Below, piece after piece: positions 1 to 64,000 of a stretch of 64,000 nucleotides of DNA; the stretch's first letter is position 1, and each line of letters opens with the position of its first letter. The notes beneath the pieces were generated by a model. The model was not told where the DNA came from, did not search any database, and saw nothing but the letters and a program-made list of their open reading frames with translations. The DNA comes from a phage. The position numbers and the translations under genes are program-made. The stretch is from the sequence record PZ445524.1; one strand, written 5' to 3'.

Positions 1-265
1 GTTGACGTTTTAACTCTTTTATCATTTCTTCGTTCATCGTAATATAAAGATCGCGTAAAGCAGGTTTTAACATTCCATTTACTGGAGAACTAAATGGACA
101 TACATAATCTTTTCCTACAAGCTTTTTGGTGAATTCCATATCACAGAACTTAAATCCCGGCTCATTGGTATAAATTCCCCAATTAGTTGACATCATTTTA
201 TTGGCATATTCCAGTGCCTGGATTTGATTCATAATTCCATCAATTTGAAACTTTTTAATATTCAT
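1..265 (-). CDS. hypothetical protein, 5' part only (gene runs off window edge)
   Basis: ATG at 265-263 overlaps stop of upstream ORF (TAATG); frame open for 88 codons down to position 1 ([14 protein letters not shown]...); absent from ORF track because truncated. Confidence 0.45.
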   Translation of the reverse strand, partial: MNIKKFQIDGIMNQIQALEYANKMMSTNWGIYTNEPGFKFCDMEFTKKLVGKDYVCPFSSPVNGMLKPALRDLYITMNEEMIKELKRQ

Positions 266-726
266 TAGTAAAGGTCCTCAGAGTAAAGTTCTTTTTCACT
301 ACCACCACGTTCAATACGTACTTGTCCAGCGTAAGTTGCAATAATCATTGCTTCTTCACGTGTCCAATAATTACTATATTGGTCAATAAACCCTTGGTCA
401 TCATCACAAACTTGCTGAGTAACTAATTGAGGTTTAACTACATCTAAAACTTCTGCCATATCTTTAGAATAATGACGAGCACCTGGAATAATAAGAGTTC
501 GTCCATCTTTTAATTTAAAACGATTAGCTGCGCAAACAATTCGTCGTTGATACTTTTGATTTTCATCCCAATATGCAGTCTGCCAACAGATTTCAGGAAC
601 TTCTTTCAGAATATCTTCTTCTGTGCATTTATAACCATGCGCTTTAAATTTTTCAACAAGACTTTCTGGAGTTTCACGAGATAAAGGAACATTCAGCATT
701 TTTAAACGATTGATAAATGGGTTCAT
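265..726 (-). CDS. hypothetical early protein (153 aa)
   Basis: ORF track; same strand and tight packing with neighbours. Confidence 0.6.
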
Positions 727-1052
727 TTAAACCATCCTTTAATACGCTGCCACAAAGTTTTCTGCTGAGCTTTGTTAACACCAATTGAACGAATAACCGG
801 TTGAGATTCCTGGAATTCTTTATAATCGGCAAGGTAAATTTCGTAAGCTGCATCCGTAAATGAACTTATCGCTGCCATAAAATTATTGCGAATACCTACT
901 GGAGCATCTTTACTTTCACGAATAATCATGTATTTACCAGTCTTAATCTTTACAATAGTTCCAAGATAAGCTCCATGGTACCAAATATCCCAACCCTCTT
1001 GAGTAGGTTCTGCGCAACGACGAAGTTCATTAACGATTTCTAACTTGTTCAT
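723..1052 (-). CDS. hypothetical early protein (109 aa)
   Basis: ORF track; 4-nt overlap with downstream gene. Confidence 0.6.
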
Positions 1053-1062
1053 TATTTATTCC

Positions 1063-1698
1063 TCACAGTTCAGATGCTACAGTGATTACAGCTTCAATGT
1101 TTTCTGCCGAGCGTTTAATGTCAAGATACACATTACCGTTTTTAGCGATTTTACATGACATTCCGATATCAGTAAATTTCTGAATATGATGTTCCATCAT
1201 TTTGTATCCAAAAATTCGCATATTTCCATTGTTGTTAATTTCAAAATTACGAATTCCGTTAGTGCGTTTTTCTAAAATAGCAAGATAATTACTACGATAA
1301 ATTTCAACCTTTTTAAGAACAAATCCATTTTTATCTAAAAGTTTTAACACGAGGTCTTTATCTTCTTCCATATCGGAAGTAATCTCGCGAGCTTTACGAG
1401 TTGCTCGTTTTTTCAGTAGTTCCGGAGCATTTTCCTGTGCGTATAAAGTAGCTGCATTTGAAATAATATCCTGAGCTTCACCTGTAATGATTAATCCATC
1501 ACCAGATTTCTCCACCAGGCCTTTTTTAATCAATACCCCAATATTACTATTAACTACTGCGTTACCTAAATCTGGATGCACCTCACGAACTTCTGCAGCT
1601 GTAATGAAATCTTTCTTAGCAATGGTAATTAAAATCGTAGCAGTTTTTTCATTCAGAACATCGTTAGAAGCTTTGATGATGTAAGTTACTTTAGACAT
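1063..1698 (-). CDS. motA: MotA, activator of middle transcription (binds MotA box)
   Basis: 211 aa ORF; sequence recognised from memory as T4 MotA; lies downstream of gene 52 as in T4; preceded by early promoter/leader motif. Confidence 0.9.
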   Translation of the reverse strand: MSKVTYIIKASNDVLNEKTATILITIAKKDFITAAEVREVHPDLGNAVVNSNIGVLIKKGLVEKSGDGLIITGEAQDIISNAATLYAQENAPELLKKRATRKAREITSDMEEDKDLVLKLLDKNGFVLKKVEIYRSNYLAILEKRTNGIRNFEINNNGNMRIFGYKMMEHHIQKFTDIGMSCKIAKNGNVYLDIKRSAENIEAVITVASEL

Positions 1699-1739
1699 TT
1701 TCTAATCTCCGTAATTCTGTATCAGTAGTTGATAGTTGT

Positions 1740-1769
1740 ATAGTACCACAGTATGCTTTGGTTGTAAAC
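1740..1769 (-). promoter_or_regulatory. early promoter (GTTTAC -35, TGg-TACTAT -10) with conserved leader, upstream of motA
   Basis: minus strand reads GTTTAC-N18-TACTATACAACTATCAACT...GGAG-ATG; same module repeated at other sites. Confidence 0.6.
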
Positions 1770-1795
1770 CGTTTTGTGAAAAAATTTTTTGAAAT

Positions 1796-1822
1796 AAAAA
1801 AAGGGAGAGCCTCGGCTCTCCC
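1796..1822 (-). terminator. rho-independent terminator (GC hairpin + U-run on minus strand)
   Basis: minus strand GGGAGAGC-CGAG-GCTCTCCC followed by TTTTTTT; directly after stop of small gene at 1828. Confidence 0.6.
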
Positions 1823-1827
1823 TAAAA

Positions 1828-1977
1828 TTACTGCATGAATGTGATAACTATCATGATAACACGTTGAATTCCGAACGCAAGAAGACCTCCTGCTACGGCT
1901 GGAACAACACCTAACCCCGCCAGTAAAATGCTACCAGATACTAATGCAGCGCTTGTAATACCAATGAATGGACTCAT
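1828..1977 (-). CDS. small membrane protein (49 aa)
   Basis: hand-translated: MSPFIGITSAALVSGSILLAGLGVVPAVAGGLLAFGIQRVIMIVITFMQ; ATGA start/stop overlap with gene 52; below track size cut-off. Confidence 0.5.
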   Translation of the reverse strand: MSPFIGITSAALVSGSILLAGLGVVPAVAGGLLAFGIQRVIMIVITFMQ

Positions 1978-3302
1978 TTGATTTCCTCTAAATCTTTGGT
2001 GTATTCTGTAACTACATCAGTAGTTTTCCAATATTCGTTTTCTTCTTTTTTAGCTTTAGCTTCTTCAGCAAGTTTCTTCGCTTCATCGGAAGTCATATGA
2101 AAAATATTCATTCCAACTAGTTTATCAACATAAGAAGAATACATATCGATTTTCGAAAGTTCTTCGGTCAGTTCTTTACGAGTTTTACCCTGTACAACGA
2201 TTTCACCTGAAATTACCTTCTTAATGAAATGTGCCTTGGCAAAGGCTAAACGAAAAGCTGACTCAGTTTCTTTAATTTTGTTATCAATTCGTTTTTGGAC
2301 ATAAGTTTTACGAACTTCAACGAAGTCTTTAATTAAATCGACTACGTTATCGTAAACTTGTAGTTTTCCTTTCTCATTAATAACCGTAATATTCTGGGAA
2401 CGACGCTCAATCAACCCGAAGTCTTTCATAATTTTTGCATGGCGTTCTTCTTCGTTATCGCTCAAAGAGTATTCTTTGCGGAATTTAACTTTGAAGCCAA
2501 AGCCATGCTCACCACAAGCATCATCCCATGTAATGAAGCCTTTATCTTCAAGCGGGTCTAAGATTTTACTCACATAAGTTTCACGATCATACTTATACGG
2601 AATCTCAGTGATATGCATTTGAGTTCGTGAAGTAAACTTGTATGTTCCACGAATTTCATATTGCCCATCAATTTCAACGACTTCACCACGAAATTCTGGG
2701 AATTCTACTTTCGGTTTAGTTACTTTCTTTCCTTGAAGAGCTTGCAGTACAGCTTTCTTAACAGAAGAAACACTATGAGGAAGAATGTAAGTTGCATAAC
2801 CAGTTGCAATACCGGAAACGCCATTAAGAAGAACAGTAGGAATAACAGGCAAATAGAAAGCAGGCGGAATGTGTTCTTTATCTTGATGTACCGGAGCATA
2901 TTCAGTATCTTTATATACGTTATAGAAATTTTTACTTACACGAGCAAAAATATAACGACTTGCTGCTGCCTTTTGGACAGTACGAGAACCAAAGTTTCCT
3001 TGACCATCTAATAGAGGAAAGTTATTATTCCAAGTATTAGCCATCAAAGCGCCCGCATCTTGTGCAGAGTTTTCGCCATGATGATATCCAAGGTCCGCTA
3101 CACCACCTGCGATAGAAGCGAGTTTGTGAAACTTATCTTTATTTCCTCGTGCCAAATCAAGAGCTCGAGCAATAACAAATCGTTGAACTGGCTTAAATCC
3201 ATCAATCATATTTGGAATGGCACGATTTTCAACCGTGTACATAGCATAAGCCAATGCTTCATTATCAATGATACTTTTTAAATCGCGATTATTCAGTTGC
3301 AT
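1974..3302 (-). CDS. 52: DNA topoisomerase II medium subunit (GyrA-like)
   Basis: 442 aa, matches T4 gp52 length; GyrA/ParC-type N-terminal region (PNMIDGFKPVQRF); position beside motA and ndd. Confidence 0.95.
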   Translation of the reverse strand: MQLNNRDLKSIIDNEALAYAMYTVENRAIPNMIDGFKPVQRFVIARALDLARGNKDKFHKLASIAGGVADLGYHHGENSAQDAGALMANTWNNNFPLLDGQGNFGSRTVQKAAASRYIFARVSKNFYNVYKDTEYAPVHQDKEHIPPAFYLPVIPTVLLNGVSGIATGYATYILPHSVSSVKKAVLQALQGKKVTKPKVEFPEFRGEVVEIDGQYEIRGTYKFTSRTQMHITEIPYKYDRETYVSKILDPLEDKGFITWDDACGEHGFGFKVKFRKEYSLSDNEEERHAKIMKDFGLIERRSQNITVINEKGKLQVYDNVVDLIKDFVEVRKTYVQKRIDNKIKETESAFRLAFAKAHFIKKVISGEIVVQGKTRKELTEELSKIDMYSSYVDKLVGMNIFHMTSDEAKKLAEEAKAKKEENEYWKTTDVVTEYTKDLEEIK

Positions 3303-3439
3303 AAATTTACCATACTAGTGAATGTAGTGCCATAATAACATCAGAAATGAAAAGCACGACTTGAATTAATCCGAACATTACTCCATAATATAGTGCTACC
3401 AATAAAGTAGCAAGGGCTAATGAATAGCCCAAGATTTTC

Positions 3440-3598
3440 TTAATCATTAGTAGATAACAACACAAATGTTAAATATGCACACATACCCTGGGCTAAAGCT
3501 TGTGAAAACACACTGCTAGCATCGATACAGATAGTTAAAACACATGCTACTATCCAACAAATAAATGAAATAACTCCTAATAATTTTGCGATATTCAT
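3440..3598 (-). CDS. small membrane protein (52 aa), ac-like
   Basis: track ORF 3440..3628 trimmed to ATG at 3598, which is preceded by GAGGAG SD; single hydrophobic helix; at the position of ac/52.1 in T4. Confidence 0.5.
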   Translation of the reverse strand: MNIAKLLGVISFICWIVACVLTICIDASSVFSQALAQGMCAYLTFVLLSTND

Positions 3599-3608
3599 AA
3601 TATTCTCC

Positions 3609-3764
3609 TCAACTATTTTTAGAACCAATGTACGCGAATAATGATAAAATCGCTAATACGCCCTGAGCTGATGCTTGCAAAAATACTGAAGTTTCTCCAG
3701 TTATTACTGTTCCGATGCATAAAAAGAACCAACAGAAAAAGGCTATACCGTGAACAAATTTCAT
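3609..3764 (-). CDS. small membrane protein (51 aa), paralog of 3440..3598
   Basis: hand-translated MKFVHGIAFFCWFFLCIGTVITGETSVFLQASAQGVLAILSLFAYIGSKNS; shares the SVF.QA.AQG motif with its neighbour. Confidence 0.5.
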   Translation of the reverse strand: MKFVHGIAFFCWFFLCIGTVITGETSVFLQASAQGVLAILSLFAYIGSKNS

Positions 3765-3771
3765 ATTTTCC

Positions 3772-3852
3772 TCACTGGCGTCCGAAGACGCCTTTGGTTT
3801 TAAGATTGTTACGATAGAACTGCATCACATGTTCGTTATGGAAATTACTCAT
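3772..3852 (-). CDS. stp: Stp peptide (26 aa), activator of the host PrrC anticodon nuclease system
   Basis: hand-translated [26 protein letters not shown], which I recognise as T4 Stp; lies between ac-like genes and ndd as in T4. Confidence 0.8.
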
Positions 3853-4307
3853 TAATATGCCTGCAAAACAAATTTAAAGTTATCAGCCAACATACGGTTC
3901 ATTTCTTCAAGTGTTTGATACTCAGAATGATGATTACGAGTAAACGCCAAAGCTAACTGACCTTTTCCAAATCCCGTCGTCAGAGGTTTCATCTTAGAAG
4001 CAGGCAGATAAAACACTGTGTATGGAACATTGTTATTTGCAATAGTACGCGCAAGTTGAGACCGGCGTTGACGAATATGACTTAAAACCGCACTGAATCC
4101 TTGCTTAGAACGTTGATTACCTACATAAAATCGTGCAGACACACATGGATTACTAAATGGACGACCATCTAATTTACTTACTAAAAAGTAAAATCCAGGT
4201 TTAGATAAAATATCTTTATGCGGAGTTCCTAAAAACCATTCACCACCCTTGATTGTACCAATAACAGTTGCGCCTGCATTGTTCAGATCAGTAACAGTCA
4301 TGTATTT
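3852..4307 (-). CDS. ndd: Ndd nucleoid disruption protein
   Basis: 151 aa from [11 protein letters not shown] (track ORF extended 17 codons upstream); length and position match T4 ndd. Confidence 0.85.
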
Positions 4308-4370
4308 CATATTAATTTCCTCTAAATTATTTTCTACTCCAAGGCCGCATGAATACACACGGCCATTAAA

Positions 4371-4586
4371 TTAATCGTCGCAGTCGACGCTCAATTCCCA
4401 AAACTCTTCTACAGTATAAGTTTCAGTATCATTTTCAATACAGAAACGTTCATTACTGTTATTTGCTAAAGTAGCATTAACTGTCGGTTTCTCGCTAGTG
4501 CTCTTAAGAGGTGAAATACGAATTAACTGATCACCGTTATCTAAACAGAAAATTTCACCAACTTTTACATCTTTAAAACTTTTCAT
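4371..4586 (-). CDS. hypothetical protein (71 aa)
   Basis: ORF track. Confidence 0.55.
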   Translation of the reverse strand: MKSFKDVKVGEIFCLDNGDQLIRISPLKSTSEKPTVNATLANNSNERFCIENDTETYTVEEFWELSVDCDD

Positions 4587-4701
4587 AATTCACCTCAAGG
4601 AGTATAAAATCCAAATGCAGTTGTTGACCATCCCATCCAATACGGAAAATTTGCACCAATGTAAAACATGAGAATATAAAACCAACCGCTCAGCAAATTC
4701 A

Positions 4702-4920
4702 TCATTTTACACCATTCCAAATTGTTTCAACCACGGATTTTAAACCATTTTGATGAATATCAATTCCGACTACCGCCATCAAATAAATTCCAACTACAAC
4801 TGAACCTAAGGCAAAAATCAGCATGAAAATGAATAAAGCCGGAAAAATATTATCGAAAAACCATTCAATAAATGTAAAAGCACTGCGTTTACGCTTCATA
4901 TTTTCCTCACATAAATCCAA
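4702..4920 (-). CDS. small membrane protein (72 aa)
   Basis: ORF track; hydrophobic core. Confidence 0.5.
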   Translation of the reverse strand: MDLCEENMKRKRSAFTFIEWFFDNIFPALFIFMLIFALGSVVVGIYLMAVVGIDIHQNGLKSVVETIWNGVK

Positions 4921-5020
4921 AGTAAACGTTTAATACATCAATCATTAAAACGATTGGGAATATACTCAAAACTATTAGTATTATAACTACATTCCATATA
5001 GCTTTAATAATCTTTTTCAT
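4907..5020 (-). CDS. small membrane protein (37 aa)
   Basis: track ORF 4907..5116 runs through an early promoter; trimmed to ATG at 5020, which is preceded by GGAGG in the conserved leader. Confidence 0.45.
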   Translation of the reverse strand: MKKIIKAIWNVVIILIVLSIFPIVLMIDVLNVYFGFM

Positions 5021-5048
5021 TTTCTGTTCCTCCGTAGTTGATAGGGTA

Positions 5049-5078
5049 ATAGTACCACGGAAGAACAGTCTTGTAAAC
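5049..5078 (-). promoter_or_regulatory. early promoter with conserved leader
   Basis: GTTTAC-N18-TACTAT on minus strand, leader ...CAACTACGGAGGAACAGAAA-ATG. Confidence 0.55.
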
Positions 5079-5262
5079 AACTTTTTAAAAATATTCGTAA
5101 TAAATGTGAATACCAACTACTACCGCTGAAACCTGTGCAACCCACCACGCACAAGCAATAAGTACAGAATTCAAAATTTTCATAATAACCTCATCACAAA
5201 AGTAAATGTTAAACAAATTAATGGAATACTAATTAACCAAACAAAACACCACCATAATGAAC

Positions 5263-5535
5263 TCATAGTTCAATCTCAGCGATTTTCATTTCATTACTAT
5301 TAATAGCCGCTTTAAGACTATCTGAAAGAATTACATTCCAATGGTCATTCATATGACCACTAACTAAGCGTGTAATTTCTTCAGGAGTTGAAAAATAAGG
5401 CTGATCAGACTCCCAATGCGATAGTCCCAAGCGAGTATAAATCATACCTTCATCATCGCTAGAATATTCAACTGACACAAACTCATCAGTTATTTTATGT
5501 TTAGCGTAATAAAATTTAAATTTCATTTTACTCAA
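5263..5535 (-). CDS. hypothetical protein (90 aa)
   Basis: ORF track. Confidence 0.55.
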   Translation of the reverse strand: MSKMKFKFYYAKHKITDEFVSVEYSSDDEGMIYTRLGLSHWESDQPYFSTPEEITRLVSGHMNDHWNVILSDSLKAAINSNEMKIAEIEL

Positions 5536-5738
5536 TAATCCGCTAAAAGATCAACGATTGCATCACGAAGACACTTATTCGCAATACGTTTAAGAGCAAT
5601 TTCAGTTTCTGGAGCATTTTGAATAATCATTGAATTCAATTCAGCCTCAGCAAACTGAAGTTCTTTAACTAATTCAGCTTTATATTTTCCTTGCCCTTTC
5701 TTAGCTTTTGCTCGTTTTAATTCAGCTGTAGTAAACAT
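5532..5738 (-). CDS. hypothetical protein (68 aa)
   Basis: track ORF starts at TTG inside leader; trimmed to first ATG (MFTTAELKR) after GGAG. Confidence 0.55.
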   Translation of the reverse strand: MFTTAELKRAKAKKGQGKYKAELVKELQFAEAELNSMIIQNAPETEIALKRIANKCLRDAIVDLLADY

Positions 5739-5772
5739 TTTATTCTCCAAATCCGTATCAGTTGATAGTTGT

Positions 5773-5802
5773 ATATTACCACAGTCCTTGTGGTATGTAA
5801 AC
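5773..5802 (-). promoter_or_regulatory. early promoter with conserved leader
   Basis: GTTTAC-N18-TAATAT then ACAACTATCAACTGATACGGATTTGGAG-ATG. Confidence 0.55.
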
Positions 5803-5820
5803 CGTTTTGGGAAAAAATTT

Positions 5821-6378
5821 TTAAATGGAGAGATACCATCCGTTGTAGTTGCTTTTTCTTACAACCTTACGAAGGTCTTCTCTATCACCGATGAATTTCG
5901 GAGTGTACTGGATGACACCTGGGTGAATTTCTTTAGTGTTGAATATAATTATACAGTCAGCGACTTGGTGATTCAGAATGGGCCCTAGATTTATTCCAGA
6001 ACCGTATGGATACTCTCCGCTGCATCCGGTTGTTACCGAAATCCAACGTGAGTCAGTTTGATGTGTCTTAACTTCTACACGAAGCCCACAGTATTTTGGA
6101 TGCGCCAATACATCCCATGCATATGTGTACGGATCATCGACATCTTCTTGACCTTTGTTAACATACCCGCTCAGCCAATCTGCTACAAAAAACTCTGCGT
6201 ACACAGCGATACGGCATCTTTCGATAACTTCTGCCTTATCCTGATTTGGGTTTTGTTTTAAAGAGTATCTTGCAGTATCAGCAATTTTGACCTTCATTTC
6301 ACTGGTCAAGTCACTGTTCGATAGGGTAAATGTCGGAATCTGAAATAGTCTCTGTAACCCAGGATTCGTTTTCTGCAT
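5821..6378 (-). CDS. denB: endonuclease IV (DenB), cytosine-DNA-specific ssDNA endonuclease
   Basis: 185 aa, the T4 DenB length; sits immediately downstream of rIIB as in T4; assignment positional. Confidence 0.7.
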   Translation of the reverse strand: MQKTNPGLQRLFQIPTFTLSNSDLTSEMKVKIADTARYSLKQNPNQDKAEVIERCRIAVYAEFFVADWLSGYVNKGQEDVDDPYTYAWDVLAHPKYCGLRVEVKTHQTDSRWISVTTGCSGEYPYGSGINLGPILNHQVADCIIIFNTKEIHPGVIQYTPKFIGDREDLRKVVRKSNYNGWYLSI

Positions 6379-6462
6379 TTAAACTTTCCTTTATGTCGGA
6401 ATCACCGATATTCATATAATAAATCATAATTTCTCTTAAAACAAAAGGGCCGAAGCCCTTAT

Positions 6463-6657
6463 TTATTTGAATTGTGCAATTCTTTTCTCTAGACATTCAG
6501 CATAAGATTTCATTGAGATGAACTGTGAAAGTAGCAGTTCTTGCTCAACTGCGTTAACTGTTAGAAACTTTGTGCTTTCTAAAAATTTACTCAGTGCATT
6601 AATTTTGAGCATTAATTGATCATATTCTTCTTTTACTCGTGCTTGATAACCTAACAT
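6463..6657 (-). CDS. hypothetical protein (64 aa)
   Basis: ORF track; flanked by two GGGC-UUCG-GCCC hairpins. Confidence 0.5.
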   Translation of the reverse strand: MLGYQARVKEEYDQLMLKINALSKFLESTKFLTVNAVEQELLLSQFISMKSYAECLEKRIAQFK

Positions 6658-6689
6658 AATTTTCCTTAATATGATAAGGGCCGAAGCCC

Positions 6690-7628
6690 TTATTTAAATT
6701 GTTCAGTAACGTCTTCAACTACTTCGTATTGGCAGGTACGCATTTTAGCATCGTTGTAATCAATCGGAATTGATACTACATCACGCGGATGTACTTTAAC
6801 TTTTACAACTCGGCTAGTTGAACTGCCAAAGTGACGAATATAAGATTTAGAACACACATGCAGACCACGAGAACAAGTTTGTGTATCATCGTCATTCACA
6901 CGAGTACGTGGCATTTTAACTACTTTACCCGGACTGTTATCAAAGGTGTTTGAGTGACAGTCAAAGTAATTGCTGCGAACTACTTTCCAAGCATAGAAGT
7001 AACCATCTTCTGTAATTTCAATATCGTTTGCTACCAAGAAATCAAAGAGTCGAGATACCGCTTTTTGGCTTGGGTTTTCTAGCAGATTTTCCAAGAACGG
7101 AAAATAAAATTCAAAGTTTTCGCCTTTTTCCATCGAGTCAAGAATACGATCAACCAAACCAGACCGCAATTCAATATTTTGATAGAACAAGCTTCCACCT
7201 TCAATTCGAACATCGCCGGAAATATATTTTTCAACAGCACGACGAACATTAATTTTTTGTGCCGCTTCTTCCAACTTATCCGCTACAAGCAGATTAAGAA
7301 TTTCCTGGAAGTTTGAATGAGTATTAGGAGTTGCGTTATAAGTTACACCGTCAACAGTAATTGAAATGAATTTTTTAGATGCATTCCAAATAATGTCAGA
7401 TTTAGCAACTGGAGCAATAACTGCATCGCTATTAACTTTAACTGTAATATCACCGCTAATAGTAACTTTAGGGTGTTTAGCTTCTTCAGCATTTTTCAAA
7501 ACACGACGGATTGTGTCAACCGATACACCTTGCCAATCAGCCAATTCCTGTTGGGTATAATTACCACTTGAATACAGCTTAACAATTTCAGCTTGTTCGT
7601 TTTTGGTCAGGCATTTAATATTGTACAT
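6690..7628 (-). CDS. rIIB: rIIB protein
   Basis: 312 aa, T4 rIIB length; directly downstream of 725-aa rIIA. Confidence 0.9.
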   Translation of the reverse strand: MYNIKCLTKNEQAEIVKLYSSGNYTQQELADWQGVSVDTIRRVLKNAEEAKHPKVTISGDITVKVNSDAVIAPVAKSDIIWNASKKFISITVDGVTYNATPNTHSNFQEILNLLVADKLEEAAQKINVRRAVEKYISGDVRIEGGSLFYQNIELRSGLVDRILDSMEKGENFEFYFPFLENLLENPSQKAVSRLFDFLVANDIEITEDGYFYAWKVVRSNYFDCHSNTFDNSPGKVVKMPRTRVNDDDTQTCSRGLHVCSKSYIRHFGSSTSRVVKVKVHPRDVVSIPIDYNDAKMRTCQYEVVEDVTEQFK

Positions 7629-7639
7629 AATTTTCCTTA

Positions 7640-9817
7640 TTAGGCCGCAAGGGCCTTCATAGTTTTAGCGATTTGGGAAACTTCATCATCACTTAAAGAG
7701 TTGCGATAACCGATGAAGTCGGAAACAATACGGAATTTCTTGGTAAACTCAGCAACCATTTTATCACTGTTTTTTGAAGCATTATTTGATAATACATCAA
7801 AAAGATTAGTTACTGTCCAGATGTCATGACCGATGGTATCTTTTCCACCATTAAAATATACACCCTGTAATGAACTAACCATATTAGCAAGTCGTGTATA
7901 TTCTTCAGAAACTTCATCTACACTGAAGTACTTCATCATAAAATCTAACTCAGGATACTTGATAATTTTATCAATATATCGTTTAGCTGAACTTGAATAA
8001 CCTACATACTTATCATAATCTACATCATCAAAAGCATCTACATATAAATCACGCAAAGCTTCAAAAATACATTGGCACTGACCGAGTTCTTTTACCTTTT
8101 TCTGTAAAAGCGGACGAATAACATAAAATTCATTAATGCCAATAAGATTAGCCATACGAATCAAAATATTCATAGATGGATGACAAAGAGATGTAGTACC
8201 ATCCATAGAGAAAATATCAGAACGATGCATATACGCTACATAACCAGTAATTTCATCTGCTTCTGATGTGAGCGTAAATAATTCCTCTTTTTCCCAGCGC
8301 CCATCTTTAATTTCAAACTTAAATGCTGTAGCAGCTTTAGGACGAGGAGCTTTACTTTTAACTACCTTTGGAATATAGCTTTTAACTAAAGCTTCAATTT
8401 CTGACAAATAATGAATGTTAACTTCATCACTTTCAAACATCGCCATAATATCAGGAAGTAAATCAATCTGCGATTCTACTTCTGGATTAATAAACAGAAG
8501 ACGCTCATTGTGATGAATATTCAAAGTGTTATTAAATTCACTATCATCTAACGCATGCGCTAATCCACGAACAATATTAACACGATTTTTAATATTATCA
8601 ATAACGATATTAATTTTTGTTGTATTAATACCAAACAGACGATAACTTGATGCAACGGCTGAAGTTTCATGACTTTGCTTAATGCGCTTCAGTCGAGGGT
8701 CAAGATTTACTTCATACACAACTCCTGCATTGCATAACTTACTGTCAGGTTCAAACATGCTCTGCATCTTTTTATATGACAGATTTTTAGTCGTGAATTT
8801 GACTGAATTACTAATCATATAATCTCGAGCAGAATACCCCATCTTCATCAATTCACGATATGTGTGACGAGGAGATGTAGATTCTTTAAATCGTTTTACA
8901 TCTTCATTAAATGCTTTCTCACTGAGTTCTTTAACTCGTTCAATAATATTTTTACGAGTACGATCATCCAGTGAAAGAGCCTCGCGTGATGGAGCAATAT
9001 CCAATGAACCCATTGGAAACTTAATGTAATTCACTTCATTGCGAATGCTTAGCCAGTTACGGTCTCTAATAACACCATCGATAGGATAAACAATACCGCC
9101 GTAGATAGCATATAATCCACCACGATCAGGCCAGTATCTTTCTGGATTTACGCCGTAATAATCATCGAAATCCGGAAAATAATCAATTTCGCGGTCAAGA
9201 CCATTAATGATAGCCAAATCTTTGAATGGTCGCATGATATAAGAAACTTCATAAGCAAAGTTTCTAAAGTCTTTTTCTTCAACTGGAACTACGATTTCAA
9301 TACCAGTTTTATCATCTGGACCCATTTCTTTTACGAATGTAGGTTTAATTTGTGGACCATCGCCATCCATGTAAGCTACATAACCACGAATTTCACCTTT
9401 ATGATACGAAGTAATACTAAATGTATCAGTATAACTAAATGGAGATTTAGAACCTAAACCAAATCCGCCAATGAAATCGTTAGATTCAGCCTTAGATGAA
9501 CTGAAGTATGAATTATACAAACCAGGAGAATTATCATCACCCTGAATATCAAAATCACTCATACCCGGACCAAAATCTCGACAAACAAATCGTGGGTCTA
9601 AACGTCCAGGAACTTGTATGATAAATTTTTCAGGATTTCCATTAAGTGCATGGGCATCAATCATGTTGGTAATCAATTCACGGACTACTGCGCGAATCTT
9701 GTTTGTATACAAATCAGATGATAGAATTTTAAATACTTTAGGAGATGCTGTGATGCTAAATGCTTTTGATTTAGAACCATTACCAAGAATTGTTTCTTTT
9801 TCAGTGGTGATAATCAT
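7640..9817 (-). CDS. rIIA: rIIA protein
   Basis: 725 aa, T4 rIIA length; GHKL-ATPase-like N-terminus; followed by rIIB. Confidence 0.9.
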
Positions 9818-9827
9818 AATTTCCTCA

Positions 9828-10031
9828 TTAATTCATATTACGCTTAATAACTTCAGCAACTTCTAGTAATTCATCTTTAGTTGCGGTGTCGGATTGAATT
9901 TTATCTCTAATATCCTTAAAGCGGTTTTTAAATTCTTCGGCTTCTCCCATATCGAAAAAGCGTTGAATGATTCTATATTCTCGATGAACTGCTTTATCAA
10001 AAAGTTCTAAATTTACTCTATATGATTTCAT
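9828..10031 (-). CDS. hypothetical protein (67 aa), rIIA.1-like
   Basis: ORF track; between gene 60 and rIIA. Confidence 0.55.
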
Positions 10032-10056
10032 TTCAATATCCTCATTTGCCCAATTA

Positions 10057-10086
10057 ATTATACCACATCCTTGTGGTAAAGTAAAC
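10057..10086 (-). promoter_or_regulatory. early promoter (GTTTAC-N18-TATAAT)
   Basis: minus strand GTTTACTTTACCACAAGGATGTGGTATAAT; -35 overlaps gene 60 stop. Confidence 0.55.
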
Positions 10087-10430
10087 TACTGGCTCATCCA
10101 TTCTTTACGAAGGTCAGCATTATCTCCCATGAGCATTTCAAAAAGCTCTTTCCAGTTCTCAGGAAGTTTAACAACATCATATACTGGATTTTGAATCATT
10201 TCACGATATTCAGATTTTTCCAAAGAGCCAAGTCCTTTAATATAACGGATGCTATGTTTAGGTAAAGCATCTTTAGCACTCTCATATTCAGCGACTGTAT
10301 AAAACCATTCTTGTTTTTTACCGACCTGAGCGATGATTACAGGAGTTTTGACAAAGCGAATTCTTCCTTGTTCAAACAGTTCTGGCCAATTACTAAAAAA
10401 TCCGAGCAAAGAAGGATAAATAGAACCTAA
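10086..10430 (-). CDS. 60: DNA topoisomerase II small subunit gp60, segment 2 (codons 47-160, after the bypass)
   Basis: frame resumes with UUA right after landing GGA: LGSIYPSLLGFFSNWPE...; track ORF 10086..10409 is this segment. Confidence 0.9.
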   Translation of the reverse strand, partial: LGSIYPSLLGFFSNWPELFEQGRIRFVKTPVIIAQVGKKQEWFYTVAEYESAKDALPKHSIRYIKGLGSLEKSEYREMIQNPVYDVVKLPENWKELFEMLMGDNADLRKEWMSQ

Positions 10431-10480
10431 TCCAATAATCTCTTAATTATGAGGTATTTCTATAGATAGCCCGAAGGCTA
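10431..10480 (-). other. 60: 50-nt untranslated coding gap of gene 60 (translational bypass element)
   Basis: take-off GGA 10483-10481, stop UAG 10480-10478, UAGCC-UUCG-GGCUA hairpin 10481-10466, landing GGA 10433-10431. Confidence 0.9.
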
Positions 10481-10618
10481 TCCATCGTGATCTGCGTCTG
10501 TCATAATAGCGACATTCGCATAGTTCATTGAAGAGGATTTAATAGAACGACGAACATTGTTCTGCAATTTATATTTTTTCATATCAACGCTAGAAGAATC
10601 AATTTTTACAAATTTCAT
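10481..10618 (-). CDS. 60: DNA topoisomerase II small subunit gp60, segment 1 (codons 1-46)
   Basis: MKFVKIDSSSVDMKKYKLQNNVRRSIKSSSMNYANVAIMTDADHDG then UAG; GyrB-C-terminal-like TDADxDG motif. Confidence 0.9.
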
Positions 10619-11417
10619 TATACACCTCATAGAACTTTTCATCAGGAATCCAACCGCGTTTAAATTCATTAAATGCTCGGCCGAATAATTTTGAATTCAC
10701 AGTTATATTATTAACTGATTTCCATTTAGCAACTCCCGTTCGTTTATAATGATCGGGGTCATATTTCGTGACGTACCATTCATATAAATTTGGTATTAAT
10801 TTTACAGCCTCTGGATTTGTCGCTGATTTATTATACCATGGTTTCGCTTTTTCAAGTTCAGCTGCTTTTGCAGTAGCAGCAACAGTATTTCCAATACCAA
10901 CTAATTTTTCAGCTTTAATGCGTGGATCATTAACATGAAGACGAAAAACTTCGCCTTTTTCATTTTTAAAGCATGTCATGCCTTTAATTCCAGGAAGCTT
11001 AACACCTTTATTAACACCGCACCATTCCTTTGGGTTAAATGATCCTTTAATTAATAAGGCGCATTTACCCGATTTAATACTTCTCATTAAAACTTTATCT
11101 TTCATAAAGTTTTTTGACCATTCAGATACTGCTCTTTGATGGTAAATTCTAGCAATTTCATATAATTTACTAGAACGTAAATATTTTTCAGTGTTTAACA
11201 TTCTATTCATCGCATATGCCATTTCACGATTACGATGAATTTTATATAGTAGAAAATGTGCTAAAAAGTGTTCACGAAAAGTCAGTTTCACCAAATTTTC
11301 TTTATCATCAGAACCTCCCATTGATCTTGGAAGGATATGATGAATTTCACCCTTAAATTTAGAAACGCGGGTTTTACCCCGCACTATTAAGTCATTATAG
11401 ATTTTTTCGTAATTCAC
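10599..11417 (-). CDS. mobA: HNH homing endonuclease MobA
   Basis: 272 aa; HNH motif EIHHILPRSMGGSDDKENLVKLTFREHFLAH; located between 39 and 60. Confidence 0.85.
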   Translation of the reverse strand: MNYEKIYNDLIVRGKTRVSKFKGEIHHILPRSMGGSDDKENLVKLTFREHFLAHFLLYKIHRNREMAYAMNRMLNTEKYLRSSKLYEIARIYHQRAVSEWSKNFMKDKVLMRSIKSGKCALLIKGSFNPKEWCGVNKGVKLPGIKGMTCFKNEKGEVFRLHVNDPRIKAEKLVGIGNTVAATAKAAELEKAKPWYNKSATNPEAVKLIPNLYEWYVTKYDPDHYKRTGVAKWKSVNNITVNSKLFGRAFNEFKRGWIPDEKFYEVYNEICKN

Positions 11418-12948
11418 CTACTGTTATCCATTTACCATTAATCTGTACTTCATCATTTTCATTTACGATAATTGTATCGCCATTTAGTTCGAAAGTAAAC
11501 CACTCGCCATCTTCTTTTTCTTCAAACGCCTTTTCACCAAGAACTAGACCAGTGATTGCGCAAATATCAAATAGTTCTTTGTTTTTAAGCATATCGGCAT
11601 ATGACATACCCCAGCTATTAAGAACTTTACCGCGCAATGGATAACCACCATGAAGTTCTTTATCGCGAACATCAATAAGATATCCGATAGCAGAATCACC
11701 CTCAGTCAAGAAAAGAGTAGTGTCAGCATCTTTACCGCAAAGATTCGCTTTGATATGTTTATGAACCTTAGCTTTAGAAGCCTTTTTAGCTGCTTTAGTT
11801 TCTGCTGCTTTTTCTGCCGCCAATTTACGAGCCAAAGCAGCTTCAATAATCGGCATCAGAATTGCTTCATTATTTAGAATAGCGCGTGAAATCTTTTTAG
11901 CATCAAGCTGAATATGACTACGAATTTCACCAAATGGAGAAGTCAAACGCTCTTTAGTTTGAGAATCAAATCGCATGTTTTTCATATCACGAACAAACAT
12001 AACGATAGTCAAACATTCTTTAACACGTGCTTTAGTTACATCAATTTTGAACTTACGTTTGATTTGTGGAATAAGGTCTTCACAAATATCATCCATAACA
12101 CAGTCAATGTGATGGCCACCATTCTTAGTGTGGATGTTATTCACATAAGTTAATTGACGAAATCCATCCGGTGAACGACCAACCGCAATAGAACAATTTT
12201 CTTGTTCTTGAACAATAGCATGTTCATCATACTGCCGTGCATATTTCTTAAAATTGCCCTGAACCTTTTTACCATTAAAGGTAAATTGGATATCAGGATA
12301 AACAACAGCAAGTGTCTGGAGACGATCTAGTGTAATGTCAAGATAAACTTGGGACAGCTCATTAGTTTCAAATGACATAAAATCAGGAATGAAAGTAACA
12401 CGAGTTCCTTTCCATTTTCCAGGAATATCTTCCCATGATTTATTTTCCATGCCATTTGAACAACGAACTACAATATTATTTTGACCATCGCCAGTTTCAC
12501 CAACAAACATCACAGAAAAAATGTTTGTCAAACTAGAACCAACACCATTCATACCGCCAGTGACGCGTTCTTTATCATCACCAAAGTTACCACCTGCTTT
12601 TGGAATAGTCCATGCAGCAACAGGACCAGGAATTTCTTCACCGGTAGGTGTTTTAACCATCGCTTGTGGAATACCACGACCGTTATCTTCAACTGTTACT
12701 TGATTGTTTTTAATAGTAACATTAATTTTATTTGCGAATTTAAACTTAGTACGAATACCTTCATCTACTGAGTTATCGATAATTTCATCAATAAGCTTAA
12801 CAAGACCAGGTACATACTGAACACTTTCCCATTTACCAAACAGAAAGCGCTCATGCATTTCATTAGCAGAAGAGCCAATATACATGCCGCTACGCTTTTT
12901 GATATGTTCAATATCGCTCAGAATTTTAATTTCATTCTTAATCATCAC
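11395..12948 (-). CDS. 39: DNA topoisomerase II large subunit (GyrB-like ATPase)
   Basis: 517 aa; MIKNEIKILSDIEHIKKRSGMYIGS and GHKL ATPase motifs. Confidence 0.95.
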   Translation of the reverse strand: MMIKNEIKILSDIEHIKKRSGMYIGSSANEMHERFLFGKWESVQYVPGLVKLIDEIIDNSVDEGIRTKFKFANKINVTIKNNQVTVEDNGRGIPQAMVKTPTGEEIPGPVAAWTIPKAGGNFGDDKERVTGGMNGVGSSLTNIFSVMFVGETGDGQNNIVVRCSNGMENKSWEDIPGKWKGTRVTFIPDFMSFETNELSQVYLDITLDRLQTLAVVYPDIQFTFNGKKVQGNFKKYARQYDEHAIVQEQENCSIAVGRSPDGFRQLTYVNNIHTKNGGHHIDCVMDDICEDLIPQIKRKFKIDVTKARVKECLTIVMFVRDMKNMRFDSQTKERLTSPFGEIRSHIQLDAKKISRAILNNEAILMPIIEAALARKLAAEKAAETKAAKKASKAKVHKHIKANLCGKDADTTLFLTEGDSAIGYLIDVRDKELHGGYPLRGKVLNSWGMSYADMLKNKELFDICAITGLVLGEKAFEEKEDGEWFTFELNGDTIIVNENDEVQINGKWITVGELRKNL

Positions 12949-13014
12949 TTATCCTCGTTTGGTTTCGGGAATATTATACTCCAATAATCATAAAGCTAAA
13001 GGCCCGAAGGCCTT

Positions 13015-13284
13015 TTATTTAAAACGAATAGTCGAATCCTTGAAGAATAGTCCAGAACATACTGTTCCTTCTACTTTCTGCCCAGTAGGTCCAATAGCAC
13101 GAAATCCAGTATGCTGGAAATCATTTTCAGAGCAACCGAACCAATTATATCCAGTGATTTCAATATTAGTAAAACCACTTGAAGACAAAACTTTGGTTGC
13201 ATTATCAGCATCAGTACATCCTATTAAAGACACTGCTAATACTAATGCTGCAATAGAACGATTAATATATTTCATAATTTTCAC
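13015..13284 (-). CDS. putative lipoprotein (89 aa)
   Basis: N-terminal signal peptide with lipobox LIGC. Confidence 0.6.
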   Translation of the reverse strand: MKIMKYINRSIAALVLAVSLIGCTDADNATKVLSSSGFTNIEITGYNWFGCSENDFQHTGFRAIGPTGQKVEGTVCSGLFFKDSTIRFK

Positions 13285-13652
13285 TTAAATTTAATGGCTT
13301 GAAGAAGACTAATAACTCTCAAGCGGCTTCTTTCATCTTTAACTGTAAAAGAAAGAGGGTCACCAGATTTCATAGTGATAGTGCATCCAAAATCAAAATT
13401 TTCGGGAACTTCTTCGAAGAAGTCAAATTCTTCAGCATAAATTAGAACATTACTCTGCATACTGTGAAGAATTTTTCCATTATTTCCAGACGCTGTACTA
13501 ATCATCGTAACATTATGACCTTTCATATCTTCAACGATAAATTCGCTTGTAGATATTACAGCATTAATAGAACCATTCCTATAAATAGCAGACATTAGAT
13601 ATTTCTTTTCTTCGCCTTCGCGAATACGATATTTCTTACCGATTTTAAACAT
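13281..13652 (-). CDS. hypothetical protein (123 aa)
   Basis: track ORF starts at GTG 13658; first ATG at 13652. Confidence 0.6.
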   Translation of the reverse strand: MFKIGKKYRIREGEEKKYLMSAIYRNGSINAVISTSEFIVEDMKGHNVTMISTASGNNGKILHSMQSNVLIYAEEFDFFEEVPENFDFGCTITMKSGDPLSFTVKDERSRLRVISLLQAIKFK

Positions 13653-13654
13653 AA

Positions 13655-13831
13655 TCACCCTTTAAGTAAGTCGTAAAAACCACCATTCACATGCTTAGGA
13701 GCAGAAGGCCGACGAGTAGACAAACGATGACATTTAGGGCAAACATCATTTTCTCGTTCAGAAATCTTTTTAATTTTTTCATATTCATGCCCGCAGTCTT
13801 CAGATTGGCATTTATAATCATACATTGGCAT
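13655..13831 (-). CDS. small zinc-ribbon protein (58 aa)
   Basis: hand-translated MPMYDYKCQSEDCGHEYEKIKKISERENDVCPKCHRLSTRRPSAPKHVNGGFYDLLKG; two CxxC pairs; below track cut-off. Confidence 0.55.
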   Translation of the reverse strand: MPMYDYKCQSEDCGHEYEKIKKISERENDVCPKCHRLSTRRPSAPKHVNGGFYDLLKG

Positions 13832-13833
13832 AA

Positions 13834-14253
13834 TTATTCCTTAAAATGAGCTTTCAGCATCTGATACAAAGACCATGCCTGTTCATTATTTTCAATAGTA
13901 ACTTTCATTACCGGGAATTCTGTGAAATCTTCTATTTGTTCTTGCTCTTCCTGCTCTTGTTCTTCAGCAGCCTGATATGGATTTTCAACTTCGTCAAAGA
14001 ACCCAGCTTCGTTAGTAGAGAGCCAGATAAAGTTTTCGTCAAGGATATCACCGCCGGCACAACGTTTGAGTACACCTATGGATGTCATAATTTTAGTAGG
14101 ACGCCCAAGATAATCAGCATCTAAAATTTTAAAAGGCTCCATACCTAAACGTCGTGCATAGATTCCGTTATCAGTATGGTCTTTAATAAAATTTTCTTGA
14201 GCTTGTTTATTTTTAAATTGATACCATTTATTAACTTCAAATTTAATAGCCAT
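13834..14253 (-). CDS. hypothetical acidic protein (139 aa)
   Basis: ORF track; [10 protein letters not shown] acidic stretch. Confidence 0.6.
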
Positions 14254-14468
14254 TAATAAATTTCCTTCCAGTAAGTTGTGCCGTCTTCAGTAATTTCACG
14301 AAATACACCGTAAATTGGCTGTTTATCACCGACTTTCTCATACACATAAACAGAAGTCAAGTGAGTAAACTTGCTAGTATGTTCCTTTTGAACTACTACC
14401 AAATTTGGATCAAATAATACATCTTCAAATTCGTCATTAGTGCAATTCTGAACAATTTTACGTTTCAT
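14253..14468 (-). CDS. hypothetical protein (71 aa)
   Basis: ORF track; 1-nt overlap with upstream gene. Confidence 0.55.
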
Positions 14469-14481
14469 TATAATTTCCTCA

Positions 14482-14751
14482 TTAATTGAACATTGGAGCG
14501 ATACGTTTCAGAAGAGTAGCAGCACCTTTGGCGAATTTTACATCATGAAAAACAGTTTCTTCTTCCGTTACAACACGAACTTTAATGTTTTCACAATCCC
14601 AATTTTTACGAACAATCTTCAAAAGCTGCAGTAAATCTTTACATTCAGCAATATCGATAACACATCCACGAGAATCTTCCATTATCGCACGATAACCGTA
14701 AGCCATACCATAATCGTTGAAAGATTGCTCGATGATAATTAAGTTTTCCAT
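14482..14751 (-). CDS. hypothetical protein (89 aa)
   Basis: track ORF starts at TTG in leader; trimmed to ATG (MENLIIIEQ) after GGAG. Confidence 0.55.
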   Translation of the reverse strand: MENLIIIEQSFNDYGMAYGYRAIMEDSRGCVIDIAECKDLLQLLKIVRKNWDCENIKVRVVTEEETVFHDVKFAKGAATLLKRIAPMFN

Positions 14752-14775
14752 TTTATTCTCCAAGTTGTTTTCTGT

Positions 14776-14818
14776 ATCAGTAGTTGATATTGATATAGTA
14801 CCATAATCAACTACTGAT
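14776..14818. repeat. 13-bp perfect inverted repeat flanking a promoter -10 element
   Basis: atcagtagttgat (14776-14788) and atcaactactgat (14806-14818) are exact reverse complements, 17 bp apart. Confidence 0.8.
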
Positions 14819-14848
14819 GTATATAGTTTTATGAAAAAATTTTAAACT

Positions 14849-15346
14849 TTATGCACAGCGAGCTTTGCTATAGTGTTTAATCCAACTTTCAGGAATGACT
14901 TTGTATGTTCCTAAAAATACCGCGTTGTACAGCTTAACACCATCTTCTACCCACTGATCGGTAATGTATGCGCACATAGCACGAGTACGGTGTTTTTGAA
15001 CAACCCCTTCCTCATCTTCAGTAAATTCGAATTCATAAGGAGCAACGAACTTGATAGCTTGACCGAGTTTCCACTTAAAGTCTACACCTACATGCGAAGT
15101 ATCAATCGTTTCAATTCCTTTAGCAGGAACAGCTTTCAAAAACGCAGATTCAAGAAATTTCGCGCGAACATAACCAAACTGAGGTTTAGACTTTCCATCT
15201 TTAGGAATGATACGCACTTTTACTTCAGAATCTTCATCTTTAACGCCGTGTTTAAGCTGAATGCTTACAATTTCGACCAATTTTCCTGCTGCTTTAGAAC
15301 GGGATTTATCAGATACACGAGCAATTTCACCAATATTAATAATCAT
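14849..15346 (-). CDS. hypothetical protein (165 aa), MotB-region paralog A
   Basis: ORF track; C-terminal block CAYITDQWVEDGVKLYNAVFLG resembles that of 15423..15965. Confidence 0.6.
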   Translation of the reverse strand: MIINIGEIARVSDKSRSKAAGKLVEIVSIQLKHGVKDEDSEVKVRIIPKDGKSKPQFGYVRAKFLESAFLKAVPAKGIETIDTSHVGVDFKWKLGQAIKFVAPYEFEFTEDEEGVVQKHRTRAMCAYITDQWVEDGVKLYNAVFLGTYKVIPESWIKHYSKARCA

Positions 15347-15422
15347 AGTTATCTCTCACTTGTTAAAAAGATTTTATACTCCGCGGGACCATTATACTCT
15401 GGTCCCAAGAGTTTGTAAACTA

Positions 15423-15965
15423 TTAATTTAAAATAGCTACCACCGCACTACGAGGTACTACGCTAAAATCACCTGCATGAACAACGTTCAGAAGTTCAAC
15501 ACCATCTTCAATCCATTGGTCTGTTACCCAACCACAGACCGAAATAAATGGGGTCTTAATAGCTACTGCATGAGTCAAAAGGTCAGTAGGATCAACTTCT
15601 TTGAAGAGGATAAGCTCTGCTTCAAAGACTATAGTTTTAATTACTTCATCATTATCTAAGCGATGTGCTCGAATCACGTAAGCTTTATTCTTATCATACC
15701 AGTTACTTTTTGAAAAGCTTTTAACCACAAACTCGCCTTCACCAAAAGCATTAGTCAATGCTTTATAACCCAAATTTAGTTCAGTAGTTTTAATTTCAGT
15801 TTCAACCAGTTTGTAGGTTTTGCCAATTTCGATGGTCCGAGCAGTCATAAATGTTTCCTTAATTTCTAATGGTTTAACAAGAGTGCCGTACATGCTTGCT
15901 ATATCCATATCAAACGGTTTATCTACAGGATTCGGTGTGTATTCAGGATTATAATTAAATTTCAT
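15423..15965 (-). CDS. hypothetical protein (180 aa), MotB-region paralog B
   Basis: ORF track; C-terminal block CGWVTDQWIEDGVELLNVVHAG. Confidence 0.6.
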   Translation of the reverse strand: MKFNYNPEYTPNPVDKPFDMDIASMYGTLVKPLEIKETFMTARTIEIGKTYKLVETEIKTTELNLGYKALTNAFGEGEFVVKSFSKSNWYDKNKAYVIRAHRLDNDEVIKTIVFEAELILFKEVDPTDLLTHAVAIKTPFISVCGWVTDQWIEDGVELLNVVHAGDFSVVPRSAVVAILN

Positions 15966-15967
15966 AA

Positions 15968-16468
15968 TTATCTCATTTCAATAAAATCTACGAGTTCAGC
16001 ATGCGATTTGCGGAACATTACTTGATGCCCACCAATGATAACTTCATCTTCAGGAACTTCGTATACAGCGAGATAAAATCCTTTAGAAGATAATTCTTCC
16101 CGCTCTTCTCGTGTGAACCATCTCATCATATCATACTCACTAGCGAAAGCAAAATGATAAAGAGCTATAAACCATCCTGGAATATGATATTCTACTCCAA
16201 CATAATCTTTCTTGAACTTAGTATTAATTACTATATTAGCGTTTTTAACTAATAGTTTATCTTCGTGTGGTAAAGGAATTCTTTTATTATTATCGCTATG
16301 ATGCATAAAATTAGGTCTGTCATAACCTACGTGTAATAGCCACTCTTCGCTCCATGAATCTATTATACTCCTGTACGGCGTTATTTGAACACAAAGATTT
16401 CGACGTATTGTTATAGCGTCTTCATAATCAAGAATACTAAACGATGATTCAACACGATAAATTTTCAT
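15968..16468 (-). CDS. hypothetical protein (166 aa)
   Basis: ORF track; early promoter GTTTAC-N18-TATTAT upstream at about 16506-16535. Confidence 0.6.
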   Translation of the reverse strand: MKIYRVESSFSILDYEDAITIRRNLCVQITPYRSIIDSWSEEWLLHVGYDRPNFMHHSDNNKRIPLPHEDKLLVKNANIVINTKFKKDYVGVEYHIPGWFIALYHFAFASEYDMMRWFTREEREELSSKGFYLAVYEVPEDEVIIGGHQVMFRKSHAELVDFIEMR

Positions 16469-16532
16469 TTTTATTATCCTCAGTAGCTATGGTGTTATAA
16501 TACCATAACTAACCGAGGAAGTAAACAACTTT

Positions 16533-17216
16533 TTATCGTTTTGTTGGAAGAGATAGAGGATCGCATTCTTCCTCTGATGGAGCGTCTTCAAGACCCATAG
16601 CATACCGCAAAGCATACTTCATCATCAGGATGTCTTTCGCACAGTCATGAATAGAATCATGTGCAACAAATCCATCTAAAGTTCCCTTTGGAAGGGGGCA
16701 TGTGGTCATATCACGAACAAGGAGAAGTGCTTCAATTCTGGTACGAATATCACGCTGATTCCAGAATTTACATGGTTCTAACTTAAATGTGTCAAGTTCA
16801 TTCTCAGAAACACCATTAAGACGTTGAATATCACGAATGAGATCGACTAAAATTGGAAAATCAAACGACATTCCACGGCACCAGCCTTGAGATTTCCAAG
16901 GATCGATATTATGCGCATTGATGTAATCATTAAATTTTGCAATACCATCGATGGTGCTTACATCTTCATCTGATGGTGCAATATTTTTTCGAGCTTCAGG
17001 AGACTGATTTTTCCACCATTCGATAGTGCTTTTAGTAAAAAGACGATGTCCTTTTTGGCTTTTTAAATCAAATTTGATTTTAATGCCGCGTGAAACTAAT
17101 TCATCAAATGTTTCAACTACTTCTGGGTTAGGGTCAAAAGCAATTACAGCTAAATCAATAACAGCTGCTTTTTCACCACTTCCCATTGTTTCAAAATCTA
17201 TAATAAAATCAAACAT
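16533..17216 (-). CDS. dexA: exonuclease A (DEDD-family 3'-5' exonuclease)
   Basis: 227 aa, T4 DexA length; N-terminal DFET motif; position upstream of dda region. Confidence 0.85.
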   Translation of the reverse strand: MFDFIIDFETMGSGEKAAVIDLAVIAFDPNPEVVETFDELVSRGIKIKFDLKSQKGHRLFTKSTIEWWKNQSPEARKNIAPSDEDVSTIDGIAKFNDYINAHNIDPWKSQGWCRGMSFDFPILVDLIRDIQRLNGVSENELDTFKLEPCKFWNQRDIRTRIEALLLVRDMTTCPLPKGTLDGFVAHDSIHDCAKDILMMKYALRYAMGLEDAPSEEECDPLSLPTKR

Positions 17217-17491
17217 TAAATTTTCCTTGCTAAATCGCGAATTTGACCTACAGTATAGTCTTGAATATAAACTTTATTAATAGGTTCATCAATAAATTTT
17301 GCCATAGATTCAATATCTTTTTGCATCTCTTCAAGACTGTATATTATCTTTAAAGCTTTTTCGCGAATAGTAATATTTTCAGGACCAGAATTTTTCTCAA
17401 TGACAGCTTTAACATTTGTCATAAGAGATTTAAACTGACACCAACTTAATTCAATCATTAATAACCGCCTTATAAAGATGGCTAATTTCAC
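17216..17491 (-). CDS. hypothetical protein (91 aa)
   Basis: ORF track. Confidence 0.55.
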   Translation of the reverse strand: MKLAIFIRRLLMIELSWCQFKSLMTNVKAVIEKNSGPENITIREKALKIIYSLEEMQKDIESMAKFIDEPINKVYIQDYTVGQIRDLARKI

Positions 17492-17711
17492 CTAAAATGT
17501 AATCACTGATTGTAACAGTTTTTACTTCACCACAAAAGAATTCTAACGCAATCAAATCTCGTTCAATTTCTTCCAATTGAAGCATTAACTTGCCTGATTC
17601 AGTTTTCACATTTTTGCGATTTTTGCTATAAGCTATTTCATAAATTTCGCTTACTTTATCTTGAAGAAGATAAAACTGATCTTTAGTTATTTCCACGAAT
17701 AGCTTCCTCAA
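17451..17711 (-). CDS. hypothetical protein (86 aa)
   Basis: ORF track. Confidence 0.55.
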   Translation of the reverse strand: MRKLFVEITKDQFYLLQDKVSEIYEIAYSKNRKNVKTESGKLMLQLEEIERDLIALEFFCGEVKTVTISDYILGEISHLYKAVIND

Positions 17712-17717
17712 ATTTAA

Positions 17718-19037
17718 TCATACATAAAATACATCATAACGACCACGGGTAACACCAACATAAAGAAGTTGTTGGGCCAATTCAGCATCTGCATAATGAA
17801 TACAAGGCGTATAAATGAAAGCACGGTCTACAGACATACCCTGAGCTTTATGGAATGTTGATGCAGGAAGTGCTTTCACTTTACTGAACTGTGATTTAGC
17901 ATCCCAAAAATCACTCCACGGAGCTTTTCCGCCTTTGTTCCAATTTTTATAAGTTTCTGCCGTTTTACCTAAAAATAAATTAAACTTATATAGCTCTTCA
18001 TCAGATGAAATTATTTTAATCTTTTCACGATAATATTCATCATCGCCGTAAGTTTCTACTGTTAAATCCCAATGACGAATTAAGTATTCTCCAGAAACAC
18101 CACGAGCTTTAACAAAGGTTGATGTATACTCTGCTTCTATAATACGAACTAATTGTCCGTTATTAAAAATAATTTCTGACACAGGCTTTCCATCAATTTT
18201 ATATGTTTTAATTAATGGTTCCTGCATTACAATAATTTCACCGACAATAAAATCTTTATCAGTTTCAAAAATCTTTTTACGAATAATGCTATTTAACTTG
18301 TCAACAGATTTATTCGTAAATGCCATTACACGATTTTCAAACAAATCATCTAGTGATTTGACGATTGAAAAATAATTTACCATAAAATCGCGTAAAGCGG
18401 TATCACCAGTAAATCCACGTACTCCATGCCCGTCAACAACTTTATCATAAATCCACTTACCGTTACGAACGTCAGTAGCTACATCAATAATAGGAGCATT
18501 ACTGCGTTTAACTTCAGTGAGTTCACACTGATAAAAATCTTTATGTGTAAAGAATGGACTGATATAAGCAGTATTTTCTCCTGGGTCAACAGGTCTAATT
18601 TGCTTATTATCACCTATTCCAATTATGGTACACCAAGGTGGAATAGTTGAAAGCAGAATTTTAAATAGCTTTCTATCATACATTGACACTTCGTCGCAGA
18701 TTAATACCCTGCATTTAGCTAAATCTGGTACTTCCTTCTGCTCGAAGAGGACATTTTCTTCATATGTTACCGGGTTAATTTTAAGAATGCTATGAATAGT
18801 ACTTGCTTCTTTCCCTGATAGTTTTGAAAGAATCTTTTTAGCTGCATGAGTAGGAGCTGCTAAAATAATACCAGTTTCACCCGTAGATATTAAAGCTTCA
18901 ATGATGAACTTAGTAAGAGTAGTCTTACCAGTACCAGCAGGTCCATTAATAGTTACATGATGTTTCTTTTCTTTAATAGCCTTCATAACAATGTTAAAGG
19001 CATTTTTTTGACCTTCGGTCAAATCATCAAATGTCAT
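17718..19037 (-). CDS. dda: Dda DNA helicase (SF1B)
   Basis: 439 aa; Walker A GPAGTGKTT; T4 Dda length. Confidence 0.95.
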   Translation of the reverse strand: MTFDDLTEGQKNAFNIVMKAIKEKKHHVTINGPAGTGKTTLTKFIIEALISTGETGIILAAPTHAAKKILSKLSGKEASTIHSILKINPVTYEENVLFEQKEVPDLAKCRVLICDEVSMYDRKLFKILLSTIPPWCTIIGIGDNKQIRPVDPGENTAYISPFFTHKDFYQCELTEVKRSNAPIIDVATDVRNGKWIYDKVVDGHGVRGFTGDTALRDFMVNYFSIVKSLDDLFENRVMAFTNKSVDKLNSIIRKKIFETDKDFIVGEIIVMQEPLIKTYKIDGKPVSEIIFNNGQLVRIIEAEYTSTFVKARGVSGEYLIRHWDLTVETYGDDEYYREKIKIISSDEELYKFNLFLGKTAETYKNWNKGGKAPWSDFWDAKSQFSKVKALPASTFHKAQGMSVDRAFIYTPCIHYADAELAQQLLYVGVTRGRYDVFYV

Positions 19038-19345
19038 CGTAAATTCCCTGCAATTGGTATACTAACAATACGCCCAGTATCTAAAATTCGCCGATATAAT
19101 CTTTGTGTGTCTACATCAGGCTTAACATGTTTAACTTCTATTTTATTAAACCAAAACTTGCGTGGAGTCTCAACTAGTCTTGGAATTCCCATACCTAAAG
19201 CTAGTTTATATTGCTCTTTAAGAGTAGTAAATACTTTATCAGCAATCTCCCTTTCAAAAAATACAGCAGGACGATGTTCATCAAGTGGAACTGGCGCCGT
19301 AAATCCGTCTTTGTCTCGGTAAACTATCGCATATACATAAACCAT
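19034..19345 (-). CDS. hypothetical protein (103 aa)
   Basis: ORF track. Confidence 0.55.
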   Translation of the reverse strand: MVYVYAIVYRDKDGFTAPVPLDEHRPAVFFEREIADKVFTTLKEQYKLALGMGIPRLVETPRKFWFNKIEVKHVKPDVDTQRLYRRILDTGRIVSIPIAGNLR

Positions 19346-19346
19346 A

Positions 19347-20093
19347 TTATCCTCGGATAAGTTTAAAAATTGAACAATTTAGCGGATATCCTCTTTTCAG
19401 TTTAAGTTTATCAATAAAAGACAAATTTTGATACCGCTCTACACCTTGAATAATTTTATCACACATATCATATTGCATTTCTGCTTCTGACAACTTTTTC
19501 ACAATTTTCCAATCCGAGCCTTTAAGAAGAACGTTCAGTTTAACAACTTCAGCGCCTTCTGCTATGCGAGAACCATCAATACGAGCTTTAAGTGCTATAA
19601 TTCTTAGCTTAATGTCAGAGGTCTGTTTTGATTTAGAAAGCTGAGAAATGTGTTCAATTCGGTTTTCACGTTTTTTCTGTATAGCTTTAATTTGATTATA
19701 AGTCTTTTTGATTTTAGCCCATTTCTTTTCATCTAAATTTAGTTTATGAACTTTTTTCGCAGATGAACGACCAATTCGCAAAGCAAATAAATCACGTTTT
19801 TCAATCAACTCCTCTAAAGTATAATCAGAACGAAATGTATTATACTTTTTCTTTACTGCAATAACATTCCCTTTAATGTATCCAATGTTATTATCAAAAC
19901 GTTCTAATGATAATTTCTCTCCTTCAATACGATTATCAAAAGGTTCTCCTGAGTAAGCACAAACTTTCTGATCTAAAATGTTCTTAATGTAATTGAAATC
20001 TAAGTTAAAATCTTTAGAACGTCTTTTTGCAGATGCCTGAGTATGCTCTAGACGACGTTTAATTTTACGAATTTGATTATTAGACAGCTTCAT
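19347..20093 (-). CDS. srd: Srd-like protein (host sigma/RNase E modulator)
   Basis: 248 aa; positional match between dda and modA; assignment from memory. Confidence 0.6.
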   Translation of the reverse strand: MKLSNNQIRKIKRRLEHTQASAKRRSKDFNLDFNYIKNILDQKVCAYSGEPFDNRIEGEKLSLERFDNNIGYIKGNVIAVKKKYNTFRSDYTLEELIEKRDLFALRIGRSSAKKVHKLNLDEKKWAKIKKTYNQIKAIQKKRENRIEHISQLSKSKQTSDIKLRIIALKARIDGSRIAEGAEVVKLNVLLKGSDWKIVKKLSEAEMQYDMCDKIIQGVERYQNLSFIDKLKLKRGYPLNCSIFKLIRG

Positions 20094-20216
20094 ATTTTTC
20101 TCACATCTTACGGACGGTTAACTACTTATACTATAACATTTTTACCTTAACTTGTAAACAACTTTATGTAAAAATGCTTTAAAACTTTCATGGTATAATG
20201 AATTTAAGTCCTTCCA

Positions 20217-20819
20217 TTATAGATTAAATCCTTCAAAATCAAGAGTATAGATAGTGTATGTTGAATACTTTTTGTACTCATATCTATCTGCAATTCTAAA
20301 TACACTTCCAGCTGGTATCATTACTTCTTGTTCATCTGAAACTAATTCCATATTACGATAACGATGGCTATCCGGAAACTTAAAGTTTGGATTGTATTCT
20401 TTACAACGTAGAGCTTTTATAGCATACTCCTGGAAATTGAATACCATAGGAGCTTTGAATTCAAAAATAACTTGTGTGTTATACTCTAAACCGGAAGCAA
20501 AATGTAGAGCTATATTTTTATCATATGAAGCTGATACTACTTTATCAAATTTAATAATATCAATTCCTTGATTTAATACTTGTTTAGTCTCAGCTGGAAC
20601 ACCTCTCCAAAGAGGTTTATCGTTTGGAACCAAACGAGATTTGATTATTTCATTTAACCAAGTATGATCATCTGGCTTATTAGTAATACAATGAATTAAA
20701 AGTTCAATTTCAGATAAATTAAACCCTTCAGAAAGTAATTCTTCACGAATAGAAGCACGCACCGATGCATCCATTGATTTTATTTTAAAATCTTTTAGTT
20801 GCATTACTGAGTATTTCAT
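20217..20819 (-). CDS. modA: ADP-ribosyltransferase ModA
   Basis: 200 aa; ART-like R (LWRG), S.S and E.E (EQEVMIP) motifs. Confidence 0.8.
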   Translation of the reverse strand: MKYSVMQLKDFKIKSMDASVRASIREELLSEGFNLSEIELLIHCITNKPDDHTWLNEIIKSRLVPNDKPLWRGVPAETKQVLNQGIDIIKFDKVVSASYDKNIALHFASGLEYNTQVIFEFKAPMVFNFQEYAIKALRCKEYNPNFKFPDSHRYRNMELVSDEQEVMIPAGSVFRIADRYEYKKYSTYTIYTLDFEGFNL

Positions 20820-21439
20820 TCAACTACCTCAATATCATAAACTTTAAATGTTCCAAATGAATCGTGTAATTTTTCTTTTGAAATAGAAGTTATTCTATAC
20901 TTTCCAATTGGAATCATCCATTCTTGTTCACGCACAATCATCATTAAGTTATCAGTACGCTCTGAATCTAGCCCATCAGTATCTTCATACGTGTACTTGA
21001 ACTCAGTATTAGGAGAAGAAAGTATAATATCGCTGATATGGTCAGAATAATTAAAAGCTTTATCAGTTTTTAAGCGAAGTATTATTTTAGTAAAATATTC
21101 AGCATAAGAAAAAGAACATGCTGTGAGTAAACTAGTAGTAAATGAATCTACCCTGTTCGTTGAAAACACTTCTCCAACTTGTAAATCTTTAATAAGTTCT
21201 TCTGTTGATTTTGATATACCACGATATAACTGATAAGGCGATTTAGTTAAATGCTTTTTAATGATTTTATTCAATTGCCGATGAAGAGCTTCATTCTTTT
21301 TGGCTTCCATACATTGCCAAAGAACAGATTGCTCAAAGTCAGTAAATTTTTCACAGACTTTTTTATACATATCATATTGAAAATCAACGCTTTCAGCTTT
21401 TATAGATAACTGTTCAACATCTGCAAGATTAATAATCAT
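20816..21439 (-). CDS. modB: ADP-ribosyltransferase ModB
   Basis: 207 aa; paralog of ModA with LYRG and EQEWMIP motifs. Confidence 0.8.
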   Translation of the reverse strand: MIINLADVEQLSIKAESVDFQYDMYKKVCEKFTDFEQSVLWQCMEAKKNEALHRQLNKIIKKHLTKSPYQLYRGISKSTEELIKDLQVGEVFSTNRVDSFTTSLLTACSFSYAEYFTKIILRLKTDKAFNYSDHISDIILSSPNTEFKYTYEDTDGLDSERTDNLMMIVREQEWMIPIGKYRITSISKEKLHDSFGTFKVYDIEVVE

Positions 21440-21506
21440 GATAGCCTCCGTATACTTCAGAAGCTATCATATCATCGTTAGGAAGGAAAGTAAACAACTT
21501 TTTGAA

Positions 21507-21689
21507 TTATTTTGCCCAGGGAGCCCAGGGCGGAGGGTCAAGATGGTATGAAGCTAGTTCTTCTAGAAGAGCATCTGGGGCTTCAATTCCATAATTCTGT
21601 AATACTATACGGTACTCTTTCTTATAATCACTAGAATCATTCCGGATATTCGTAGAATGATTATCTTCTAACATCTCAAATAAATCCAT
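21507..21689 (-). CDS. hypothetical protein (60 aa)
   Basis: ORF track. Confidence 0.5.
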   Translation of the reverse strand: MDLFEMLEDNHSTNIRNDSSDYKKEYRIVLQNYGIEAPDALLEELASYHLDPPPWAPWAK

Positions 21690-21697
21690 ATTAATTC

Positions 21698-22168
21698 CTA
21701 GCGATAAAAACCAAAATAACGATTAGCTTCAATAATCTTTCTTTCTTCTTCGGACATTCTCCAACGTAGTCCAACATCAAAATGAGCCCAGACCATCTTA
21801 ACAAATGCGTTTATATCTTTAATATCTTCAATAATGAATGTTTTACTTTTAAAAGGCTGACTCGCTAATTTAACTTTATCATCTTCAAACAGGTCAAAAA
21901 GACCATATTCATGAGCTCTTTTATAGCCTTTAATAGTTAAAGCTTCAGAAGAAGAAAACGGTGAATCAGTATCCTGCAAAATATCTTCAGTATGCTTTAT
22001 AATTAGAATAACATTTTCTGGATATTTTCTTTCTTTTATATCTTCAATTAAAAAATCCGGATTTTCTGCTAAAGGAATAATTAATGAGCATTTTTTACCA
22101 AGAGTATTTACTGATTTACCTTCTTTAGACATGAATTCTACTGAATAATGTTTTGCTACTTCAATCAT
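21698..22168 (-). CDS. hypothetical protein (156 aa)
   Basis: ORF track. Confidence 0.6.
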
Positions 22169-22321
22169 GTGATTTCCTTTTGCCTACTAATGGACCATCG
22201 GGAATTTTGTTTTCCTGGATATATTTCTCATTTTCTTCCATCATTTTACGACCAATTTTAAGAAGCAAATCCATTGCTTCATTTGCTTTAGCTTTAGCCT
22301 CTTCTAACGTCATATCTTTGT

Positions 22322-22525
22322 TCATGATTTATCCCCATAGATGTCTCTCATCAATTTAAGCGCTGAGCGCTCTAATTTCTTTTCTTTCTCAGCACTAATC
22401 ATTGATTTCATCCATTCTTCCGATTCGTTCTGCATTTCTTTATTTGCTTGTTCAACCCAACCATCATCAATATACATTGAGTTTGGTCTATTGAACCATT
22501 CAAGAATTTTCTTCAGAACTTTCAT
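22322..22525 (-). CDS. hypothetical protein (67 aa)
   Basis: ORF track. Confidence 0.5.
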
Positions 22526-22997
22526 TTGTTTTACCTAAAACAATAGTAGGATTATCATCAAATTCATGAATTTTGAGTAAATTTGGATTTAAACTATTCC
22601 ATACAGAAGAAATAAAGTATGATAAAGCATCTTCACTCACAATTATAAACTTATTTCCTTTATCTATTTTCCAGTCATATACTGAATCGTACGAATAAAA
22701 AGATAAAGGATTACCATTATATTGTTCTGCGCTAACATTAATGTATTCGGATTTAGTAAATGCTTCAATTGCTCTAAACGGACTATTTGGCACAGTTTCA
22801 ATAATTCCGATCTTTTTAAGTTTTATTTCAACATCTTCTGGAACTGGCATTGAAACGAAATTTTCTACGAGATACATAGGGTTACAATAACCCTTATCAA
22901 TCACTACGGCTACAGTAATTGGAACATCTTTAGCAAACGACATGCTATTACTGCTAATATACATTTCAAACAAAATCGCTTCCATAATTTTCCTCAA
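22500..22997 (-). CDS. hypothetical protein (165 aa)
   Basis: ORF track. Confidence 0.6.
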
Positions 22998-23326
22998 TCA
23001 CAAGATGTAGATGAACAACTAGAATCACAAGAACTTCCACATGAATCGCCCGTCCATACATGAACAGGAACATTAGTATCATATGAATCAGAACTAGACT
23101 GCGCATTAGATGATGTAGTAGGTGTTGACCAGCGCCGAGGATTTTTATAATATTCTTGGGCTTCTTCATAAGTCATAGTAACTGCTTCTACTGTTCCATC
23201 TCCCATATAAACATATTCAACTACAGTTAAAGGAAGGTAGTCATTTGAAATAGGAACTACACCTTCCCCAGGAGTCGTAGAGAAAAAATCCGTAAAGAAA
23301 CTTTTAAACCAATTAAAGATAAACAT
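22994..23326 (-). CDS. hypothetical protein with Ser/Cys-rich C-terminal tail (110 aa)
   Basis: ORF track; tail [18 protein letters not shown]. Confidence 0.6.
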
Positions 23327-23532
23327 TACAAAAAGCCTCTTTTGAATTCAACTTGTTTATCGCCATAATCATATCGAATCTCTGCATTAAATTCGACAGA
23401 ACCATCGGCGTACATCATAAATGAATGCACAACAACTTCTGTAGACCATGGTTGTAGTTCATATTTCTTCATTACATGCCGTGAAATGATAATATCTAAA
23501 TCTTCATTCGGTTTAATCCAACGATTTAACAT
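23326..23532 (-). CDS. hypothetical protein (68 aa)
   Basis: ORF track. Confidence 0.5.
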   Translation of the reverse strand: MLNRWIKPNEDLDIIISRHVMKKYELQPWSTEVVVHSFMMYADGSVEFNAEIRYDYGDKQVEFKRGFL

Positions 23533-23598
23533 AGCGCTCTCCTCTATAAGATAATTCTATTATACCATACTCATTTTGGAAAGTAAACCGTTTAAATG

Positions 23599-23622
23599 AA
23601 AAAAGGACTCCCGAAGGAGTCC
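23599..23622 (-). terminator. rho-independent terminator downstream of soc
   Basis: minus strand GGACUCC-UUCG-GGAGUCC followed by UUUUUU. Confidence 0.65.
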
Positions 23623-23630
23623 TTGAATTA

Positions 23631-23867
23631 TTAACCACCTATTTCTGTTGGCGTAAACATTGCAGCATTCTTAGTTTTCCAGTCAGCTGCATCAGAAACT
23701 ACAGTAGAATATGCCGCCTTTTCAGAAGGAAAGGTCTGATAATGAGAATCTGCAATACGATGCTCGTTAGAATAGATTTCAAATGGAACAGAAACTTCCA
23801 TACCTTTAACTTCTTTACCTTCACCTGCTGGATGAGTAAAGGTCTTTATATTAACGAAACCACCCAT
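23631..23867 (-). CDS. soc: small outer capsid protein Soc
   Basis: 78 aa; HYQTFPSEKAAYSTV block recalled from Soc; late promoter TATAAATA and AAGGAG SD upstream. Confidence 0.8.
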   Translation of the reverse strand: MGGFVNIKTFTHPAGEGKEVKGMEVSVPFEIYSNEHRIADSHYQTFPSEKAAYSTVVSDAADWKTKNAAMFTPTEIGG

Positions 23868-23898
23868 AATAAACTCCTTTATTGTTTAATTACAGGTG

Positions 23899-23906
23899 TA
23901 TTTATA
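23899..23906 (-). promoter_or_regulatory. late promoter TATAAATA (gp55-dependent) for soc
   Basis: exact TATAAATA on minus strand about 30 nt upstream of soc ATG; overlaps stop codon of the HNH gene. Confidence 0.7.
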
Positions 23907-24753
23907 AACCATTTTCAAATCTCTTTATCATGTTTATATAATTTTCGTCAGGATAACCTAGGCTAACTGCTAGCTTTCTAAAATTGACATATTTAGGTTT
24001 GTTGTTATTAATCCATAATTCTCTAAGCTCTTTTTCATAATTCCATTTAAGTTGATTTCTGCGTGCAATTTTGCTTAAAGTTTTTCCTTTAGCTTTTAAA
24101 GCTTTTTCAGATGACTGTTTTAATTTTTGAATATTTAAAACTTCTTCTATAGATAAATTATTTTCCTTTGAATATCTTATGCAAAAATCTTTTACTATGG
24201 CTATTAGGCAATTTTTGTGAGTACCTAAAATTTCTGGATTATTTTCTTCAACTAAAATTCCCCAATACCTTCGATAGCGAGGCATATCCCTTGAAATCCA
24301 GTCATTATACCAAAAATCAAAGTTGGAATACATGAAAGATTTTCTTTTACGAAGAGTATCTTGGTTTATCCATTGCTCACGTTTATCAGCCCATAACTTA
24401 ATAGTAAAGTCTTTCTCTAAGTCAGAAAGCTTCTTAAATTGTGAGCTATTTACTGAGGTCATTCTCTGGAATGCATTCAGCAATCCAAATCTTCCAGTTG
24501 AACATAAGAGATAGTGAACATATATGTGTTGATATATTGGGAGATATACTCTATTCCAAGGATATATTTTAAAATCACTATACTCAGGAAATGCACATTT
24601 AGGAAGTATATGATGGGCTTCTGTTTTAGATTTAATGTGAGTGTTTAACTTATACTTATCTATAATTTTTAAATACTCATCTAAAAGTTCCCATTGCGGG
24701 AACTTTTCTTTAAGAGCAGATTTGAAATTAATATCCATTATCTTGACGTTCAA
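23902..24753 (-). CDS. free-standing HNH homing endonuclease (283 aa)
   Basis: HNH-like motif EAHHILPKCAFPEY similar to MobA/MobD-type motifs; basic C-terminal region; between soc and 56. Confidence 0.7.
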   Translation of the reverse strand: MNVKIMDINFKSALKEKFPQWELLDEYLKIIDKYKLNTHIKSKTEAHHILPKCAFPEYSDFKIYPWNRVYLPIYQHIYVHYLLCSTGRFGLLNAFQRMTSVNSSQFKKLSDLEKDFTIKLWADKREQWINQDTLRKRKSFMYSNFDFWYNDWISRDMPRYRRYWGILVEENNPEILGTHKNCLIAIVKDFCIRYSKENNLSIEEVLNIQKLKQSSEKALKAKGKTLSKIARRNQLKWNYEKELRELWINNNKPKYVNFRKLAVSLGYPDENYINMIKRFENGL

Positions 24754-25246
24754 AATTATGTTTGTTCTTCAAATAATAAAGTTTAAAGATTTCTTCAGCC
24801 GACATTCCAAGAGCAATAAATTTATTCATGAAAAAGTGAAATTGGTCAATCAGTTCAAATTTAATTTCAAGCTGATCTTCGGGAGATAAATCTTGAATTT
24901 TCTTGGATTGCATTTCAGAATAACGTTTCTTCCAAGGTTTCCATACAGCAGAAGCTTCTTTTTCACCATTACTCATACCACCAAGAGAAGTATATAGCTC
25001 GCGAGTTTCGTCTGCGATATAATCGTCTTGGTTTCGCAGCCAAGCAAGAACTTCTCCTGCAGTTTCAAGTGAATCGGGATGACGATTTGTTTCTGGTTTA
25101 TCATTAGCCAAACGAATCTGTAAATGCCGCTGCATATCAAGCATAACCTGCAATGGGTCTTTTTCATCACCGAGAATATCCCAGTATTCATTTTGAGCTT
25201 TATCAACACCTTCGATCAAATGAGCACATTCATTAAAGTGAGCCAT
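24728..25246 (-). CDS. 56: dCTP pyrophosphatase (dCTPase)
   Basis: 172 aa from MAHFNECAHLIEG; MazG-like; track N-terminal extension rejected because it runs through the RBS of an opposite-strand gene. Confidence 0.85.
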   Translation of the reverse strand: MAHFNECAHLIEGVDKAQNEYWDILGDEKDPLQVMLDMQRHLQIRLANDKPETNRHPDSLETAGEVLAWLRNQDDYIADETRELYTSLGGMSNGEKEASAVWKPWKKRYSEMQSKKIQDLSPEDQLEIKFELIDQFHFFMNKFIALGMSAEEIFKLYYLKNKHNFERQDNGY

Positions 25247-25317
25247 TATTTTTCCTTTCAATTCATGGGTTAGTAGATTAATTATACAATAAATATATAA
25301 AGCAATAAGGAGGACAT

Positions 25318-25518
25318 ATGGTACAAAAATTAATGGCACTTGTTGATGCCATAAAAGGTAATAAGAAACGTATAGCTTTTACTATTTCTGCTATGGTAGG
25401 AATTTTACTCTGGAACTTTATTTTATCACCTGTTGCAATTGCACATGGTATTAATATTCCAGTAGTTACTCTTGATACATTCGTAGATTTAGCATTTGCT
25501 TTAGTTGGGTTAATTTAA
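25318..25518 (+). CDS. small hydrophobic protein (66 aa), plus strand
   Basis: perfect SD AAGGAGG at 25307-25313, 4 nt before ATG; intergenic between 56 and 61; two hydrophobic segments. Confidence 0.6.
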   Translation: MVQKLMALVDAIKGNKKRIAFTISAMVGILLWNFILSPVAIAHGINIPVVTLDTFVDLAFALVGLI

Positions 25519-26543
25519 ATCTTAGCATATTTAGATAGCCGCATTTTAGCCATCAACCCCTGGGCAATATTATTTTTCATATATTCCATAATTTGTTCAG
25601 GGGTTGCACCTTCCTTTCTAATCATATCATTAACATCTTTTGATTTCCAGGGAGATTTATCCCAAAACATAACCCTTTCTCCTGCATCAACTAATTTAGT
25701 CATCCGTTTAATAGTGTCAGGGTGACGAGGTTCATTATCTAAAACCCACACTCGTCTATCTTTAAATGGAACAACTTCTAGGTCTAATTGACCACCCGTA
25801 ATAGCTATACCATTTTCAATAAAAAGTGAATCTATAGGTCCTTCTAGAACATATACATCACCATCTTTAACTCGTTCGACTCCATAGATTTTTGTTGCTT
25901 CAGGATAAGCTTTGATGGTGATATATTTTTGAGGAGCATCTTTCTTTAATGCACGTCCTTGAAAAGACTCAGCTTTTCCATTAGCATTATAAATTGGAAT
26001 AACAAGACGAGGCTCAGAAATTTCCTTTTTATATGTTCCCGGTGCTATGCTATTAACCAATTTAGGCCATTCGGTTGTAAACCAAAGATATTTCCATTTA
26101 TCCTTTGGAATACAACGAGCTTTTACATATTTTATAATTGGATGGTCTTCCGCCAGTTTATCTAATCTAACACATGACGGAAGAGATTTAATTATTTTCT
26201 TCTCAGGTTGTTTAGGAAGTTCTTTAGGTTTTTCTACTGGACGACTTTTACCTTTTTCTTTTCTTATTTCAAAGATATACTCACGATATAAATCAGGTTC
26301 AAACTCCTTTAAATATATTCCGATTGGTGCATGATAGTTACAGTTATAACAATGAATATTTCCTTCATTATTATCACCATAATACCATCCACGGGCTTTA
26401 TTTTGGTCGGTTTTTGAATCTCCACACACTGGGCATCTAAACCGTAATTTAAAAGTTGAACTATTATTTACTTGTGTGAATTTAGGTAAATGAGCTAATG
26501 CACGGTATGCAAACTCATTATCAATCCAAGGTATTGATGACAT
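25515..26543 (-). CDS. 61: DNA primase
   Basis: 342 aa; N-terminal zinc ribbon CPVCGDS...CYNC; T4 gp61 length. Confidence 0.95.
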   Translation of the reverse strand: MSSIPWIDNEFAYRALAHLPKFTQVNNSSTFKLRFRCPVCGDSKTDQNKARGWYYGDNNEGNIHCYNCNYHAPIGIYLKEFEPDLYREYIFEIRKEKGKSRPVEKPKELPKQPEKKIIKSLPSCVRLDKLAEDHPIIKYVKARCIPKDKWKYLWFTTEWPKLVNSIAPGTYKKEISEPRLVIPIYNANGKAESFQGRALKKDAPQKYITIKAYPEATKIYGVERVKDGDVYVLEGPIDSLFIENGIAITGGQLDLEVVPFKDRRVWVLDNEPRHPDTIKRMTKLVDAGERVMFWDKSPWKSKDVNDMIRKEGATPEQIMEYMKNNIAQGLMAKMRLSKYAKI

Positions 26544-26545
26544 TT

Positions 26546-26710
26546 TTACTCTTCTTTTTCTTTAGATTCCTCTTTTTTCTTTTTAGGAATCTGTTCAGGA
26601 CCTTTATTTACTACAGCGCCTGATGTTGTTCCAGTAGAGATATTTTCAGGACTACCACCTGAATCTCCAGCGACCATATCTTCTTTGATAAATTCTTTAT
26701 ATGTTTTCAT
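26546..26710 (-). CDS. small charged protein (54 aa)
   Basis: hand-translated MKTYKEFIKEDMVAGDSGGSPENIS...KKKKEESKEKEE; GAGG SD upstream. Confidence 0.5.
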   Translation of the reverse strand: MKTYKEFIKEDMVAGDSGGSPENISTGTTSGAVVNKGPEQIPKKKKEESKEKEE

Positions 26711-26711
26711 A

Positions 26712-27338
26712 TTAACCTCTATTCATAAAAGCATTAAAAATTTGGTCATCAATAGAAACATTTACTTTAGACTGTTTTTCGGATGGTAATTCATATCCAC
26801 ATATTACAATTTTGTGATCAATATCAAAATACACAGAAGCAATATGATTAATGATATTTTCAGTGAAGTCTAAATCAACATCAATGTCTTTTTGACCAAA
26901 GCCCAAAGGATAAATAATGCGAGTAATTCGATTATCTTTAACAAAGATTCCACCGACATACTCTGTGCTGCGTTTAAAGTCTACACGCCGACGAAATGAA
27001 AAATATTCAGGCTCTTTATGAGCTCGGCTCATAGGGCACAACGAATAACTAGAATAAGAAATGTCAAATCCTACGCCTTCAATATGAACTAAATTGTCAT
27101 GATTAAACCAATTATAATCATATGCCAAGTCCATTAGATTGTCATATGTGAAAGGCACCGGATTAACATCATTGGTCACAAGCATATAATTAGCAACTGC
27201 TATAATTTCATTATTTTTAACGAATACAAACCGTGATTGATGCGAATGGCCTGGACCTGCGTTTTCACGATTAATGATATAACACTGGGCACCTTTATAT
27301 TTGTACGTGTCTTTACACTTGTGCATTTGATAAAGCAT
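26712..27338 (-). CDS. hypothetical protein (208 aa)
   Basis: ORF track. Confidence 0.6.
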   Translation of the reverse strand: MLYQMHKCKDTYKYKGAQCYIINRENAGPGHSHQSRFVFVKNNEIIAVANYMLVTNDVNPVPFTYDNLMDLAYDYNWFNHDNLVHIEGVGFDISYSSYSLCPMSRAHKEPEYFSFRRRVDFKRSTEYVGGIFVKDNRITRIIYPLGFGQKDIDVDLDFTENIINHIASVYFDIDHKIVICGYELPSEKQSKVNVSIDDQIFNAFMNRG

Positions 27339-27631
27339 TATTCACCTACCACTTCAGCGATGATATTTTTATTATTAAAGTTTTTATCGCAATACAGAAC
27401 ATAATTATACTGCATTACACCACCAGACTTAAGCTGTTTTTGCACTTCAGCTTTCATTTCAGGACGATCGCGCTCAACGATATTCATAATATCTGCTTCA
27501 ATTTGAGTTTCAACCTCAGTCTGATCCGCAGTCATAGACCATTCGCACAAATCTTTATCATAACCTGCCATAGCAGGCTGAGCAGCACAAGAAGCTAAAG
27601 CAAAAATTGTAGCAAAGATAAATTTTTTCAT
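27338..27631 (-). CDS. sp: Spackle-like periplasmic protein (superinfection exclusion / lysozyme inhibitor)
   Basis: 97 aa with N-terminal signal peptide MKKFIFATIFALASCAAQPAMA; position between 61 and 41. Confidence 0.7.
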   Translation of the reverse strand: MKKFIFATIFALASCAAQPAMAGYDKDLCEWSMTADQTEVETQIEADIMNIVERDRPEMKAEVQKQLKSGGVMQYNYVLYCDKNFNNKNIIAEVVGE

Positions 27632-27691
27632 GATAATCTCCTCAGTAGTTTATGTTTATATAGTATCTCAATTTCCAACAAAAGTAAACAG

Positions 27692-27991
27692 TTATTTTAA
27701 AACTTCTGCATAATCACATGTTACAAACTGTTTCTCTAGCTTAACGATCTTACGAAAATACCTTTTACACTGACGAATCTGTCGCTTCGTAGGACGTACA
27801 GCAAACTTAATAAATTCCACTCGACCAAATGGAGGACTTTCTTCTGCTGGAATATCTAACACCAATTCCCACGTATCGGCAATAAGTGCTTTGAATTGCG
27901 TATTTTTCCTGACGCTATACGGAGTAGGTTTAAATAAAACAATATGCATATTATCCTCGGCAATCCACTTCACATACTTTCTTTTCATCAA
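27692..27991 (-). CDS. hypothetical protein (99 aa)
   Basis: ORF track. Confidence 0.55.
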   Translation of the reverse strand: MMKRKYVKWIAEDNMHIVLFKPTPYSVRKNTQFKALIADTWELVLDIPAEESPPFGRVEFIKFAVRPTKRQIRQCKRYFRKIVKLEKQFVTCDYAEVLK

Positions 27992-28133
27992 TGAAAGCTT
28001 TAACTAATGCTTTATTAACTTCAGCATACTGAGTAGTAGCCCATTGAACGTCATCTTTCATCATTGTGGTTTCTTTAGTAAACATGCTTTCATTCTTAAA
28101 CCACCCCATAAAAACTACCTTTACCAATTCCAT
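27951..28133 (-). CDS. dmd: Dmd antitoxin (inhibitor of host RnlA/LsoA RNase toxins)
   Basis: 60 aa MELVKVVFMGWFKNESMF..., recognised from memory; immediately upstream-adjacent to 41. Confidence 0.75.
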   Translation of the reverse strand: MELVKVVFMGWFKNESMFTKETTMMKDDVQWATTQYAEVNKALVKAFIDEKKVCEVDCRG

Positions 28134-28191
28134 AACAATCTCCTCATTTAACCAACAAGACTACTATACCATAGTCTTGTCAGCTTGTAAA

Positions 28192-29619
28192 CTAAAATTT
28201 TAATTCATTTGCCAAAGCATCTAACTGGGCTCGAGTGGATTCATTTCTTTGATAGCGATTCTGCTCAGCCTGAATCTGTTGTGAACCTGCTACTTCGTTC
28301 ACTTCAGTTGGAGTAGAATCTTGTTCAATTTCTACCCATTTCTGATTTCCTTTTTGAACACCCATCAAAAACTTATTCCATTTGTTCTTATCGCCATATC
28401 GTGATTTGATTTGCTTAATGAGTTGTTGTTCAGCAGCTGCTAACTCCTCGGTTTCAATGACCGCAAGCATAAAATCGGCTGTTGCTGGAAGACCGGCAGA
28501 TTCTGCAATATCGCTCATGTTAACATCAGAAGAATCCCAAGCTTGTTTACCAACCTGTGCTGCAGTCCAAAGAACAGTTTCGGTTTCAACAGCAAGAGCA
28601 CGCAATTCCTCTGCAATAGCTTTAACAGTTGTGTAACTATTTTCTGAATAAACTCTAATGCGGCAAGATTTACAAATACCCAGATAGTCGACAATAATGA
28701 TTGTTGGAACAAAATTCTTCTTGAGCTTCAATTCGTTTAAAAGTGATCGAAATGTATTAGCATCTGCTCCACCGGTAGGATACTGTTTAACGATTAAACG
28801 ACCGAGAGTAGATTTCTCACGCCATTTTTCCATTTTTCCTTTATATTCAGCGTAAGAAATATGCCCATCATCAATGTCATCAAGAGAAACATCAAGCATA
28901 TTAGCATCAATACGCTTAGCACAGACTTCTTCTGCCATTTCCATGGAAATGTAAAGAACATTATGTCCGAGCTGCAAATAATCTGCTGCCAATGAACACA
29001 GACCTAATGACTTACCAACGTTAACGCCAGCCATTAAAACGTTCAGTGTTCCAGTCTCAGCTCCGCCTTTAGTAATTTTGTTTAGAATTCTGAGTTTAAA
29101 TGGAACCTTACGAGCTTTATTCATATAAGATAGCCAACGTGCTTCGTAGTCAGCCATCCAATCATGACCAACGTAGCTATCAAATGAAATTGATAATGCT
29201 TGGCGCATGATGTCAGGAATAGCACCAACATCCGGCATTTTCTTATTTCGTTTTTCCGGAGGAAGCTCAGCATTAGTTTGAATTTCGATTATTTTAGACG
29301 TAGCATTAAACATCGCCCTTTGCTGAACATATTTTTCTGTTTCTTTTACTAACCAGCTGTGGTCTTCCGGAGAATCAGCCAGTTTTGAAATAAGTGTTTT
29401 TACACCAGAATATTCTGTTTCAGTAAATGAACTATTTTCTAATGCAACATTTAACGCATTAATAGATGGAACGCTATGATACTCATTGACATGAGATTTA
29501 ATTAATTTGAATGTATTTTTAGCTGGACCACTTTCAAAATATTCTGAATCCATATATGGCCAAACTTTTGAAAAATAAGCTTGATCAAATATGAGATGAG
29601 AAAGAATAATTTCTACCAC
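28192..29619 (-). CDS. 41: replicative DNA helicase (DnaB-like)
   Basis: 475 aa; Walker A GVNVGKS; T4 gp41 length. Confidence 0.95.
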   Translation of the reverse strand: MVEIILSHLIFDQAYFSKVWPYMDSEYFESGPAKNTFKLIKSHVNEYHSVPSINALNVALENSSFTETEYSGVKTLISKLADSPEDHSWLVKETEKYVQQRAMFNATSKIIEIQTNAELPPEKRNKKMPDVGAIPDIMRQALSISFDSYVGHDWMADYEARWLSYMNKARKVPFKLRILNKITKGGAETGTLNVLMAGVNVGKSLGLCSLAADYLQLGHNVLYISMEMAEEVCAKRIDANMLDVSLDDIDDGHISYAEYKGKMEKWREKSTLGRLIVKQYPTGGADANTFRSLLNELKLKKNFVPTIIIVDYLGICKSCRIRVYSENSYTTVKAIAEELRALAVETETVLWTAAQVGKQAWDSSDVNMSDIAESAGLPATADFMLAVIETEELAAAEQQLIKQIKSRYGDKNKWNKFLMGVQKGNQKWVEIEQDSTPTEVNEVAGSQQIQAEQNRYQRNESTRAQLDALANELKF

Positions 29620-29628
29620 ACTTACTCC

Positions 29629-29991
29629 TTAAAAGAATTTAAATTTTTTCTTTGACCTTTTATTAAATGCATCTTGTAGTTGCATTGTAATACATTTTTC
29701 TACATGAGGAGCTAACTCAGCTTTTCTTTCTTGGTCAAGAACAGCAAAGTCCATTACAACCTTTCCATCAACCCAATCCAGTTTAGTTACATACACTATA
29801 TGTGTAGAACCATCTTCTAGTTTAATGACAATCTCCTGGATAACATTTTCCATAGCGGATTTAATTATCTTAAGAGACTCATTAAAAAGACGTTCTTTTC
29901 TTTCTTCTTCCCCCTCCGAAGAGGGGGATTCATCGATAATTTCTAGATCTAAATCTAAATCATCTTTATTCATTAAATTCTTCCATATCAC
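29629..29991 (-). CDS. 40: gp40 head vertex assembly chaperone (positional)
   Basis: 120 aa ORF between uvsX and 41, as gene 40 in T4. Confidence 0.6.
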   Translation of the reverse strand: MIWKNLMNKDDLDLDLEIIDESPSSEGEEERKERLFNESLKIIKSAMENVIQEIVIKLEDGSTHIVYVTKLDWVDGKVVMDFAVLDQERKAELAPHVEKCITMQLQDAFNKRSKKKFKFF

Positions 29992-31147
29992 TTAACTGTT
30001 CAAGGTCAGTTTCTAAATCAGCTGCTGATTTACTTTTACTTTCTGGAGATTTAAATTTTTCAACCTTTGAGTTAATCAATTCATCAACTTCAGCTTCAAC
30101 AATTTCATTACTATCAATAGCACCTAACTGATAAGCACGTTTAATAGCATCTCGGAATGGTTGATGCTTAAATAAAGGACCCCAGAATGTAGTACAGTTA
30201 GTATCTTTTGCACGCCAAGATTTTTCTTCGCGAATCATCTCGCCGGTTTCTTCGTCAAGAAATTCACGAGCATACCAGCCATTTTTTGGTTTTACTACAA
30301 ATCCTAATTCTAGAGCCATATCTAACAATCCAGAATAAGGATCGATACCACCGTCAAATTTAACATCAATAAAGAATTTACTTTTTTCTTTAACGGTACG
30401 AGATTTTTCTACATTTAGAACAAATTGATACCCCTGAAGATCAGAACCATCTTTAATCTGACGCTTACCGATAATGAATACAGTATCAGCCGAATACATT
30501 ACGCCTGTACCACCTGTCATCACGGTTTTACTAAACATTTCAATTGTTTCAATTGTATGGTTAACCGCAACACATGGAATATTTTTAATGCTAAAATAAG
30601 GAGTAACAATACGGAATAATGACTTCAGTGATTTAGCACGAGTCATATCTGCCACAGATTTTTCATTCAAGGCATCTTCCGTTTCTTTCTTAGAAGCCAT
30701 ATTACCGATTGAGTCGATGAATACAATAACCTTTTCACCACGCTCAATAGCTTCAAGCTGGTTCACCATATCAATTTTCAGCTGTTCAACTGACTGAATT
30801 GGCGTATGAATTACTCGTTCCGGGTCAACTCCCATGGATCGCAAATAAGCTGGAGTAATACCAAATTCGCTATCATAGAATAAACAAACCGCGTCAGGAT
30901 ATTTGTTCAAATACGCTGCAACCATAGTCAAAGACATATTTGATTTAAAGTGTTTAGAAGGCCCTGCGAAAATAGTTAAACCAGACTGCATACCGCCATC
31001 AATCGCACCAGAAATAGCAATATTAAGCATTGGGATTTTTGTGCGAATTACATCCTTTTCATTAAAGAATTTAGATGTAGTCAGTTCAGCAGTCATTTTA
31101 GAAGTGGAAGCTTTAATCAAACGGGATTTTAAATCTGCAATAGACAT
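29966..31147 (-). CDS. uvsX: UvsX recombinase (RecA-like)
   Basis: 393 aa; Walker A GPSKHFKS; RecA fold; T4 UvsX length. Confidence 0.95.
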   Translation of the reverse strand: MSIADLKSRLIKASTSKMTAELTTSKFFNEKDVIRTKIPMLNIAISGAIDGGMQSGLTIFAGPSKHFKSNMSLTMVAAYLNKYPDAVCLFYDSEFGITPAYLRSMGVDPERVIHTPIQSVEQLKIDMVNQLEAIERGEKVIVFIDSIGNMASKKETEDALNEKSVADMTRAKSLKSLFRIVTPYFSIKNIPCVAVNHTIETIEMFSKTVMTGGTGVMYSADTVFIIGKRQIKDGSDLQGYQFVLNVEKSRTVKEKSKFFIDVKFDGGIDPYSGLLDMALELGFVVKPKNGWYAREFLDEETGEMIREEKSWRAKDTNCTTFWGPLFKHQPFRDAIKRAYQLGAIDSNEIVEAEVDELINSKVEKFKSPESKSKSAADLETDLEQLSDMEEFNE

Positions 31148-31454
31148 TCATTTTTTCCATAGGCATCATTATATTTTTCTCGCGGTTTATAATAAAGGGT
31201 TTATACTTAGAGTTTAACTACATTAAAACTTATTTAAGATAGAATAATTTTATCACTCAATCTTTTAGCATTATCGCTTGAAGTCTCAGTTAACTGAGCA
31301 TTTGGCTATTCGATGAACTTCTCTCTTTTCTAATCAATATAACAAAAGAAGTCCCAAAAAGCAAACAGACCTAAACCGATAATAAGCAATAAAGGTCCTA
31401 ACATTTATTCCACCGGTTAAAGATAAATAACTTTCTAATAATAGTTCATAATTT

Positions 31455-32510
31455 TTATAAATCAATAGCTTTTTTGAACGCATCTTGCCATTCGGCTTTC
31501 TTTTCACGGGTTTTATTTAAAATATCATGTTGAATAGAAAGCATCTCTTTACGTAAAACATCACTGTGTTTTAACTCATTGACTCTATCAATGAGTTCAG
31601 CACGATTATTTACATAAAAACGAGCATCATTAATAATTCGATGTTTGGTATCAAATTCTTCGTCAATTAGCATCACTGCATCAGATGCCATTGTTTCCCA
31701 GACGCGTAAGGTAATAAAGTTGTCATTATAATTCTTGTCACCAATAATTAATGCAGCAATAGCTTGACTATTCTTTTCAGATACCATGTTCATAGGAATT
31801 TTTCCAGTGAACACCGGAGCTTTGGTCCAAGGATATTTAGGATTTTTAAACTGTTTTTCTCGTGCATTGCCAAAAAACTCAATATTTAAACCGGTGTCAA
31901 ATAAGAATTCTACCATCTTGGATTCGCGTTGACCGGACCGAAATGAACCGCCATAAATAACATCCAAAGTTTTCTTGGTAGGCTTAGATAATTGAAAATC
32001 GTTCATATGAATTTTATATTGTTCAATAGGAAAATATTCAAATTCAATAACATTATCAACTTTCTTATGCGCAGCCTTAGCAATGTCTAAATTTATACCT
32101 TGGGAAATCACTTTAATTGGTGATTTAATTAATAGCTCTTCTTCAGTGTACAAATATGCCCATGGTCTATTTTTAACATTTGGCCAAGACTGCGAAAACG
32201 GCAAACGTATATCTGTAAATAAATAATAAATTTTACTTTTGTATTTTGCCATAAATTTTTGCGCAGATAAAATTGCTAAATTAGGTTTACCACCAAAAAA
32301 GTTAATAGAAGAATTAACAACTATCAAACGGTCATAATCATTAACATCTACTTCATCAAAAGATTTAGTGTAAACACCATTTTTAAGAGAAATAATGTCG
32401 ACATTAAGACCCATTTCAGAAATAACTTTAAAAAGATAAATAGTTTCAGAAGATGGAACAGTTTTAAAATTAATAACATTATTACCCATATTAATTATAG
32501 CAATTTTCAT
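31455..32510 (-). CDS. bgt: DNA beta-glucosyltransferase
   Basis: 351 aa; sequence recognised as T4 beta-gt (MKIAIINMGNNVINFKTV...). Confidence 0.9.
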   Translation of the reverse strand: MKIAIINMGNNVINFKTVPSSETIYLFKVISEMGLNVDIISLKNGVYTKSFDEVDVNDYDRLIVVNSSINFFGGKPNLAILSAQKFMAKYKSKIYYLFTDIRLPFSQSWPNVKNRPWAYLYTEEELLIKSPIKVISQGINLDIAKAAHKKVDNVIEFEYFPIEQYKIHMNDFQLSKPTKKTLDVIYGGSFRSGQRESKMVEFLFDTGLNIEFFGNAREKQFKNPKYPWTKAPVFTGKIPMNMVSEKNSQAIAALIIGDKNYNDNFITLRVWETMASDAVMLIDEEFDTKHRIINDARFYVNNRAELIDRVNELKHSDVLRKEMLSIQHDILNKTREKKAEWQDAFKKAIDL

Positions 32511-32533
32511 ATTATTCCTTTTATGTTAAACGA

Positions 32534-33274
32534 TTAAGCGTATTTTCCTACATAATCTTTTTTCGAAATATGTGTTTCGCCAGTATTCCACCAATGATCA
32601 ACCAAGTAAAAATGACGAGAATACACATGTAGGCTTCCAACATTCCATATAATGGAACCTGCTTTATACTGGCGAGTTGAATCACCTGCATTCAAATCAG
32701 ATACTAATTTATCTAATACGTATTTTTGCCATGCATAATCATTACGGAATCCGAAGACCACGTCATTTGAGCGCATGTTAACAACCGCATTGATTTTCTT
32801 GTCACGAATCAGGTATTGTACTGTATTCGTGCACATAAAATCTGACATACCATCTTTATTATAGTCAAACTGCATAGATGGACGAGTATAAATCATGATA
32901 CCACGTCGAGAATCAGGATTTTGACCAAGTTCAGCTAAACACATATCATACTGGGCATAGTTATCTTCTGACCAAATAGCCCAACCATAATTCGAGTTAA
33001 TTTCGCCTTTAGAAGATGCTACTTGTTGCCAAATCTTCGGTGTTTCACCCGGAATATCTTTAACGAACAAGCTCTTAGATTTATACCATTCAAGTTCACG
33101 CTGAATGTATTCATCATTAAGAGCGCCAAAAATAAACGGTTCATCTGCTACAAATGATGCGCCAATAATTTCAATAGTTTTAACACCAGTTTTATCAACT
33201 ACGAAATCTTTTTCTTTTAATGCAAGCCCCAAATGAAGACGGATTTCTTCAACTGTCATAGAGTCACTAATCAT
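32534..33274 (-). CDS. 42: dCMP hydroxymethylase
   Basis: 246 aa; thymidylate-synthase-like fold; T4 gp42 length. Confidence 0.9.
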   Translation of the reverse strand: MISDSMTVEEIRLHLGLALKEKDFVVDKTGVKTIEIIGASFVADEPFIFGALNDEYIQRELEWYKSKSLFVKDIPGETPKIWQQVASSKGEINSNYGWAIWSEDNYAQYDMCLAELGQNPDSRRGIMIYTRPSMQFDYNKDGMSDFMCTNTVQYLIRDKKINAVVNMRSNDVVFGFRNDYAWQKYVLDKLVSDLNAGDSTRQYKAGSIIWNVGSLHVYSRHFYLVDHWWNTGETHISKKDYVGKYA

Positions 33275-33427
33275 TTAAACCTCAATTGATACATTCATAT
33301 TTAACTTGTAACAGTAATAAACCCCAACCTAAAATAATAGTTGGAATCATAAGAGGAACCGTTACACTATAGTATATACTTATTATAACCATCAAGATTA
33401 AAAGCAATGCTGCTATAATTTTGCTTT

Positions 33428-33679
33428 TCATTCCTTCTCTCTGATGATAATTACCTGATTTGGCTGTGCAGACTTTTTAGTTTCACCGGCAATTGACCAA
33501 ATAAATGTAATAAACCAACCAATAATTGACCAGTTAAACAGTAAAGATGTGAAAAAGATTCCTACTGTCGATTTTGACCCACGCATCAAGGCAATGAACC
33601 ATGGAAGCATGTATATAATAATAGCCAACACGCCTGAAACTAAAACCATAAAAATTGAACCTGCTACTAAAGTTTCCAT
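33428..33679 (-). CDS. imm: Imm superinfection immunity membrane protein
   Basis: 83 aa, two TM helices; between 42 and 43. Confidence 0.8.
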   Translation of the reverse strand: METLVAGSIFMVLVSGVLAIIIYMLPWFIALMRGSKSTVGIFFTSLLFNWSIIGWFITFIWSIAGETKKSAQPNQVIIIREKE

Positions 33680-33686
33680 GTTTTCC

Positions 33687-34067
33687 TCACTTAGTCAAAT
33701 TTTTTACACATGAATTATAAGAATTCACTACATACTCCATCGGAGCATTTTTACCGGTACGCCACTGGTAATTATTAGCCCAATTTGCCCAAAGCACAGC
33801 ACAGTAGTTTTCAATTTTTTCTTCGCGTGTAATTACATCCGAATTACGATATGCTTGAGCAGATTCATCTGGACGAATAGCTTCGTCAAAATTCGCCTGC
33901 ATTTGTTCTACTGTCTGTTTTGGAGCTTCTTTATAACACTTGACATTAGGATTATAAAATTTGCTTGAACAGTTTACAATTTTTCCTACATCAGACTGAT
34001 TTACTACCGGTCCTTGAGCTACACAACCAGCAAGACCTAATGCAATAACCAAAATAGCGATTTTCAT
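33687..34067 (-). CDS. putative lipoprotein (126 aa), imm.1-like
   Basis: trimmed from TTG to ATG (MKIAILVIALGLAGC lipobox); conserved leader GGAG upstream. Confidence 0.6.
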   Translation of the reverse strand: MKIAILVIALGLAGCVAQGPVVNQSDVGKIVNCSSKFYNPNVKCYKEAPKQTVEQMQANFDEAIRPDESAQAYRNSDVITREEKIENYCAVLWANWANNYQWRTGKNAPMEYVVNSYNSCVKNLTK

Positions 34068-34104
34068 TTCATTCTCCAAATCCGTATCAGTAGTTGATAG
34101 TTGT

Positions 34105-34134
34105 ATAGTACCATAGAAGAACAGGGATGTAAAC
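34105..34134 (-). promoter_or_regulatory. early promoter with conserved leader
   Basis: GTTTAC-N18-TACTATACAACTATCAACTACTGATACGGATTTGGAG. Confidence 0.55.
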
Positions 34135-34219
34135 AGTTTTATGAAAAAAAATTTTTAGGGAATCCAAAGGGTCCAGAATCATCTCTTTTTCATAAGTATA
34201 GATTTATATTACTTGTATG

Positions 34220-34240
34220 AAAAAGGGACCTGGAGGTCCC
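34220..34240 (-). terminator. rho-independent terminator downstream of gene 43
   Basis: minus strand GGGACC-UCCA-GGUCCC followed by UUUUU. Confidence 0.65.
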
Positions 34241-34253
34241 TAGATTTATTCTA

Positions 34254-36950
34254 TCAGCCAAACAGGAAGTCTAACGAAGCTTTTTCTTCATAGTCCATGC
34301 CAGCCGATTCACACATACCCGCAAGCGGTTTAACAAACGATTTTTGGAACAAAGTTGAGTGGTCAATCCAAGATAGTACATCAGAACGAATTTCTTTTGG
34401 AAGTTCTGTACCCGATGGCCAAGCAATGCACTTGTCACCAAATGGATTTCCTTCACGTAATGGAAGAACCATTACCTTATTTCCATCCAAAATTGGAGCT
34501 ACACCCAGACCACTAACAGCTCGACGATAAGTTAGCACACCGCGAATATGGAACGGGCATTTAAATCCTGGCCAACCTTTATCATCATATTTCGCTATAT
34601 CGTTCGCAGTTTTTACTTCAGCAATAACTTTATAGTCAAGTTGACGATATTCTTTCTCGAAGTTCTTGTAGTATTCTTGGACAGACTCTTCACCTTCCTG
34701 AAGAATACGACGAATACTTTCTTCGAGAGCTTCTTGCACTGCTTTTGGTGTTGAACTCTGCTGAGTTTCCATACCCATGATTTTTAGATGCGGTTCAGCA
34801 AATCGTTTATCTTCCATATCATAAACGTTCAGAGCATAACGCTTTTTCGCTTTCCAAAATCCACCAACACCCTTTGAACCAAGTGGAGGGCAAGAAATAG
34901 CTTCACGGTCCATATGCATCAGATGCTCGCGGTTATTCATATAATCACATAACTCACGATATGCAACATCAATCATAGGTTCCATCTTTTTCTTACCGAA
35001 CTGATTCATAAATTCAACCAAATCGTTCTGCTCTTTGAATCGGTCAAGACCTACTTTTTCAATAACTTTATCTACACAAACATATACAGAATCAGTATCA
35101 CCTGCTGCAATGAAATCTTCGCCATTAGTTCCGCATACTTTATTCAGATATTCATTAATTTTACGAGCAATCCACTGAATACCGACTTGACCAAAAATTG
35201 TGATAGCAGTAGCATTTCGCAAATCATAGTAACGGAAATGAATATTACCAAGAGCACCATAAAGACTGTTAATGAGAATTTTACGGTTTAGCTGATTTGT
35301 ATTAGCAAGTGTAGCCGCTTTTTCACATTCTTCAATCAGACTATTGAGAACAGATTCGGTGTAATTCGATAGTTCATTTAAGAAATCATCACTGAACTTA
35401 ACATATCGTTCAACTTCTGGTTTAGTTGAACAAGACCCTGCGCCTTTCATAATAATCTTTTTAATAGCTTCGGCATTCATTTCTTCAGCGAACATTTTCT
35501 TTTTCCAATCTTTACGCTGGAAAAATACTTTAGCGATTTCCTTTGGAATGATACCTTCTTGATGCTTATCATACATCCATCCATTCGGAGAACAAGAATA
35601 TTCATCACTCGGTTTAGGAGCTGTTCCTGCGATATATTCATGAATTGGATGAACTTTAAACTGACCACGAATAGTCTCAGGACTAATGTTAACCTGACGA
35701 ATAATGCTCGGATACAGAGACGTCAAGTCAAAACTCATAATATATCGACGAGCAATTGGTTTAGGTTCAAATACAAATGCACCCGGAAAACTTTGTTTAA
35801 CGTGCGAACCTTGCTGAGGAATAACCTTATGTTCACCTTTCAATGAGTTAAAAATAATAGCATCCCAAGTTTTAATAGGACTCATTACGCCAGAAAAAGG
35901 CATTTTAGCGTAATAAGACATACTTAAAACTAGATCGATAAACCCGCGAATTTTATCGATTGCTTGAACTGATTCTACGTCAATGATGTTATAACTAATG
36001 TATCGTTGATGATTAGTCTCACGAAGTTTATTAATAGGACCGTCGTATGGTAATTTACCTTTTTTGGTTTCATGCTGAGCAACTGATTCCAAAGAGAATG
36101 ACGGCAAATTAGTAAAAGCGAATTTCTTGTACAAATCTAAATAATCAAGAATAGATACGCCATCAATAGAATAAATTTCTTTGCTACCGTACATATTTTG
36201 AATTAGTTTAGATTTTACCCGACCGATTGGAGAGAAGCGTTTCATACTGCGTTCACCCAGAATCATTTTAACGCGATTCATGATATACGGAACGTCAAAT
36301 CCCTCAATATTCCAACCAGTAAAAATAGCAGGTCGTTTCTGTTCCCAGAGATTGATATATTCCATGAGCATATCACGCTCATTATCGAATGGCATATAAA
36401 TTACTCGGTCAAGAATTTCTTGAGGAACTTCATCACCACCTTCACAGTCAAGCTTAGCAGCTAACTTTGCATCCCATTTTGATACTGAACCATACATTGA
36501 ATTCAAAAGGTCGAAAACATAAAAACGGTCATCAATTGAATCGTAATGAGTGATAGCATCAATTTCATATTCAGCTTTCATTGGGTCAGGAAATTTATCA
36601 CCAGTAACCTCAATGTCACAGTTAGCTACACGAACAAATTTTCGGTCATAAACAATTTCTGAACCATACGTATCACTGATATAAGCGAGTTTAAAATCGT
36701 TCATACCGAGAGCTTCGAGACCGATGTCTTCCATTCGCTTCATCCAATCTCGAGCATCTTTCATTGATGGAAATTTTTGAGGAGCGCAATTTTTACCATA
36801 GATGTCTTTGTACTTTGACTCTTCCTTACAATGCCTAAACATAGTCGGAAGATATTCTACTTCACGAGTACGTTCCTTTCCGTTTTCATCAATATAACGT
36901 TCAACAATGTTATTTCCGACTGTTTCAATAGAGATATAAAATTCTTTCAT
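34254..36950 (-). CDS. 43: DNA polymerase (family B) with 3'-5' exonuclease
   Basis: 898 aa; sequence recognised as T4-type gp43; exo motifs and DTDS polymerase motif. Confidence 0.98.
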   Translation of the reverse strand: MKEFYISIETVGNNIVERYIDENGKERTREVEYLPTMFRHCKEESKYKDIYGKNCAPQKFPSMKDARDWMKRMEDIGLEALGMNDFKLAYISDTYGSEIVYDRKFVRVANCDIEVTGDKFPDPMKAEYEIDAITHYDSIDDRFYVFDLLNSMYGSVSKWDAKLAAKLDCEGGDEVPQEILDRVIYMPFDNERDMLMEYINLWEQKRPAIFTGWNIEGFDVPYIMNRVKMILGERSMKRFSPIGRVKSKLIQNMYGSKEIYSIDGVSILDYLDLYKKFAFTNLPSFSLESVAQHETKKGKLPYDGPINKLRETNHQRYISYNIIDVESVQAIDKIRGFIDLVLSMSYYAKMPFSGVMSPIKTWDAIIFNSLKGEHKVIPQQGSHVKQSFPGAFVFEPKPIARRYIMSFDLTSLYPSIIRQVNISPETIRGQFKVHPIHEYIAGTAPKPSDEYSCSPNGWMYDKHQEGIIPKEIAKVFFQRKDWKKKMFAEEMNAEAIKKIIMKGAGSCSTKPEVERYVKFSDDFLNELSNYTESVLNSLIEECEKAATLANTNQLNRKILINSLYGALGNIHFRYYDLRNATAITIFGQVGIQWIARKINEYLNKVCGTNGEDFIAAGDTDSVYVCVDKVIEKVGLDRFKEQNDLVEFMNQFGKKKMEPMIDVAYRELCDYMNNREHLMHMDREAISCPPLGSKGVGGFWKAKKRYALNVYDMEDKRFAEPHLKIMGMETQQSSTPKAVQEALEESIRRILQEGEESVQEYYKNFEKEYRQLDYKVIAEVKTANDIAKYDDKGWPGFKCPFHIRGVLTYRRAVSGLGVAPILDGNKVMVLPLREGNPFGDKCIAWPSGTELPKEIRSDVLSWIDHSTLFQKSFVKPLAGMCESAGMDYEEKASLDFLFG

Positions 36951-36986
36951 AGATATTCCTTAGTTTATAGCCCGAGTTATTAGGCT
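36951..36986 (-). promoter_or_regulatory. gene 43 translational operator (hairpin + SD region bound by gp43)
   Basis: RNA AGCCU-AAUAACUC-GGGCU (5-bp stem, 8-nt loop) at 36986-36969, followed by AUAAACUAAGGAAUAUCU-AUG. Confidence 0.7.
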
Positions 36987-37010
36987 CTTGATATATTATA
37001 CTCCAAATAA

Positions 37011-37024
37011 GGGGCCGAAGCCCC
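37011..37024 (-). promoter_or_regulatory. GGGGC-UUCG-GCCCC tetraloop hairpin between regA and 43
   Basis: perfect stem with UUCG loop on minus-strand RNA, right after regA stop. Confidence 0.6.
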
Positions 37025-37028
37025 TTGC

Positions 37029-37397
37029 TTAATTACCAATCGTATATTTAGGAACGAGTTTCCATTCATGTTTTTGTTTAAAAGAAATAACTCGGAAGTT
37101 ATTAGTTAAATCTTTCATAAAAGTTCTTTGACCAGGAACGATTTCAATCAGTCCCCAATCTTCTAACAGCCATGCAATCGAATCACGACGAACTTCATCT
37201 TCTTCTGTCATTTCAACTTGGCGACCATCCATACGAAGCATTTCTTTAAAATGAACGATATAGTATAGTCCTTTTTTCTGAAGAATATGACAGGACTGAT
37301 ACAGAACTTTATCTTTATTATTAGCAATTCCCATACGAGTCAAAGTTTCTTTTACTTTCAGAAAATCTTCAGGTTTTTTAAGAGTAATTTCAATCAT
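37029..37397 (-). CDS. regA: RegA translational repressor
   Basis: 122 aa, T4 RegA length; position 62-regA-43. Confidence 0.9.
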   Translation of the reverse strand: MIEITLKKPEDFLKVKETLTRMGIANNKDKVLYQSCHILQKKGLYYIVHFKEMLRMDGRQVEMTEEDEVRRDSIAWLLEDWGLIEIVPGQRTFMKDLTNNFRVISFKQKHEWKLVPKYTIGN

Positions 37398-37398
37398 T

Positions 37399-37962
37399 TT
37401 ACCATTCCAATGCTAGTTTTTTGAGTTGTTTCTGTTCTTTTACGTTCTTAGTCACTTCTTTCAAAAAATCATCCGTGACTAAACCTTTTAGTTCTTTTAA
37501 TACTAAAGGAAGTTTTCCATTTTTAGTAAGAATTGATTTATAGTTAATTGCATCATTTGTATTAACTTGATACCGCTTAGCAAGTAACTTAATAATCAAT
37601 ACTTCGGTGGAATCTTCAACCAGTTTTGCCCATTTACCATATCTTTTACCACGAGGAACTGCAGCCATTAGATAATTAAAATGAGCTTCATCACTTAAGC
37701 CTGATCCAATTAAATTCATAGCATATACAGCTGGCATGCACTCTGGAAATTGTGATAATGCATTCTCAACCATGAATTTTGAATAATCTTTTTGAGCAAT
37801 AGAACATTTAGTTTTATTATTGATAGCTCCAATTATTTCAAAAAATTCATTTTCAGCTTTTTCTTTAAAAGAATCAGCAGCGGATTGGACAGCTGTCCAA
37901 TCTTTTGAATACCAAGCAACTTGATGCTCGTTTAATTGAATATCATCTTCAAATAAGCTCAT
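37399..37962 (-). CDS. 62: clamp loader small subunit
   Basis: 187 aa from MSLFEDD; downstream of 44. Confidence 0.9.
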
Positions 37963-37963
37963 A

Positions 37964-38923
37964 TCACTTCCACTGCATTTCACATGCTAATTGAATGAAA
38001 AGATAAGCTAGATGCAATTCAGTATTAGCTGCAATACCATGATACTGATTATTTTCGCCGACAATTTCGTACATACGAATAATACTTTGTGGAGTTACAC
38101 GTGAATAGATTTCTTCGGCAAGTTTACCCACGAACCACGAATAATCAGCTGCATATTTTGGTGCTAAAGCTCTGAGTTGTTTAACATCTTTATTTTTGAG
38201 AGACTCAAGAACATCATCAATAGCACCACGATCGTTAGTAACCAGTGATAAAATACCAGCATCCAAAACACCTTTAGATGAATAACTATCGAGCTCGCCA
38301 ATAGTTTTACGAAAATCAGGAAAATTCTTTTTAACCAAAGCTGCTACAACTTTCATATCAGCTATAGCAATTCCTTCATGCTTACAGATTTCAGTCAATC
38401 GACGAATCATCTGCTTCATCATTTCAATTTTATCTTCATCGGTCGGTTGACCGAATGTAATAACTCGACAGCGTGACTGAAGTGGTTTAATAATACCATC
38501 AATATTGTTAGCAGTAATAATAATACTACAGTTTGAACTATAAGCTTCCATAAAGGAACGAAGATGTCGCTGAGACTCTGCTAACCCTGAGCGGTCAAAT
38601 TCATCAATAACGATTACTTTTTGACGACCATCAAATGAAGCGGCGCTGGCAAAATTAGTCAAAGGACCGCGAACGAAATCAATTTTACAGTCTGATCCAT
38701 TTACAAACATCATATCAGCATTTACATCATGACACAATGCTTTTGCTACAGTTGTTTTACCTGTTCCTGGAGAAGGAGAATGAAGAATAATATGTGGAAT
38801 CTTACCTTTACTTGTAATAGATTTAAAGGTTTCTTTATCAAAGGCGGGAAGAATACATTCATCGATAGTAGATGGACGATATTTCTGTTCAAGAATGTGT
38901 TCTTTTTCATTTACGGTAATCAT
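37964..38923 (-). CDS. 44: clamp loader ATPase subunit (AAA+)
   Basis: 319 aa from [15 protein letters not shown]; Walker A GTGKTT. Confidence 0.95.
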
Positions 38924-38957
38924 AATTTCCTCATTCAAGTTTTAGTGTAAATTATAA

Positions 38958-38971
38958 AGGGCCGAAGCCCT
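38958..38971 (-). promoter_or_regulatory. AGGGC-UUCG-GCCCU hairpin between 45 and 44
   Basis: seen on minus-strand RNA immediately after gene 45 stop. Confidence 0.55.
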
Positions 38972-38974
38972 CTA

Positions 38975-39661
38975 TTAAAAATCGTGGGTAGAATCAGCTT
39001 CAAGAGCTACTACATAATTCGCATGTTCACCTTCAAATTTAGCAGCACCTTGTTTACCTTTTGCCCAGAGCAGAAGTTTATAATTTCCTGGTTGCATTTT
39101 CATATTTGCCATATTGATAATGAAATTAAATGTATTTTCACCATCATAATCACCAAGAGTCAAAGAATATTTAACACGGGTCAAAGCAGAATCTTCTACT
39201 TTATTAAAACCGTTAATTACGATTTTACCTTCTTTTACCGTGATAGCAATTGTATCAATTTGCAGACCACGAGATACACGCAACAGTTGTTGAAGGTCTT
39301 CAGCTTTAATTTCAGTAACAACAGATGCTACCGGGAATGGAATTGGTTTATTAGGAGCAACTACTGTACTCGGATCGGCTGCTGGCCAAAAAATTGTTGA
39401 ACGAGCATCAGCAATTTTAATATTTCCATCTTCTGACTGGGAAATTTCTGCATCATCATTAACTAGAGACAGAATACCGAGAAAACCGTTCAAATCGTAA
39501 ATTGCTACATCAAAATCAATAACGTCAGAAATATTTGCTTCCGCATAAGTTGTACCATTAACTGCACGAGTCATAATAAATTGACCTGATTTAAGCATAA
39601 TGCCAGAGTTAATAGTAGCGAAATTTTTAAGCAGAGCAGTAGTATCTTTAGACAGTTTCAT
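38975..39661 (-). CDS. 45: sliding clamp
   Basis: 228 aa, T4 gp45 length and position. Confidence 0.95.
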   Translation of the reverse strand: MKLSKDTTALLKNFATINSGIMLKSGQFIMTRAVNGTTYAEANISDVIDFDVAIYDLNGFLGILSLVNDDAEISQSEDGNIKIADARSTIFWPAADPSTVVAPNKPIPFPVASVVTEIKAEDLQQLLRVSRGLQIDTIAITVKEGKIVINGFNKVEDSALTRVKYSLTLGDYDGENTFNFIINMANMKMQPGNYKLLLWAKGKQGAAKFEGEHANYVVALEADSTHDF

Positions 39662-39716
39662 GTAATTTCCTTCAATTCAAATGAGATTTAATTTTATAAC
39701 TAATTTAATAAAGCAA

Positions 39717-40106
39717 TTAACGATTAAAATCAGCCGCAATTGTTTCCGCAACAATTTGAGCAGCAACAATTAGACGTTCATCTGCGTTACCGCAATAATC
39801 ATCTTCAAGACGTTCACCACATGAAGTCATAATAAATTTAGCACCGGCGTTTAGGGATTCTGTAGTATGTTTGCGCATCAGTTCAATCCATTTATTACTC
39901 ACTTCACAATCGATAGCTTCATAATATGCATGACGAGCAGGTGCAGATTTAATTTTGTTCTGAATAACTTCCATCGCGTTATCAGAAAGAGACAAAACCC
40001 ATGCTCGACGAATTTTATTTTGGTTTTGTGGATTTGATTCAGAACGCACGTGTTTTGGCTGAATATCTTTTACGTCAACAGTATAATTCACAGTAATTTT
40101 AGTCAT
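39717..40106 (-). CDS. rpbA: RNA polymerase-binding protein RpbA
   Basis: 129 aa; between 46 and 45 as in T4. Confidence 0.65.
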
Positions 40107-40115
40107 AATACACCT

Positions 40116-40304
40116 TTAGTCATAATAATCAGTAACAGTCCAAGCTTCATTTCTATTGGACATTATTTTTGTATATTCTGCTTTAAATGCATTCCTAAGC
40201 ATAGATTCAGTAACTATATGCTCTTCATTAGAAAAATTATTTCTCAGAATATATCGTTTTATTTCAGGAATAGTTAATAGATGCTGTCCAGTTGAATATT
40301 CCAT
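40116..40304 (-). CDS. hypothetical protein (62 aa)
   Basis: ORF track. Confidence 0.5.
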   Translation of the reverse strand: MEYSTGQHLLTIPEIKRYILRNNFSNEEHIVTESMLRNAFKAEYTKIMSNRNEAWTVTDYYD

Positions 40305-40359
40305 GTTTTTCCTCCATAGAGATTATACTCTAATAAATTAAAGCATAATCTCTTATAAA

Positions 40360-42042
40360 TTAAACCATTACAGTAAATCGACCAACTTTCTTCATTTGAA
40401 GATGCTGACCATATTCTTGCGGGTCATGGTCTTTATGCGAAATTATAAAAACATTAGTGTTTTTCATTGAATTTATAATATTAGCTACACCTTTAATACC
40501 TTCGGCATCAAATGACCCATCAAACACTTCATCGAGTATTAATGTACTAATACTAACACCAGATACAGTAGAAGCAATATCACGCCAAGTAAATAAAAGA
40601 GCAATATCAATTCTTGCTTTTTCACCTTCACTAAATGAAGCATAACTAAAATCTTCGCGACCACGGGATTTAATTGTCTCATTAAATTCTTCATCTAATG
40701 TAAACACATAATCCGCTTCCATTATTTTAAGATAATGGTTAATCTGCTTATTAAATAATGGAATGTACTTTTTAATAATAGCACCTTTAATACCAGAATC
40801 TTTGAGCATATCAGTCAAAATTCCTCGGTGGTATTTTTCCATTACTAAATTAGTTTTTGTCTTAACAATTTTATCAAGTTCTTCTTGAAGCAGTGCTATT
40901 TCATCAGCATGGTCAATAAACTCAGAAGATGCTTTTTCTATAGCCGCTTTAACCTTTTTAGCTTTATCTACTGCTGCGATCAGAGATTGCTTTTTATTGC
41001 GAATATCATTTGCCAACGACTGCTGGGTTTTAATATTATCTCGGTATTCATCAACAAGAACTTTTAAATTATCACGATGTGTTGAAAGCTGTTCAAACGA
41101 ATGCGTACATTCAGAAACTTTATCTTTAATTTTAGAAACAACTTTATCACCGGAACTCAATTGCGACAAACAGGTTGGACATAATCCACCTTCGTGATAC
41201 ATATTAATGACTTTATTATATGAGTCAATTTTTGATTTAATTAAAACTGCTTCTTGACCGATTTTATTAAATGCATCAGTCGGGTCTTCATCTAAAACAA
41301 TATTAACTAATCTTTCATTAGCTTCTTCTATTTCCGATTTTAGCGTTCTAGCTTCTTTTGCCAAATCATCATACATATTTTGCAGACGAGTAAGGTTGTC
41401 ACCCGTTAATTTTTTCTGGCGTTCAACGTTATCATTATATATTTTAATTTGTTGGATAATACTATCTTTTTTAACATCAAGCACTTGGTTTTGTGAATTT
41501 AATTCGCGTATTAGTGCTTTATTAAGCTTATCCATTTCAGCTAATGTTCCTACCTCGAGCAGGTCTTCCACAAGCTTTCTTCGCGCAGGGGTCGACAAAC
41601 CCATGAAAGGGGTATACCCTGCTGTACCAAGGACAACAATCTGCTTGAAACTGGCATATGACATTCCGATAAGCTGTTCAAATTCTGCTTGGAAATCTTT
41701 ACTGCTGGCAGATTCATTAAGACGTGTACCGTTAACGGTGATTTCGAAAACGTTTGGTTTTTGTCCTCTTTTGATATAATACTTTTTCTCATCATATTCC
41801 ATCCACAGTTCAACTAAAAGTTCTTTCTTATTTGTGCTGTTTATTAATTGACCTTTCTTTACATCGCGAAATGGCTTGCCAAAAAGCCCAAATGTGATGG
41901 CTTCTAGCATAGTAGACTTACCACCGCCATTTCGTCCAGTAATAAGAGTTTTTTGAACCTTATCTAATTGAATGTCAACTCCATTTTGACCAACTGACAT
42001 TATATTTTTATATTTTACTCTATTAAGTTTAAAATTCTTCAC
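40360..42042 (-). CDS. 46: recombination nuclease subunit (Rad50/SbcC-like ATPase)
   Basis: 560 aa; Walker A GRNGGGKST, coiled coil, CPTC zinc hook. Confidence 0.95.
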   Translation of the reverse strand: MKNFKLNRVKYKNIMSVGQNGVDIQLDKVQKTLITGRNGGGKSTMLEAITFGLFGKPFRDVKKGQLINSTNKKELLVELWMEYDEKKYYIKRGQKPNVFEITVNGTRLNESASSKDFQAEFEQLIGMSYASFKQIVVLGTAGYTPFMGLSTPARRKLVEDLLEVGTLAEMDKLNKALIRELNSQNQVLDVKKDSIIQQIKIYNDNVERQKKLTGDNLTRLQNMYDDLAKEARTLKSEIEEANERLVNIVLDEDPTDAFNKIGQEAVLIKSKIDSYNKVINMYHEGGLCPTCLSQLSSGDKVVSKIKDKVSECTHSFEQLSTHRDNLKVLVDEYRDNIKTQQSLANDIRNKKQSLIAAVDKAKKVKAAIEKASSEFIDHADEIALLQEELDKIVKTKTNLVMEKYHRGILTDMLKDSGIKGAIIKKYIPLFNKQINHYLKIMEADYVFTLDEEFNETIKSRGREDFSYASFSEGEKARIDIALLFTWRDIASTVSGVSISTLILDEVFDGSFDAEGIKGVANIINSMKNTNVFIISHKDHDPQEYGQHLQMKKVGRFTVMV

Positions 42043-42302
42043 AAAAGATTCCTTTTAATGTATCTTTTAGACCATTCTATCATATCATCATAATCTAAAA
42101 AGTATTCATCAAATTCAGCCATGCAAACAACACCTTGTGCTGTTTTTGATGTAATATAAATTATTCCAACATATCTAGAATCTTCTTCGATATAATCAAT
42201 ATTTGCTATGAATTCATCATTAATGTCAAATGTCGAAAACTTCACAGTATGCATCCTTAATACAAGATACAGCCATATCTTGTAGTGATTTAGGTGTGTC
42301 AT
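42039..42302 (-). CDS. hypothetical protein (87 aa)
   Basis: ORF track; start uncertain (overlaps next ORF). Confidence 0.5.
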   Translation of the reverse strand: MTHLNHYKIWLYLVLRMHTVKFSTFDINDEFIANIDYIEEDSRYVGIIYITSKTAQGVVCMAEFDEYFLDYDDMIEWSKRYIKRNLL

Positions 42303-42489
42303 TATCTAAAATGTTGAAGTTAAAAGATACAGCCCAGTCAGTGCAGACTGTAACCTTTTTAATACAATTATCTTCAACTTCTAGCGGTTCAAACCAGTAT
42401 TCAATAATTTCTTTATGCCCAATATCATCTTTTACTTCGCATTCAAAATGCTGACTCATCATAACATTTTTAAATTCATCAAAAGTCAT
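42226..42489 (-). CDS. hypothetical protein (87 aa)
   Basis: ORF track. Confidence 0.5.
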   Translation of the reverse strand: MTFDEFKNVMMSQHFECEVKDDIGHKEIIEYWFEPLEVEDNCIKKVTVCTDWAVSFNFNILDNDTPKSLQDMAVSCIKDAYCEVFDI

Positions 42490-43505
42490 TGTGTTGCCTC
42501 TACATATAGCTGATTTGCATATTGAATAAGTGCTTCACGGTCAGAATCAGTGATGTCTGGAATTGCATTAATATACTCTTCCATTAATGTCTGAAGCGAT
42601 TGAACTTCAACTTCTTCACTGTCATCTGACTCGACAGAGTTATCAATCTTTGACACAACTCGTAACGAATGCACAACTTTTTCTAGTTCAGATTCGAACT
42701 TCGTCAGATTTTTGTCTACTTCAGTTACTATAACACGTACTGATAGATTTGTAAAATCTTTATAGTCAATTTTTCCTTTAAATGGATAATGAATTCTACG
42801 ATGCCAGGTAGTATTGTTTGGAATAAATTCCATTCGTTCTGTTTCTGTATCAAACATCCAGAACCCACGAGGGTCATTCTCGTCACCTGCAGTTAGTGTC
42901 CATGGTGTCCCAATATATCTGACGTTTGCAGCCTCAGAAATAGTATGGAAGTGACCAGACCACACTTCTTTATAAGTCTTAAGGAAATCAGGTTCAAGAC
43001 CGTGAGATTTCATTCCTTTATAAAAATAAAATCCATTCAGTTCCCAGTGACCAACACAAAAAGAAGCAGATGAAGTTTTGATGTGCTCAAGAATTTCACC
43101 AGTATTTTCTTCGCACATCCAAGGAATCAAATCAATCAAACATCCGTCAAAATCTACTGTAGTAGGCTTATCATATACTTTAACATTAGGATATTTAGCC
43201 AAAAGCTCAGTAGAAGCATTTGGAGTTAAAGTATTTTTAAAGTGCATATCATGGTTTCCTACAACAGTATGCAGGGTAATACCAGCATCATCAAGCATTT
43301 GAACTATTTCACGAGCAAACTCCATAGTTTTATGCGTGATTGCTTTTCGCACATCAAAAATATCGCCGTATTGAATCCAGGTAGTAATTCCATTTTTCTT
43401 AGAATATTCTATCGCTTGCTTAATTCCATCCAACTGAATGGATTGAACCCACTCATCATCGGCTTTAACGCCTAAATGCCAATCACCTAAATTTAAAATT
43501 TTCAT
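42486..43505 (-). CDS. 47: recombination nuclease subunit (Mre11/SbcD-like)
   Basis: 339 aa; phosphoesterase motifs DWHLG, GNHD. Confidence 0.95.
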   Translation of the reverse strand: MKILNLGDWHLGVKADDEWVQSIQLDGIKQAIEYSKKNGITTWIQYGDIFDVRKAITHKTMEFAREIVQMLDDAGITLHTVVGNHDMHFKNTLTPNASTELLAKYPNVKVYDKPTTVDFDGCLIDLIPWMCEENTGEILEHIKTSSASFCVGHWELNGFYFYKGMKSHGLEPDFLKTYKEVWSGHFHTISEAANVRYIGTPWTLTAGDENDPRGFWMFDTETERMEFIPNNTTWHRRIHYPFKGKIDYKDFTNLSVRVIVTEVDKNLTKFESELEKVVHSLRVVSKIDNSVESDDSEEVEVQSLQTLMEEYINAIPDITDSDREALIQYANQLYVEATQ

Positions 43506-43642
43506 ATATCAAGAACCGTCATTGAAATGCAAAATAAAATTATTGAAATAAATCCATCTGGAGTGCTAAAGAACCCAATCCAACATGCTCTAGTGAATAG
43601 ATAAAATGCAAGAAAAAGTATCACATATCCAAGAAATATCAT
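43502..43642 (-). CDS. small membrane protein (46 aa)
   Basis: hand-translated MIFLGYVILFLAFYLFTRACWIGFF...; GGAG SD; ATGA overlap with gene 47 start. Confidence 0.45.
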   Translation of the reverse strand: MIFLGYVILFLAFYLFTRACWIGFFSTPDGFISIILFCISMTVLDI

Positions 43643-43667
43643 TATATCAAACTCCGTATAAAGCTAA

Positions 43668-43681
43668 AGGGCCGAAGCCCT
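43668..43681 (-). promoter_or_regulatory. AGGGC-UUCG-GCCCU hairpin at 3' end of alpha-gt
   Basis: seen in sequence. Confidence 0.55.
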
Positions 43682-44884
43682 TTATTTTGTAATAATGTCA
43701 AACTGTTCTTTAAAGCAGAAGCTTGAATCTTGATGCTGATACAAAAATTCATATGCTTTTTCTCGCTCACGGTCATAAAGAGCTCGGTCAGATGACAGTT
43801 CTTTAATACGTTCAAATGTTGATTCCATGTCATTTTCATCAAACCAAATGATACCGCTATCATGCGAGGTCAAAGGAGTATTATCAACACGGAATTTTAA
43901 ATTTTCGCCAGTAGATTTCCAGAAAACAGGAATTGTACCGCAAGCACCTAATTCAAGATGAGTATATTCGAGTGAGCGTTGTAAGTATTTCTGGTTAAGT
44001 TTACTCAACTGATATCCAAAGCCAGATTTACTCATTCGTTCAAGCATTTCACTATTAATATAACAATCTAGGATTTGTGCCGGTTGATTCGGCGCGAGAT
44101 TCATTTTATCAATCTCACGATTACCGTAATATTCATACGGAATACCTTTTTCCTTAATTGCAATAAAAGCAGGGGAACGTTCAAGACCTTCCATTACAGT
44201 GGATTTACCAGAAGGTTTTAAGAATTTTTCGTGAAAATCAAACATCTGATAAAAACCTTTCCATGTAGTCGTACGACCAATCCAACGGTTGATGTTCATG
44301 TTAATTTCAGAAACATCTTTCCAATAAGTTGACCGAACCTTCGCAATATCCATAGGAGGCTGAAAGTTATATACTGTCGGTGCTTCTTCAATATCATCAA
44401 ACAGAGAAACAGTTTCTGGATACCATTCTTTCATCAGAACTTTATTAAAATCACCATTATCAGAATGGCTAAAAATAACATCAGCTCGACGAACAGTTTC
44501 TTCTAATCCCAAATTTCGACGCAAAGAAAGAACAGAATGATCATGCTGATAAACTACAACACGAATAGAAGGTTTAATATTATCTAAAAGTTTTTTATAG
44601 TTATTAATCGTGGCTTCTTGAACGGAAGTAGCAGGAACAGAATTAATAATTAGAATATCACAATCATTAATCAGTTTAAGTGCTTTATCGTATTCTTTAG
44701 CTAAAATAACTGGAATTGAAAATGATTTGTGGTCATGAGAACTTGTACGAGTAAATGATTTATCTTTAGCATAAACCAAAGTTACTTCATGACCATTTTT
44801 AATAAACCAATCACGTTGCTCGAGTGAGAATTTTGTTACACCACAACCTTCAAGACCCCGAGCCAGAAAAATGCATACTTTCAT
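43682..44884 (-). CDS. agt: DNA alpha-glucosyltransferase
   Basis: 400 aa, T4 alpha-gt length; position between 55 and 47. Confidence 0.9.
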   Translation of the reverse strand: MKVCIFLARGLEGCGVTKFSLEQRDWFIKNGHEVTLVYAKDKSFTRTSSHDHKSFSIPVILAKEYDKALKLINDCDILIINSVPATSVQEATINNYKKLLDNIKPSIRVVVYQHDHSVLSLRRNLGLEETVRRADVIFSHSDNGDFNKVLMKEWYPETVSLFDDIEEAPTVYNFQPPMDIAKVRSTYWKDVSEINMNINRWIGRTTTWKGFYQMFDFHEKFLKPSGKSTVMEGLERSPAFIAIKEKGIPYEYYGNREIDKMNLAPNQPAQILDCYINSEMLERMSKSGFGYQLSKLNQKYLQRSLEYTHLELGACGTIPVFWKSTGENLKFRVDNTPLTSHDSGIIWFDENDMESTFERIKELSSDRALYDREREKAYEFLYQHQDSSFCFKEQFDIITK

Positions 44885-44908
44885 TTAATATCCTCTTTGT
44901 TTTGGTTC

Positions 44909-44932
44909 ATTTTACCAAAAAATTTATAAAGC
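44909..44932 (-). promoter_or_regulatory. MotA-dependent middle promoter for alpha-gt
   Basis: minus strand ATTGCTTTATAA (MotA box) - 11 nt - TAAAAT, about 25 nt upstream of ATG. Confidence 0.55.
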
Positions 44933-45128
44933 AATATAGGAGCCGAAGCTCCTATCCACATAATACGCCATACAGAGGCTCGTTAGAACTTTTAAATTTT
45001 ATGCGCTTATATGTTATAGTTCCTTCTGCTTTAGCTTTATCATGAGACTCTTTAAAGCGTCTCATCATTTCCTCTTTAGAGGAACGAATTTTATTATAAT
45101 CTATTTCAGAAGTCTGGGTGTTCATCTT

Positions 45129-45335
45129 TCACAGTTGCCACCATTTTTTGACTTGATAAGAATCAACCCACACTTTCATATTAGGGTCTGCTCTTACAAT
45201 AGGAGGATTAACTTCTTTAATTGAACTATTACGGTATTCTTTTTCAGAAATTTTCACACAAAGATGACCATTCAAAGATTCAGTAAATCCTGCATTAATT
45301 TTAAGACGCTTGAATTTTACGCGTGTAAGCATCAA
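45129..45335 (-). CDS. hypothetical protein (68 aa)
   Basis: ORF track; start uncertain. Confidence 0.4.
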   Translation of the reverse strand: MMLTRVKFKRLKINAGFTESLNGHLCVKISEKEYRNSSIKEVNPPIVRADPNMKVWVDSYQVKKWWQL

Positions 45336-45618
45336 TCATATCCTCAATCTGCGATCTAGTAGTCTTCCAAAGAATACTAATGAGTTCATCGTTATATGGC
45401 TGTTTTAGAATATCCCGACTTTTCTTGATAGCATATTCGTATTGAGCAAAATTATTATTTTCAGCTGCAATCTGAGCGTGCTTATAAAGACGATTCAGTT
45501 CGCGTTTGTTTTTAGACAATAACTTATTTGCTTTTCTTTCTGCTTCAAGACGGTTCTTTTCTTCAATAGAAGAAATAAGCTTTTCCACTTCATCATTAAT
45601 TTCGGGTTTATCAGTCAT
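45301..45618 (-). CDS. hypothetical protein (105 aa)
   Basis: ORF track. Confidence 0.55.
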   Translation of the reverse strand: MTDKPEINDEVEKLISSIEEKNRLEAERKANKLLSKNKRELNRLYKHAQIAAENNNFAQYEYAIKKSRDILKQPYNDELISILWKTTRSQIEDMIDAYTRKIQAS

Positions 45619-45619
45619 A

Positions 45620-45838
45620 TTATTTCTCTAATATAAAATAAAAATCATCATCTGTTAAATGATACCGATAGTTTAATTCTACACCATTAGATTTAAAAGC
45701 GGTATCATACGGATTTTCTGGATCAATATCAATGTCAAGAGCTAAAACTTCCCTGAGATACATTTTAAGTAAATAGGGAATAGCTTCAACTTCAGGTATT
45801 TCTTCCAAGAATCCGGAGAGGTTAATCGTTAGCCTCAT
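45620..45838 (-). CDS. hypothetical protein (72 aa)
   Basis: ORF track. Confidence 0.5.
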
Positions 45839-46379
45839 ATAAAAAATCCAAACTAGGAGAATCGTCTACAACACTTTTCTTTTCAGCCCCCGGTGTTCTA
45901 TAGGTTGATTCTTCGTAATGCGTCATTTTATCGTAGATGTCTTGAATAAAAGTTTCATCTACTAACGCAACCATATCGTCGTCACGACTGTCATAGACAT
46001 TGTGAACGAAGTAACTATATTTCTTTGCAACTTCCTTACGTTCTTTTTTAATACGTTGGACGAATGCATTAAAACAAGCTTGAGTTATATACGCATGTGG
46101 GTTTTTATATTTCGTTTCATCAAAATTATGAAGCCCCTTAATAGAAGCTTCTATACCATCTGCAATCATTTCTTGTTTCCAAGACTGGGTGTATCCTGAA
46201 AAGTTGAAACGTTTAGATAAGCCTTCTGCAATAAGCATAATGGCTAATCCGATAGTATCATTCTGACGAACTACTTTATTTGGGTCTTTATTATTTGCTA
46301 ATTCTGTTTTCCAATCAATAATAGCTTGTAAAAGCTCTTTATTGTTTACGTAATTATATTTAGGCTTAGTTTCTGACAT
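45822..46379 (-). CDS. 55: late-transcription sigma factor gp55
   Basis: 185 aa from [10 protein letters not shown]; region-2-like sigma motif; T4 gp55 length. Confidence 0.9.
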
Positions 46380-46457
46380 TTTCACCTCTTAGCTCAATTC
46401 ATAGATCTATTATATCATAATATTTGAAGATCTATCTTAAAGCATAGAGGATATCAG

Positions 46458-46727
46458 TTATCTAAGTAAGCAGTATGCTTGGAACACTTTCTCCATCATC
46501 TTTTTAAATTCATGAATATCTATATAATGACTAGTTAAATCAGCATGATATAAAAAGTCTAAAAACTTTTCATGTGTGCTAACATATTCACTTTCATTTA
46601 ATTCAGAAACATGACTTTCCCAATATCCAACACCAGTCTTATTTGGGAAAAATGAAATTTTCATGTATTGGTCAACATAGAAAATGCCATAATTTTCAAT
46701 AGTAATAGAAATATTAATAAATTTCAT
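46458..46727 (-). CDS. hypothetical protein (89 aa)
   Basis: ORF track. Confidence 0.55.
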   Translation of the reverse strand: MKFINISITIENYGIFYVDQYMKISFFPNKTGVGYWESHVSELNESEYVSTHEKFLDFLYHADLTSHYIDIHEFKKMMEKVFQAYCLLR

Positions 46728-46945
46728 ACATTCATCAACTTAGCCGCTTCAAGAGCTGCATCTAGTGAATCAAATTGATCGACATATTCAATCAGTTCGC
46801 CGTAATTAGCATATAACCACCATTGGCTAAATTCATACTCAAGGATGAATCCGTTTCCTTCAATTTGAGTTAAACCAATGCCATTTGTATTTACTTCATA
46901 TCCAGCAAGACGCAAATCGTTAATAAGAGCTTCGTTCATATTCAT
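46724..46945 (-). CDS. hypothetical protein (73 aa)
   Basis: ORF track. Confidence 0.55.
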   Translation of the reverse strand: MNMNEALINDLRLAGYEVNTNGIGLTQIEGNGFILEYEFSQWWLYANYGELIEYVDQFDSLDAALEAAKLMNV

Positions 46946-47268
46946 ACCTTAGTAATTTTCAGGTCTGCAAATTTTTTCTTGCGTTGATTTTTCATGCGAC
47001 GAATAGTTTTATCGGAAATTTCATGCTTTTGATAAGCTTTAGATTCTACACCAAAAGCTTTAACATCAAATTCTGACAAGATATATTGAACCAACAATTC
47101 ACGGACAGTATTGCGTCCAATCTTCTGATCATTCTGTTTCATCGTCTGATGAAGCTCTTTTTCCCATTTATCCAAAATTTGAGGAGTTACAATATCGCCT
47201 TTTTCTAGCAAAGAAACTACTTTATCATATGCGTAAGAATTAATGACGTTTTTAATTTGAATAGTCAT
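46942..47268 (-). CDS. hypothetical protein (108 aa)
   Basis: ORF track. Confidence 0.55.
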   Translation of the reverse strand: MTIQIKNVINSYAYDKVVSLLEKGDIVTPQILDKWEKELHQTMKQNDQKIGRNTVRELLVQYILSEFDVKAFGVESKAYQKHEISDKTIRRMKNQRKKKFADLKITKV

Positions 47269-47303
47269 ACATTATCCTCAATTACGTTAAAATTTTATCA
47301 TCC

Positions 47304-47320
47304 AAAAAGGGCCGAAGCCC
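47304..47320 (-). terminator. GGGC-UUCG-GCCC hairpin + U5 terminator
   Basis: directly after stop of 47321..47521. Confidence 0.6.
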
Positions 47321-47521
47321 TTAGCTAAACTTTTTGGCACCCTTCCAGCCTTCGTACATCATTGCGGCTGATATTAATATTGCTCCTGAGCAACTTGAAT
47401 ATTTGTGGTTCCAAAACCAATTCAGAAAAACTTCGTCATCAATACCTTGGGCTATCATATTTTCAAAGAACTGACGACGAGCTTCGGCAATTCGCTGCGA
47501 TAATTTAGATTCAGGATTCAT
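47321..47521 (-). CDS. hypothetical protein (66 aa)
   Basis: ORF track. Confidence 0.55.
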   Translation of the reverse strand: MNPESKLSQRIAEARRQFFENMIAQGIDDEVFLNWFWNHKYSSCSGAILISAAMMYEGWKGAKKFS

Positions 47522-47653
47522 TTAAATTTCCCAATTACCATTTTCATCAATAAATTTAATCCAGTCATTTACTGACCACTTAGTTGTATCGCCTTTTGGA
47601 GTAACATTTAAAGTATATAGTCCTTGCTTAAAAAGCATTCGTTTGATATTCAT
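47522..47653 (-). CDS. hypothetical protein (43 aa)
   Basis: track ORF 47522..47737 trimmed to internal ATG (MNIKRMLFKQ) to remove overlap with upstream gene. Confidence 0.4.
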   Translation of the reverse strand: MNIKRMLFKQGLYTLNVTPKGDTTKWSVNDWIKFIDENGNWEI

Positions 47654-47660
47654 ATTTTCC

Positions 47661-47954
47661 TCAGCTATAACGATAACACTCGTTTGATTTACGCTTAGCA
47701 ACCCGTTGAGAAGTATTATAATCAAAATCATCGTCAATGTAAACTGATTTTTTCAACTTTCTTACTTCACCGCGTAATTGACGATTTAACTCATCTTTAA
47801 CTTCTGAATCAATGCCTTTCATTCTACGCCATTTATCTGAGCGAAAAATGTTTTCAACCATATCTTTATGACTTACCCCATCAGGAGCTTTACGCTTTCC
47901 GAAATAGTCATAATCACGAACTTTCAAGTCTTTACGACGATACGTTTTACCCAT
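47661..47954 (-). CDS. hypothetical basic protein (97 aa)
   Basis: track ORF trimmed to MGKTYRRKDLK. Confidence 0.5.
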   Translation of the reverse strand: MGKTYRRKDLKVRDYDYFGKRKAPDGVSHKDMVENIFRSDKWRRMKGIDSEVKDELNRQLRGEVRKLKKSVYIDDDFDYNTSQRVAKRKSNECYRYS

Positions 47955-48254
47955 GGAGTTTAATTTCCTTAGCAACTGAACTAAATACAGCACGATCACA
48001 AACCATGCGTTTGTTCCATTTAATCACAGTATAATGAACATCTAGATCATCGACTGCTGTAACAATAACGATATGTCCGTTAACACGATAATACTGATCA
48101 ATTTTAATCTCTTTATCAACCATATCAATTCCTCAAAGGCAATTCATGTGTTAATAATACCACAGTTTGAGCTCGTTGTAAACAACTTTGTGAAAATTAT
48201 TTTAGGGAATGATAAGAAGGGAACGATAGCTTAGAATGGTAATATACAGAATGT

Positions 48255-48277
48255 GAGAAAGAAAGGCCCAGAGGGCC
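48255..48277 (-). terminator. GC hairpin + U-rich tract downstream of nrdH
   Basis: minus strand GGGCC-UCU-GGGCC then UUUCUUUCU. Confidence 0.5.
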
Positions 48278-48281
48278 CGTC

Positions 48282-48590
48282 TTAATCTTCTATGATATCT
48301 CTATCATATCCAAGTGAAATGAGAGTTTCTTTGAAGTGTTTAATGTTCTTTTGTCTAGAATCATTAATGAAAATGACTGGATAACGAATGTTAAGAGATG
48401 TGAATCCAGCGCGTTTAGCAAGAGATACAATCAGTGGACGATCATACTCAATCTTACCATTATTTGTAAGAACTTTATAGAAAGTAAAAGGAGCATTGAG
48501 CTCCTTTAGAAGTTTTGTAACTGATTGACATCCAGGACAACGACCTACTTCATCTGGAATTCCATAGACTTCAATCTTATTTTGTTTCAC
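48282..48590 (-). CDS. nrdH: glutaredoxin-like protein NrdH
   Basis: 102 aa; CPGC redox motif. Confidence 0.85.
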   Translation of the reverse strand: MKQNKIEVYGIPDEVGRCPGCQSVTKLLKELNAPFTFYKVLTNNGKIEYDRPLIVSLAKRAGFTSLNIRYPVIFINDSRQKNIKHFKETLISLGYDRDIIED

Positions 48591-48592
48591 AA

Positions 48593-48805
48593 CTATTCCT
48601 TACTAAGAGCAGCATTCAGCTTGTTAGTAATTTTATCCAGACGCTCATTGAACTCACTAGAAGATAAGCCCTTTTCTGGAGAAATCAAACTAATCACGAA
48701 AAATATAGCAATAAAAGGAATAAGGAAAATAGCTCCAACTGCCATAAACAGAAAGAATGTTACAGTTGTAAGAAAATCAGCTAAACCTTTACGAAATTTA
48801 TACAT
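48593..48805 (-). CDS. small membrane protein (70 aa)
   Basis: ORF track; hydrophobic. Confidence 0.55.
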   Translation of the reverse strand: MYKFRKGLADFLTTVTFFLFMAVGAIFLIPFIAIFFVISLISPEKGLSSSEFNERLDKITNKLNAALSKE

Positions 48806-48923
48806 TTACCTTTACCTTTAATTAATTAACCAAGCATTGATAAGCACTAAACTATACTGGGAATAAAATTCTGGACCAAAATGAAAAATCATATCATTTA
48901 TAGTATCCATAATATAATTCAAT

Positions 48924-49394
48924 TTAATCATGTTTCCACACCCCATCGGTATTTGACCAAAGCCGCTGATTATCTGATCCTCGCCACAGCTTTTTAGTCG
49001 GAAGATTTTTCTCATACTTCCCATCAATAATAACATCAACATATTTAAGCATTTCTAGTTGTTTAATATCTTCAAACTTATATCCAGTCCACAACCAAAT
49101 GCTTTTATTGGGATAAAGATTTTTTACTGTTTGAACAATGCAATGAATAACATCTCGGTTATCAGGATAGAGAGGGTCACCTCCGGTTATAGTCAATCCT
49201 TCTATATAATCATTATTCAAACATTCAATTAATTGTTCTAGTGTTTCACCAGTGAATGGAACGCCATTTCTAGCATTCCATGTTGATTTATTATAACACC
49301 CTTCACATTTATGCAAACAGCCTGTAACGAAAAGAACGGTCCTGCAGCCAGGACCATTAATAAAATCGCAAGGATAAAATCTATCATAATTCAT
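48924..49394 (-). CDS. nrdG: anaerobic ribonucleotide reductase activating protein (radical SAM)
   Basis: 156 aa; CxxxCxxC-type cluster motif GCLHKCEGC. Confidence 0.9.
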   Translation of the reverse strand: MNYDRFYPCDFINGPGCRTVLFVTGCLHKCEGCYNKSTWNARNGVPFTGETLEQLIECLNNDYIEGLTITGGDPLYPDNRDVIHCIVQTVKNLYPNKSIWLWTGYKFEDIKQLEMLKYVDVIIDGKYEKNLPTKKLWRGSDNQRLWSNTDGVWKHD

Positions 49395-51208
49395 TGGTGT
49401 TTAACCCTATGCATGATTTCTTTATTTTTGCCGAGATTAAATCCGCGTTCGTTCGGATTTCCCAAATAACCACACGTTCTTCTTATTGTGTTCATCTTTT
49501 TAGGATCAGTTTCTCCACAAATAGAACAAACAAATCCGTTTTCAGTAGGAGTCATTTCATGGGTACTTCCACATGTAAAACATTTATCTACTGGCATATT
49601 AACACCAAAATAATCTAAATGTTGTGCAGCATAATCCCACACGGCCTCAAGACCTTTCAAGTTATTTTTCATATCAGGAAGTTCAACATAAGAAATGTGA
49701 CCACCTGTCGCAATGAAATGATATGGCGCTTCACGAGAAATCTTTTCAAACGGAGTAATATTTTCTTCTACTGAAACATGGAAACTGTTAGTGTACCAAC
49801 CTTTATCGGTAACATCTTTTACGCTTCCATATTTTTCTGTATCGAGTTTACAGAAGCGATAACAAAGGTTTTCAGCAGGAGTCGAATATAAACTAAAAGC
49901 AAATCCAGTTCTTTCAGTCCACTGTTTAAGACGAGCATTCATTTTAGTTAAAATTTCTCGTCCAATATCACGACCGGCAAGAATATTCAATTCGTGAATA
50001 CCAATGTATCCTAAAGACACTGAACTTCTACCGTTTTTAAATAACTCAATTATGTCGTCATCAGGTTTAAGACGAACCCCGAATGCACCTTCTTGGTAAA
50101 GAATAGGAGCAACAGTAGCTTTAACTCCTTTTAAGGAACTAATTCTACACATCAAAGCTTCAAAACATAAATCCATTCGTTCATTAAATAGCTCAACAAA
50201 TTTCTGTTCATTGAACTGTGTTCCAATATAAGAATCTAACGCGATGCGAGGAAGATTCAGTGTTACAACACCAAGATTATTACGTCCATCAAGAATTTCA
50301 TTACCAGTCGAATCTTTCCATACGCTCAAGAAACTACGGCATCCCATCGGAGAAACAGGAACAGATGAACCAGTGATAGCTTTATTGTTCTTAGCTGAAA
50401 TAATATCAGGATACATCCTTTTGCTTGCACACTCTAGAGCAAGCTGCTTAATATCATAGTTCGGATCATCTTTATAAAGATTAACACCTTCTTCGACGAA
50501 CATAACAAGCTTAGGGAAAATAGGAGTTATCCCATCACGACCAAGACCTTTAATACGATTTTTCAGAATTGCTTTCTGAATCATTCGTTCAGTCCAGTCA
50601 GTTCCCGTACCAAATGTAATTGTTACAAAAGGTGTTTGCCCGTTTGAACTAAAGAGAGTATTTACTTCATATTCATAAGCTTGGAATGCATCGTATACGT
50701 CTTTTTCTGTTTTAGATTGAGCATAATTCAACGCATCAGCGATTTGCCATTTTTCTGCATCTTCAATATGTTTTGCATAGGTGCGTTTAACATAAGGAGA
50801 AAGTACTTTATCTACATTCGCAAAAGTCGTTCCGCCGTATTGGTGAGAAGCAACCTGTGCAGTAATTTGTGCCATAATTGCAGTAGCAACACCGATTGAT
50901 TTAGGAGTTTCAATCTGCGCATTACCAAGCTTAAATCCGTTCTCAAGCATTCCTTTTAAATCTACTAAACAGCAATTAGTAAATGGAAGAGCAGGGGAAT
51001 AATCAATATCATGGAAATGAATAATTCCGCTTTCATGCGCTTTCATAATAAAAGACGGGACCATATTTTTGGCAATGTGTTTAGACACAATACCAGCCAT
51101 AAGGTCCCGTTGAGTTGGAAAAACACGAGAATCTTTATTAGCATTCTCGTTTAAAAGGTCTTTATTAGTTTTATGAATCAATCCTTCAATTTCTTTTTCA
51201 ATTGTCAT
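49391..51208 (-). CDS. nrdD: anaerobic ribonucleoside-triphosphate reductase, uninterrupted
   Basis: 605 aa continuous ORF; C-terminal glycyl-radical and Cys-rich region; 4-nt overlap with nrdG. Confidence 0.95.
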   Translation of the reverse strand: MTIEKEIEGLIHKTNKDLLNENANKDSRVFPTQRDLMAGIVSKHIAKNMVPSFIMKAHESGIIHFHDIDYSPALPFTNCCLVDLKGMLENGFKLGNAQIETPKSIGVATAIMAQITAQVASHQYGGTTFANVDKVLSPYVKRTYAKHIEDAEKWQIADALNYAQSKTEKDVYDAFQAYEYEVNTLFSSNGQTPFVTITFGTGTDWTERMIQKAILKNRIKGLGRDGITPIFPKLVMFVEEGVNLYKDDPNYDIKQLALECASKRMYPDIISAKNNKAITGSSVPVSPMGCRSFLSVWKDSTGNEILDGRNNLGVVTLNLPRIALDSYIGTQFNEQKFVELFNERMDLCFEALMCRISSLKGVKATVAPILYQEGAFGVRLKPDDDIIELFKNGRSSVSLGYIGIHELNILAGRDIGREILTKMNARLKQWTERTGFAFSLYSTPAENLCYRFCKLDTEKYGSVKDVTDKGWYTNSFHVSVEENITPFEKISREAPYHFIATGGHISYVELPDMKNNLKGLEAVWDYAAQHLDYFGVNMPVDKCFTCGSTHEMTPTENGFVCSICGETDPKKMNTIRRTCGYLGNPNERGFNLGKNKEIMHRVKHQ

Positions 51209-51678
51209 TTTAAACTCTTTCTAAGCTGCTTCTTGAATGAAGCTATTAATTGTGTTTTGGTGTCAGATTCATTATATTCAAATCCTCTTTGAAGCATCTC
51301 GGCCATCATTTCCTCTTTTCCTAAACGAGAAAATTCCTTTGATTTATCTCCAACAAAGTTAGGGTGAATATTATTTTGGGTGTAATCGGATTTTAAATAA
51401 GTAAGTAAATTTTCTAACCATTCAAGATAATCAACACCTTGTCCCTTTAAGCCAGAACGATTAAATTTATGCTTCATTTGACCTTCTGCGGCATTGCATA
51501 GATTACAAAGCAATCCACGTACCTTTCCTGCTTTTGGTCCATTTAATTCATGGTCATGATCGAGGTGATTAGCTTGAACATCAGGATTTAGTTCTCGTTG
51601 GCAAATTAAGCATTTACCGTTTTGTGCATCATAAAATTTCTGTTTTTCTTCTTTATATAATTTGCCAGTCAATAACAT
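51205..51678 (-). CDS. 49: endonuclease VII (Holliday junction resolvase)
   Basis: 157 aa; zinc-binding CxxC...C motifs; T4 gp49 length. Confidence 0.9.
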   Translation of the reverse strand: MLLTGKLYKEEKQKFYDAQNGKCLICQRELNPDVQANHLDHDHELNGPKAGKVRGLLCNLCNAAEGQMKHKFNRSGLKGQGVDYLEWLENLLTYLKSDYTQNNIHPNFVGDKSKEFSRLGKEEMMAEMLQRGFEYNESDTKTQLIASFKKQLRKSLK

Positions 51679-51719
51679 AATAAACCCTTACCTTAAATAG
51701 ATAAGGGTATTTATTATTT

Positions 51720-52205
51720 TCAAGTATTGTAAAACATTTGATGCAATCGCTTATATTGCCGAATCTTTTGGTCAGAAAAAGAAATTTGAGTTTCAAGCCA
51801 TTCAATATATTCTGCCGCAGCTTGCATCAAATTTCCTTCGTAATCATCAATATCTTTTTTCAACGCCGATTTAGCTAATGCGTATGAAATACGTTCACCT
51901 TGAAAACCGGCTTTAGGCTTCTGAATAACTTGATTAGTTCGCTCTACAACTTCTTCAATTTCGCCATTTTCGACTGATTCAGTATTCCACAAGCACCAAT
52001 ACGTAATTGGCTTATCATAGATGTTAATAATCTTTCCATCAGAAAGTTCAATTTCAATAATTCCAGTATCAGGTTCTATATCATCTTCACATTCTTTTGC
52101 AAGTTCACGAACTTTAAAGACAGTACCTGCACTAAGTTCCGGCCAGTAATTACACAGCCCTATATCAGCACGATTAATTCTAAACCACTTATCTACTGTA
52201 ATCAT
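51720..52205 (-). CDS. pin: Pin-like protein (inhibitor of host Lon protease), positional
   Basis: 161 aa from MITVDKWFRIN; between 49 and nrdC as pin in T4. Confidence 0.55.
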   Translation of the reverse strand: MITVDKWFRINRADIGLCNYWPELSAGTVFKVRELAKECEDDIEPDTGIIEIELSDGKIINIYDKPITYWCLWNTESVENGEIEEVVERTNQVIQKPKAGFQGERISYALAKSALKKDIDDYEGNLMQAAAEYIEWLETQISFSDQKIRQYKRLHQMFYNT

Positions 52206-52327
52206 GTCCCATCTCCATATCAATTAAGTCATTTATTGTAGGTTCATTGTATACTGTTTCTTCATCAGTGTAAACCGGTTCTTCCGGCTCTGGCTCTACA
52301 GTTTCCCATCTAGCCGCCCACCAGGGT

Positions 52328-52537
52328 TTAACCCCGAAGCTTATTAAGTTCTTCATAATCAATCCAGGATTCTAATCCTGATGGCAAATCAGATTCAATT
52401 TCCCAAAGAAGTTCTTCAATTTTATGAAGACGATCTAATTCTTCAGCTGGAATAGTAACCATTGATGGAGTTCTTGATACACTAATATCGTAAATCATAT
52501 TTACCCCAGTTTGACCATGCAATCGCCGTATTTCCAC
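52328..52537 (-). CDS. hypothetical protein (69 aa)
   Basis: ORF track. Confidence 0.5.
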   Translation of the reverse strand: MEIRRLHGQTGVNMIYDISVSRTPSMVTIPAEELDRLHKIEELLWEIESDLPSGLESWIDYEELNKLRG

Positions 52538-52716
52538 TTAGAAATAGACTTTTCGCCATTAGAATAATAAACTTCGAGTTTAGCACGATTATTTTTAATT
52601 TGAATAACCTTGGCTGTCATCAAAGTTCCATATCCATAGTAAACTGCAACTTCATCACCTACATATACCGCGCTTCCGCGGTAATCATGGATATAATCAG
52701 TTCCTTCGAGCATCAT
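52501..52716 (-). CDS. hypothetical protein (71 aa)
   Basis: ORF track. Confidence 0.5.
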   Translation of the reverse strand: MMLEGTDYIHDYRGSAVYVGDEVAVYYGYGTLMTAKVIQIKNNRAKLEVYYSNGEKSISKWKYGDCMVKLG

Positions 52717-52976
52717 TTAAAGTATTCCCGCAATTGGTCAAATCCACCAATATGACTTCCATCAGGAGCAAATACCTGAGGCATTGTCAAGCCGATTTGA
52801 GTATCACGACCTAGTTTAGTCAGAAGCTCAGCAATTTTCTCATCATCAAAAACACCTTTTTCCGGCATAATGTTGATAAATTCAAACGGCTGTTTCTTCA
52901 CAGTCAAAAGACGTTTTGCATTATCGCAATACACACATTTATGGATGTTGCTATCATAACCATATACTTTAAACAT
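52713..52976 (-). CDS. nrdC: thioredoxin/glutaredoxin NrdC
   Basis: 87 aa; CVYC redox motif; T4 NrdC length. Confidence 0.9.
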   Translation of the reverse strand: MFKVYGYDSNIHKCVYCDNAKRLLTVKKQPFEFINIMPEKGVFDDEKIAELLTKLGRDTQIGLTMPQVFAPDGSHIGGFDQLREYFK

Positions 52977-52977
52977 A

Positions 52978-53220
52978 TTATTCCTTAATTCCTAGTACTT
53001 GTTTAAAAGTCTCGTCGTAATCAAGACTTTGGCCCGTTTGTTCTTTATGTTTGTATATAATATCACTTACTTCTGATAGCATATTTTTATATGAACGAGT
53101 TAAAGCTGATTTAAGCACGCTGTATCTATCAGGAAATTTACCGTGTTCATTATAATAAGCTATTGCTAATTCACGGACTGCCTTTTCGGCAGTCTCCATA
53201 TATTCTTTACGCTTGGTCAT
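52978..53220 (-). CDS. hypothetical protein (80 aa)
   Basis: track ORF trimmed to [13 protein letters not shown] to remove overlap. Confidence 0.5.
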
Positions 53221-53503
53221 TTTCTTCTCGGTCAAATCGGTGTTTACAATGGCGACATTTATAACGAAGATTATTAGTCTGCCAATGGACCAATTGCACC
53301 TGTTCAGTTCCACATTCAGGGCAATTAGGAACGTATTTAGAAGCCCTTTCGCGACGTTTAACCATAGCCATAATGGCATCCCATGCTGGAGGTTTAAAAT
53401 CTAAATCGTCAGTAACTAGCAGTCCTTTATCAAACCCAGCGCATGGAGTCCATTCAGGAAAATCTGAAGCTTCGGCAATATCTTCTAATAGACGCTTTTT
53501 CAT
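53207..53503 (-). CDS. zinc-ribbon protein (98 aa)
   Basis: CPECGTE...CRHCKHRF four-Cys motif. Confidence 0.6.
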
Positions 53504-54426
53504 TTCAATACCTCAATAGCATTACGTAAACCATTTGCTTTTGCATTAAGAGCTTTTAACAATTTGGTGTGTTCTGCAATTTGGGCTTCAACTTCAATCA
53601 AACGAGCATTGAGATATTCGCGTTCTTCTTTCATAGTATCATTCCCATGATTGGATTTTGGTGTAGGTTTAAATTCACTAGGGTCCTTTAATTTAATAAC
53701 AAATTTAGTTTCAAACAGTGAAAGACCATAATTCATATTATCATCAAAGGATTTGACTACATCCATATCAGATAATAACACGCGTAAATTATAAGCCAAA
53801 GAACTAATAGTTTCATTGTGTTTATTAGCTTCGCGTGGTTTCATATACGGAAGATTTTTATATATCTCGTGCGGAGCACAAATGATAATTGACAATTCAA
53901 ATTGCCCATTCTGGGACGATGGAGTGAATTTAGCCGTAACCCAGTCTTTTACATTTACATTAATAGTACGGTTATCACCATGACAAAACAGTCTACGAGA
54001 ATGCTTAAAAAGCATATTCACATTATTATTAAATTCGTGTGAAAATTCACTAGCAAATTTTTCTTTACTATCTTTAGAAAACCATTCTTCTAAATAAGTT
54101 CTTTTCACGTCGTTAATAATATTAAATGTAACAACACTAGCATTTGATACATTAGTCTCAATGTAGCTTGGATACATAAATTTTTTAACATTATTAACAG
54201 CTATCACAGAAGATAGTAATCGGGAACGTTTGAACCACTCGAGCAAAGAACCAAGAGAATGTGAATATGCATTTTGTGTATCTTTACAAATATGGTTTTC
54301 CCATCCAATATAGTCTAAAAAATCACGAAGAATATTATTGATTACTGCTCTGTGTCCTATCTGATAATTACGATGTTTAGTAATAAGACTGTCAAAATAA
54401 TCAATATAATGTTTACGAGTTTTCAT
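53500..54426 (-). CDS. hypothetical protein, coiled-coil-tailed family member 1 (308 aa)
   Basis: ORF track; C-terminal heptad-like segment EEREYLNARLIEVEAQIAEHTKLLKALNAK. Confidence 0.65.
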   Translation of the reverse strand: MKTRKHYIDYFDSLITKHRNYQIGHRAVINNILRDFLDYIGWENHICKDTQNAYSHSLGSLLEWFKRSRLLSSVIAVNNVKKFMYPSYIETNVSNASVVTFNIINDVKRTYLEEWFSKDSKEKFASEFSHEFNNNVNMLFKHSRRLFCHGDNRTINVNVKDWVTAKFTPSSQNGQFELSIIICAPHEIYKNLPYMKPREANKHNETISSLAYNLRVLLSDMDVVKSFDDNMNYGLSLFETKFVIKLKDPSEFKPTPKSNHGNDTMKEEREYLNARLIEVEAQIAEHTKLLKALNAKANGLRNAIEVLK

Positions 54427-54478
54427 GTTCTTCTCACTTGGTTAATGATTTATACTCCGAGCCATCCTTGGCTTTAAA

Positions 54479-55480
54479 TTACTTAATTAACTGTAAAGCT
54501 TGTTCCAGACGATCAAGACGATTAACAGATTCTTCCCAAATCCTTTTAGCCTGCTCATATTCTTTCTGCGCTTTATTAGAAATTTCTAGAACTTCTTTAT
54601 AAGCTTTTTCTAGTGCAATAACTTCTGGACGAATTTCTATCGGTTCAGGTGAATCATCAAGACATTCCATTAGTTCCTCAAGGGTAGTTTCTTCTTTAGG
54701 AGTATTCACAATTTCATCACATTTTTGTTGATAAATTTCTTTATCAGTAGGTGAGTACGCGCACTTTACTTCACGAAGACTAATTACAATTTTATATCCT
54801 TCCCAACCGCATATATTCTTAAAAGGATAAGTATGAATATTTTCTACTGTTTCCATACAAAGTAATGCGGTCTCTAATTGACGAGTTATAGTGCTAGCAA
54901 TTGAGAAAAATTTATTAATGTTCTTTTGGTTAGTTTCTGGTGTAAAAAATCCATAATTCACAAAAATAGATACTTTATTTTTATCAAGTTCATATTCTTT
55001 TATGATAATCATATCAGAAGCCAAAGGATGAATTTGACGATAATCGCCATAACATAATTTAGAAGCTGATTTTAGAATCTGTCCTTTGAAAAGTCTGAAA
55101 TTACTAATCCAACGACGAGTAAAAATATTCTCAGGGTCTTCTTTATTATTAAGATGATAAGAATTAACATCACCGAACCAATTATATCCTACTACATCTT
55201 TGGTTCGTTTAATTTCTTTCCCAAAATTACCAAGAATATCCCGATTAACCAAATATGAAAGAAGACGAGACTCTTTAAAGGTTTTCTTGATAAGATCTTT
55301 ATCTACACGGCTAGAAATTTTACGAATTTCATGAATAAATTTAGTAGAAGAAACAATACCTGCATCAACACTATTGAGCCATTGATTGATAATAGAAAGA
55401 ACGCTATTTTGGCCAAACATCGGTATAGCTTTATCATCAATAACGCTATTGAATGATTTGATATATTCGTTACGAGTCAT
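54479..55480 (-). CDS. hypothetical protein, coiled-coil-tailed family member 2 (333 aa)
   Basis: track ORF trimmed (it ran through an early promoter) to ATG after GGAG; C-terminal coiled-coil-like tail. Confidence 0.65.
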   Translation of the reverse strand: MTRNEYIKSFNSVIDDKAIPMFGQNSVLSIINQWLNSVDAGIVSSTKFIHEIRKISSRVDKDLIKKTFKESRLLSYLVNRDILGNFGKEIKRTKDVVGYNWFGDVNSYHLNNKEDPENIFTRRWISNFRLFKGQILKSASKLCYGDYRQIHPLASDMIIIKEYELDKNKVSIFVNYGFFTPETNQKNINKFFSIASTITRQLETALLCMETVENIHTYPFKNICGWEGYKIVISLREVKCAYSPTDKEIYQQKCDEIVNTPKEETTLEELMECLDDSPEPIEIRPEVIALEKAYKEVLEISNKAQKEYEQAKRIWEESVNRLDRLEQALQLIK

Positions 55481-55508
55481 ATTAATCTCCTCAGTAGAAA
55501 GTAAGAAC

Positions 55509-55538
55509 ATTATACCACATCCTTGTGGCAAAGTAAAC
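55509..55538 (-). promoter_or_regulatory. early promoter (GTTTAC-N18-TATAAT)
   Basis: minus strand GTTTACTTTGCCACAAGGATGTGGTATAAT. Confidence 0.55.
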
Positions 55539-56563
55539 TAGTTCAGTGCATTTAGTGCATTGTTCAGTTTAGAACGTTGCTTTGTCAGATTTTGAACCCT
55601 TGACTGAGCTTGTTTTAACACCTTTTCAGCTTCTAGCACTTCATTGGTCGCTTTAACGAGTTCAGCATCTACTGCTTTAAGAGACTTCTCAATCGCATCT
55701 GCATGCCATTTTTCAACAGGTTTAAGACTCGGATTTTCAACAGGAAGAAAATTCACTTTATTGAATTTCCATGCATCTTTATTACCTGAACTATACATCC
55801 AAAATTTAGGATCGTTTGATAAGTAATTGGATAAATTTAAATTTAAGTTATCTTGCACTTCCTGCTTTTTCTCTTGCGGGACTTCGTCCTTTCTCAAAAA
55901 TTCATATTTAAATGAAACGATCATATCAAGTTCATATGATGTTGTATCTAACTTAAATCGTTCAAAACGAGGTAAAATCTTAGATTGAACAGCAGCAACA
56001 ACATCCATATACTTAAATGCTTCTGTCAACTGTGATTTAAGGCATTCACAAATTGAAAGAGAATTTTTTGTATTAGGTTTAAAGCTAATTCGTGCAGTTC
56101 TATTATTTTCTTTTAACGGTCTTACTTCCATCTGAAGAGTATAACCATCAAATTTCAGATTCTTTAAGTTAATATCAGAGCCTTTTAATCGACTAGCAGT
56201 AGACAAAATTTGCTTTAATTGTCTACGGAATAGAGCAATAAATCTCCATTCAAGACGATAATGATTTGGATTGAAAAATCCAGATGATAAATCGACCTTA
56301 CTTTGACCAACGCCTTGAACAAATAGAGGATTTTTATAATCAATAGTTTTACAGAAATCGGTGAGCTGCTCACGAGCAGTCATTTGTGTAATATACCCCG
56401 CTTTACTAAAATGACGTAACCATTCACTGCTATTCATATATTTAAAGTGAATATCACGATTAACTTTATCAGGGTCTAAATTATTTTGGCACAAAAATGT
56501 CATAACATCACGAGTATAGCTGGCATTACGAACCATATCTTCAATTTGAGAACGAGTTTTCAT
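55538..56563 (-). CDS. hypothetical protein, coiled-coil-tailed family member 3 (341 aa)
   Basis: ORF track; N-terminus MKTR... like member 1; C-terminal coiled-coil-like tail. Confidence 0.65.
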   Translation of the reverse strand: MKTRSQIEDMVRNASYTRDVMTFLCQNNLDPDKVNRDIHFKYMNSSEWLRHFSKAGYITQMTAREQLTDFCKTIDYKNPLFVQGVGQSKVDLSSGFFNPNHYRLEWRFIALFRRQLKQILSTASRLKGSDINLKNLKFDGYTLQMEVRPLKENNRTARISFKPNTKNSLSICECLKSQLTEAFKYMDVVAAVQSKILPRFERFKLDTTSYELDMIVSFKYEFLRKDEVPQEKKQEVQDNLNLNLSNYLSNDPKFWMYSSGNKDAWKFNKVNFLPVENPSLKPVEKWHADAIEKSLKAVDAELVKATNEVLEAEKVLKQAQSRVQNLTKQRSKLNNALNALN

Positions 56564-56571
56564 GGTGTTCC

Positions 56572-57459
56572 TTAAGATTTAAGTAAATCAACAATTTTAA
56601 TTAACTTTTCACGCTCAGATTTAGCTTTACTACTCAATCCAGATAGTCTGAAAATTTCATCATCATATTGTTGAATAGAAATATTCAGCTCTTCAATCTG
56701 TTTATTAAAATAATCAATTTGTTCAGAATGTTTTTCGTTACTACGAAATGGTACAAGTTTTGTAGGCAATTTAGTTGAACTGGATTCATTCGGGCGATAA
56801 ATTAAAATGCAATTTGAACCAATCGGGCATTTAGCACCAGATGAATATTCTAACGTTCCAGCTTCTTTTAAAACTTCAAAAGCTAAACAGAGATGATGCC
56901 CCATATTAACATAATCTGTAGAGCGAGCTCTGATGTAATAATCATCTCCACGAGTACTAAATTTAAAGCATTTAAGGTCTTCTGTATTATTGGTCTTAAA
57001 AATCATTTGTTTATCTAGACCTTTAGCTAATCGAGCACCTAATGCTAATAATCGTCGTTGATTTTCCCACAAATCTGCGATCATTTGGTCGAATGATAAT
57101 TTCGGCATTAGTCGGCCATAAAGGTCATATCCTTTATTATAATTACGAAGGATTTCACTCGCGTTAATACGAGACAATGCTCCAATTTTATTAAGGGCTT
57201 TCATAATGCGATTAGATAAACTCATTCCAGACCCGTTTGTTCGCTGTAAATGTTTATCTAATCCAAACCCAATATCAACTTTAAATTTATCTAAAATTTC
57301 TGCATGAACATCTTTATCAATAACATTCAAATCCAAAGTTGGGTTAAATCTATGAAAAAATTTATCTGGCTCTCCACGACGAAGTACAGTCCATTCATTC
57401 AATTTTTTATTAACTAAAGATTTAATTACTGCATTGACATTATTAATTACTACTGACAT
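56572..57459 (-). CDS. hypothetical protein, coiled-coil-tailed family member 4 (295 aa)
   Basis: trimmed from TTG to ATG after GAGGAA; C-terminal coiled-coil-like tail. Confidence 0.65.
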   Translation of the reverse strand: MSVVINNVNAVIKSLVNKKLNEWTVLRRGEPDKFFHRFNPTLDLNVIDKDVHAEILDKFKVDIGFGLDKHLQRTNGSGMSLSNRIMKALNKIGALSRINASEILRNYNKGYDLYGRLMPKLSFDQMIADLWENQRRLLALGARLAKGLDKQMIFKTNNTEDLKCFKFSTRGDDYYIRARSTDYVNMGHHLCLAFEVLKEAGTLEYSSGAKCPIGSNCILIYRPNESSSTKLPTKLVPFRSNEKHSEQIDYFNKQIEELNISIQQYDDEIFRLSGLSSKAKSEREKLIKIVDLLKS

Positions 57460-57466
57460 ATTTTCC

Positions 57467-57874
57467 TCACTCAATTTCAATTTTACTAAATATACAGAAT
57501 AAGATAGAACAGACTATATAAGCACCACACACAGATTGAACTAATACCATTCCAAAGAACCAAACAATATTATCAAACCATGTCTGTTTTACGTCGAAAG
57601 GACGTAAACTTACAGTAATATTATCACCTTTTTCTATTGAAGAATACATCTCCGGTGAAATATATTCGCTAAATCTATAACCGTCTTTGAGTTCATATAC
57701 AGCAATAAACGATAAACTAGACCCCTTTCCTTGAGTTCCTGTAAGGGTATTAACTACAGTAACATCATAATCTTTATAATGCATATAATCATTAATTGCG
57801 TAATAACCATATGCAATTACTATACATAAACAACATATCAATAAATTCAATCTTTTAATTATCAACTGTTTCAT
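57467..57874 (-). CDS. membrane protein (135 aa)
   Basis: ORF track; N- and C-terminal hydrophobic helices. Confidence 0.6.
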   Translation of the reverse strand: MKQLIIKRLNLLICCLCIVIAYGYYAINDYMHYKDYDVTVVNTLTGTQGKGSSLSFIAVYELKDGYRFSEYISPEMYSSIEKGDNITVSLRPFDVKQTWFDNIVWFFGMVLVQSVCGAYIVCSILFCIFSKIEIE

Positions 57875-57929
57875 AATAATCTCAATTAAAAGGGCTTAGA
57901 ACCATTATACCATCCTTGGTATAAAGCGG

Positions 57930-58457
57930 TTATGCGAGTACCGTCTTTAACCGTTCTTCAAACTTCCGAAGAGTGTTCTGGCGTTCAGCTCTTTGCTTTT
58001 TGTAAGTTTCAATACGCTCTGAAATGAGAGTGTATCGTTCATTTACTGATTCTTTCATAAAATCAGGAATTTCACGAGAAGCTTTAATCTCATCAAATTT
58101 ATCAATAACAGCTTGCTCTTCAGCAATTAAGTTATCATACATCAAAATATCTTTCTTGATGAACTCAATATCTTCTTGAGTTACACGAGATAATTTAGAT
58201 GCTTTATCCTTTTTGTACTGTTCATTAGTATCACGAGACCAGTGTAATGTACGATTTTTATTCGTATTTTTGTAAATTTCTACAATACCAATCTCATCGA
58301 TAATAACGATCCAATTCCAACGAGATTTGTAAATTTGCCCTCCGTCAACCGTGATTTCACCTCCGATTGAGATGTCATTAAAGAACTTGCTTTGTGCTTC
58401 AGATTTAAATTTACCATCGTTGTAATTTACCAGGTTGAAAATATCTTTAGCGTTCAT
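57930..58457 (-). CDS. hypothetical protein (175 aa)
   Basis: ORF track; conserved early leader upstream. Confidence 0.6.
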   Translation of the reverse strand: MNAKDIFNLVNYNDGKFKSEAQSKFFNDISIGGEITVDGGQIYKSRWNWIVIIDEIGIVEIYKNTNKNRTLHWSRDTNEQYKKDKASKLSRVTQEDIEFIKKDILMYDNLIAEEQAVIDKFDEIKASREIPDFMKESVNERYTLISERIETYKKQRAERQNTLRKFEERLKTVLA

Positions 58458-58485
58458 TTTGTGTTCCTCCGTAGTTGATAGTTGT

Positions 58486-58515
58486 ATAGTACCACAGAGG
58501 AACAGTCTTGTAAAC
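58486..58515 (-). promoter_or_regulatory. early promoter with conserved leader
   Basis: GTTTAC-N18-TACTATACAACTATCAACTACGGAGGAACAC. Confidence 0.55.
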
Positions 58516-58517
58516 CA

Positions 58518-58832
58518 CTAAAAGAAACTTCTTTCACAATTTTTTCCACTGAACCACGCGCTCACTGCTTTCTTAGTCTCAGGAGCAGTGTTATCCATAA
58601 ACCATTCAAAGGCAGCCTTTTTATGATTCTGGAGGGCTTCTCGGGCTTTAATCTGCTCACGGTCTATTAACACTAACATATGAGCCTTTCTTGTCACCAG
58701 GGGCTTCTTATGATTTTTTGAATACTCCCAATCATTTGTCCATCGCATCGTTGTTGCGAATTGAAGTACAGCTTCTTTAATCTTAGTTTCGTAAATTTCA
58801 CGAGCCTTTGAGTATAACATCATTACCTCCAT
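58518..58832 (-). CDS. hypothetical protein (104 aa)
   Basis: ORF track. Confidence 0.55.
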   Translation of the reverse strand: MEVMMLYSKAREIYETKIKEAVLQFATTMRWTNDWEYSKNHKKPLVTRKAHMLVLIDREQIKAREALQNHKKAAFEWFMDNTAPETKKAVSAWFSGKNCERSFF

Positions 58833-58921
58833 TTACCAGTTTAATTCTAGTCATCTTTTTGATGGCAGTCCATATAATCTATTTCTGAACTGCCTTTTTG
58901 TCACAGAAGGCCTCTTATGAA

Positions 58922-59890
58922 TTATTTCAGAAGAGTAACCTCAGCGATTTCTTCCCAACCGTTTTTGTCGGTCATAATAAAGTCAGCAAGATAAAGAGCA
59001 GTACGCAGTGAAACATTGCGTAAACGGTTAACATTGACTTTCATCCATGATAATGCTTTATAAGTTTCTTCATCAGAAAGACCGCGCTTTTGCATCATGT
59101 CAGTTGAAAGAATAACATCTTCAACCCTGACCATAATTTCTTCATTAGTGTGAACACCCAAATCCAAATAAACTGAGCGGGACACTAATGCTTGTAAATG
59201 TGGAGCAAGTTTAGTACCACGGTCTAATTCGCGGTCAATGTCAACGTTTGTGATAAAAACAATCGTTCCTTTAAATTCAAACTCACGCTCAATGCCTTTT
59301 TCTTCTAAATAAGAAGATGCAGTGCTCCAGCAGACTTTACGGGTCTCTCCAGTGTCCAGAGCAGCTTTCAGAAGATTAAGAATGTCCATATCAGAGAAAA
59401 CATCCACATCATCAATCAAAAGGACAGAATTCTCTTCACGATTATTCCAGAGCTGTTCATAAAGACCGATACCAGAGATTTTACCGTTAATGCTTTTATA
59501 TTCAATGTATCCAATATCATTTGCTTTATTTAAAGCTTTATCTAAAGAATACGTTTTACCAATACCTGCTGCTCCCGAGATAATTAATGAACGAATATTT
59601 CCGTTAATAATACCATTCGTCATCATTCCCATAACATTAAATCTTTTATTAATGCGGGTTTTCATATCTTCATATGATTCTTTAACTTCTTCAACTTTTA
59701 CACCATCATATGAAATGTCTGATTTGTAAACCCAAACACCACGACGTTTACCGTCAATTTCAACAAAAACTTTACCATCTCCTTGTGCATCTACTGGTGC
59801 ATTATCTGGGAACCATTCGCCTAAGAGCTCAAAAGTTCCAGAGATTTCTTTACCGAAGTAGATACCCTTATTGATAGTTACAGTTTTCAT
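58922..59890 (-). CDS. AAA+ family ATPase (322 aa)
   Basis: Walker A GAAGIGKT, Walker B VLLIDDVD; trimmed from TTG to ATG after GGAG in conserved leader. Confidence 0.7.
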   Translation of the reverse strand: MKTVTINKGIYFGKEISGTFELLGEWFPDNAPVDAQGDGKVFVEIDGKRRGVWVYKSDISYDGVKVEEVKESYEDMKTRINKRFNVMGMMTNGIINGNIRSLIISGAAGIGKTYSLDKALNKANDIGYIEYKSINGKISGIGLYEQLWNNREENSVLLIDDVDVFSDMDILNLLKAALDTGETRKVCWSTASSYLEEKGIEREFEFKGTIVFITNVDIDRELDRGTKLAPHLQALVSRSVYLDLGVHTNEEIMVRVEDVILSTDMMQKRGLSDEETYKALSWMKVNVNRLRNVSLRTALYLADFIMTDKNGWEEIAEVTLLK

Positions 59891-59924
59891 TTTATTCTCC
59901 AAATCCGTATCAGTTGATAGTTGT

Positions 59925-59954
59925 ATAGTACCATAAAGCTTTATGCTTGTAAAC
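59925..59954 (-). promoter_or_regulatory. early promoter with conserved leader
   Basis: GTTTAC-N18-TACTATACAACTATCAACTGATACGGATTTGGAG. Confidence 0.55.
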
Positions 59955-59978
59955 AGTTTTGTGAAAAATTTTTGAAAT

Positions 59979-60002
59979 AAAAAAGGGAGCCCGAAGGCTC
60001 CC
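59979..60002 (-). terminator. rho-independent terminator (UUCG hairpin + U-run)
   Basis: GGGAGCC-UUCG-GGCUCCC then UUUUUU, right after stop at 60005. Confidence 0.65.
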
Positions 60003-60004
60003 TA

Positions 60005-61051
60005 TCATTTATAATAACTTCGGTGGTTTTCAAGATAGACCTTCTCAAGGAAGTCATCCCAGAAACCCATGTCTACTTTTTGCTGCATACCGTTCTTAGA
60101 AGCTTCAGTAGATGCTGCTTCTACTTGATCGACCACATCTTCCAAAAACTCTTGAACCGTTTTAAATGGATGTTTACCCAACTTCACGTCGAGAATAAAT
60201 GGAGCGTCTTTGAGTGGATAGACTAAGTCGCCAGTTTTGTAAATTTCCAATAGTTGAAGTCCACCACGACAAGCATGGCTCAGAGCTTTCCAGTCAATGC
60301 CTTCGTTGGCTTCGGCCTTACGAGCGCGTTCACCATATTCAGCATCTAATTTGTTCAGTGACTGCTTAAGCTCAATAAGAGAAAGAGTTGTCTGATATTT
60401 ACGACCCAACACAGTGTAGAACGTTTGTGGGCCTGTTTTCTCATGATTATGAAATACCCATTCACAGAACTCGTTCTCTGGAAGACGATGCTTAATATCT
60501 TCAACTTTAGTGCGACGCTGCTTAATAGAACCATCTTCTTGGTAATCAACCCATTGCTCAGGGATTTGATTAACTACTTTCAATACATCGCGTAATGCAG
60601 CCAAACGAGAACCCTTGACACCGTATTTAGAAGCTTGCTTGCGAACATATCCTAAATATGATTTCATGTTAGTCGTATAAAAACGAGAACGGTTGTCTTG
60701 AATAAACTTCCACACATCAGGCAAATCAGATTTAACCACTAGCTCAGGTGGAGTGTGAAGCATATCTAATGCTACAGTTTCACCATCTGCTGCTAATTTA
60801 AAGAAATACTTAAGACTGTATAGTTCATGGTCAATATCATCTTTAGTGTTTTTAGATGATGTGTTGTTAGTGTTTTTACTCATATGCTCTTTGACGTTTC
60901 CGATAAGAATATCGCGAGCAGGAGGAACAAAAATTTCTTTAAAATCTACATCAGATTCTGGGGTAGAAGTTCCATAAAGATGACTACCAAAATAAGACTT
61001 AACTACAGTTTTCATTATTAGACCTTTCATAATCTTCATTAAATTGTACAA
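60005..61051 (-). CDS. putative nucleotidyltransferase-fold protein (about 335-348 aa)
   Basis: N-terminal GS...D.D pattern (GSHLYGTSTPESDVDF) typical of pol-beta-superfamily NTases; true start may be ATG at 61015. Confidence 0.55.
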   Translation of the reverse strand: MYNLMKIMKGLIMKTVVKSYFGSHLYGTSTPESDVDFKEIFVPPARDILIGNVKEHMSKNTNNTSSKNTKDDIDHELYSLKYFFKLAADGETVALDMLHTPPELVVKSDLPDVWKFIQDNRSRFYTTNMKSYLGYVRKQASKYGVKGSRLAALRDVLKVVNQIPEQWVDYQEDGSIKQRRTKVEDIKHRLPENEFCEWVFHNHEKTGPQTFYTVLGRKYQTTLSLIELKQSLNKLDAEYGERARKAEANEGIDWKALSHACRGGLQLLEIYKTGDLVYPLKDAPFILDVKLGKHPFKTVQEFLEDVVDQVEAASTEASKNGMQQKVDMGFWDDFLEKVYLENHRSYYK

Positions 61052-61778
61052 TCAATCGATGATAATTAGATTTTGGATATCCTAATTTACTTATATAAGT
61101 TCCGAATGACCCACGTTTAGGTCTATTTAATTTAATCCATAACTTATAAAGTAAGTCATAGTCTTGCCAATGTTTACCAGTTCTTTGTCTAATTTTAGAT
61201 GAATTTGATTGTTTCTTTTTAGTTTCAAAATTATTCAAAGATTTTTTGACTGCAGCAGAGTGTTTTTCTTTAACTCCCGGTCGTTTAAAAGCAGCTTTCA
61301 CCCCTTTAGATATTTTTTCTTTAACTTCCGGTTTGTTTTGTGCTTCTAACTGGGATTCTGAAATTTTAGCCCTTATTTCAGGAAGACTTAATGTTATCGA
61401 ACGTTTTTCTCTGTATTCATTAGACTTCCACATTTCTTTCATTGTATTAGAATGTATTTTTGAAAATTTTTCTCTAACTAACTGATATCCTCTTGAAGTT
61501 AATTTGAGATTTCTTCCTAAAGAATCTTCTCCAAAATTATAAAATGACCACCATGCATAAATTAATCCAGGCGAATTATAATGAATTTTAGCTAAAAGCC
61601 AATGGGCTATAAAATGCTCTCTAGCTGTTAATAAAACTAGATTATCAGAATCATCATTACCACCAATACAAGATGGAATAATATGATGCTTTTCCGTATA
61701 AAAATTTAATTTAGATTTATCTAATTTTCTGAGTTTTCCTTTCTTAATTAAATTATTATATACTTTAGTATAATTCAT
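60999..61778 (-). CDS. HNH homing endonuclease, MobD-like
   Basis: 259 aa; HNH motif KHHIIPSCIGGNDDSDNLVLLTAREHFIAH; N-terminus similar to MobA. Confidence 0.8.
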   Translation of the reverse strand: MNYTKVYNNLIKKGKLRKLDKSKLNFYTEKHHIIPSCIGGNDDSDNLVLLTAREHFIAHWLLAKIHYNSPGLIYAWWSFYNFGEDSLGRNLKLTSRGYQLVREKFSKIHSNTMKEMWKSNEYREKRSITLSLPEIRAKISESQLEAQNKPEVKEKISKGVKAAFKRPGVKEKHSAAVKKSLNNFETKKKQSNSSKIRQRTGKHWQDYDLLYKLWIKLNRPKRGSFGTYISKLGYPKSNYHRLIVQFNEDYERSNNENCS

Positions 61779-61852
61779 TGGTTCTTCGTCTCATTTAATT
61801 TTGCTTTGCATTTATAACACATGTCTGTTCCACTTGAAATAAACATATTTCC

Positions 61853-62410
61853 TCACTTTGAAATCATAGTTGGAATAACAGAATCAAGATAAGTCTTTAG
61901 TGCAATAGCTTCGTCTTTGTTTAATGTAATGATATGTGATCGAAAATCGTCAATTTGACGAATAGATACTATATCTCCCTCTTCATAGCATTTTGACACA
62001 TTTAAAATAGTTTCATCATTATGATTACAGGAGTTAGTAATAATAGCATTACATTTTTTAAACCATTTTAAATTATGTTTTCTTTTAGTAGAATCATAAA
62101 AATATTTAATGTTAGTTATAAAATTATCCCAATTATTAATTGATAAGCACATTGACTCGCTTTTAATATTAAATCCTGGGCATGAAGAATAAAAATGAAT
62201 TTTATGCTCATCATTAATGCTTACAATTTTATCAGTGTAAGCATATTCAATTTGGGTTAAACGAACAATTTCGCTAGGCGTAAAATATAACATGTCATCT
62301 TCTTGCGTCAAACGATACATGTTATTTACTTTTTCTATAGCCAATTCACCAAAAAGCGGACTAACTTCTAATACTAATCGTTTCATATTGATTCTCTTCG
62401 ACTCACTCAC
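61853..62410 (-). CDS. hypothetical protein (185 aa)
   Basis: ORF track. Confidence 0.6.
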   Translation of the reverse strand: MSESKRINMKRLVLEVSPLFGELAIEKVNNMYRLTQEDDMLYFTPSEIVRLTQIEYAYTDKIVSINDEHKIHFYSSCPGFNIKSESMCLSINNWDNFITNIKYFYDSTKRKHNLKWFKKCNAIITNSCNHNDETILNVSKCYEEGDIVSIRQIDDFRSHIITLNKDEAIALKTYLDSVIPTMISK

Positions 62411-62740
62411 AATTACATACTCCTTTGAATAATATCAATAATGTTGTTCACCAGATTATAAGTAAACATTGGGTAATTATATTGAATCATCACATACACA
62501 ACAAACAAAATTTTCATTCTCTTCTCCTTGACAGTTGACAAGATTACTATACCATAACCTTGCCAACTTGTAAACCATTAAATGACGTTTTCAATAAAAT
62601 TCTGAAGCTTTGTGTGAGCATCAACCATGATTTTCATTTCTTCCTTTGCGAAAGCTGTACCTCTTTCCCGAGAAGAACATTCATAGTCAGAAACTGCATT
62701 AGCATATTCTTCAATTAGCTTCATTAAAAACATCTGCTTT

Positions 62741-62935
62741 TCAGTTTTCATTATTCCACCTAATCATTTCAAGATATTGAACTAACTTAGCTTTAGATTT
62801 ATCCAAATCCTTTTTAGCTGCTTCTATACCGTCGTATGAATATCCTTCACAATGCTCAACTGCTAATTGGTATGAATCTATTTCAATATCACGTGCTAAT
62901 TTAATGATTTTTTCAAACTGTTCACGTGTTAGCAT
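62741..62935 (-). CDS. hypothetical protein (64 aa)
   Basis: ORF track. Confidence 0.5.
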   Translation of the reverse strand: MLTREQFEKIIKLARDIEIDSYQLAVEHCEGYSYDGIEAAKKDLDKSKAKLVQYLEMIRWNNEN

Positions 62936-62937
62936 AA

Positions 62938-63156
62938 TTAAACTCTCGTATTATGATCGATAATTTCATCAAGAAACATATCTAACGCTTCTAAAGCATT
63001 ATCAACTTTAGCTTCAAGTTCTTCAATACCTGATAAGGCAAAGTTAATGCGTTCCTCATCTGCTTTACGAATTAAAGCTACCAATTCCTTAATTTTATCA
63101 GCTTGTTCGATACTAATCATTATTCCACCACATATGAAAGAGAGAATATTGCACAC
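62938..63156 (-). CDS. hypothetical protein (72 aa)
   Basis: ORF track. Confidence 0.5.
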
Positions 63157-63308
63157 GCCATGTGAGTTGCAACTTCATCACACATATTATAACGTTTCTT
63201 AAGAAGTTCTACAAGTTCTTCACTAGTAACTTCATCCATGTCGACGAAAAAATCACCATTAATGATGACGTAGATATTTCCTTCTTGATTGAGTGCTTCA
63301 ATTTTCAT
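63120..63308 (-). CDS. hypothetical protein (62 aa)
   Basis: track ORF trimmed to ATG (MKIEALNQ) after AGGAG, downstream of promoter. Confidence 0.5.
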
Positions 63309-63336
63309 GATGTTCTCCTCTTTATCCGATGGTTGT

Positions 63337-63366
63337 ATAGTACCACAGCTCAAACGGAAAGTAAAC
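63337..63366 (-). promoter_or_regulatory. early promoter
   Basis: GTTTAC-N18-TACTATACAACCATCGGATAAAGAGGAG. Confidence 0.55.
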
Positions 63367-63376
63367 CGGTAAAATG

Positions 63377-63398
63377 AAAAAAGTCTCCCGAAGGAGAC
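63377..63398 (-). terminator. rho-independent terminator (UUCG hairpin + U-run)
   Basis: GUCUCC-UUCG-GGAGAC then UUUUUU after stop at 63404. Confidence 0.6.
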
Positions 63399-63403
63399 TA
63401 ATG

Positions 63404-63790
63404 TTATTCGAGGGAAAGAAGATACTTACTCTGGTAAAACATTCCAGTAATATCATCTATCGTGCTTTGGATGGCTGGAGGCATTTCTTTATAAATGCTG
63501 TTAGATTGGTCTAGTATGCGATCAATCATTTTAATTGTGTCGGTAGGAAGTTTACTAGCATCTGGAATTGAAGGTGTGTATTTTCTACCAGAATACCCCA
63601 AATATTGCTCACCAAATTTATCAATCAAATCTGGCAACTCGGAGAAAATAAAATCGTATGCTTTGTGTCTAGCATAACTTTTAGTTTCAAAATGTGCAGA
63701 ATGAAAATAAGCTTGTGCAGCCATTAATAAACCTAAGTATTCATCTGCCTTTGAAGGTTTTCCACTTTGTGAAAAGTCGCTGAATTTCAT
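63404..63790 (-). CDS. hypothetical protein (128 aa)
   Basis: ORF track. Confidence 0.6.
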
Positions 63791-63981
63791 TCAGTCTCCA
63801 ATTTAATGTTCATAATTCTAGCGTATGATTGTGCCATCTCCGCGCCTCGTTCTATACATTCAAAATCAGAAGAGCACGGGTCATTTTTATAGGTCGTTCT
63901 CATAAAACTATAGAATTGTTCAGACGATTCTACGCTTTTATTTTCAAAAAGCATATAAACGTGCCTAATACCAGATTCCAT
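63787..63981 (-). CDS. hypothetical protein (64 aa)
   Basis: ORF track. Confidence 0.5.
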   Translation of the reverse strand: MESGIRHVYMLFENKSVESSEQFYSFMRTTYKNDPCSSDFECIERGAEMAQSYARIMNIKLETE

Positions 63982-64000
63982 AAATTTATCAAAATGAGGA

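Follow-up and report, generated by a model that had tools for sequence, protein, structure and literature searches.

Repeated early promoter and leader cassettes in the genome of a T4-like phage

Early promoters and their gene setting

The window, by which we mean the whole stretch of 64,000 nucleotides analyzed here (sequence record PZ445524.1), comes from a Tequatrovirus (T4-like phage) and shows 96-97% identity to Tequatrovirus genomes, including that of Yersinia phage PST. It extends from arn.2/motA through rIIB/rIIA to mobD.5, and all of its genes are carried by the minus strand. The regB gene lies beyond the end of the window and is annotated in PST and T4. Downstream of the repeated cassettes considered here lie ORFs orthologous to early genes of T4 or PST; the named T4 orthologues found behind promoters are motA, ndd.4, imm.1, nrdC.8, nrdC.10, mobD.5, dmd, modB and others, and the ORF behind the 1769 promoter (each copy being designated by the start of its -35 hexamer) is 99.5% identical to T4 MotA.

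A first-pass annotation of this DNA described a repeated early promoter joined to a conserved 5' leader, along with a second class of promoters that lack the leader. Motif search and alignment located all eight leader-bearing copies on the minus strand, as well as all seven leaderless promoters, with the original coordinates of the latter accurate to within ~10 nt, and added four leaderless promoters that had been missed (Table 1). Thus, 11 early promoters in the window lack the shared leader. The observation that several mechanically called ORFs start too far upstream was borne out: the in-frame TTG with which those of nrdC.10, ORF269 and imm.1 begin lies 12 nt upstream of the ATG, and the ATG is the start in the T4/PST annotation.

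Table 1. Early promoter cassettes of the window (copy coordinate, start of the -35 hexamer; SD, Shine-Dalgarno sequence)
Cassette (copy)	Span	Strand	-35 hexamer	-10 region	Inferred start	RegB/S1-type site or SD	ATG	Other features
motA (1769)	1696..1823	minus	GTTTAC 1764-1769	TGG + TACTAT 1740-1748	~1733	GGAGATTAGAA 1700-1710, 1 mismatch to consensus	1696-1698	terminator hairpin 1802-1823; A/T-rich UP-like tract ~1770-1800; shares leader up to +16, then diverges
ndd.4 (5078)	5018..5108	minus	5073-5078	5049-5054	~5042	GGAGG SD	5018-5020	short leader
ORF269, PST ORF269 homologue (5802)	5736..5832	minus	5797-5802	TAATAT 5773-5778	~5766	GGAGAATAAAA 5738-5748, exact consensus	5736-5738	full leader
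Variant before 89-aa ORF in motB-cef gap (14824)	14749..14850	minus	ATATAC (degenerate) 14819-14824	TGG + TACTAT 14795-14803	~14788	14751-14761, exact consensus	14749-14751	13-bp inverted repeat ATCAGTAGTTGAT / ATCAACTACTGAT on either side of -10 hexamer
imm.1 (34134)	34065..34165	minus	34129-34134	34105-34110	~34098	GGAGAATGAAA 34067-34077, 1 mismatch to consensus	34065-34067 (true ATG)	full leader
nrdC.8 (58515)	58455..58545	minus	58510-58515	58486-58491	~58479	GGAGG SD	58455-58457	short leader
nrdC.10 (59954)	59888..60001	minus	59949-59954	59925-59930	~59918	59890-59900, exact consensus	59888-59890	full leader; UP-like tract; UUCG-loop terminator ~59984-60001
mobD.5 (63366)	63306..63398	minus	63361-63366	63337-63342			63306-63308	terminator ~63383-63398; common part is -10 hexamer + ACAACCATC only
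rIIA.1, leaderless example (10086)	10029..10086	minus	GTTTAC, then N15	TGG + TATAAT				followed by its own short leader
Leaderless promoters, first-pass annotation	-35 starts 10086, 16526, 20159, 21495, 28192, 48183, 55538	minus						
Leaderless promoters, added here	-35 starts 15420 (motB), 23588 (mrh.2), 27689 (sp), 62575 (mobD.2)	minus						

The elements of these promoters follow the order UP element, GTTTAC, 15 nt, TGG and TAYWAT; the spacing between the hexamers is 18 nt with TGG included, and not 18 nt ahead of TGG as initially proposed. The pattern GTTTAC-N15-TGGTAYWAT has 11 matches in the window (0.01 expected), all of them on the minus, that is, the coding strand, and with up to 2 deviations from it 19 promoter sites are detected, every one again on the minus strand. 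A generic sigma-70 scan, which returned 76 sites compared with 80 expected, is uninformative, and the T4-specific pattern alone discriminates. For the core TGGTACTATACAACTATCAACT, 6 matches with up to 3 mismatches were found, exclusively on the minus strand, against 0 expected from 100 shuffles, and a repeat search recovered the places listed in the first-pass annotation, in families that are 71-91 nt long and number 7-8 copies. A/T-rich UP-like tracts of the AAAAATTTTTTCACAAAAC type, which belong to these repeat families, are located upstream of the -35 hexamer in most copies and are weak or absent at nrdC.8, rIIA.1 and nrdC.4. The repeated module, originally given as a block of ~45 bp, is in reality ~95-125 nt long, as it extends over a further ~30 nt that are A/T-rich and UP-like and, at several sites, over an upstream terminator hairpin.

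In the T4 early consensus, GTTTAC occupies positions -36..-31 and is followed by TGn and by the -10 hexamer at -12..-7 (PMC1524935; PMC2988021). Because the copies lie at T4-orthologous positions and match this consensus, we identify them, on the strength of sequence and position, as T4 early promoters, and the initial designation as an early promoter stands. The orthologous sites of T4 bear the same, near-identical cassettes, and in phage fPS-90 the site orthologous to the imm.1 cassette is annotated as a "predicted early promoter". The T4 early promoters (Pe) and those of the window have in common the UP element, GTTTAC, TGn, the -10 hexamer and the early-gene strand, and precede the same genes (motA, imm.1, nrdC.8, nrdC.10 and others). 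There is no essential difference in the window phage; its few strain variants comprise the TAATAT hexamer of ORF269, insertions or deletions of ACT within the leader, and one additional ORF that follows the motB-cef copy. The Pe class was reportedly the subject of Liebig & Rüger 1989 (J Mol Biol 208:517). A search of a paper library for genome-wide T4 transcription start-site maps found none.

Anatomy and function of the leader

Three segments can be distinguished in the leader. The first is the start-site core ACAAC/TATCAAC, which is partly untranscribed: its initial 6 nt, ACAACT, probably lie upstream of the start site and hence belong to the promoter rather than to the RNA. The middle segment (UGAUACGGAUUU and variants) is prone to indels and specific to Tequatrovirus, and the third segment, the 3' end GGAGAATAAAA-TG, comprises the Shine-Dalgarno sequence and the exact published RegB/S1 cleavage consensus. 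The full leader, through GGAGAAT(A/G)AAATG, is present in the 5802, 34134 and 59954 copies and, with a longer insert, in the 14824 copy, which shows presence/absence variation among relatives. The ndd.4 and nrdC.8 copies have only CTATCAACTAC in common and then lead straight into GGAGG. Away from promoters, no leader remnants were detected in the window at up to 3 mismatches, the only matches being the three full copies. The 49-nt leader is present at 3,037 places in 542 phage records, with hosts typical of Tequatrovirus, whereas in RB69 (Mosigvirus) what is retained is limited to the start-site core, the Shine-Dalgarno sequence and the geometry. An IMG/VR scan with a 22-nt core gave only 21 instances in ~7 T4-like contigs, a number that revealed alternative downstream genes but was insufficient for tests of rates.

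The 3' end of the leader can be compared directly with published work. Durand et al. 2006 determined the optimal RegB/S1 site to be the 11-nt sequence GGAGAAUAAAA and found no conservation 5' of GGAG among RegB substrates, with motA and motB being good T4 substrates, nrdC.8 a moderate one, and motB.2 cut at a GGAU site (PMC1702504). The 3' 11-13 nt of the window leader, namely the Shine-Dalgarno sequence plus GGAGAAUAAAA, are identical to this optimum, and like the published target are (by prediction) single-stranded and located in the translation initiation region of early mRNA (Durand et al. 2006, PMC1702504; review PMC3014915). Exact GGAGRAYARAA sites occur three times in the 64 kb, against 0.3 expected, all in leader copies (Table 1); motA, imm.1, motB, motB.2 and mobD.2 have sites with a single mismatch. 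The RegB-type sites lie 3-4 nt upstream of the start codons of early-gene orthologues, in leaders that are predicted to be single-stranded. The short-leader copies, which have GGAGGAAC... (GGAGGAACA) in this region, depart from the consensus and fit it poorly (3 mismatches in ndd.4 and 2 in nrdC.8). By extension from the T4 literature, we infer that RegB would cleave the leaders of the window phage as well.

The first-pass annotation read the conservation of the transcribed leader as a sign of a shared RNA-level function. Such a function exists, because the 3' 11-13 nt of the leader are a Shine-Dalgarno sequence combined with the published RegB/S1 site; judged from this correspondence, it is translation start and RegB inactivation, and is already known. 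The suggestion finds no support in the rest of the leader, which yields no predicted structure, covariation or Rfam match and varies through indels. Upstream of the Shine-Dalgarno sequence, a specific cis-regulatory RNA, whether structured or attenuator-like, similar to a riboswitch, or bound by an sRNA or a protein, appears extremely unlikely. It would agree with the finding that up to six copies are identical over 13-37 nt past the -10 hexamer and with a small inverted repeat, UAUCA-N5-UGAUA, in the ACTACT variants. However, secondary-structure prediction, which had been put forward as a check, indicates that the leader RNAs are unstructured, folding no better than shuffled sequences (z-scores of -0.75 to +1.2); RNAalifold run on 13 leader variants gave 0 consensus pairs and no covariation, and there are 0 Rfam matches in the window. 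Furthermore, the leader is dispensed with by the 11 other early promoters of the window, and the published RegB substrates lack a common sequence upstream of GGAG (PMC1702504). The UAUCA/UGAUA hairpin itself was rejected: the frequent loss of ACT, the short-leader variants and natural G-to-A substitutions all break it, and none is accompanied by a compensating change.

The start-site core, which in a weaker form is also present in other T4 early promoters and in RB69, poses a separate question. One possibility is that ACAAC TATCAAC (~-6 to +8) acts as a DNA-level element, that is, a discriminator, start-site region or initial transcribed sequence, that may adjust how stable the open complex is, where transcription starts or how the polymerase escapes, or may let Alt/ModA-modified polymerase or the early-promoter shut-off discriminate among promoters. 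Outside the leader family, a consensus c-T-T-A-T-C-A-A-C-T at -3..+7 emerges from 25 T4 early promoters, with frequencies of 0.40-0.72 per position, and the RB69 early promoters bear the same core; in T4, most TACTAT promoters are followed by TATCAAC, compared with few of those that have another -10 hexamer. Reviews (including PMC2988021) note that T4 early promoters contain extra consensus regions of unexplained role and that the shut-off is not fully understood. Nevertheless, promoters outside the leader family show modest information content, inheritance as a block would account just as well for the association of the core with the -10 variant, and the proposal covers only ~14 nt and not the whole leader. 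We consider such an element rather unlikely, and it would complement the preferred explanation given below, not exclude it.

Between -10 and +13, the copies vary less than would be expected of a purely neutral linker; this block goes together with the TACTAT form of the -10 hexamer and may have an extra function, as yet unrecognised. To our knowledge, neither a RegA operator nor an NAD-capping start-site motif accounts for the conserved part of the leader. A broader proposal is that the uniform block from the -10 hexamer to ~+20 (ACAAC-TATCAACTAC-UGAUAC...) is a specific cis element, functioning either as a mark that singles out some early transcription units for shut-off or for different handling by Alt/ModA-modified polymerase, or as an S1-binding or translation-enhancing 5' end; we give it a slim chance.

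Cassette recombination and predicted promoter-enclosing hairpins

Several observations document exchange of genes at the cassettes. In the 5802 copy, the homology between the window and T4 spans the cassette and ends exactly at the ATG, with unrelated genes beyond. The ORF269 segment of 210 nt is an indel relative to one IMG/VR contig (L023), with junctions in the part of the leader between the Shine-Dalgarno sequence and the ATG, and in IMG/VR contigs the same cassette is joined to a third gene, such that one leader precedes three different first genes. The cassettes are also mosaic internally: ORF269 and nrdC.10 are identical (100%) over the first 20 nt after the -10 hexamer with a spacer identity of 40%, and conversely, nrdC.10 and T4 frd.3 share 100% of the spacer and only 55% of that 20-nt stretch. 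These homology breaks at the ATG and mosaic segments show cassette recombination directly.

In T4-type phages, the PeSL (promoter-early stem-loop) elements have been described as "mobile regulatory cassettes" (Arbiol et al. 2010, PMC2839356; Comeau et al. 2014, PMC4122927). In the original study of phages RB49 and phi1, crossovers were mapped between the -10 hexamer and the Shine-Dalgarno sequence/ATG, and inverse PCR on infected cells or virions served to examine the formation of excised mini-circles by recombination between neighbouring cassettes (PMC2839356). PeSL elements were subsequently catalogued in T4 and in PST, to which the window is most closely related, with the exchange of ndd.4/.5 for ORF268/269 as a worked example (PMC4122927), and this very exchange is present at 5018-5832 of the window. 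Like the PeSL elements, the window cassettes are composites of ~100 bp that proceed from an A/T-rich region or stem-loop through the -35/-10 hexamers to the Shine-Dalgarno sequence and ATG, adjoin small variable ORFs, and contain the junctions at which gene content differs from relatives. Unlike them, the long-leader imm.1 and ORF269 copies lack a strong stem-loop within ~60 nt and have upstream terminators or none. By sequence and arrangement, then, the cassettes with leader and start codon match the published PeSL.

A purely historical account, under which recent duplication or conversion of whole cassettes produced the repeats and selection acts on the generic hexamers and the Shine-Dalgarno sequence only, would accommodate the mosaic segments, the indel junctions at cassettes and the finding that short homology patches suffice for T4 recombination (PMC2839356). 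We regard it as very unlikely, considering that the A-rich 7 nt after GGAG exactly match the experimentally defined consensus and that the start-site core persists across genera. Whole-cassette duplication as the sole cause was rejected in view of several pairs with unrelated -35/-10 spacers next to 100% identical leaders, the reverse combination being seen as well.

The stem-loops associated with the promoters are of different kinds. Terminator hairpins are located upstream of the promoters of motA, nrdC.10, mobD.5 and mrh.2, and strong hairpins that enclose the -10 hexamer are predicted at ndd.4, nrdC.8, motB.2, motB, dmd, mobD.2 and the 14824 copy (z-scores of -3.4 to -5.4; -4.6 for the 14824 copy). 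In ndd.4, complementarity between the -35/-10 spacer and the Shine-Dalgarno region results in a predicted hairpin with the -10 hexamer in the loop (read-through RNA fold of -22.7 kcal/mol, z = -4.2; duplex of the spacer with its own leader, -23.3 kcal/mol), and the nrdC.8 spacer is likewise complementary to its Shine-Dalgarno region (-20.8 kcal/mol, z = -4.1). Control by a promoter inside a hairpin is established for the T4 genes e, soc, 49 and I-TevI (review PMC3014915). As in these genes, the 5' arm in ndd.4, nrdC.8, motB.2 and several others lies before the start and the 3' arm covers the Shine-Dalgarno sequence; the known cases differ in that they involve late promoters and were tested experimentally, whereas the window promoters are early and the effect is predicted. 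Under the folding models, the ribosome-binding site would be free only in transcripts from the internal promoter, and there is a slim chance that short-leader cassettes of this kind, in which spacer and Shine-Dalgarno sequence pair, provide small early ORFs in general with a switch of the type "only my own promoter can express me". The authors of the PeSL studies read the stem-loops as terminators or attenuators.

Origin of the near-identity and implications

Taken together, the copies are very probably T4-type early expression cassettes, the similarity of which stems from promoter constraint, selection on the Shine-Dalgarno/RegB end, and descent with recombination. Under this explanation, host sigma-70 RNA polymerase would bind an unusually complete promoter (A/T-rich UP element, GTTTAC, extended -10 TGG, and TACTAT or TATAAT) and would start ~7 nt past the -10 hexamer, at the A of cTATCAAC, as judged from the T4 literature. 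The resulting 5' UTR would be 22-43 nt long, G-poor and unstructured, and would end with the Shine-Dalgarno sequence GGAG, an A-rich spacer and the ATG. GGAG together with AAUAAAA would form the 11-nt single-stranded target of RegB, which is stimulated by ribosomal protein S1; as published for T4 and presumed here, RegB would cut within GGAG minutes into infection, turning off translation of the early mRNA.

The near-identity of the copies would then have three sources. The first is constraint on the promoter and start site, as suggested by the weaker cTATCAACT at -3..+7 in unrelated T4 early promoters and in RB69, and the second is selection on the Shine-Dalgarno/RegB end. The third is common descent accompanied by homologous recombination through the PeSL mechanism, which would swap small early ORFs and spread leader variants; the block recurs because recombination shuffles the cassettes. 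For the middle segment, with no sign of a specific function, descent and recombination are the best explanation, selection and gene conversion being not cleanly separable among the few independent copies compared.

The promoter class, the PeSL cassette and the RNA-level role of the GGAG-A-rich end have all been published, and there is no new kind of element here. For annotation, the analysis places the start codon of each of several small early genes at the ATG and not at the TTG upstream, marks 19 early transcription units in the window and flags the probable RegB-target mRNAs. The window provides a base-resolution example of the swapping of small early genes at promoter-leader cassettes in T4-like phages, a process that bears on the gain and loss of host-takeover and anti-defence genes.

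Early promoters of a Tequatrovirus

The first 6 kb of the window show 96-97% identity to Tequatrovirus genomes, e.g., those of Yersinia phage PST and Escherichia phage ADUt, and the ORFs behind each repeat were placed by mapping onto T4 and PST. The window runs through arn.2, motA, gene 52, ndd, denB and rIIB, passes the conventional genome start to rIIA, motB, dda and modA/B, and continues through gene 43 and the nrdC genes to end at mobD.5; the mapped genes all lie on the minus strand, the direction of early and middle transcription in T4.

The block preceding the MotA ORF reads GTTTAC-aaccaaagcatactg-TGG-TACTAT-acaactatcaactactgatacagaattacGGAGattagaaaATG. Its 22-nt core, TGGTACTATACAACTATCAACT, has 6 matches in the window at up to 3 mismatches compared to 0 in 100 shuffles, and the pattern GTTTAC-N15-TGGTAYWAT occurs 11 times, on the minus strand only, against 0.01 expected. 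A repeat search of the window recovered families 71-91 nt long at the positions listed in the first-pass annotation, and a relaxed promoter scan yielded 19 sites, with 0 on the plus strand. By these motif, repeat and relaxed scans, all 8 leader copies and 7 leaderless sites claimed in that annotation are real; four promoters (motB, mrh.2, sp and mobD.2) were missing from it. It had also noted TTG starts within the leader: at three copies, the mechanically called ORFs indeed open with an in-frame TTG located 12 nt 5' of the ATG, and the T4 and PST annotations both use the ATG, which is the true start.

The repeated early promoter thus stands on counts far above chance and on its match to the published T4 early promoter, which has GTTTAC at -36 to -31, a G/T-rich extended -10 region with T-12, A-11 and T-7 in the consensus, and an A-rich UP region (PMC1524935). 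A review of T4 transcription describes "uber" UP/-35/TGn/-10 promoters and additional consensus regions (PMC2988021). The same promoter rule finds 37 sites in T4, where the same sequences occupy the orthologous sites at motA, ndd.6, ndd.4, e.8, nrdC.10, nrdC.8, imm.1 and frd.3, and the annotation of phage fPS-90 has a "predicted early promoter" at the site orthologous to the imm.1 copy. By analogy with T4, the copies would be active as early promoters.

The composite unit begins with an A/T-rich region or stem-loop and ends with the Shine-Dalgarno sequence and ATG; it is the same as the PeSL (promoter-early stem-loop) of Arbiol, Comeau and Krisch, a mobile regulatory cassette with the consensus TTTACW-N17-TAYWAT that has been catalogued in PST and T4 (PMC4122927). 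The worked example in that study, the exchange of ndd.4/.5 (T4) for ORF268/269 (PST), is the locus of one pair of copies in the window (see the table). The elements described here are therefore already known, as T4 early promoters, PeSL and the RegB/S1 site.

Positions of promoters, leaders, hairpins and ORFs in the window
Feature	Position	Strand	Remark
motA block	1715-1770	minus	
PeSL worked-example pair	5018-5832		
ORF269	5526-5748	minus	
rIIA.1 promoter	10057-10086	minus	
nrdC.4 promoter	55509-55538	minus	
Variant copy	14795-14824	minus	degenerate -35 hexamer ATATAC
Variant cassette and 89-aa ORF	14482-14850	minus	motB-cef gap
imm.1 spacer and mini-ORF	34065-34077	minus	
ATG, 58-nt geometry	5020		
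ATG, 58-nt geometry	16468		
ATG, 58-nt geometry	27631		
ATG, 58-nt geometry	55480		
ATG, 58-nt geometry	58457		
ATG, 58-nt geometry	62517		
ATG, 58-nt geometry	63308		
Hairpin cassette	5018-5078	minus	
Hairpin cassette	15346-15420	minus	
Hairpin cassette	16468-16526	minus	
Hairpin cassette	28133-28192	minus	
Hairpin cassette	58455-58515	minus	
Hairpin cassette	62517-62575	minus	
UUCG hairpin	6445-6460		
UUCG hairpin	~6676-6691		
UUCG hairpin	12999-13014		
UUCG hairpin	38957-38972		
UUCG hairpin	43667-43682		
UUCG hairpin	47307-47322		

Composition and exchange of the cassettes

Alignment of the copies, named here by the downstream gene, shows that the leaders are graded rather than uniform. 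The whole leader is present at ORF269, imm.1, nrdC.10 and the 14824 copy (the variant cassette, named after the start of its -35 hexamer); the motA leader departs from the others past +16; ndd.4 and nrdC.8 have no more than CTATCAACTAC in common with the others, followed immediately by GGAGG, and mobD.5 no more than ACAACCATC. The repeated unit reaches further upstream, into an A/T-rich tract and, at several copies, into a terminator hairpin.

Placing the start site by the published numbering, at the seventh base past the -10 hexamer, we infer that transcription begins at the A of ATCAAC, such that ACAACT would be untranscribed and represent the promoter discriminator region. The consensus of positions -3 to +7 in 25 T4 early promoters that do not belong to the leader family is c-T-T-A-T-C-A-A-C-T, with a frequency of 0.40-0.72 per position, and RB69, a Mosigvirus and hence of a different genus, has cTATCAAC at the same place, its -10 hexamer and ATG likewise 27-29 nt apart. 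Given this persistence outside the leader family and in RB69, the start-site core belongs to the promoter class in general. The -6 to +8 core might additionally act as DNA, in open-complex stability, promoter escape, Alt/ModA discrimination or shut-off discrimination; its recurrence across genera, and the unexplained consensus regions and unexplained shut-off noted in reviews (including PMC2988021), make this a plausible addition, albeit an unlikely one.

With the start so placed, 7 of the 19 window cassettes belong to a short-leader class with a 22-nt 5' UTR, and in these seven the distance from the G of GTTTAC to the ATG is exactly 58 nt. In an alignment of the variants, the long leaders differ from the short leader, AUCAACUAC-UGA-GGAGAAUAAAAUG, by sequence inserted between UGA and GGAG (UACGGAUUU, UACAGAAUUAC and UACAGAAAACAACUU); this middle segment is probably a tolerated linker carrying no specific signal. 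In the imm.1 copy, an A-rich spacer, AATGAAATG, leads into a two-codon mini-ORF, ATG AAA TGA, which overlaps the real start codon; T4 has the same variant.

Different segments of the cassette have different relatives. The rIIA.1 and nrdC.4 promoters, which belong to the leaderless class, share 29 of 30 bp of the core promoter, including the palindromic spacer CCACAAGGATGTGG, to which the ORF269 spacer is related, and their flanks on both sides are unrelated (~20% identity). From the -10 hexamer to the ATG, ORF269 matches nrdC.10 at every position, but the spacers of the two are unrelated (40% identity); nrdC.10 and T4 frd.3 are alike in the UP region (83%) and spacer (100%) and diverge past +3; and the spacer of T4 imm.1 has 93% identity to that of ndd.4 but is combined with the other leader class. 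That identical leaders can have unrelated spacers does not fit pure neutral duplication. Judging by these alignments, the cassette segments recombine.

The genes behind the cassette are exchanged as well. The window aligns with T4 through denB and the entire cassette, and similarity disappears right after the ATG, past which lie ORF269 in the window and ndd.6 in T4. In T4-like contigs from IMG/VR, the same cassette is joined directly to an ORF268 homologue; relative to these, ORF269 is a 210-nt indel with the junctions GGAGAATAAAATG upstream and TGAGTAAAATG downstream, both in that end of the leader which runs from the Shine-Dalgarno sequence to the ATG. Across phages, one cassette thus has three partners (ndd.6, ORF269 and the ORF268 homologue). 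These junctions within the cassette reproduce the published picture, in which PeSL crossovers map between the -10 hexamer and the Shine-Dalgarno sequence/ATG (PMC2839356), and by analogy with T4 the exchange would be PeSL-mediated. The full 49-nt leader is found in 542 GenBank phage records, at ~5.6 places per genome and with the hosts of Tequatrovirus, and is absent from RB69.

Hairpins around the promoters

Outside the long-leader family, many cassettes lie within a hairpin: the spacer between -35 and -10 is complementary to the leader of the same cassette, in many cases to the Shine-Dalgarno sequence, and the -10 hexamer is in the loop. In T4, the duplex of spacer and own leader averages -11.6 kcal/mol, compared to -7.3 with other leaders (permutation p < 1e-4), and 13 of 31 promoters have their own leader as best partner; in the window, the two means are -11.4 and -7.6 kcal/mol, respectively. 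Read-through RNA of ndd.4, nrdC.8, motB.2, motB, modB, dmd, mobD.2 and the 14824 copy has z-scores of -3.4 to -5.4, with hairpin-cassette folds of -19 to -26 kcal/mol, and RB69 keeps the motB.2 hairpin with a different sequence (-22.5 vs -23.1 kcal/mol in the window). These hairpins are the PeSL stem-loops, which were read as terminators (PMC2839356). There is also a likeness to the hairpins of T4 genes e, soc, 49 and I-TevI, which have a late promoter inside, and on this basis the read-through transcripts may be translationally silent.

In the 14824 copy, the -10 hexamer is flanked by a perfect 13-bp inverted repeat (ATCAGTAGTTGAT / ATCAACTACTGAT), and this copy is predicted to drive an 89-aa ORF. 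Of 508 records from related phages, ~261 have the ORF intact; T4 and PST have an internal deletion right past its ATGG, which leaves the cassette and a remnant of the 3' end of the ORF. Six short G+C-rich hairpins form a family, AAGGGCCGAAGCCCTT (minus strand GGGCUUCGGCCC, with a UUCG tetraloop), that presumably represents the stable UUCG hairpins or terminators well known from T4 intergenic regions. The same loop occurs in terminators upstream of the nrdC.10, mobD.5 and mrh.2 cassettes.

Leader RNA and the RegB site

Conservation of the transcribed leader had suggested a shared RNA-level function, and the structure prediction proposed along with it came out negative. Folding of seven leaders, each from the inferred start through position +15 within the ORF, gave z-scores of -0.75 to +1.2 against dinucleotide shuffles, two of the leaders lacking any structure; RNAalifold predicted 0 pairs for 13 natural leader variants, and an Rfam search of the window returned no matches. 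According to these models, the leaders are without RNA structure, and a specific structured or bound RNA element, as their conservation might imply, is very improbable. A small UAUCA-N5-UGAUA hairpin possible in some variants was rejected: it is lost, uncompensated, in the ACT-deletion, short-leader and G-to-A variants. Both RegB/S1 action and efficient initiation require an unstructured, G-poor leader.

The 3' end of the leader, GGAGAAUAAAA, is an exact letter match to the efficient-cleavage sequence of Durand et al. for RegB, the S1-stimulated phage endoribonuclease, which recognizes GGAGRAYARAA in single-stranded RNA, S1 working via the A-rich part (PMC1702504). Exact matches to this consensus number 3 in 64 kb, compared to 0.3 expected, every one in leader copies, and motA and imm.1 are each one position off. 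Among the published substrates, motA and motB are good and nrdC.8 is moderate, and the 48-nt window around the cut shows no conservation outside the site (PMC1702504). Cleavage by RegB would thus be expected at each copy in this phage; in T4, RegB/S1 cuts in GGAG result in functional inactivation of early mRNAs. The proposed RNA-level function accordingly holds only at the Shine-Dalgarno/RegB end, where it is already published; outside that end, the leader is promoter-proximal consensus and recombining cassette sequence.

Follow-up and report, generated by a model that had tools for sequence, protein, structure and literature searches.

In bacteriophage T4, the small genes stp, ac and 52.1 lie between ndd and gene 52, in the reference order ndd-stp-ac-52.1-52. 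All three are classed as early transcripts, and each carries the entry 'none' in the proteome column of the same compilation (PMC9697503 supplement); peptides so small and hydrophobic can be expected to escape mass-spectrometric confirmation. With its N-terminal 18 residues, Stp inhibits type Ic restriction enzymes (EcoprrI, EcoR124I), and in prr+ hosts this inhibition unmasks PrrC, which cleaves tRNA-Lys, damage that T4 repairs with Pnk and Rnl1 (PMC3014915). Loss of the C-terminal eight codons of Stp lowers activity only moderately, and this tail is polymorphic (PMC3014915). Ac causes the acriflavine sensitivity of T4, with resistance following from its loss or from the substitution G38R, and expression of Ac in Escherichia coli sensitises the cells to acriflavine and ampicillin (bioRxiv 10.1101/2025.06.30.662393). 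That Ac blocks the AcrAB-TolC pump is the current hypothesis (bioRxiv 10.1101/2025.06.30.662393; echoed in PMC13250531); older work on Ac proposed increased uptake instead of an efflux block.

We compared with these systems the corresponding segment of a 64,000-nucleotide stretch of phage DNA (PZ445524.1), hereafter the window. The cluster found there is the early-gene ndd-stp-ac-52.1-52 segment of a Tequatrovirus (a T4-like phage), encoded on the minus strand, in a variant with two ac genes. Overall, we consider it very probable that the region combines the known Stp, a pair of Ac proteins in tandem, a CUUCGG hairpin acting at the RNA level and a two-ac state of old standing. In gene order, the segment begins with ndd (3852..4310, minus strand), the upstream neighbor of stp, assigned to the nucleoid disruption protein from its sequence and from the Ndd label in identical or near-identical phages. 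It ends with gene 52 (1974..3302, minus strand), the DNA topoisomerase II medium subunit, a downstream anchor recognized from its ORF and the annotations of relatives. A sequence search with 3300..3870 matched 561 phage records, among which the Escherichia phages ECML-134 and ADUt are 100% identical over this region. The window departs from T4 mainly in one clean block of 166 bp, absent from T4, that consists of exactly one ac gene, here called acA, and the spacer behind it.

The two adjacent genes of 51 and 52 aa and the 26-aa ORF upstream that had been proposed in a first-pass annotation were all recovered on the minus strand. Its remark that none of them appears correctly in the ORF track applies to acB, listed only as a 62-aa ORF extended to a TTG (3440..3628), and does not apply to acA and stp, both of which are correct at a 20-aa cut-off. 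More generally, the genes are missing or wrong in a length-filtered ORF track and not in the public GenBank records of near-identical phages: both ac genes are labelled 'acridine resistance' in ADUt and KNP5, Stp is annotated in Bas41 and KNP5, and a 46-aa ORF corresponding to 52.1 is annotated in ADUt, KNP5 and Bas41. This last gene, the third micro-membrane gene of the cluster, had been overlooked in the first pass. The stp-ac-52.1 cluster is therefore already known and already in public annotation, and the two-ac arrangement is a minority form of an essentially ordinary locus. No description of a tandem ac pair was found in the literature searched, and a comparison of PST with T4 (PMC4122927) does not mention ac, though the PST genome is of the tandem type.

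The 26-aa ORF (stp, 3772..3852, minus strand), whose ATG shares one base with the TAA stop codon of ndd (TAATG), had been recognized as the peptide that activates the host PrrC anticodon nuclease, and this identification is secure. The protein is 100% identical to T4 Stp, carries the Stp label in Bas41 and KNP5, and matches PF08133, 'Anticodon nuclease activator family', over residues 1-26 of 26 (75.3 bits, with the cut-off at 25; 2e-21), as well as phrog_6763 over its full length (4e-21). The identity with T4 extends through the N-terminal 18 residues that hold the EcoprrI-inhibiting and PrrC-activating determinants. By homology, this Stp would be a cytoplasmic peptide that blocks type Ic enzymes such as EcoprrI, unmasking the PrrC tRNA-Lys anticodon nuclease. 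A search for the T4 tRNA-repair gene pnk (pseT) gave no match in the window, which probably reflects a location elsewhere in the genome or an imperfect query sequence.

Codons 21-26 of stp encode a hairpin (3777..3792, minus strand) in which a stem of 6 bp, GGCGUC/GACGCC, carries a C(UUCG)G tetraloop. Read 3792..3777, the hairpin is present in both the minimum free energy and the centroid folds, in agreement with the first-pass proposal. The hairpin 31-mer alone folds at -12.2 kcal/mol (z=-3.07); the full 126 nt around it show no advantage in folding over their shuffles (z=-0.09), so only the local hairpin stands out. The CTTCGG hexamer is enriched in the window, with 33 sites against 12.7 +/- 3.2 expected, and 15 of these form hairpins with a stem of at least 4 bp, every one of them on the minus strand, which is the sense strand of the genes. 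A crude ORF model places 11 of the 15 outside ORFs, mostly a few bases past a stop codon; the stp hairpin is instead located inside the 26-aa ORF, with 59 nt between it and the ndd stop upstream and 12 nt between it and the acA start downstream. It has the UUCG loop, the C:G closing pair, the stable stem and the sense-strand orientation of the classic T4 C(UUCG)G class, to which it belongs and which was reportedly treated by Tuerk and colleagues in 1988. The history of such hairpins has been summarized (PMC4371310). A search of Rfam with 3000..4600 (E<=1) returned no family. We rejected the stp hairpin as a member of the PeSL (promoter-early stem-loop) elements, having found no promoter-like site adjoining 3777..3792 on the minus strand, and as a Rho-independent terminator in the sense direction, its tail AGTGAGGAAA having one T in 10 positions and no U-tract. 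Some GenBank records annotate a terminator at the stp hairpin. Phages without stp have a different hairpin and a T-run at the same position between ndd and ac.

Downstream of stp are acA (51 aa, 3609..3764), a spacer of 10 nt (3599..3608) and acB (52 aa with an ATG start, 3440..3598), all on the minus strand. The paralogy suggested in the first pass from a shared SVFxQAxAQG motif is well supported by pairwise alignment. The motif is present in both proteins, as TSVFLQASAQG in acA and SSVFSQALAQG in acB; BLASTP aligns them at 43% identity over 40 aa (E=6e-10), and their Smith-Waterman score of 85 was reached by none of 20,000 composition-preserving shuffles (23.8 +/- 4.8, maximum 55). Each matches phrog_2501 over its full length (4.9e-26 for acA and 3.7e-25 for acB). 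A profile search of 5.8 billion proteins places the Ac family in 23 clusters, essentially all in T4-like genomes of about 165-170 kb, many of them tagged with PF26944, a newer Pfam family. The invariant columns of the family are, in acA numbering, W12, T19, V27, Q30, Q34 and G35, the last occupying the position of G38 in T4 Ac, and the invariant core W..T..SVFxQAxAQG is kept in both acA and acB. Both genes also have the location typical of the family: upstream of gene 52, with stp (or ndd) on one side and 52.1 on the other.

The earlier description of the two proteins as single-helix peptides was not upheld. An AlphaFold2 model of acA, built from a 22-sequence alignment, has two helices (residues 2-22 and 27-50, mean pLDDT 85.8) that meet at G-E-T-S, with the shared SVFxQAxAQG segment beginning helix 2, giving a predicted two-helix membrane hairpin, which the hydropathy profile supports as hydrophobic. 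A published ESMfold model of T4 Ac agrees with two helices (bioRxiv 10.1101/2025.06.30.662393). A Foldseek search of the PDB with the acA model gave nothing significant (best E=9, to PsbZ). The third small gene, 52.1 (46 aa, 3307..3447, minus strand), encodes a predicted membrane protein that matches PF24129 (DUF7396) over its full length (81.9 bits against a cut-off of 27) as well as phrog_3595, and differs from T4 gp52.1 by one residue. It was rejected as a third Ac paralogue, its scores against acA and acB lying below the shuffle mean.

Comparison with T4 was decisive for the identity of the second gene. acB is the orthologue of the acridine sensitivity protein, identical to T4 Ac (51 aa) except for one additional Thr, which is inserted three codons before the stop, ahead of the C-terminal ND. 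Phage PP01, with the same Thr variant, is still acriflavine-sensitive (bioRxiv 10.1101/2025.06.30.662393). Acriflavine sensitivity is on record for T4 Ac and this Thr variant only. From its family membership, acA, which represents the A-type of the family, would be expected to work like Ac, both in acridine sensitivity and in membrane insertion. As helical hairpins of about 51 aa, acA and acB would be inserted in the inner membrane of the host at an early stage of infection, where they may raise the intracellular concentration of acridines and other drugs, hypothetically by blocking AcrAB-TolC; acA may add to the effect of acB or aim at a different membrane partner.

The first-pass annotation assigned a GGAG Shine-Dalgarno (SD) sequence to each of the two ac genes. 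This is correct for acB, which has GAGGAG (3610..3605), and acA has the shorter GAGG (3773..3770). The acA SD (3770..3773) overlaps the stp stop codon, the acB SD (3605..3610) overlaps the TGA stop of acA (3609..3611), and the start of 52.1 overlaps the acB stop via ATGATTAA. acA and acB would be translated from one early polycistronic mRNA, each being read from its own SD, and 52.1 would be coupled to acB through the ATGATTAA overlap.

To place the two-ac form among related phages, we classified fetched loci with an Ac HMM, in a census based on the GenBank phage collection; a search of IMG/VR with the Ac alignment gave six loci only. Tandem loci with both an A-type and a B-type gene are those of the window, ADUt, Bas41 and KNP5. 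Only a B-type gene is present in T4, G10400 and four IMG/VR contigs, and only an A-like gene in RB51, RB32, JY01, MN01 (Gaprivervirus), F2, phi25-307 (Mosigvirus), and KP179 and Shark_ER15 (Jiaodavirus). Counted by nucleotide matches to the acA-acB junction (query 3560..3650), the tandem form occurs in 51 of 424 matching records. This agrees with the 48 records that encode acA at 95% protein identity or more and with the 51 records in which at least 80% of the 571-nt region is covered. The acA protein is 100% conserved in 40 records and intact in about 48-51. The spread of A-only loci across Mosigvirus, Gaprivervirus and Jiaodavirus marks the A-type (TGETSVF...) as the widespread form and T4 Ac (CIDASSVF...) as the atypical one, which is divergent, specific to Tequatrovirus and derived. 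Two loci, L013 and L014, have a more complex order: stp, an A-like ac, a 52.1'::stp' remnant in which the hairpin and SD occur a second time, a membrane ORF of 53 aa that is unrelated, and 52.1. The conserved flanks of the region behave like recombination points for a cassette of small genes, a pattern akin to the modular shuffling reported in T4-type phages (PMC2839356, PMC4122927).

Several lines of evidence bear on how the two-ac state relates to the single-ac states. Against the A-type orthologues of RB51, RB32, JY01 and MN01, acA has a dN/dS of 0.21-0.56 and behaves as a live gene under purifying selection. acA and acB share 54% nucleotide identity with a dS of about 3 (saturated), beside flanks that are 98-100% identical to T4, and this synonymous saturation implies that the pair did not arise from a recent duplication in situ. 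The acA-acB spacer was tried as a degenerate 52.1 start, which would have marked a duplication unit, and this was not supported, since only 7 of 16 bases match and 22% of shuffles do equally well. In T6, fFiEco06 and SV76 (T2-like), Stp has 27-28 aa and consists of residues 1-18 followed by NFGILG(S/F)KNS. The last 18 nt of this T2/T6-type stp (ggttctaaaaatagttga) are identical to the 3' end of acA and are followed by the window-type spacer GAGGAGAATAtTATG and acB. We read this tail as the scar of an in-frame deletion that starts at stp codon 19 and reaches into the end of acA, which implies that the tandem state predates these phages. In T4, the junction GAGGAAAATATGAATAT joins the SD region of acA to the coding sequence of acB at a shared TATGAA; this fits a deletion of acA through TATGAA microhomology, of which it would be exactly the expected product. 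The two-ac state is thus probably ancestral to both the T4 and the T2/T6 states, each of which would be an independent deletion derivative, a direction of change that rests on junction sequences from few genomes.

The opposite direction would make the single ac of T4 ancestral and the tandem form a recent acquisition, in which an A-type ac from an RB51/RB32-like phage was inserted beside a T4-type acB during co-infection, by illegitimate or unequal recombination. Possible donors and recipients both occur, as the A-only genomes of RB51, RB32, JY01 and MN01 and the B-only genomes of T4 and most Tequatroviruses; flanks nearly identical to T4 around a pair saturated at synonymous sites would be expected for mosaic exchange; and the locus does recombine, as the duplicated stp-hairpin-SD module and the unrelated cassette of L013 and L014 demonstrate. 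We nevertheless find a recent acquisition distinctly unlikely: T2/T6-type phages keep the end of acA in frame with stp together with an identical acA-acB spacer, so the tandem must be older, the T4 junction is the exact product of a TATGAA-mediated tandem deletion, and B-type genes are seen in the downstream slot only. One might also regard acA as a redundant, decaying duplicate that has no function of its own, is tolerated and is heading for loss, in line with its absence from about 88% of matching Tequatrovirus records and its removal by at least two different deletions. This seems very improbable for an intact ORF with its own SD, invariant at the protein level in 40 records, that retains all family-invariant residues and shows dN/dS below 1 along the A lineage, and whose type is the only ac gene in several genera. 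An extension of our preferred reading, in which two ac genes are ancestral to the T4/T2/T6 clade, is possible and is put forward tentatively: acA and acB would have diverged in function (for example as a hetero-oligomer, or toward different RND pumps or membrane complexes), the stp 3' hairpin with the SD on the upstream side and the ATGATTAA start of 52.1 on the downstream side would serve as conserved recombination flanks of an exchangeable cassette of micro-membrane genes, and the variable C-terminal tail of Stp would be a mere by-product. If true, the classical single-gene genetics of T4 ac would describe the remnant of a two-component system.

For the stp hairpin, the choice lies between an element acting in the mRNA and an incidental product of coding sequence or of signals on the other strand. 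Two Stp lineages with differences at 6 of their 26 residues both keep the GVFGR codons, among them four wobble positions whose bases have to pair; across them, stem changes are C-to-U only, with a G.U pair kept, and one lineage has a UUUG loop. Since the C-terminal tail of Stp is largely dispensable, the retention of these codons points to a constraint at the RNA or DNA level, in a set of sequences that is much too small and varies too little to support a covariation test. Such a constraint would not make the hairpin essential, as it is missing from T2/T6-type phages and carries the altered loop in one lineage. A hairpin without RNA function, whether a by-product of the Stp-tail codons (GVFGRQ) or an intrinsic terminator of antisense (late-direction) transcription, would account for its location within an ORF, a place that most CUUCGG hairpins of the window do not share, and for the viability of T2/T6-type phages without it. 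When the palindrome is read on the plus strand, the T-rich TTTGGTTTTA follows it, with a terminator-like predicted score, and the terminator label of some GenBank records would fit an antisense role as well. This explanation strikes us as rather unlikely, because the GVFGR codons are conserved across Stp lineages although the last eight codons of the protein are largely dispensable (PMC3014915), CUUCGG hairpins are found exclusively on the sense strand of the window, and no antisense promoter or transcript has been documented at the hairpin. The sense strand, with its single T in 10, does not make a classical terminator either. An RNA-level element for 3'-end formation or stability is the most likely role: placed in the final six codons of stp, at the site expected for an intercistronic hairpin, it would be an mRNA 3' end, a stability element or a barrier to processing, and the dispensable C-terminal tail of Stp would be largely its translation.

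The new part of these results is small. It consists in the probable ancestry of the tandem form, the standing of T4 Ac as the atypical paralogue and the likely origin of Stp tail variants as deletion scars. Stp and Ac are textbook T4 genes, and Ac is now being revisited as a possible efflux-pump blocker. T4 Ac is atypical of its own family, and the A-type is present across Tevenvirinae genera; roughly one sequenced Tequatrovirus in eight has both types, the BASEL phage Bas41 among them. In such tandem phages, acriflavine genetics and ac-based counter-selection may differ from those of T4, and resistance may need two hits. The proposed deletion scars would also account for the known polymorphism of the Stp C-terminus.

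Set beside known systems, the stp hairpin shares with the C(UUCG)G hairpins of T4 the UUCG loop with C:G closure, the G+C-rich stem and the location on the sense strand of early genes. Most other CUUCGG hairpins of the window are intercistronic, several of them with a U-tail, whereas that of stp is within an ORF and has none. E. coli AcrZ is a 49-aa inner-membrane protein with a single helix that binds AcrB and acts on AcrAB-TolC. Ac is of similar size, and the target of AcrZ is also the proposed target of Ac, but Ac is predicted to have two helices instead of one. A relation of AcrZ to Ac or 52.1 was rejected, as no sequence similarity was detected (best E=5.5). PeSL cassettes resemble the present locus in that their small genes, variable and non-essential, lie between short conserved sequences with a regulatory role, at which indels and swaps have their break-points (PMC2839356, PMC4122927); they differ from it in that the break-points here are SD-ATG and GAGTAAT microhomologies, without an early promoter by the hairpin.

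The closest counterpart remains the T4 locus itself. T4 Stp is the same 26-aa protein at the same site, with an ATG overlapping the ndd stop and with ac directly downstream, and its last codons contain this CUUCGG hairpin as well; the stp DNA differs from that of T4 at two bases only, both synonymous, and the protein at none. T4 ac has the SD that belongs to acA in the window (GAGGAAAA), whereas acB in the window has a GGAG-containing SD. acA is about 43% identical to T4 Ac and has in common with it the invariant residues and the two-helix architecture; it ends in ...GSKNS with its own stop codon, whereas T4 Ac overlaps 52.1 as acB does. acA is of the A-type lineage, which provides the sole ac gene of RB32, RB51, Mosigvirus, Gaprivervirus and Jiaodavirus, whereas T4 has the B-type.

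In T6, fFiEco06 and SV76, Stp is of the T2/T6 type, 27-28 amino acids long (approximately positions 432..520 of each locus), and consists of residues 1-18 of Stp fused in frame to NFGILG(S/F)KNS, a tail derived from acA, the first of the two tandem Ac-family genes of the window. The CUUCGG hairpin is absent at stp in all three phages, and the gene is followed by a spacer of the window type and then by acB. This fusion, as the scar of a deletion, accounts for the polymorphism already known at the C-terminus of Stp. The record of the T2-like SV76 leaves the ac CDS unannotated, and codon 11 of ac is a nonsense codon (TCA to TAA, giving MNIAKLLGVI-stop); given this codon, the sequenced stock is an ac-null mutant and is presumably acridine-resistant.

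Two 170-kb T4-like contigs from IMG/VR (L013 and L014) contain a second copy of the module comprising the stp 3' end hairpin and Shine-Dalgarno sequence (SD), joined to a 52.1 remnant at GAGTAAT microhomology (1413..2090). The module is followed by an unrelated 53-aa membrane ORF (MIIIVFIELITAIVC...MIKND), which it would drive and which overlaps 52.1 in the same manner as ac, an arrangement that we describe as cassette-like. A predicted membrane ORF of 51-57 aa (M..YVFLMALM.../MRTFFVMGYLFVLALL...) lies in the ndd-ac interval of L007 and L018 (Jiaodavirus; 737..910) and of L014 (1247..1420), where it replaces stp or sits just ahead of it, and is a further variable micro-membrane gene of this locus.

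On the + strand, antisense to stp, positions 3777..3802 comprise a palindrome, GGCGTCCGAAGACGCC, followed by TTTGGTTTTA, with an intrinsic-terminator score, and in some GenBank records (e.g. G10400) a terminator is marked here. F2 and the Mosigvirus phi25-307, both of which are without stp, carry in their ndd-ac intergenic space (approximately 850..900) an AGGCCT...AGGCCT hairpin with a T-run after it, at a position matching the stp hairpin of T4-type phages. The window is strongly enriched in C(UUCG)G hairpins (33 CTTCGG sites observed, 12.7 expected); on the minus strand, hairpin 5' ends lie at 63399, 60003, 47322, 44955, 43684, 38975, 37026, 29928, 23624, 13015, 10485, 6693, 6460 and 3792. 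All hairpins whose stem is 4 bp or longer lie on the sense strand of early genes, most with a stop codon directly 5' and only some with U-tails.

Searching with Stp by tblastn gave weak matches to residues 1-19 (53-78% identity, E 0.02-0.8) in many non-T4 phage records of approximately 37-50 kb, from Salmonella, Klebsiella and E. coli phages (H101-H110), and Stp also matched phrog_28068 (5.5e-5). These matches may represent Stp-like anti-restriction peptides beyond the T4 group, or may be due to chance. A Logan assembly encodes an 81-aa predicted protein (P0013) that bears the Stp and Ac families (PF08133 and PF26944) together and is either an stp-ac fusion by read-through or frameshift or a gene-calling artefact.

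The motif GGAG is the target of the RegB endoribonuclease. The acB SD in the window, GAGGAG (3605..3610), includes this motif, whereas the SD region of T4 ac, GAGGAAAA, lacks it, so that RegB-dependent control of ac may differ between the tandem and single arrangements.

What the first reader, a model, noticed from the sequence alone, without database searches (positions are those of the whole stretch)
3772..28133. Several host-defence countermeasure and exclusion genes in one early block
Recognisable here are stp (PrrC activator peptide), modA/modB ADP-ribosyltransferases, dmd (antitoxin against RnlA/LsoA), sp and imm (superinfection exclusion) and rIIA/rIIB. These are interleaved with many unassigned small ORFs, for example 27692..27991 and 26712..27338 next to dmd and sp. 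Those neighbours are the most plausible places to look for further anti-defence functions.
Basis: partly seen in the sequence, partly recalled or inferred. Interest (0 to 1): 0.35.

Follow-up and report, generated by a model that had tools for sequence, protein, structure and literature searches.

The report
Known T4 anti-defence genes, early region

Summary
The window is a Tequatrovirus (T4-like) genome. Interval 3772-28133 is its standard early region: about 52 genes, all but one on the minus strand. stp, modA, modB, rIIA, rIIB, sp and dmd are present at 96-100% protein identity to T4. imm is real but lies at 33428-33679, outside the stated range.

The two "unassigned" example ORFs are T4 61.4 and 61.2. 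Gene 61.4 is tifA, which inhibits the ToxN toxin. Gene 61.2 is adfA, the anti-DarT1 factor, which has its own Pfam family. Both were characterised in 2022-2024, and the dmd-tifA-adfA neighbourhood was already called an "anti-TA island".

About 26 ORFs in the block remain unassigned. All belong to known phage families of unknown function, and none matched a defence, anti-defence or solved-structure family here.

One side lead came up. Gene 61.1 is the only uncharacterised gene of the island. It starts with a near-copy of the T4 capsid targeting sequence and a prohead-protease cleavage motif. The rest resembles the "N-fist" of the mature major capsid protein gp23. It is deeply conserved, so it is probably a head-targeted peptide rather than an arms-race gene.

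The parts
3772..3852 (-). stp: 26-aa peptide that activates the host PrrC anticodon nuclease. From established knowledge, it acts by inhibiting the EcoprrI restriction enzyme.
   Evidence: 26/26 identical to T4 Stp. Pfam PF08133 Nuclease_act at 75 bits, and phrog_6763.
6690..7628 (-). rIIB: with rIIA, protects against RexAB abortive infection in lambda lysogens.
   Evidence: 99.7% to T4 RIIB with one substitution. phrog_609. Transposon insertions in T4 rIIA and rIIB are depleted in the presence of RexAB.
7640..9817 (-). rIIA
   Evidence: 99.0% to T4 RIIA. phrog_612 matches over the full length.
20217..20819 (-). modA: ADP-ribosyltransferase acting on the RNA polymerase alpha subunit.
   Evidence: 98.5% to T4 ModA. 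phrog_832. R72 and an E-Q-E motif are visible in the sequence. The Bas37 ModA orthologue is labelled in a Mokosh type I screen.
20816..21439 (-). modB: ADP-ribosyltransferase.
   Evidence: 96.1% to T4 ModB. phrog_832. R73-G74 and an E-Q-E motif are present.
26546..26710 (-). 61.1: 54-aa ORF, the only uncharacterised gene of the island. It reads as a CTS-like decapeptide MKTYKEFIKE, then a segment like the gp23 N-fist, then a Lys-rich tail.
   Evidence: 94% to T4 61.1. Found in 1398 phage records. 8/10 identical to the IPII/IPIII capsid targeting sequence. Similar to gp23 residues 57-96. dN/dS of the core is 0.04-0.11. Non-essential in T4.
26712..27338 (-). adfA (T4 61.2): anti-DarT factor A.
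   Evidence: 99.0% to T4 gp61.2. Pfam PF23813 AdfA at 454 bits over the full length. His165 aligns with RB69 position 164, the neutralising allele. Found in 487 phage records.
27338..27631 (-). sp (spackle): periplasmic superinfection-exclusion protein. From established knowledge it inhibits the gp5 tail lysozyme.
   Evidence: 99.0% to T4 Sp. Pfam PF25676. Matches PDB 6X6O and 7CN6.
27692..27949 (-). tifA (T4 61.4): RNA-binding protein that inhibits the ToxN endoribonuclease.
   Evidence: 97.6% to T4 TifA, differing by N12S and I83V. K55, R56 and R59 are conserved and position 41 is Phe. Pfam DUF7279. Found in 642 phage records.
27951..28133 (-). dmd: antitoxin against the RnlA and LsoA RNases.
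   Evidence: 96.7% to T4 Dmd. Pfam PF17587 at 151 bits. Matches PDB 5HY3 chain B, "Antitoxin Dmd".
28163..28191 (-). Early-type promoter-like site (TTTACA, 17 nt, TATAGT, with TG) upstream of dmd-tifA.
   Evidence: Consensus scan scoring 10/12 and the sequence itself. This agrees with the published early promoter that drives dmd-tifA.
33428..33679 (-). imm: superinfection immunity gene, named in the finding but OUTSIDE its interval.
   Evidence: 98.8% to T4 Imm. Pfam PF14373.
5263..5750 (-). Two small ORFs (87 and 68 aa from their ATGs) between ndd.6 and denB that T4 lacks.
   Evidence: No T4 protein maps here. They fall in phrog_2390 and phrog_4535, both of unknown function. The 87-aa ORF is annotated hypothetical in PYPS2T.
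13281..13658 (-). 123-aa ORF between 39.1 and 39.2 that T4 lacks.
   Evidence: phrog_622, unknown function. No Pfam, NCBIfam or PDB hit, and only a marginal PADLOC hit (PDC-M62A, E 0.0029, 14.7 bits).
14482..14763 (-). 89-aa ORF between cef and motB that T4 lacks.
   Evidence: phrog_3720, unknown function.
15423..15965 (-). 180-aa ORF in place of T4 motB.1, with a MotB-like C-terminal motif.
   Evidence: Pfam motB matches residues 142-175. phrog_2333. 50% identity over 32 aa to the window's MotB.

Best explanation
Interval 3772-28133 is the conserved early (pre-replicative) gene region of a T4-like phage of genus Tequatrovirus. It is transcribed leftward and has T4 gene order from stp to dmd. 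It mixes replication and nucleotide-metabolism genes (60/39, dexA, dda, 56, 61), host-takeover genes (ndd, motB, srd, srh, mrh, modA, modB, goF, cef), two homing endonucleases, the capsid gene soc, and a set of known counter-defence or exclusion genes.

How the defence-related genes work (from the literature, not tested here):
- Stp inhibits the EcoprrI restriction enzyme and so unleashes the PrrC anticodon nuclease.
- RIIA and RIIB block RexAB abortive infection.
- Spackle blocks the tail lysozyme of superinfecting phage.
- Dmd binds and neutralises the RnlA and LsoA RNases.
- TifA (gene 61.4) binds RNA and ToxN and traps the toxin in an inactive ribonucleoprotein.
- AdfA (gene 61.2) binds the DNA ADP-ribosyltransferase DarT1.

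dmd and tifA form one operon behind an early promoter. Together with sp, adfA and 61.1 they fill the variable gap between the conserved genes 41 and 61. This gap is the published "anti-TA island".
For: - Synteny and 96-100% protein identity to T4 for every named gene.
- Curated family matches for stp, dmd, sp, adfA and tifA (DUF7279).
- PDB matches for Dmd and Spackle.
- Functional residues are kept. AdfA has His at the RB69-164 position. TifA keeps K55, R56 and R59. ModA and ModB keep the Arg and ExE motifs.
- An early promoter-like site lies directly upstream of dmd, and the tifA ATG follows the dmd stop codon after one base.
- Literature: tifA is 61.4 and inhibits ToxN; deleting it lowers plating about 100-fold on chromosomal toxIN; 61.2 is adfA; the region was proposed as an anti-TA island. 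AdfA R164H binds DarT1. Transposon sequencing confirms rIIA/B against RexAB and dmd against RnlAB.
- The gene 41-61 gap is variable across genera: 5 genes here and in T4, 11 in RB69, 8 in WG01, 7 in ZX14.
Against: - No function was tested in this particular phage. All mechanisms are transferred from T4 or RB69 by near-identity.
- T4 adfA deletion has no phenotype on DarTG1, and 61.2 is non-essential and unchanged in the screens I read. The natural target of T4-type AdfA is therefore still unknown.
- TifA here has Phe41, the allele that inhibits plasmid-borne ToxN only weakly.
- modA and modB are only loosely "countermeasures".
- imm is not in the interval.
Confidence: 0.93

Rival explanations
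1. The whole 24-kb block is a dedicated anti-defence or exclusion island, so most of its about 26 unassigned ORFs are anti-defence genes.
For: - Seven genes with documented counter-defence or exclusion roles lie in it.
- Nearly all small ORFs checked are non-essential in T4 on E. coli K-12. That is expected for accessory genes.
- New T-even anti-defence genes are still being found among such ORFs.
Against: - About half of the coding length is replication, nucleotide metabolism, transcription takeover, homing endonucleases and soc.
- Known anti-defence genes are scattered over other early regions too. In this window, imm is at 33.4 kb, nrdC.1 at 53.0 kb and nrdC.5 at 55.5 kb.
- Among the unassigned ORFs tested, only marginal matches appeared: one PADLOC hit for the 123-aa ORF (E 0.0029) and PDB hits at E above 0.1. 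None matched NCBIfam or an informative Pfam family.
- In the parts of the T4 screen tables I read (M9 medium, genes mrh.2 onward; strain CFE299, genes up to alc), no unassigned ORF of this block changed significantly.
Confidence: 0.1
2. Gene 61.1, the remaining uncharacterised island gene, is not an arms-race anti-defence gene. It is a prohead-targeted peptide: its first 10 residues act as a capsid targeting sequence, the gp21 protease cuts after Glu10, and the product is a free copy of the gp23* N-fist with a Lys-rich tail that stays in or on the head.
For: - MKTYKEFIKE is 8/10 identical to the capsid targeting sequence MKTYQEFIAE of IPII and IPIII.
- It is the only such ORF in all six frames of the window.
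- Glu10 aligns with gp23 Glu65, the maturation cleavage site. Residues 11-36 align with gp23* 66-91, the N-fist.
- A PDB-wide profile search returns only T4 gp23, at E 3.9e-5.
- A [LIFM]-x-E motif sits just before the conserved core in every family member I inspected, short and long forms alike.
- Purifying selection is strong, with dN/dS of 0.04-0.11.
- It occurs in 1398 phage records, including Acinetobacter and Aeromonas T4-like phages, and lies next to the primase gene in the six genomes whose neighbourhood I examined, from six genera.
Against: - There is no virion proteomics or cleavage evidence.
- No late-promoter TATAAATA lies upstream.
- By my count from the sequence, the mature T4-type peptide has about 9 acidic and 7 basic residues, so it is not basic like the internal proteins.
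- No 61.1 chain is present in any solved T4 capsid entry.
- The gene is non-essential.
- The short N-terminal match alone is weak (E 6e-4 in a pairwise comparison).
Confidence: 0.35
3. The flagged small ORFs are chance ORFs or decaying remnants without function.
For: - Many are very short (26-90 aa).
- The mechanical ORF list holds 269 ORFs in this range, most of them spurious.
Against: - The ORFs I count as genes map one-to-one onto annotated T4 or PYPS2T genes.
- They belong to PHROG families.
- They are conserved in hundreds of phage genomes.
- tifA and adfA have experimental phenotypes.
- The 61.1 core has dN/dS of about 0.1 or less.
Confidence: 0.03

Closest known systems
Phage T4 dmd-tifA-sp-adfA-61.1 locus, the "anti-TA island" (Srikant, Guegler and Laub 2022; LeRoux et al. 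2022)
   Same: The gene order and the flanking genes 41 and 61 are the same. There is an early promoter upstream of dmd. Protein identity to T4 is 94-99%. AdfA carries the His allele, and TifA keeps the basic cluster and Phe41.
   Different: Only 2-3 amino-acid substitutions per protein. The exact TifA sequence is found in phage vB_Eco_T-01 and the exact AdfA sequence in Yersinia phage fPS-90.
T4 early region rIIB-rIIA-60-39 ... 56-61 (NC_000866)
   Same: Collinear. Most proteins are 95-100% identical, and the gene 60 50-nt translational bypass is included.
   Different: The differences are those of a mosaic genome.
- dam, segF and segA are absent, and an HNH endonuclease occupies the segF position.
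- There is an extra ac paralogue and four or five extra small ORFs.
- motB.1 is replaced by a 180-aa MotB-like ORF.
- soc (47%), 56 (78%), mrh (79%) and 39.2 (70%) are divergent.
- All of these variants also occur in other Tequatroviruses such as PYPS2T and Kha5h.
RB69 (Mosigvirus) 41-61 island
   Same: dmd, tifA, sp, adfA and 61.1 are present in the same order.
   Different: RB69 has 11 genes in the gap, including imm and imm.1 between sp and tifA. Its AdfA carries Arg164, the non-neutralising allele, and its TifA lacks the C-terminal 15 residues.
[quoted passage not shown] This is the comparator for gene 61.1 only.
   Same: The N-terminal decapeptide is of the MKTYQEFIAE type and ends in I-x-E, the gp21 protease motif.
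   Different: - 61.1 is much smaller.
- Its mature part is not basic; instead it resembles the gp23* N-fist.
- It is highly conserved, whereas the internal proteins are polymorphic.
- It lies in an early operon next to the primase gene.
- Packaging has not been shown.

Membership tests
Dmd (PF17587) | About 60-aa protein matching the Dmd profile and the solved Dmd structure over its full length | tested here: met
   151 bits over residues 1-60 of 60. Matches PDB 5HY3_B at E 3.7e-36. 58/60 identical to T4 Dmd.
Dmd (PF17587) | Neutralises the RnlA and LsoA toxins | not testable with these tools
   Inferred from 96.7% identity. In T4, transposon sequencing shows dmd is needed when RnlAB is present.
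TifA (T4 gp61.4; Pfam DUF7279, PF23945) | Small protein encoded immediately downstream of dmd in the same early operon | tested here: met
   The ATG at 27949 lies one base after the dmd stop codon, and the promoter-like site is at 28191-28163. This matches the published locus.
TifA (T4 gp61.4; Pfam DUF7279, PF23945) | Central cluster of basic residues needed for RNA binding (K55, R56, R59) | tested here: met
   The RPTKRQIRQ segment is invariant across the window, T4 and RB69. A K55A R56A R59A mutant was used in PMC10853763.
TifA (T4 gp61.4; Pfam DUF7279, PF23945) | Inhibits ToxN | not testable with these tools
   83/85 identical to T4 TifA. Position 41 is Phe, the weaker T4-type allele.
AdfA (PF23813) | Full-length match to the AdfA profile above the curated cut-off | tested here: met
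   454.5 bits against a cut-off of 27, covering residues 1-208.
AdfA (PF23813) | His at the position equivalent to RB69 residue 164, the DarT1-neutralising allele | tested here: met
   The window has His165 where RB69 has Arg164. The meaning of the alleles comes from PMC11257639.
AdfA (PF23813) | Binds or neutralises DarT1 during infection | not testable with these tools
   In T4 itself, deleting adfA has no phenotype on DarTG1.
Stp (PF08133, anticodon nuclease activator) | 26-aa peptide matching the profile over its full length | tested here: met
   75.3 bits over residues 1-26 of 26. Identical to T4 Stp.
ModA/ModB ADP-ribosyltransferases | Catalytic Arg and Glu-x-Glu motif of R-S-E type transferases | tested here: met
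   ModA has W71-R72-G73 and E-Q-E. ModB has Y72-R73-G74 and E-Q-E, read directly from the translations. Both hit phrog_832. There is no Pfam hit.
Spackle (PF25676) | Full-length profile match, signal peptide, and a match to solved Spackle structures | tested here: met
   151 bits. Matches PDB 6X6O at E 8e-62. The N-terminus MKKFIFATIFALASCAAQPAMA is visible.
Imm (PF14373) | Lies within the finding's interval | tested here: not met
   The gene is at 33431-33679, 5.3 kb beyond the interval end.
Internal head proteins carrying a capsid targeting sequence (considered for 61.1) | N-terminal decapeptide of the MKTYQEFIAE type ending in (L/I)-x-E | tested here: met
   MKTYKEFIKE is 8/10 identical and ends in I-K-E. 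The motif is conserved in 13 of 14 close homologues.
Internal head proteins carrying a capsid targeting sequence (considered for 61.1) | Present in proheads or virions and cleaved by gp21 | not testable with these tools
   I found no proteomic data, and no 61.1 chain is present in PDB capsid entries.
Internal head proteins carrying a capsid targeting sequence (considered for 61.1) | Basic mature protein with polymorphic sequence | tested here: not met
   By my count from the sequence, the mature T4-type peptide has about 9 acidic and 7 basic residues. The family is highly conserved, with dN/dS of 0.04-0.11.

The most novel reading that the evidence does not exclude
Gene 61.1 (26546-26710) encodes a previously unrecognised head-targeted peptide. 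A capsid-targeting decapeptide would be removed by the gp21 prohead protease after Glu10. That would release a free paralogue of the gp23* N-fist (gp23 residues 66-91) with a Lys-rich tail.

The peptide could fill N-fist or Soc-site positions that gp24 vertices or the portal leave empty. Alternatively it could be carried in the head and injected like IPI*. In more distant Straboviridae the same module sits at the C-terminus of a protein of about 150 aa, after the same protease motif.
Probability: 0.35. Interest if true: 0.5.

Novelty: already known. Interest (0 to 1): 0.15.

Why it matters
The finding itself adds nothing new. tifA, adfA, dmd, sp, stp and rIIA/B are textbook or recently published, and the "anti-TA island" concept is in print. 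Its practical value concerns annotation: public records, including RefSeq entries for T4, PYPS2T and Kha5h, still label 61.4 and 61.2 as "hypothetical protein". A reader working from the sequence therefore rediscovers them.

The one item worth a specialist's attention is gene 61.1. If it really is a gp21-processed free N-fist, it would add a component to the heavily studied T4 head. It would also explain why a tiny non-essential ORF is conserved across Straboviridae.

Tried and rejected
- **Family scans of the extra ORFs.** I ran Pfam, NCBIfam and PADLOC on the ORFs that T4 lacks and on a sample of T4-type unassigned ORFs. Nothing informative came up beyond self-named T4 families, DUFs, a MotB-like C-terminal motif in the 180-aa ORF, and one marginal PADLOC hit for the 123-aa ORF.
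- **PDB sequence searches.** AdfA, TifA, the 123-aa ORF and Mrh gave no hits, and the 180-aa ORF and MotB.2 gave only hits at E above 0.1. AdfA and TifA therefore have no solved relative detectable by sequence.
- **The 123-aa ORF as a GoF paralogue.** PHROGs hinted at this, but pairwise BLASTP against the window's GoF is not significant. Rejected.
- **Scan of viral contigs with a gp61 alignment.** Only 7 loci came back, too few for an island survey. I used four annotated genomes from different genera instead.
- **Literature searches on T4 sub-gene names** (motB.2, dda.1, mrh.2 and others). The results were swamped by unrelated numeric matches. The 2003 T4 genome review is not held.
- **RNA genes.** Rfam and tRNA scans of the block found nothing.
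- **61.1 as an arms-race anti-defence gene.** I consider this unlikely because of its breadth and its strong purifying selection.
- **HIDEN-SEQ conditional tables.** I read only parts of them (M9 medium and strain CFE299). The CFE331 and Mokosh tables for T4 were not read.

Full report
**What the window is.** A megablast of 3772-28133 against 50,697 phage records hits 930 of them. The best are Tequatroviruses (CJY920, PYPS2T, Kha5h, T4) at 94-96% identity over 89-99% of the query. I fetched the T4 reference annotation and ran its proteins against the window with tblastn. The interval is collinear with T4 from stp, across the rIIB/rIIA end of the T4 record, to dmd. Every gene is on the minus strand except one 66-aa ORF at 25318-25518.

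**Check of the observation.** The named genes map as follows.

| Gene | Window position | Identity to T4 |
|---|---|---|
| stp | 3775-3852 | 26/26 |
| rIIB | 6693-7628 | 99.7% |
| rIIA | 7643-9817 | 99.0% |
| modA | 20220-20819 | 98.5% |
| modB | 20819-21439 | 96.1% |
| sp | 27341-27631 | 99.0% |
| dmd | 27954-28133 | 96.7% |

- Curated Pfam models confirm stp, dmd and sp. PHROGs confirm rIIA, rIIB, modA and modB.
- Dmd and Spackle match solved structures 5HY3 and 6X6O.
- ModA and ModB keep the Arg and Glu-x-Glu catalytic motifs.
- imm is real (98.8% identity, PF14373) but lies at 33431-33679, between genes 42 and 43 as in T4. That is 5.3 kb outside the stated interval. In RB69, imm and imm.1 do sit between sp and 61.4.
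- ORF 27692..27991 is the longest mechanical ORF, starting at a TTG inside dmd. The gene proper starts at the ATG at 27949.

**The two "unassigned" ORFs.** ORF 27692-27949 is T4 61.4 (83/85 identical). ORF 26712-27338 is T4 61.2 (206/208 identical).

*61.4 is tifA.*
- Srikant, Guegler and Laub (eLife 2022, PMC9391042) renamed 61.4 tifA. T4 escapes toxIN by amplifying dmd-tifA.
- TifA must be translated, it co-precipitates with ToxN, and tifA mutants plate about 100-fold worse on chromosomal toxIN.
- Guegler et al. (NAR 2023, PMC10853763) showed that TifA binds RNA and ToxN and traps ToxN in an inactive ribonucleoprotein. A K55A R56A R59A mutant was used, and position 41 tunes potency.
- The window's TifA keeps K55, R56 and R59 and has Phe41, the weaker T4-type allele.

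*61.2 is adfA.*
- Pfam now has an AdfA family. The window protein scores 454 bits over its full length.
- Its His165 aligns with RB69 Arg164, the position where Arg-to-His creates DarT1 binding.
- T4 adfA deletion nevertheless has no phenotype on DarTG1, because AdfN (gene 30.3) does that job.

Both genes are widespread: 642 phage records hold TifA and 487 hold AdfA. A 2026 genome note on another Tequatrovirus already lists TifA and Dmd among the anti-defence genes it detected with DefenseFinder.

**Local anatomy.**
- A T4 early-type promoter-like site (TTTACA, 17 nt, TATAGT) begins one base after the gene 41 stop codon, at 28191-28163.
- dmd, tifA, sp, adfA, 61.1 and gene 61 follow. They are tightly packed apart from one 60-bp gap between tifA and sp.
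- The gap between the conserved genes 41 and 61 is variable across genera. It holds 5 genes here and in T4, 11 in RB69, 8 in WG01 (Dhakavirus), and 7 in ZX14 (Kanagawavirus). ZX14 has no annotated dmd, sp or adfA. That is the behaviour expected of an accessory island.

**The rest of the block.**
- By my count there are about 52 genes. Seven have documented counter-defence or exclusion roles: stp, rIIA, rIIB, sp, dmd, tifA and adfA.
- About 19 act in replication, nucleotide metabolism, host takeover, capsid structure or homing. About 26 are unassigned.
- Differences from T4:
  - an extra ac paralogue (3609-3764);
  - two ORFs between ndd.6 and denB (5263-5750);
  - a 123-aa ORF (13281-13658) and an 89-aa ORF (14482-14763);
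  - a 180-aa MotB-like ORF replacing motB.1 (15423-15965);
  - an HNH endonuclease in place of segF (23902-24753);
  - no dam and no segA.
- All the extra ORFs fall in PHROGs of unknown function, and most are annotated as hypothetical proteins in the related phage PYPS2T.
- Apart from the marginal matches listed under things tried, none of the ORFs tested matched PADLOC, NCBIfam or PDB entries.
- In the HIDEN-SEQ transposon data for T4 (bioRxiv 10.1101/2025.11.20.689424), 39.1, 39.2, 60.1, 61.1, 61.2, 61.4, ac, cef, dda.1, denB.1 and dexA.1 are non-essential on E. coli K-12. In the parts I read, the block's small ORFs show no significant change in M9 medium or on clinical strain CFE299.
- The same preprint confirms rIIA/B against RexAB and dmd against RnlAB. 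It identifies nrdC.1 as an anti-Septu factor, and its Mokosh type I figure legend labels a ModA orthologue (bas37_0131).
- nrdC.1 (52981-53220), nrdC.5 (55541-56563, anti-Dsr1) and imm are in this window but outside the interval. Anti-defence genes are therefore dispersed over the early regions and not confined to this block.

**Side lead: gene 61.1.** This is the only island gene without a function, so I looked further.
- *Conservation.* It is far more conserved than its neighbours. It occurs in 1398 phage records, including Klebsiella, Acinetobacter and Aeromonas T4-like phages. Identity is 65-70% across four genera. The core has dN/dS of 0.04-0.11 with saturated synonymous sites. For comparison, TifA between the window and RB69 has about 3.5-fold higher dN.
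- *N-terminus.* It starts MKTYKEFIKE, which is 8/10 identical to the capsid targeting sequence MKTYQEFIAE of T4 IPII and IPIII (the sequence is given in PMC8442874). It ends in I-x-E. From established knowledge, (L/I)-x-E is the cleavage motif of the gp21 prohead protease. No other ORF in any frame of the 64-kb window has such a start.
- *Similarity to gp23.* BLASTP aligns 61.1 residues 2-38 with gp23 residues 57-93 (41% identity, no gaps, E 7e-8). This puts Glu10 on Glu65, the gp23 maturation site. The PDB chain lengths of 521 and 456 residues confirm removal of 65 residues. A family profile gives hhalign probability 91.6%. In a search of all PDB sequences it returns only T4 gp23 (E 3.9e-5).
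- *The aligned segment is the N-fist.* The N-fist is gp23* residues 66-91. It contacts four subunits and helps form the Soc binding site. It is disordered in the five gp23* subunits whose N-fists face the portal (PMC7136217, PMC9546572, PMC9958956). Unassigned densities under gp24* have been reported.
- *Wider family.* A profile search of 1.84 billion representative proteins finds 50 relatives. Short forms resemble the T4 type. Long forms of about 125-250 aa carry the same module after a conserved domain of about 100 aa. Every member I inspected has [LIFM]-x-E just before the core. One member reads IVE|AEISGD, almost the gp23 site LTE|AEIGGD.
- *Reading.* I infer that 61.1 is a gp21 substrate that releases a free N-fist-like peptide. 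Against this:
  - no late promoter lies upstream;
  - the mature peptide is not basic;
  - there is no proteomic evidence;
  - the gene is non-essential.
  No paper in the held library prints this N-terminus. UniRef and some genome records call homologues "major capsid (domain-containing) protein", so the similarity has been picked up automatically but apparently not interpreted.

**Verdict.**
- The novelty class is "already known", and interest is low.
- The 61.1 lead is the only part that might repay experimental work.

Noticed in passing
window 26546-26710 (-): Gene 61.1 combines a near-copy of the T4 capsid targeting sequence (MKTYKEFIKE) with a segment homologous to gp23 residues 57-96, which spans the maturation cleavage site and the N-fist. 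It is conserved across Straboviridae under strong purifying selection. Long homologues of about 150 aa carry the same module at their C-terminus.
   Followed up: yes
window about 10431-10480 (-), within gene 60 (10086-10618): The 50-nt translational bypass ("hop") element of T4 gene 60 is present and identical to T4: GGA-UAG take-off, hairpin, and GGA landing site. Just upstream, 10599-11417 is one uninterrupted 272-aa HNH (MobA-type) ORF, which the T4 RefSeq record annotates as two pieces, 60.1 and mobA.
   Followed up: partly
window 23902-25518: The mobile-element and methylase content differs from T4. segF is replaced by a 278-aa HNH-type homing endonuclease (23902-24753). The dam methyltransferase gene is absent between 56 and 61, and no Dam homologue was found anywhere in the window. 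A 66-aa plus-strand ORF that looks hydrophobic (25318-25518, phrog_2024, like RB69ORF029w) sits there instead. segA is also absent between uvsX and b-gt.
   Followed up: partly
window 3609-3764 (-): A second, divergent copy (42% identity) of the small hydrophobic-looking protein Ac (acridine resistance) lies between ac and stp. T4 has only one copy.
   Followed up: no
whole window; 23899-23906 (-): The T4 late-promoter core TATAAATA occurs only twice in 64 kb, against about 11 expected from shuffles. The single minus-strand copy sits just upstream of soc, the one gene in the block that I recall being expressed late.
   Followed up: no
window 33428-33679, 51723-52205, 52981-53220, 55541-56563 (-): Other defence-related genes lie outside the finding's interval: imm, pin (annotated in T4 as an inhibitor of host Lon protease), nrdC.1 (100% identical to T4; reported as an anti-Septu factor in a 2025 preprint) and nrdC.5 (96.5%; needed against Dsr1 in the eLife 2022 paper).
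   Followed up: partly
window 7643-9817 (-), rIIA residues 511-515: Five consecutive residues differ from T4 (RNYLR to EELFT) in an otherwise 99% identical protein. This looks like a pair of compensating frameshifts, or a sequence difference in the reference.
   Followed up: no
window 13015-13284 (-): The 39.1 ORF is longer here than the 65-aa T4 annotation. It starts MKYINRSIAALVLAVSLIGC, which looks like a lipoprotein signal peptide with a lipobox cysteine.
   Followed up: no
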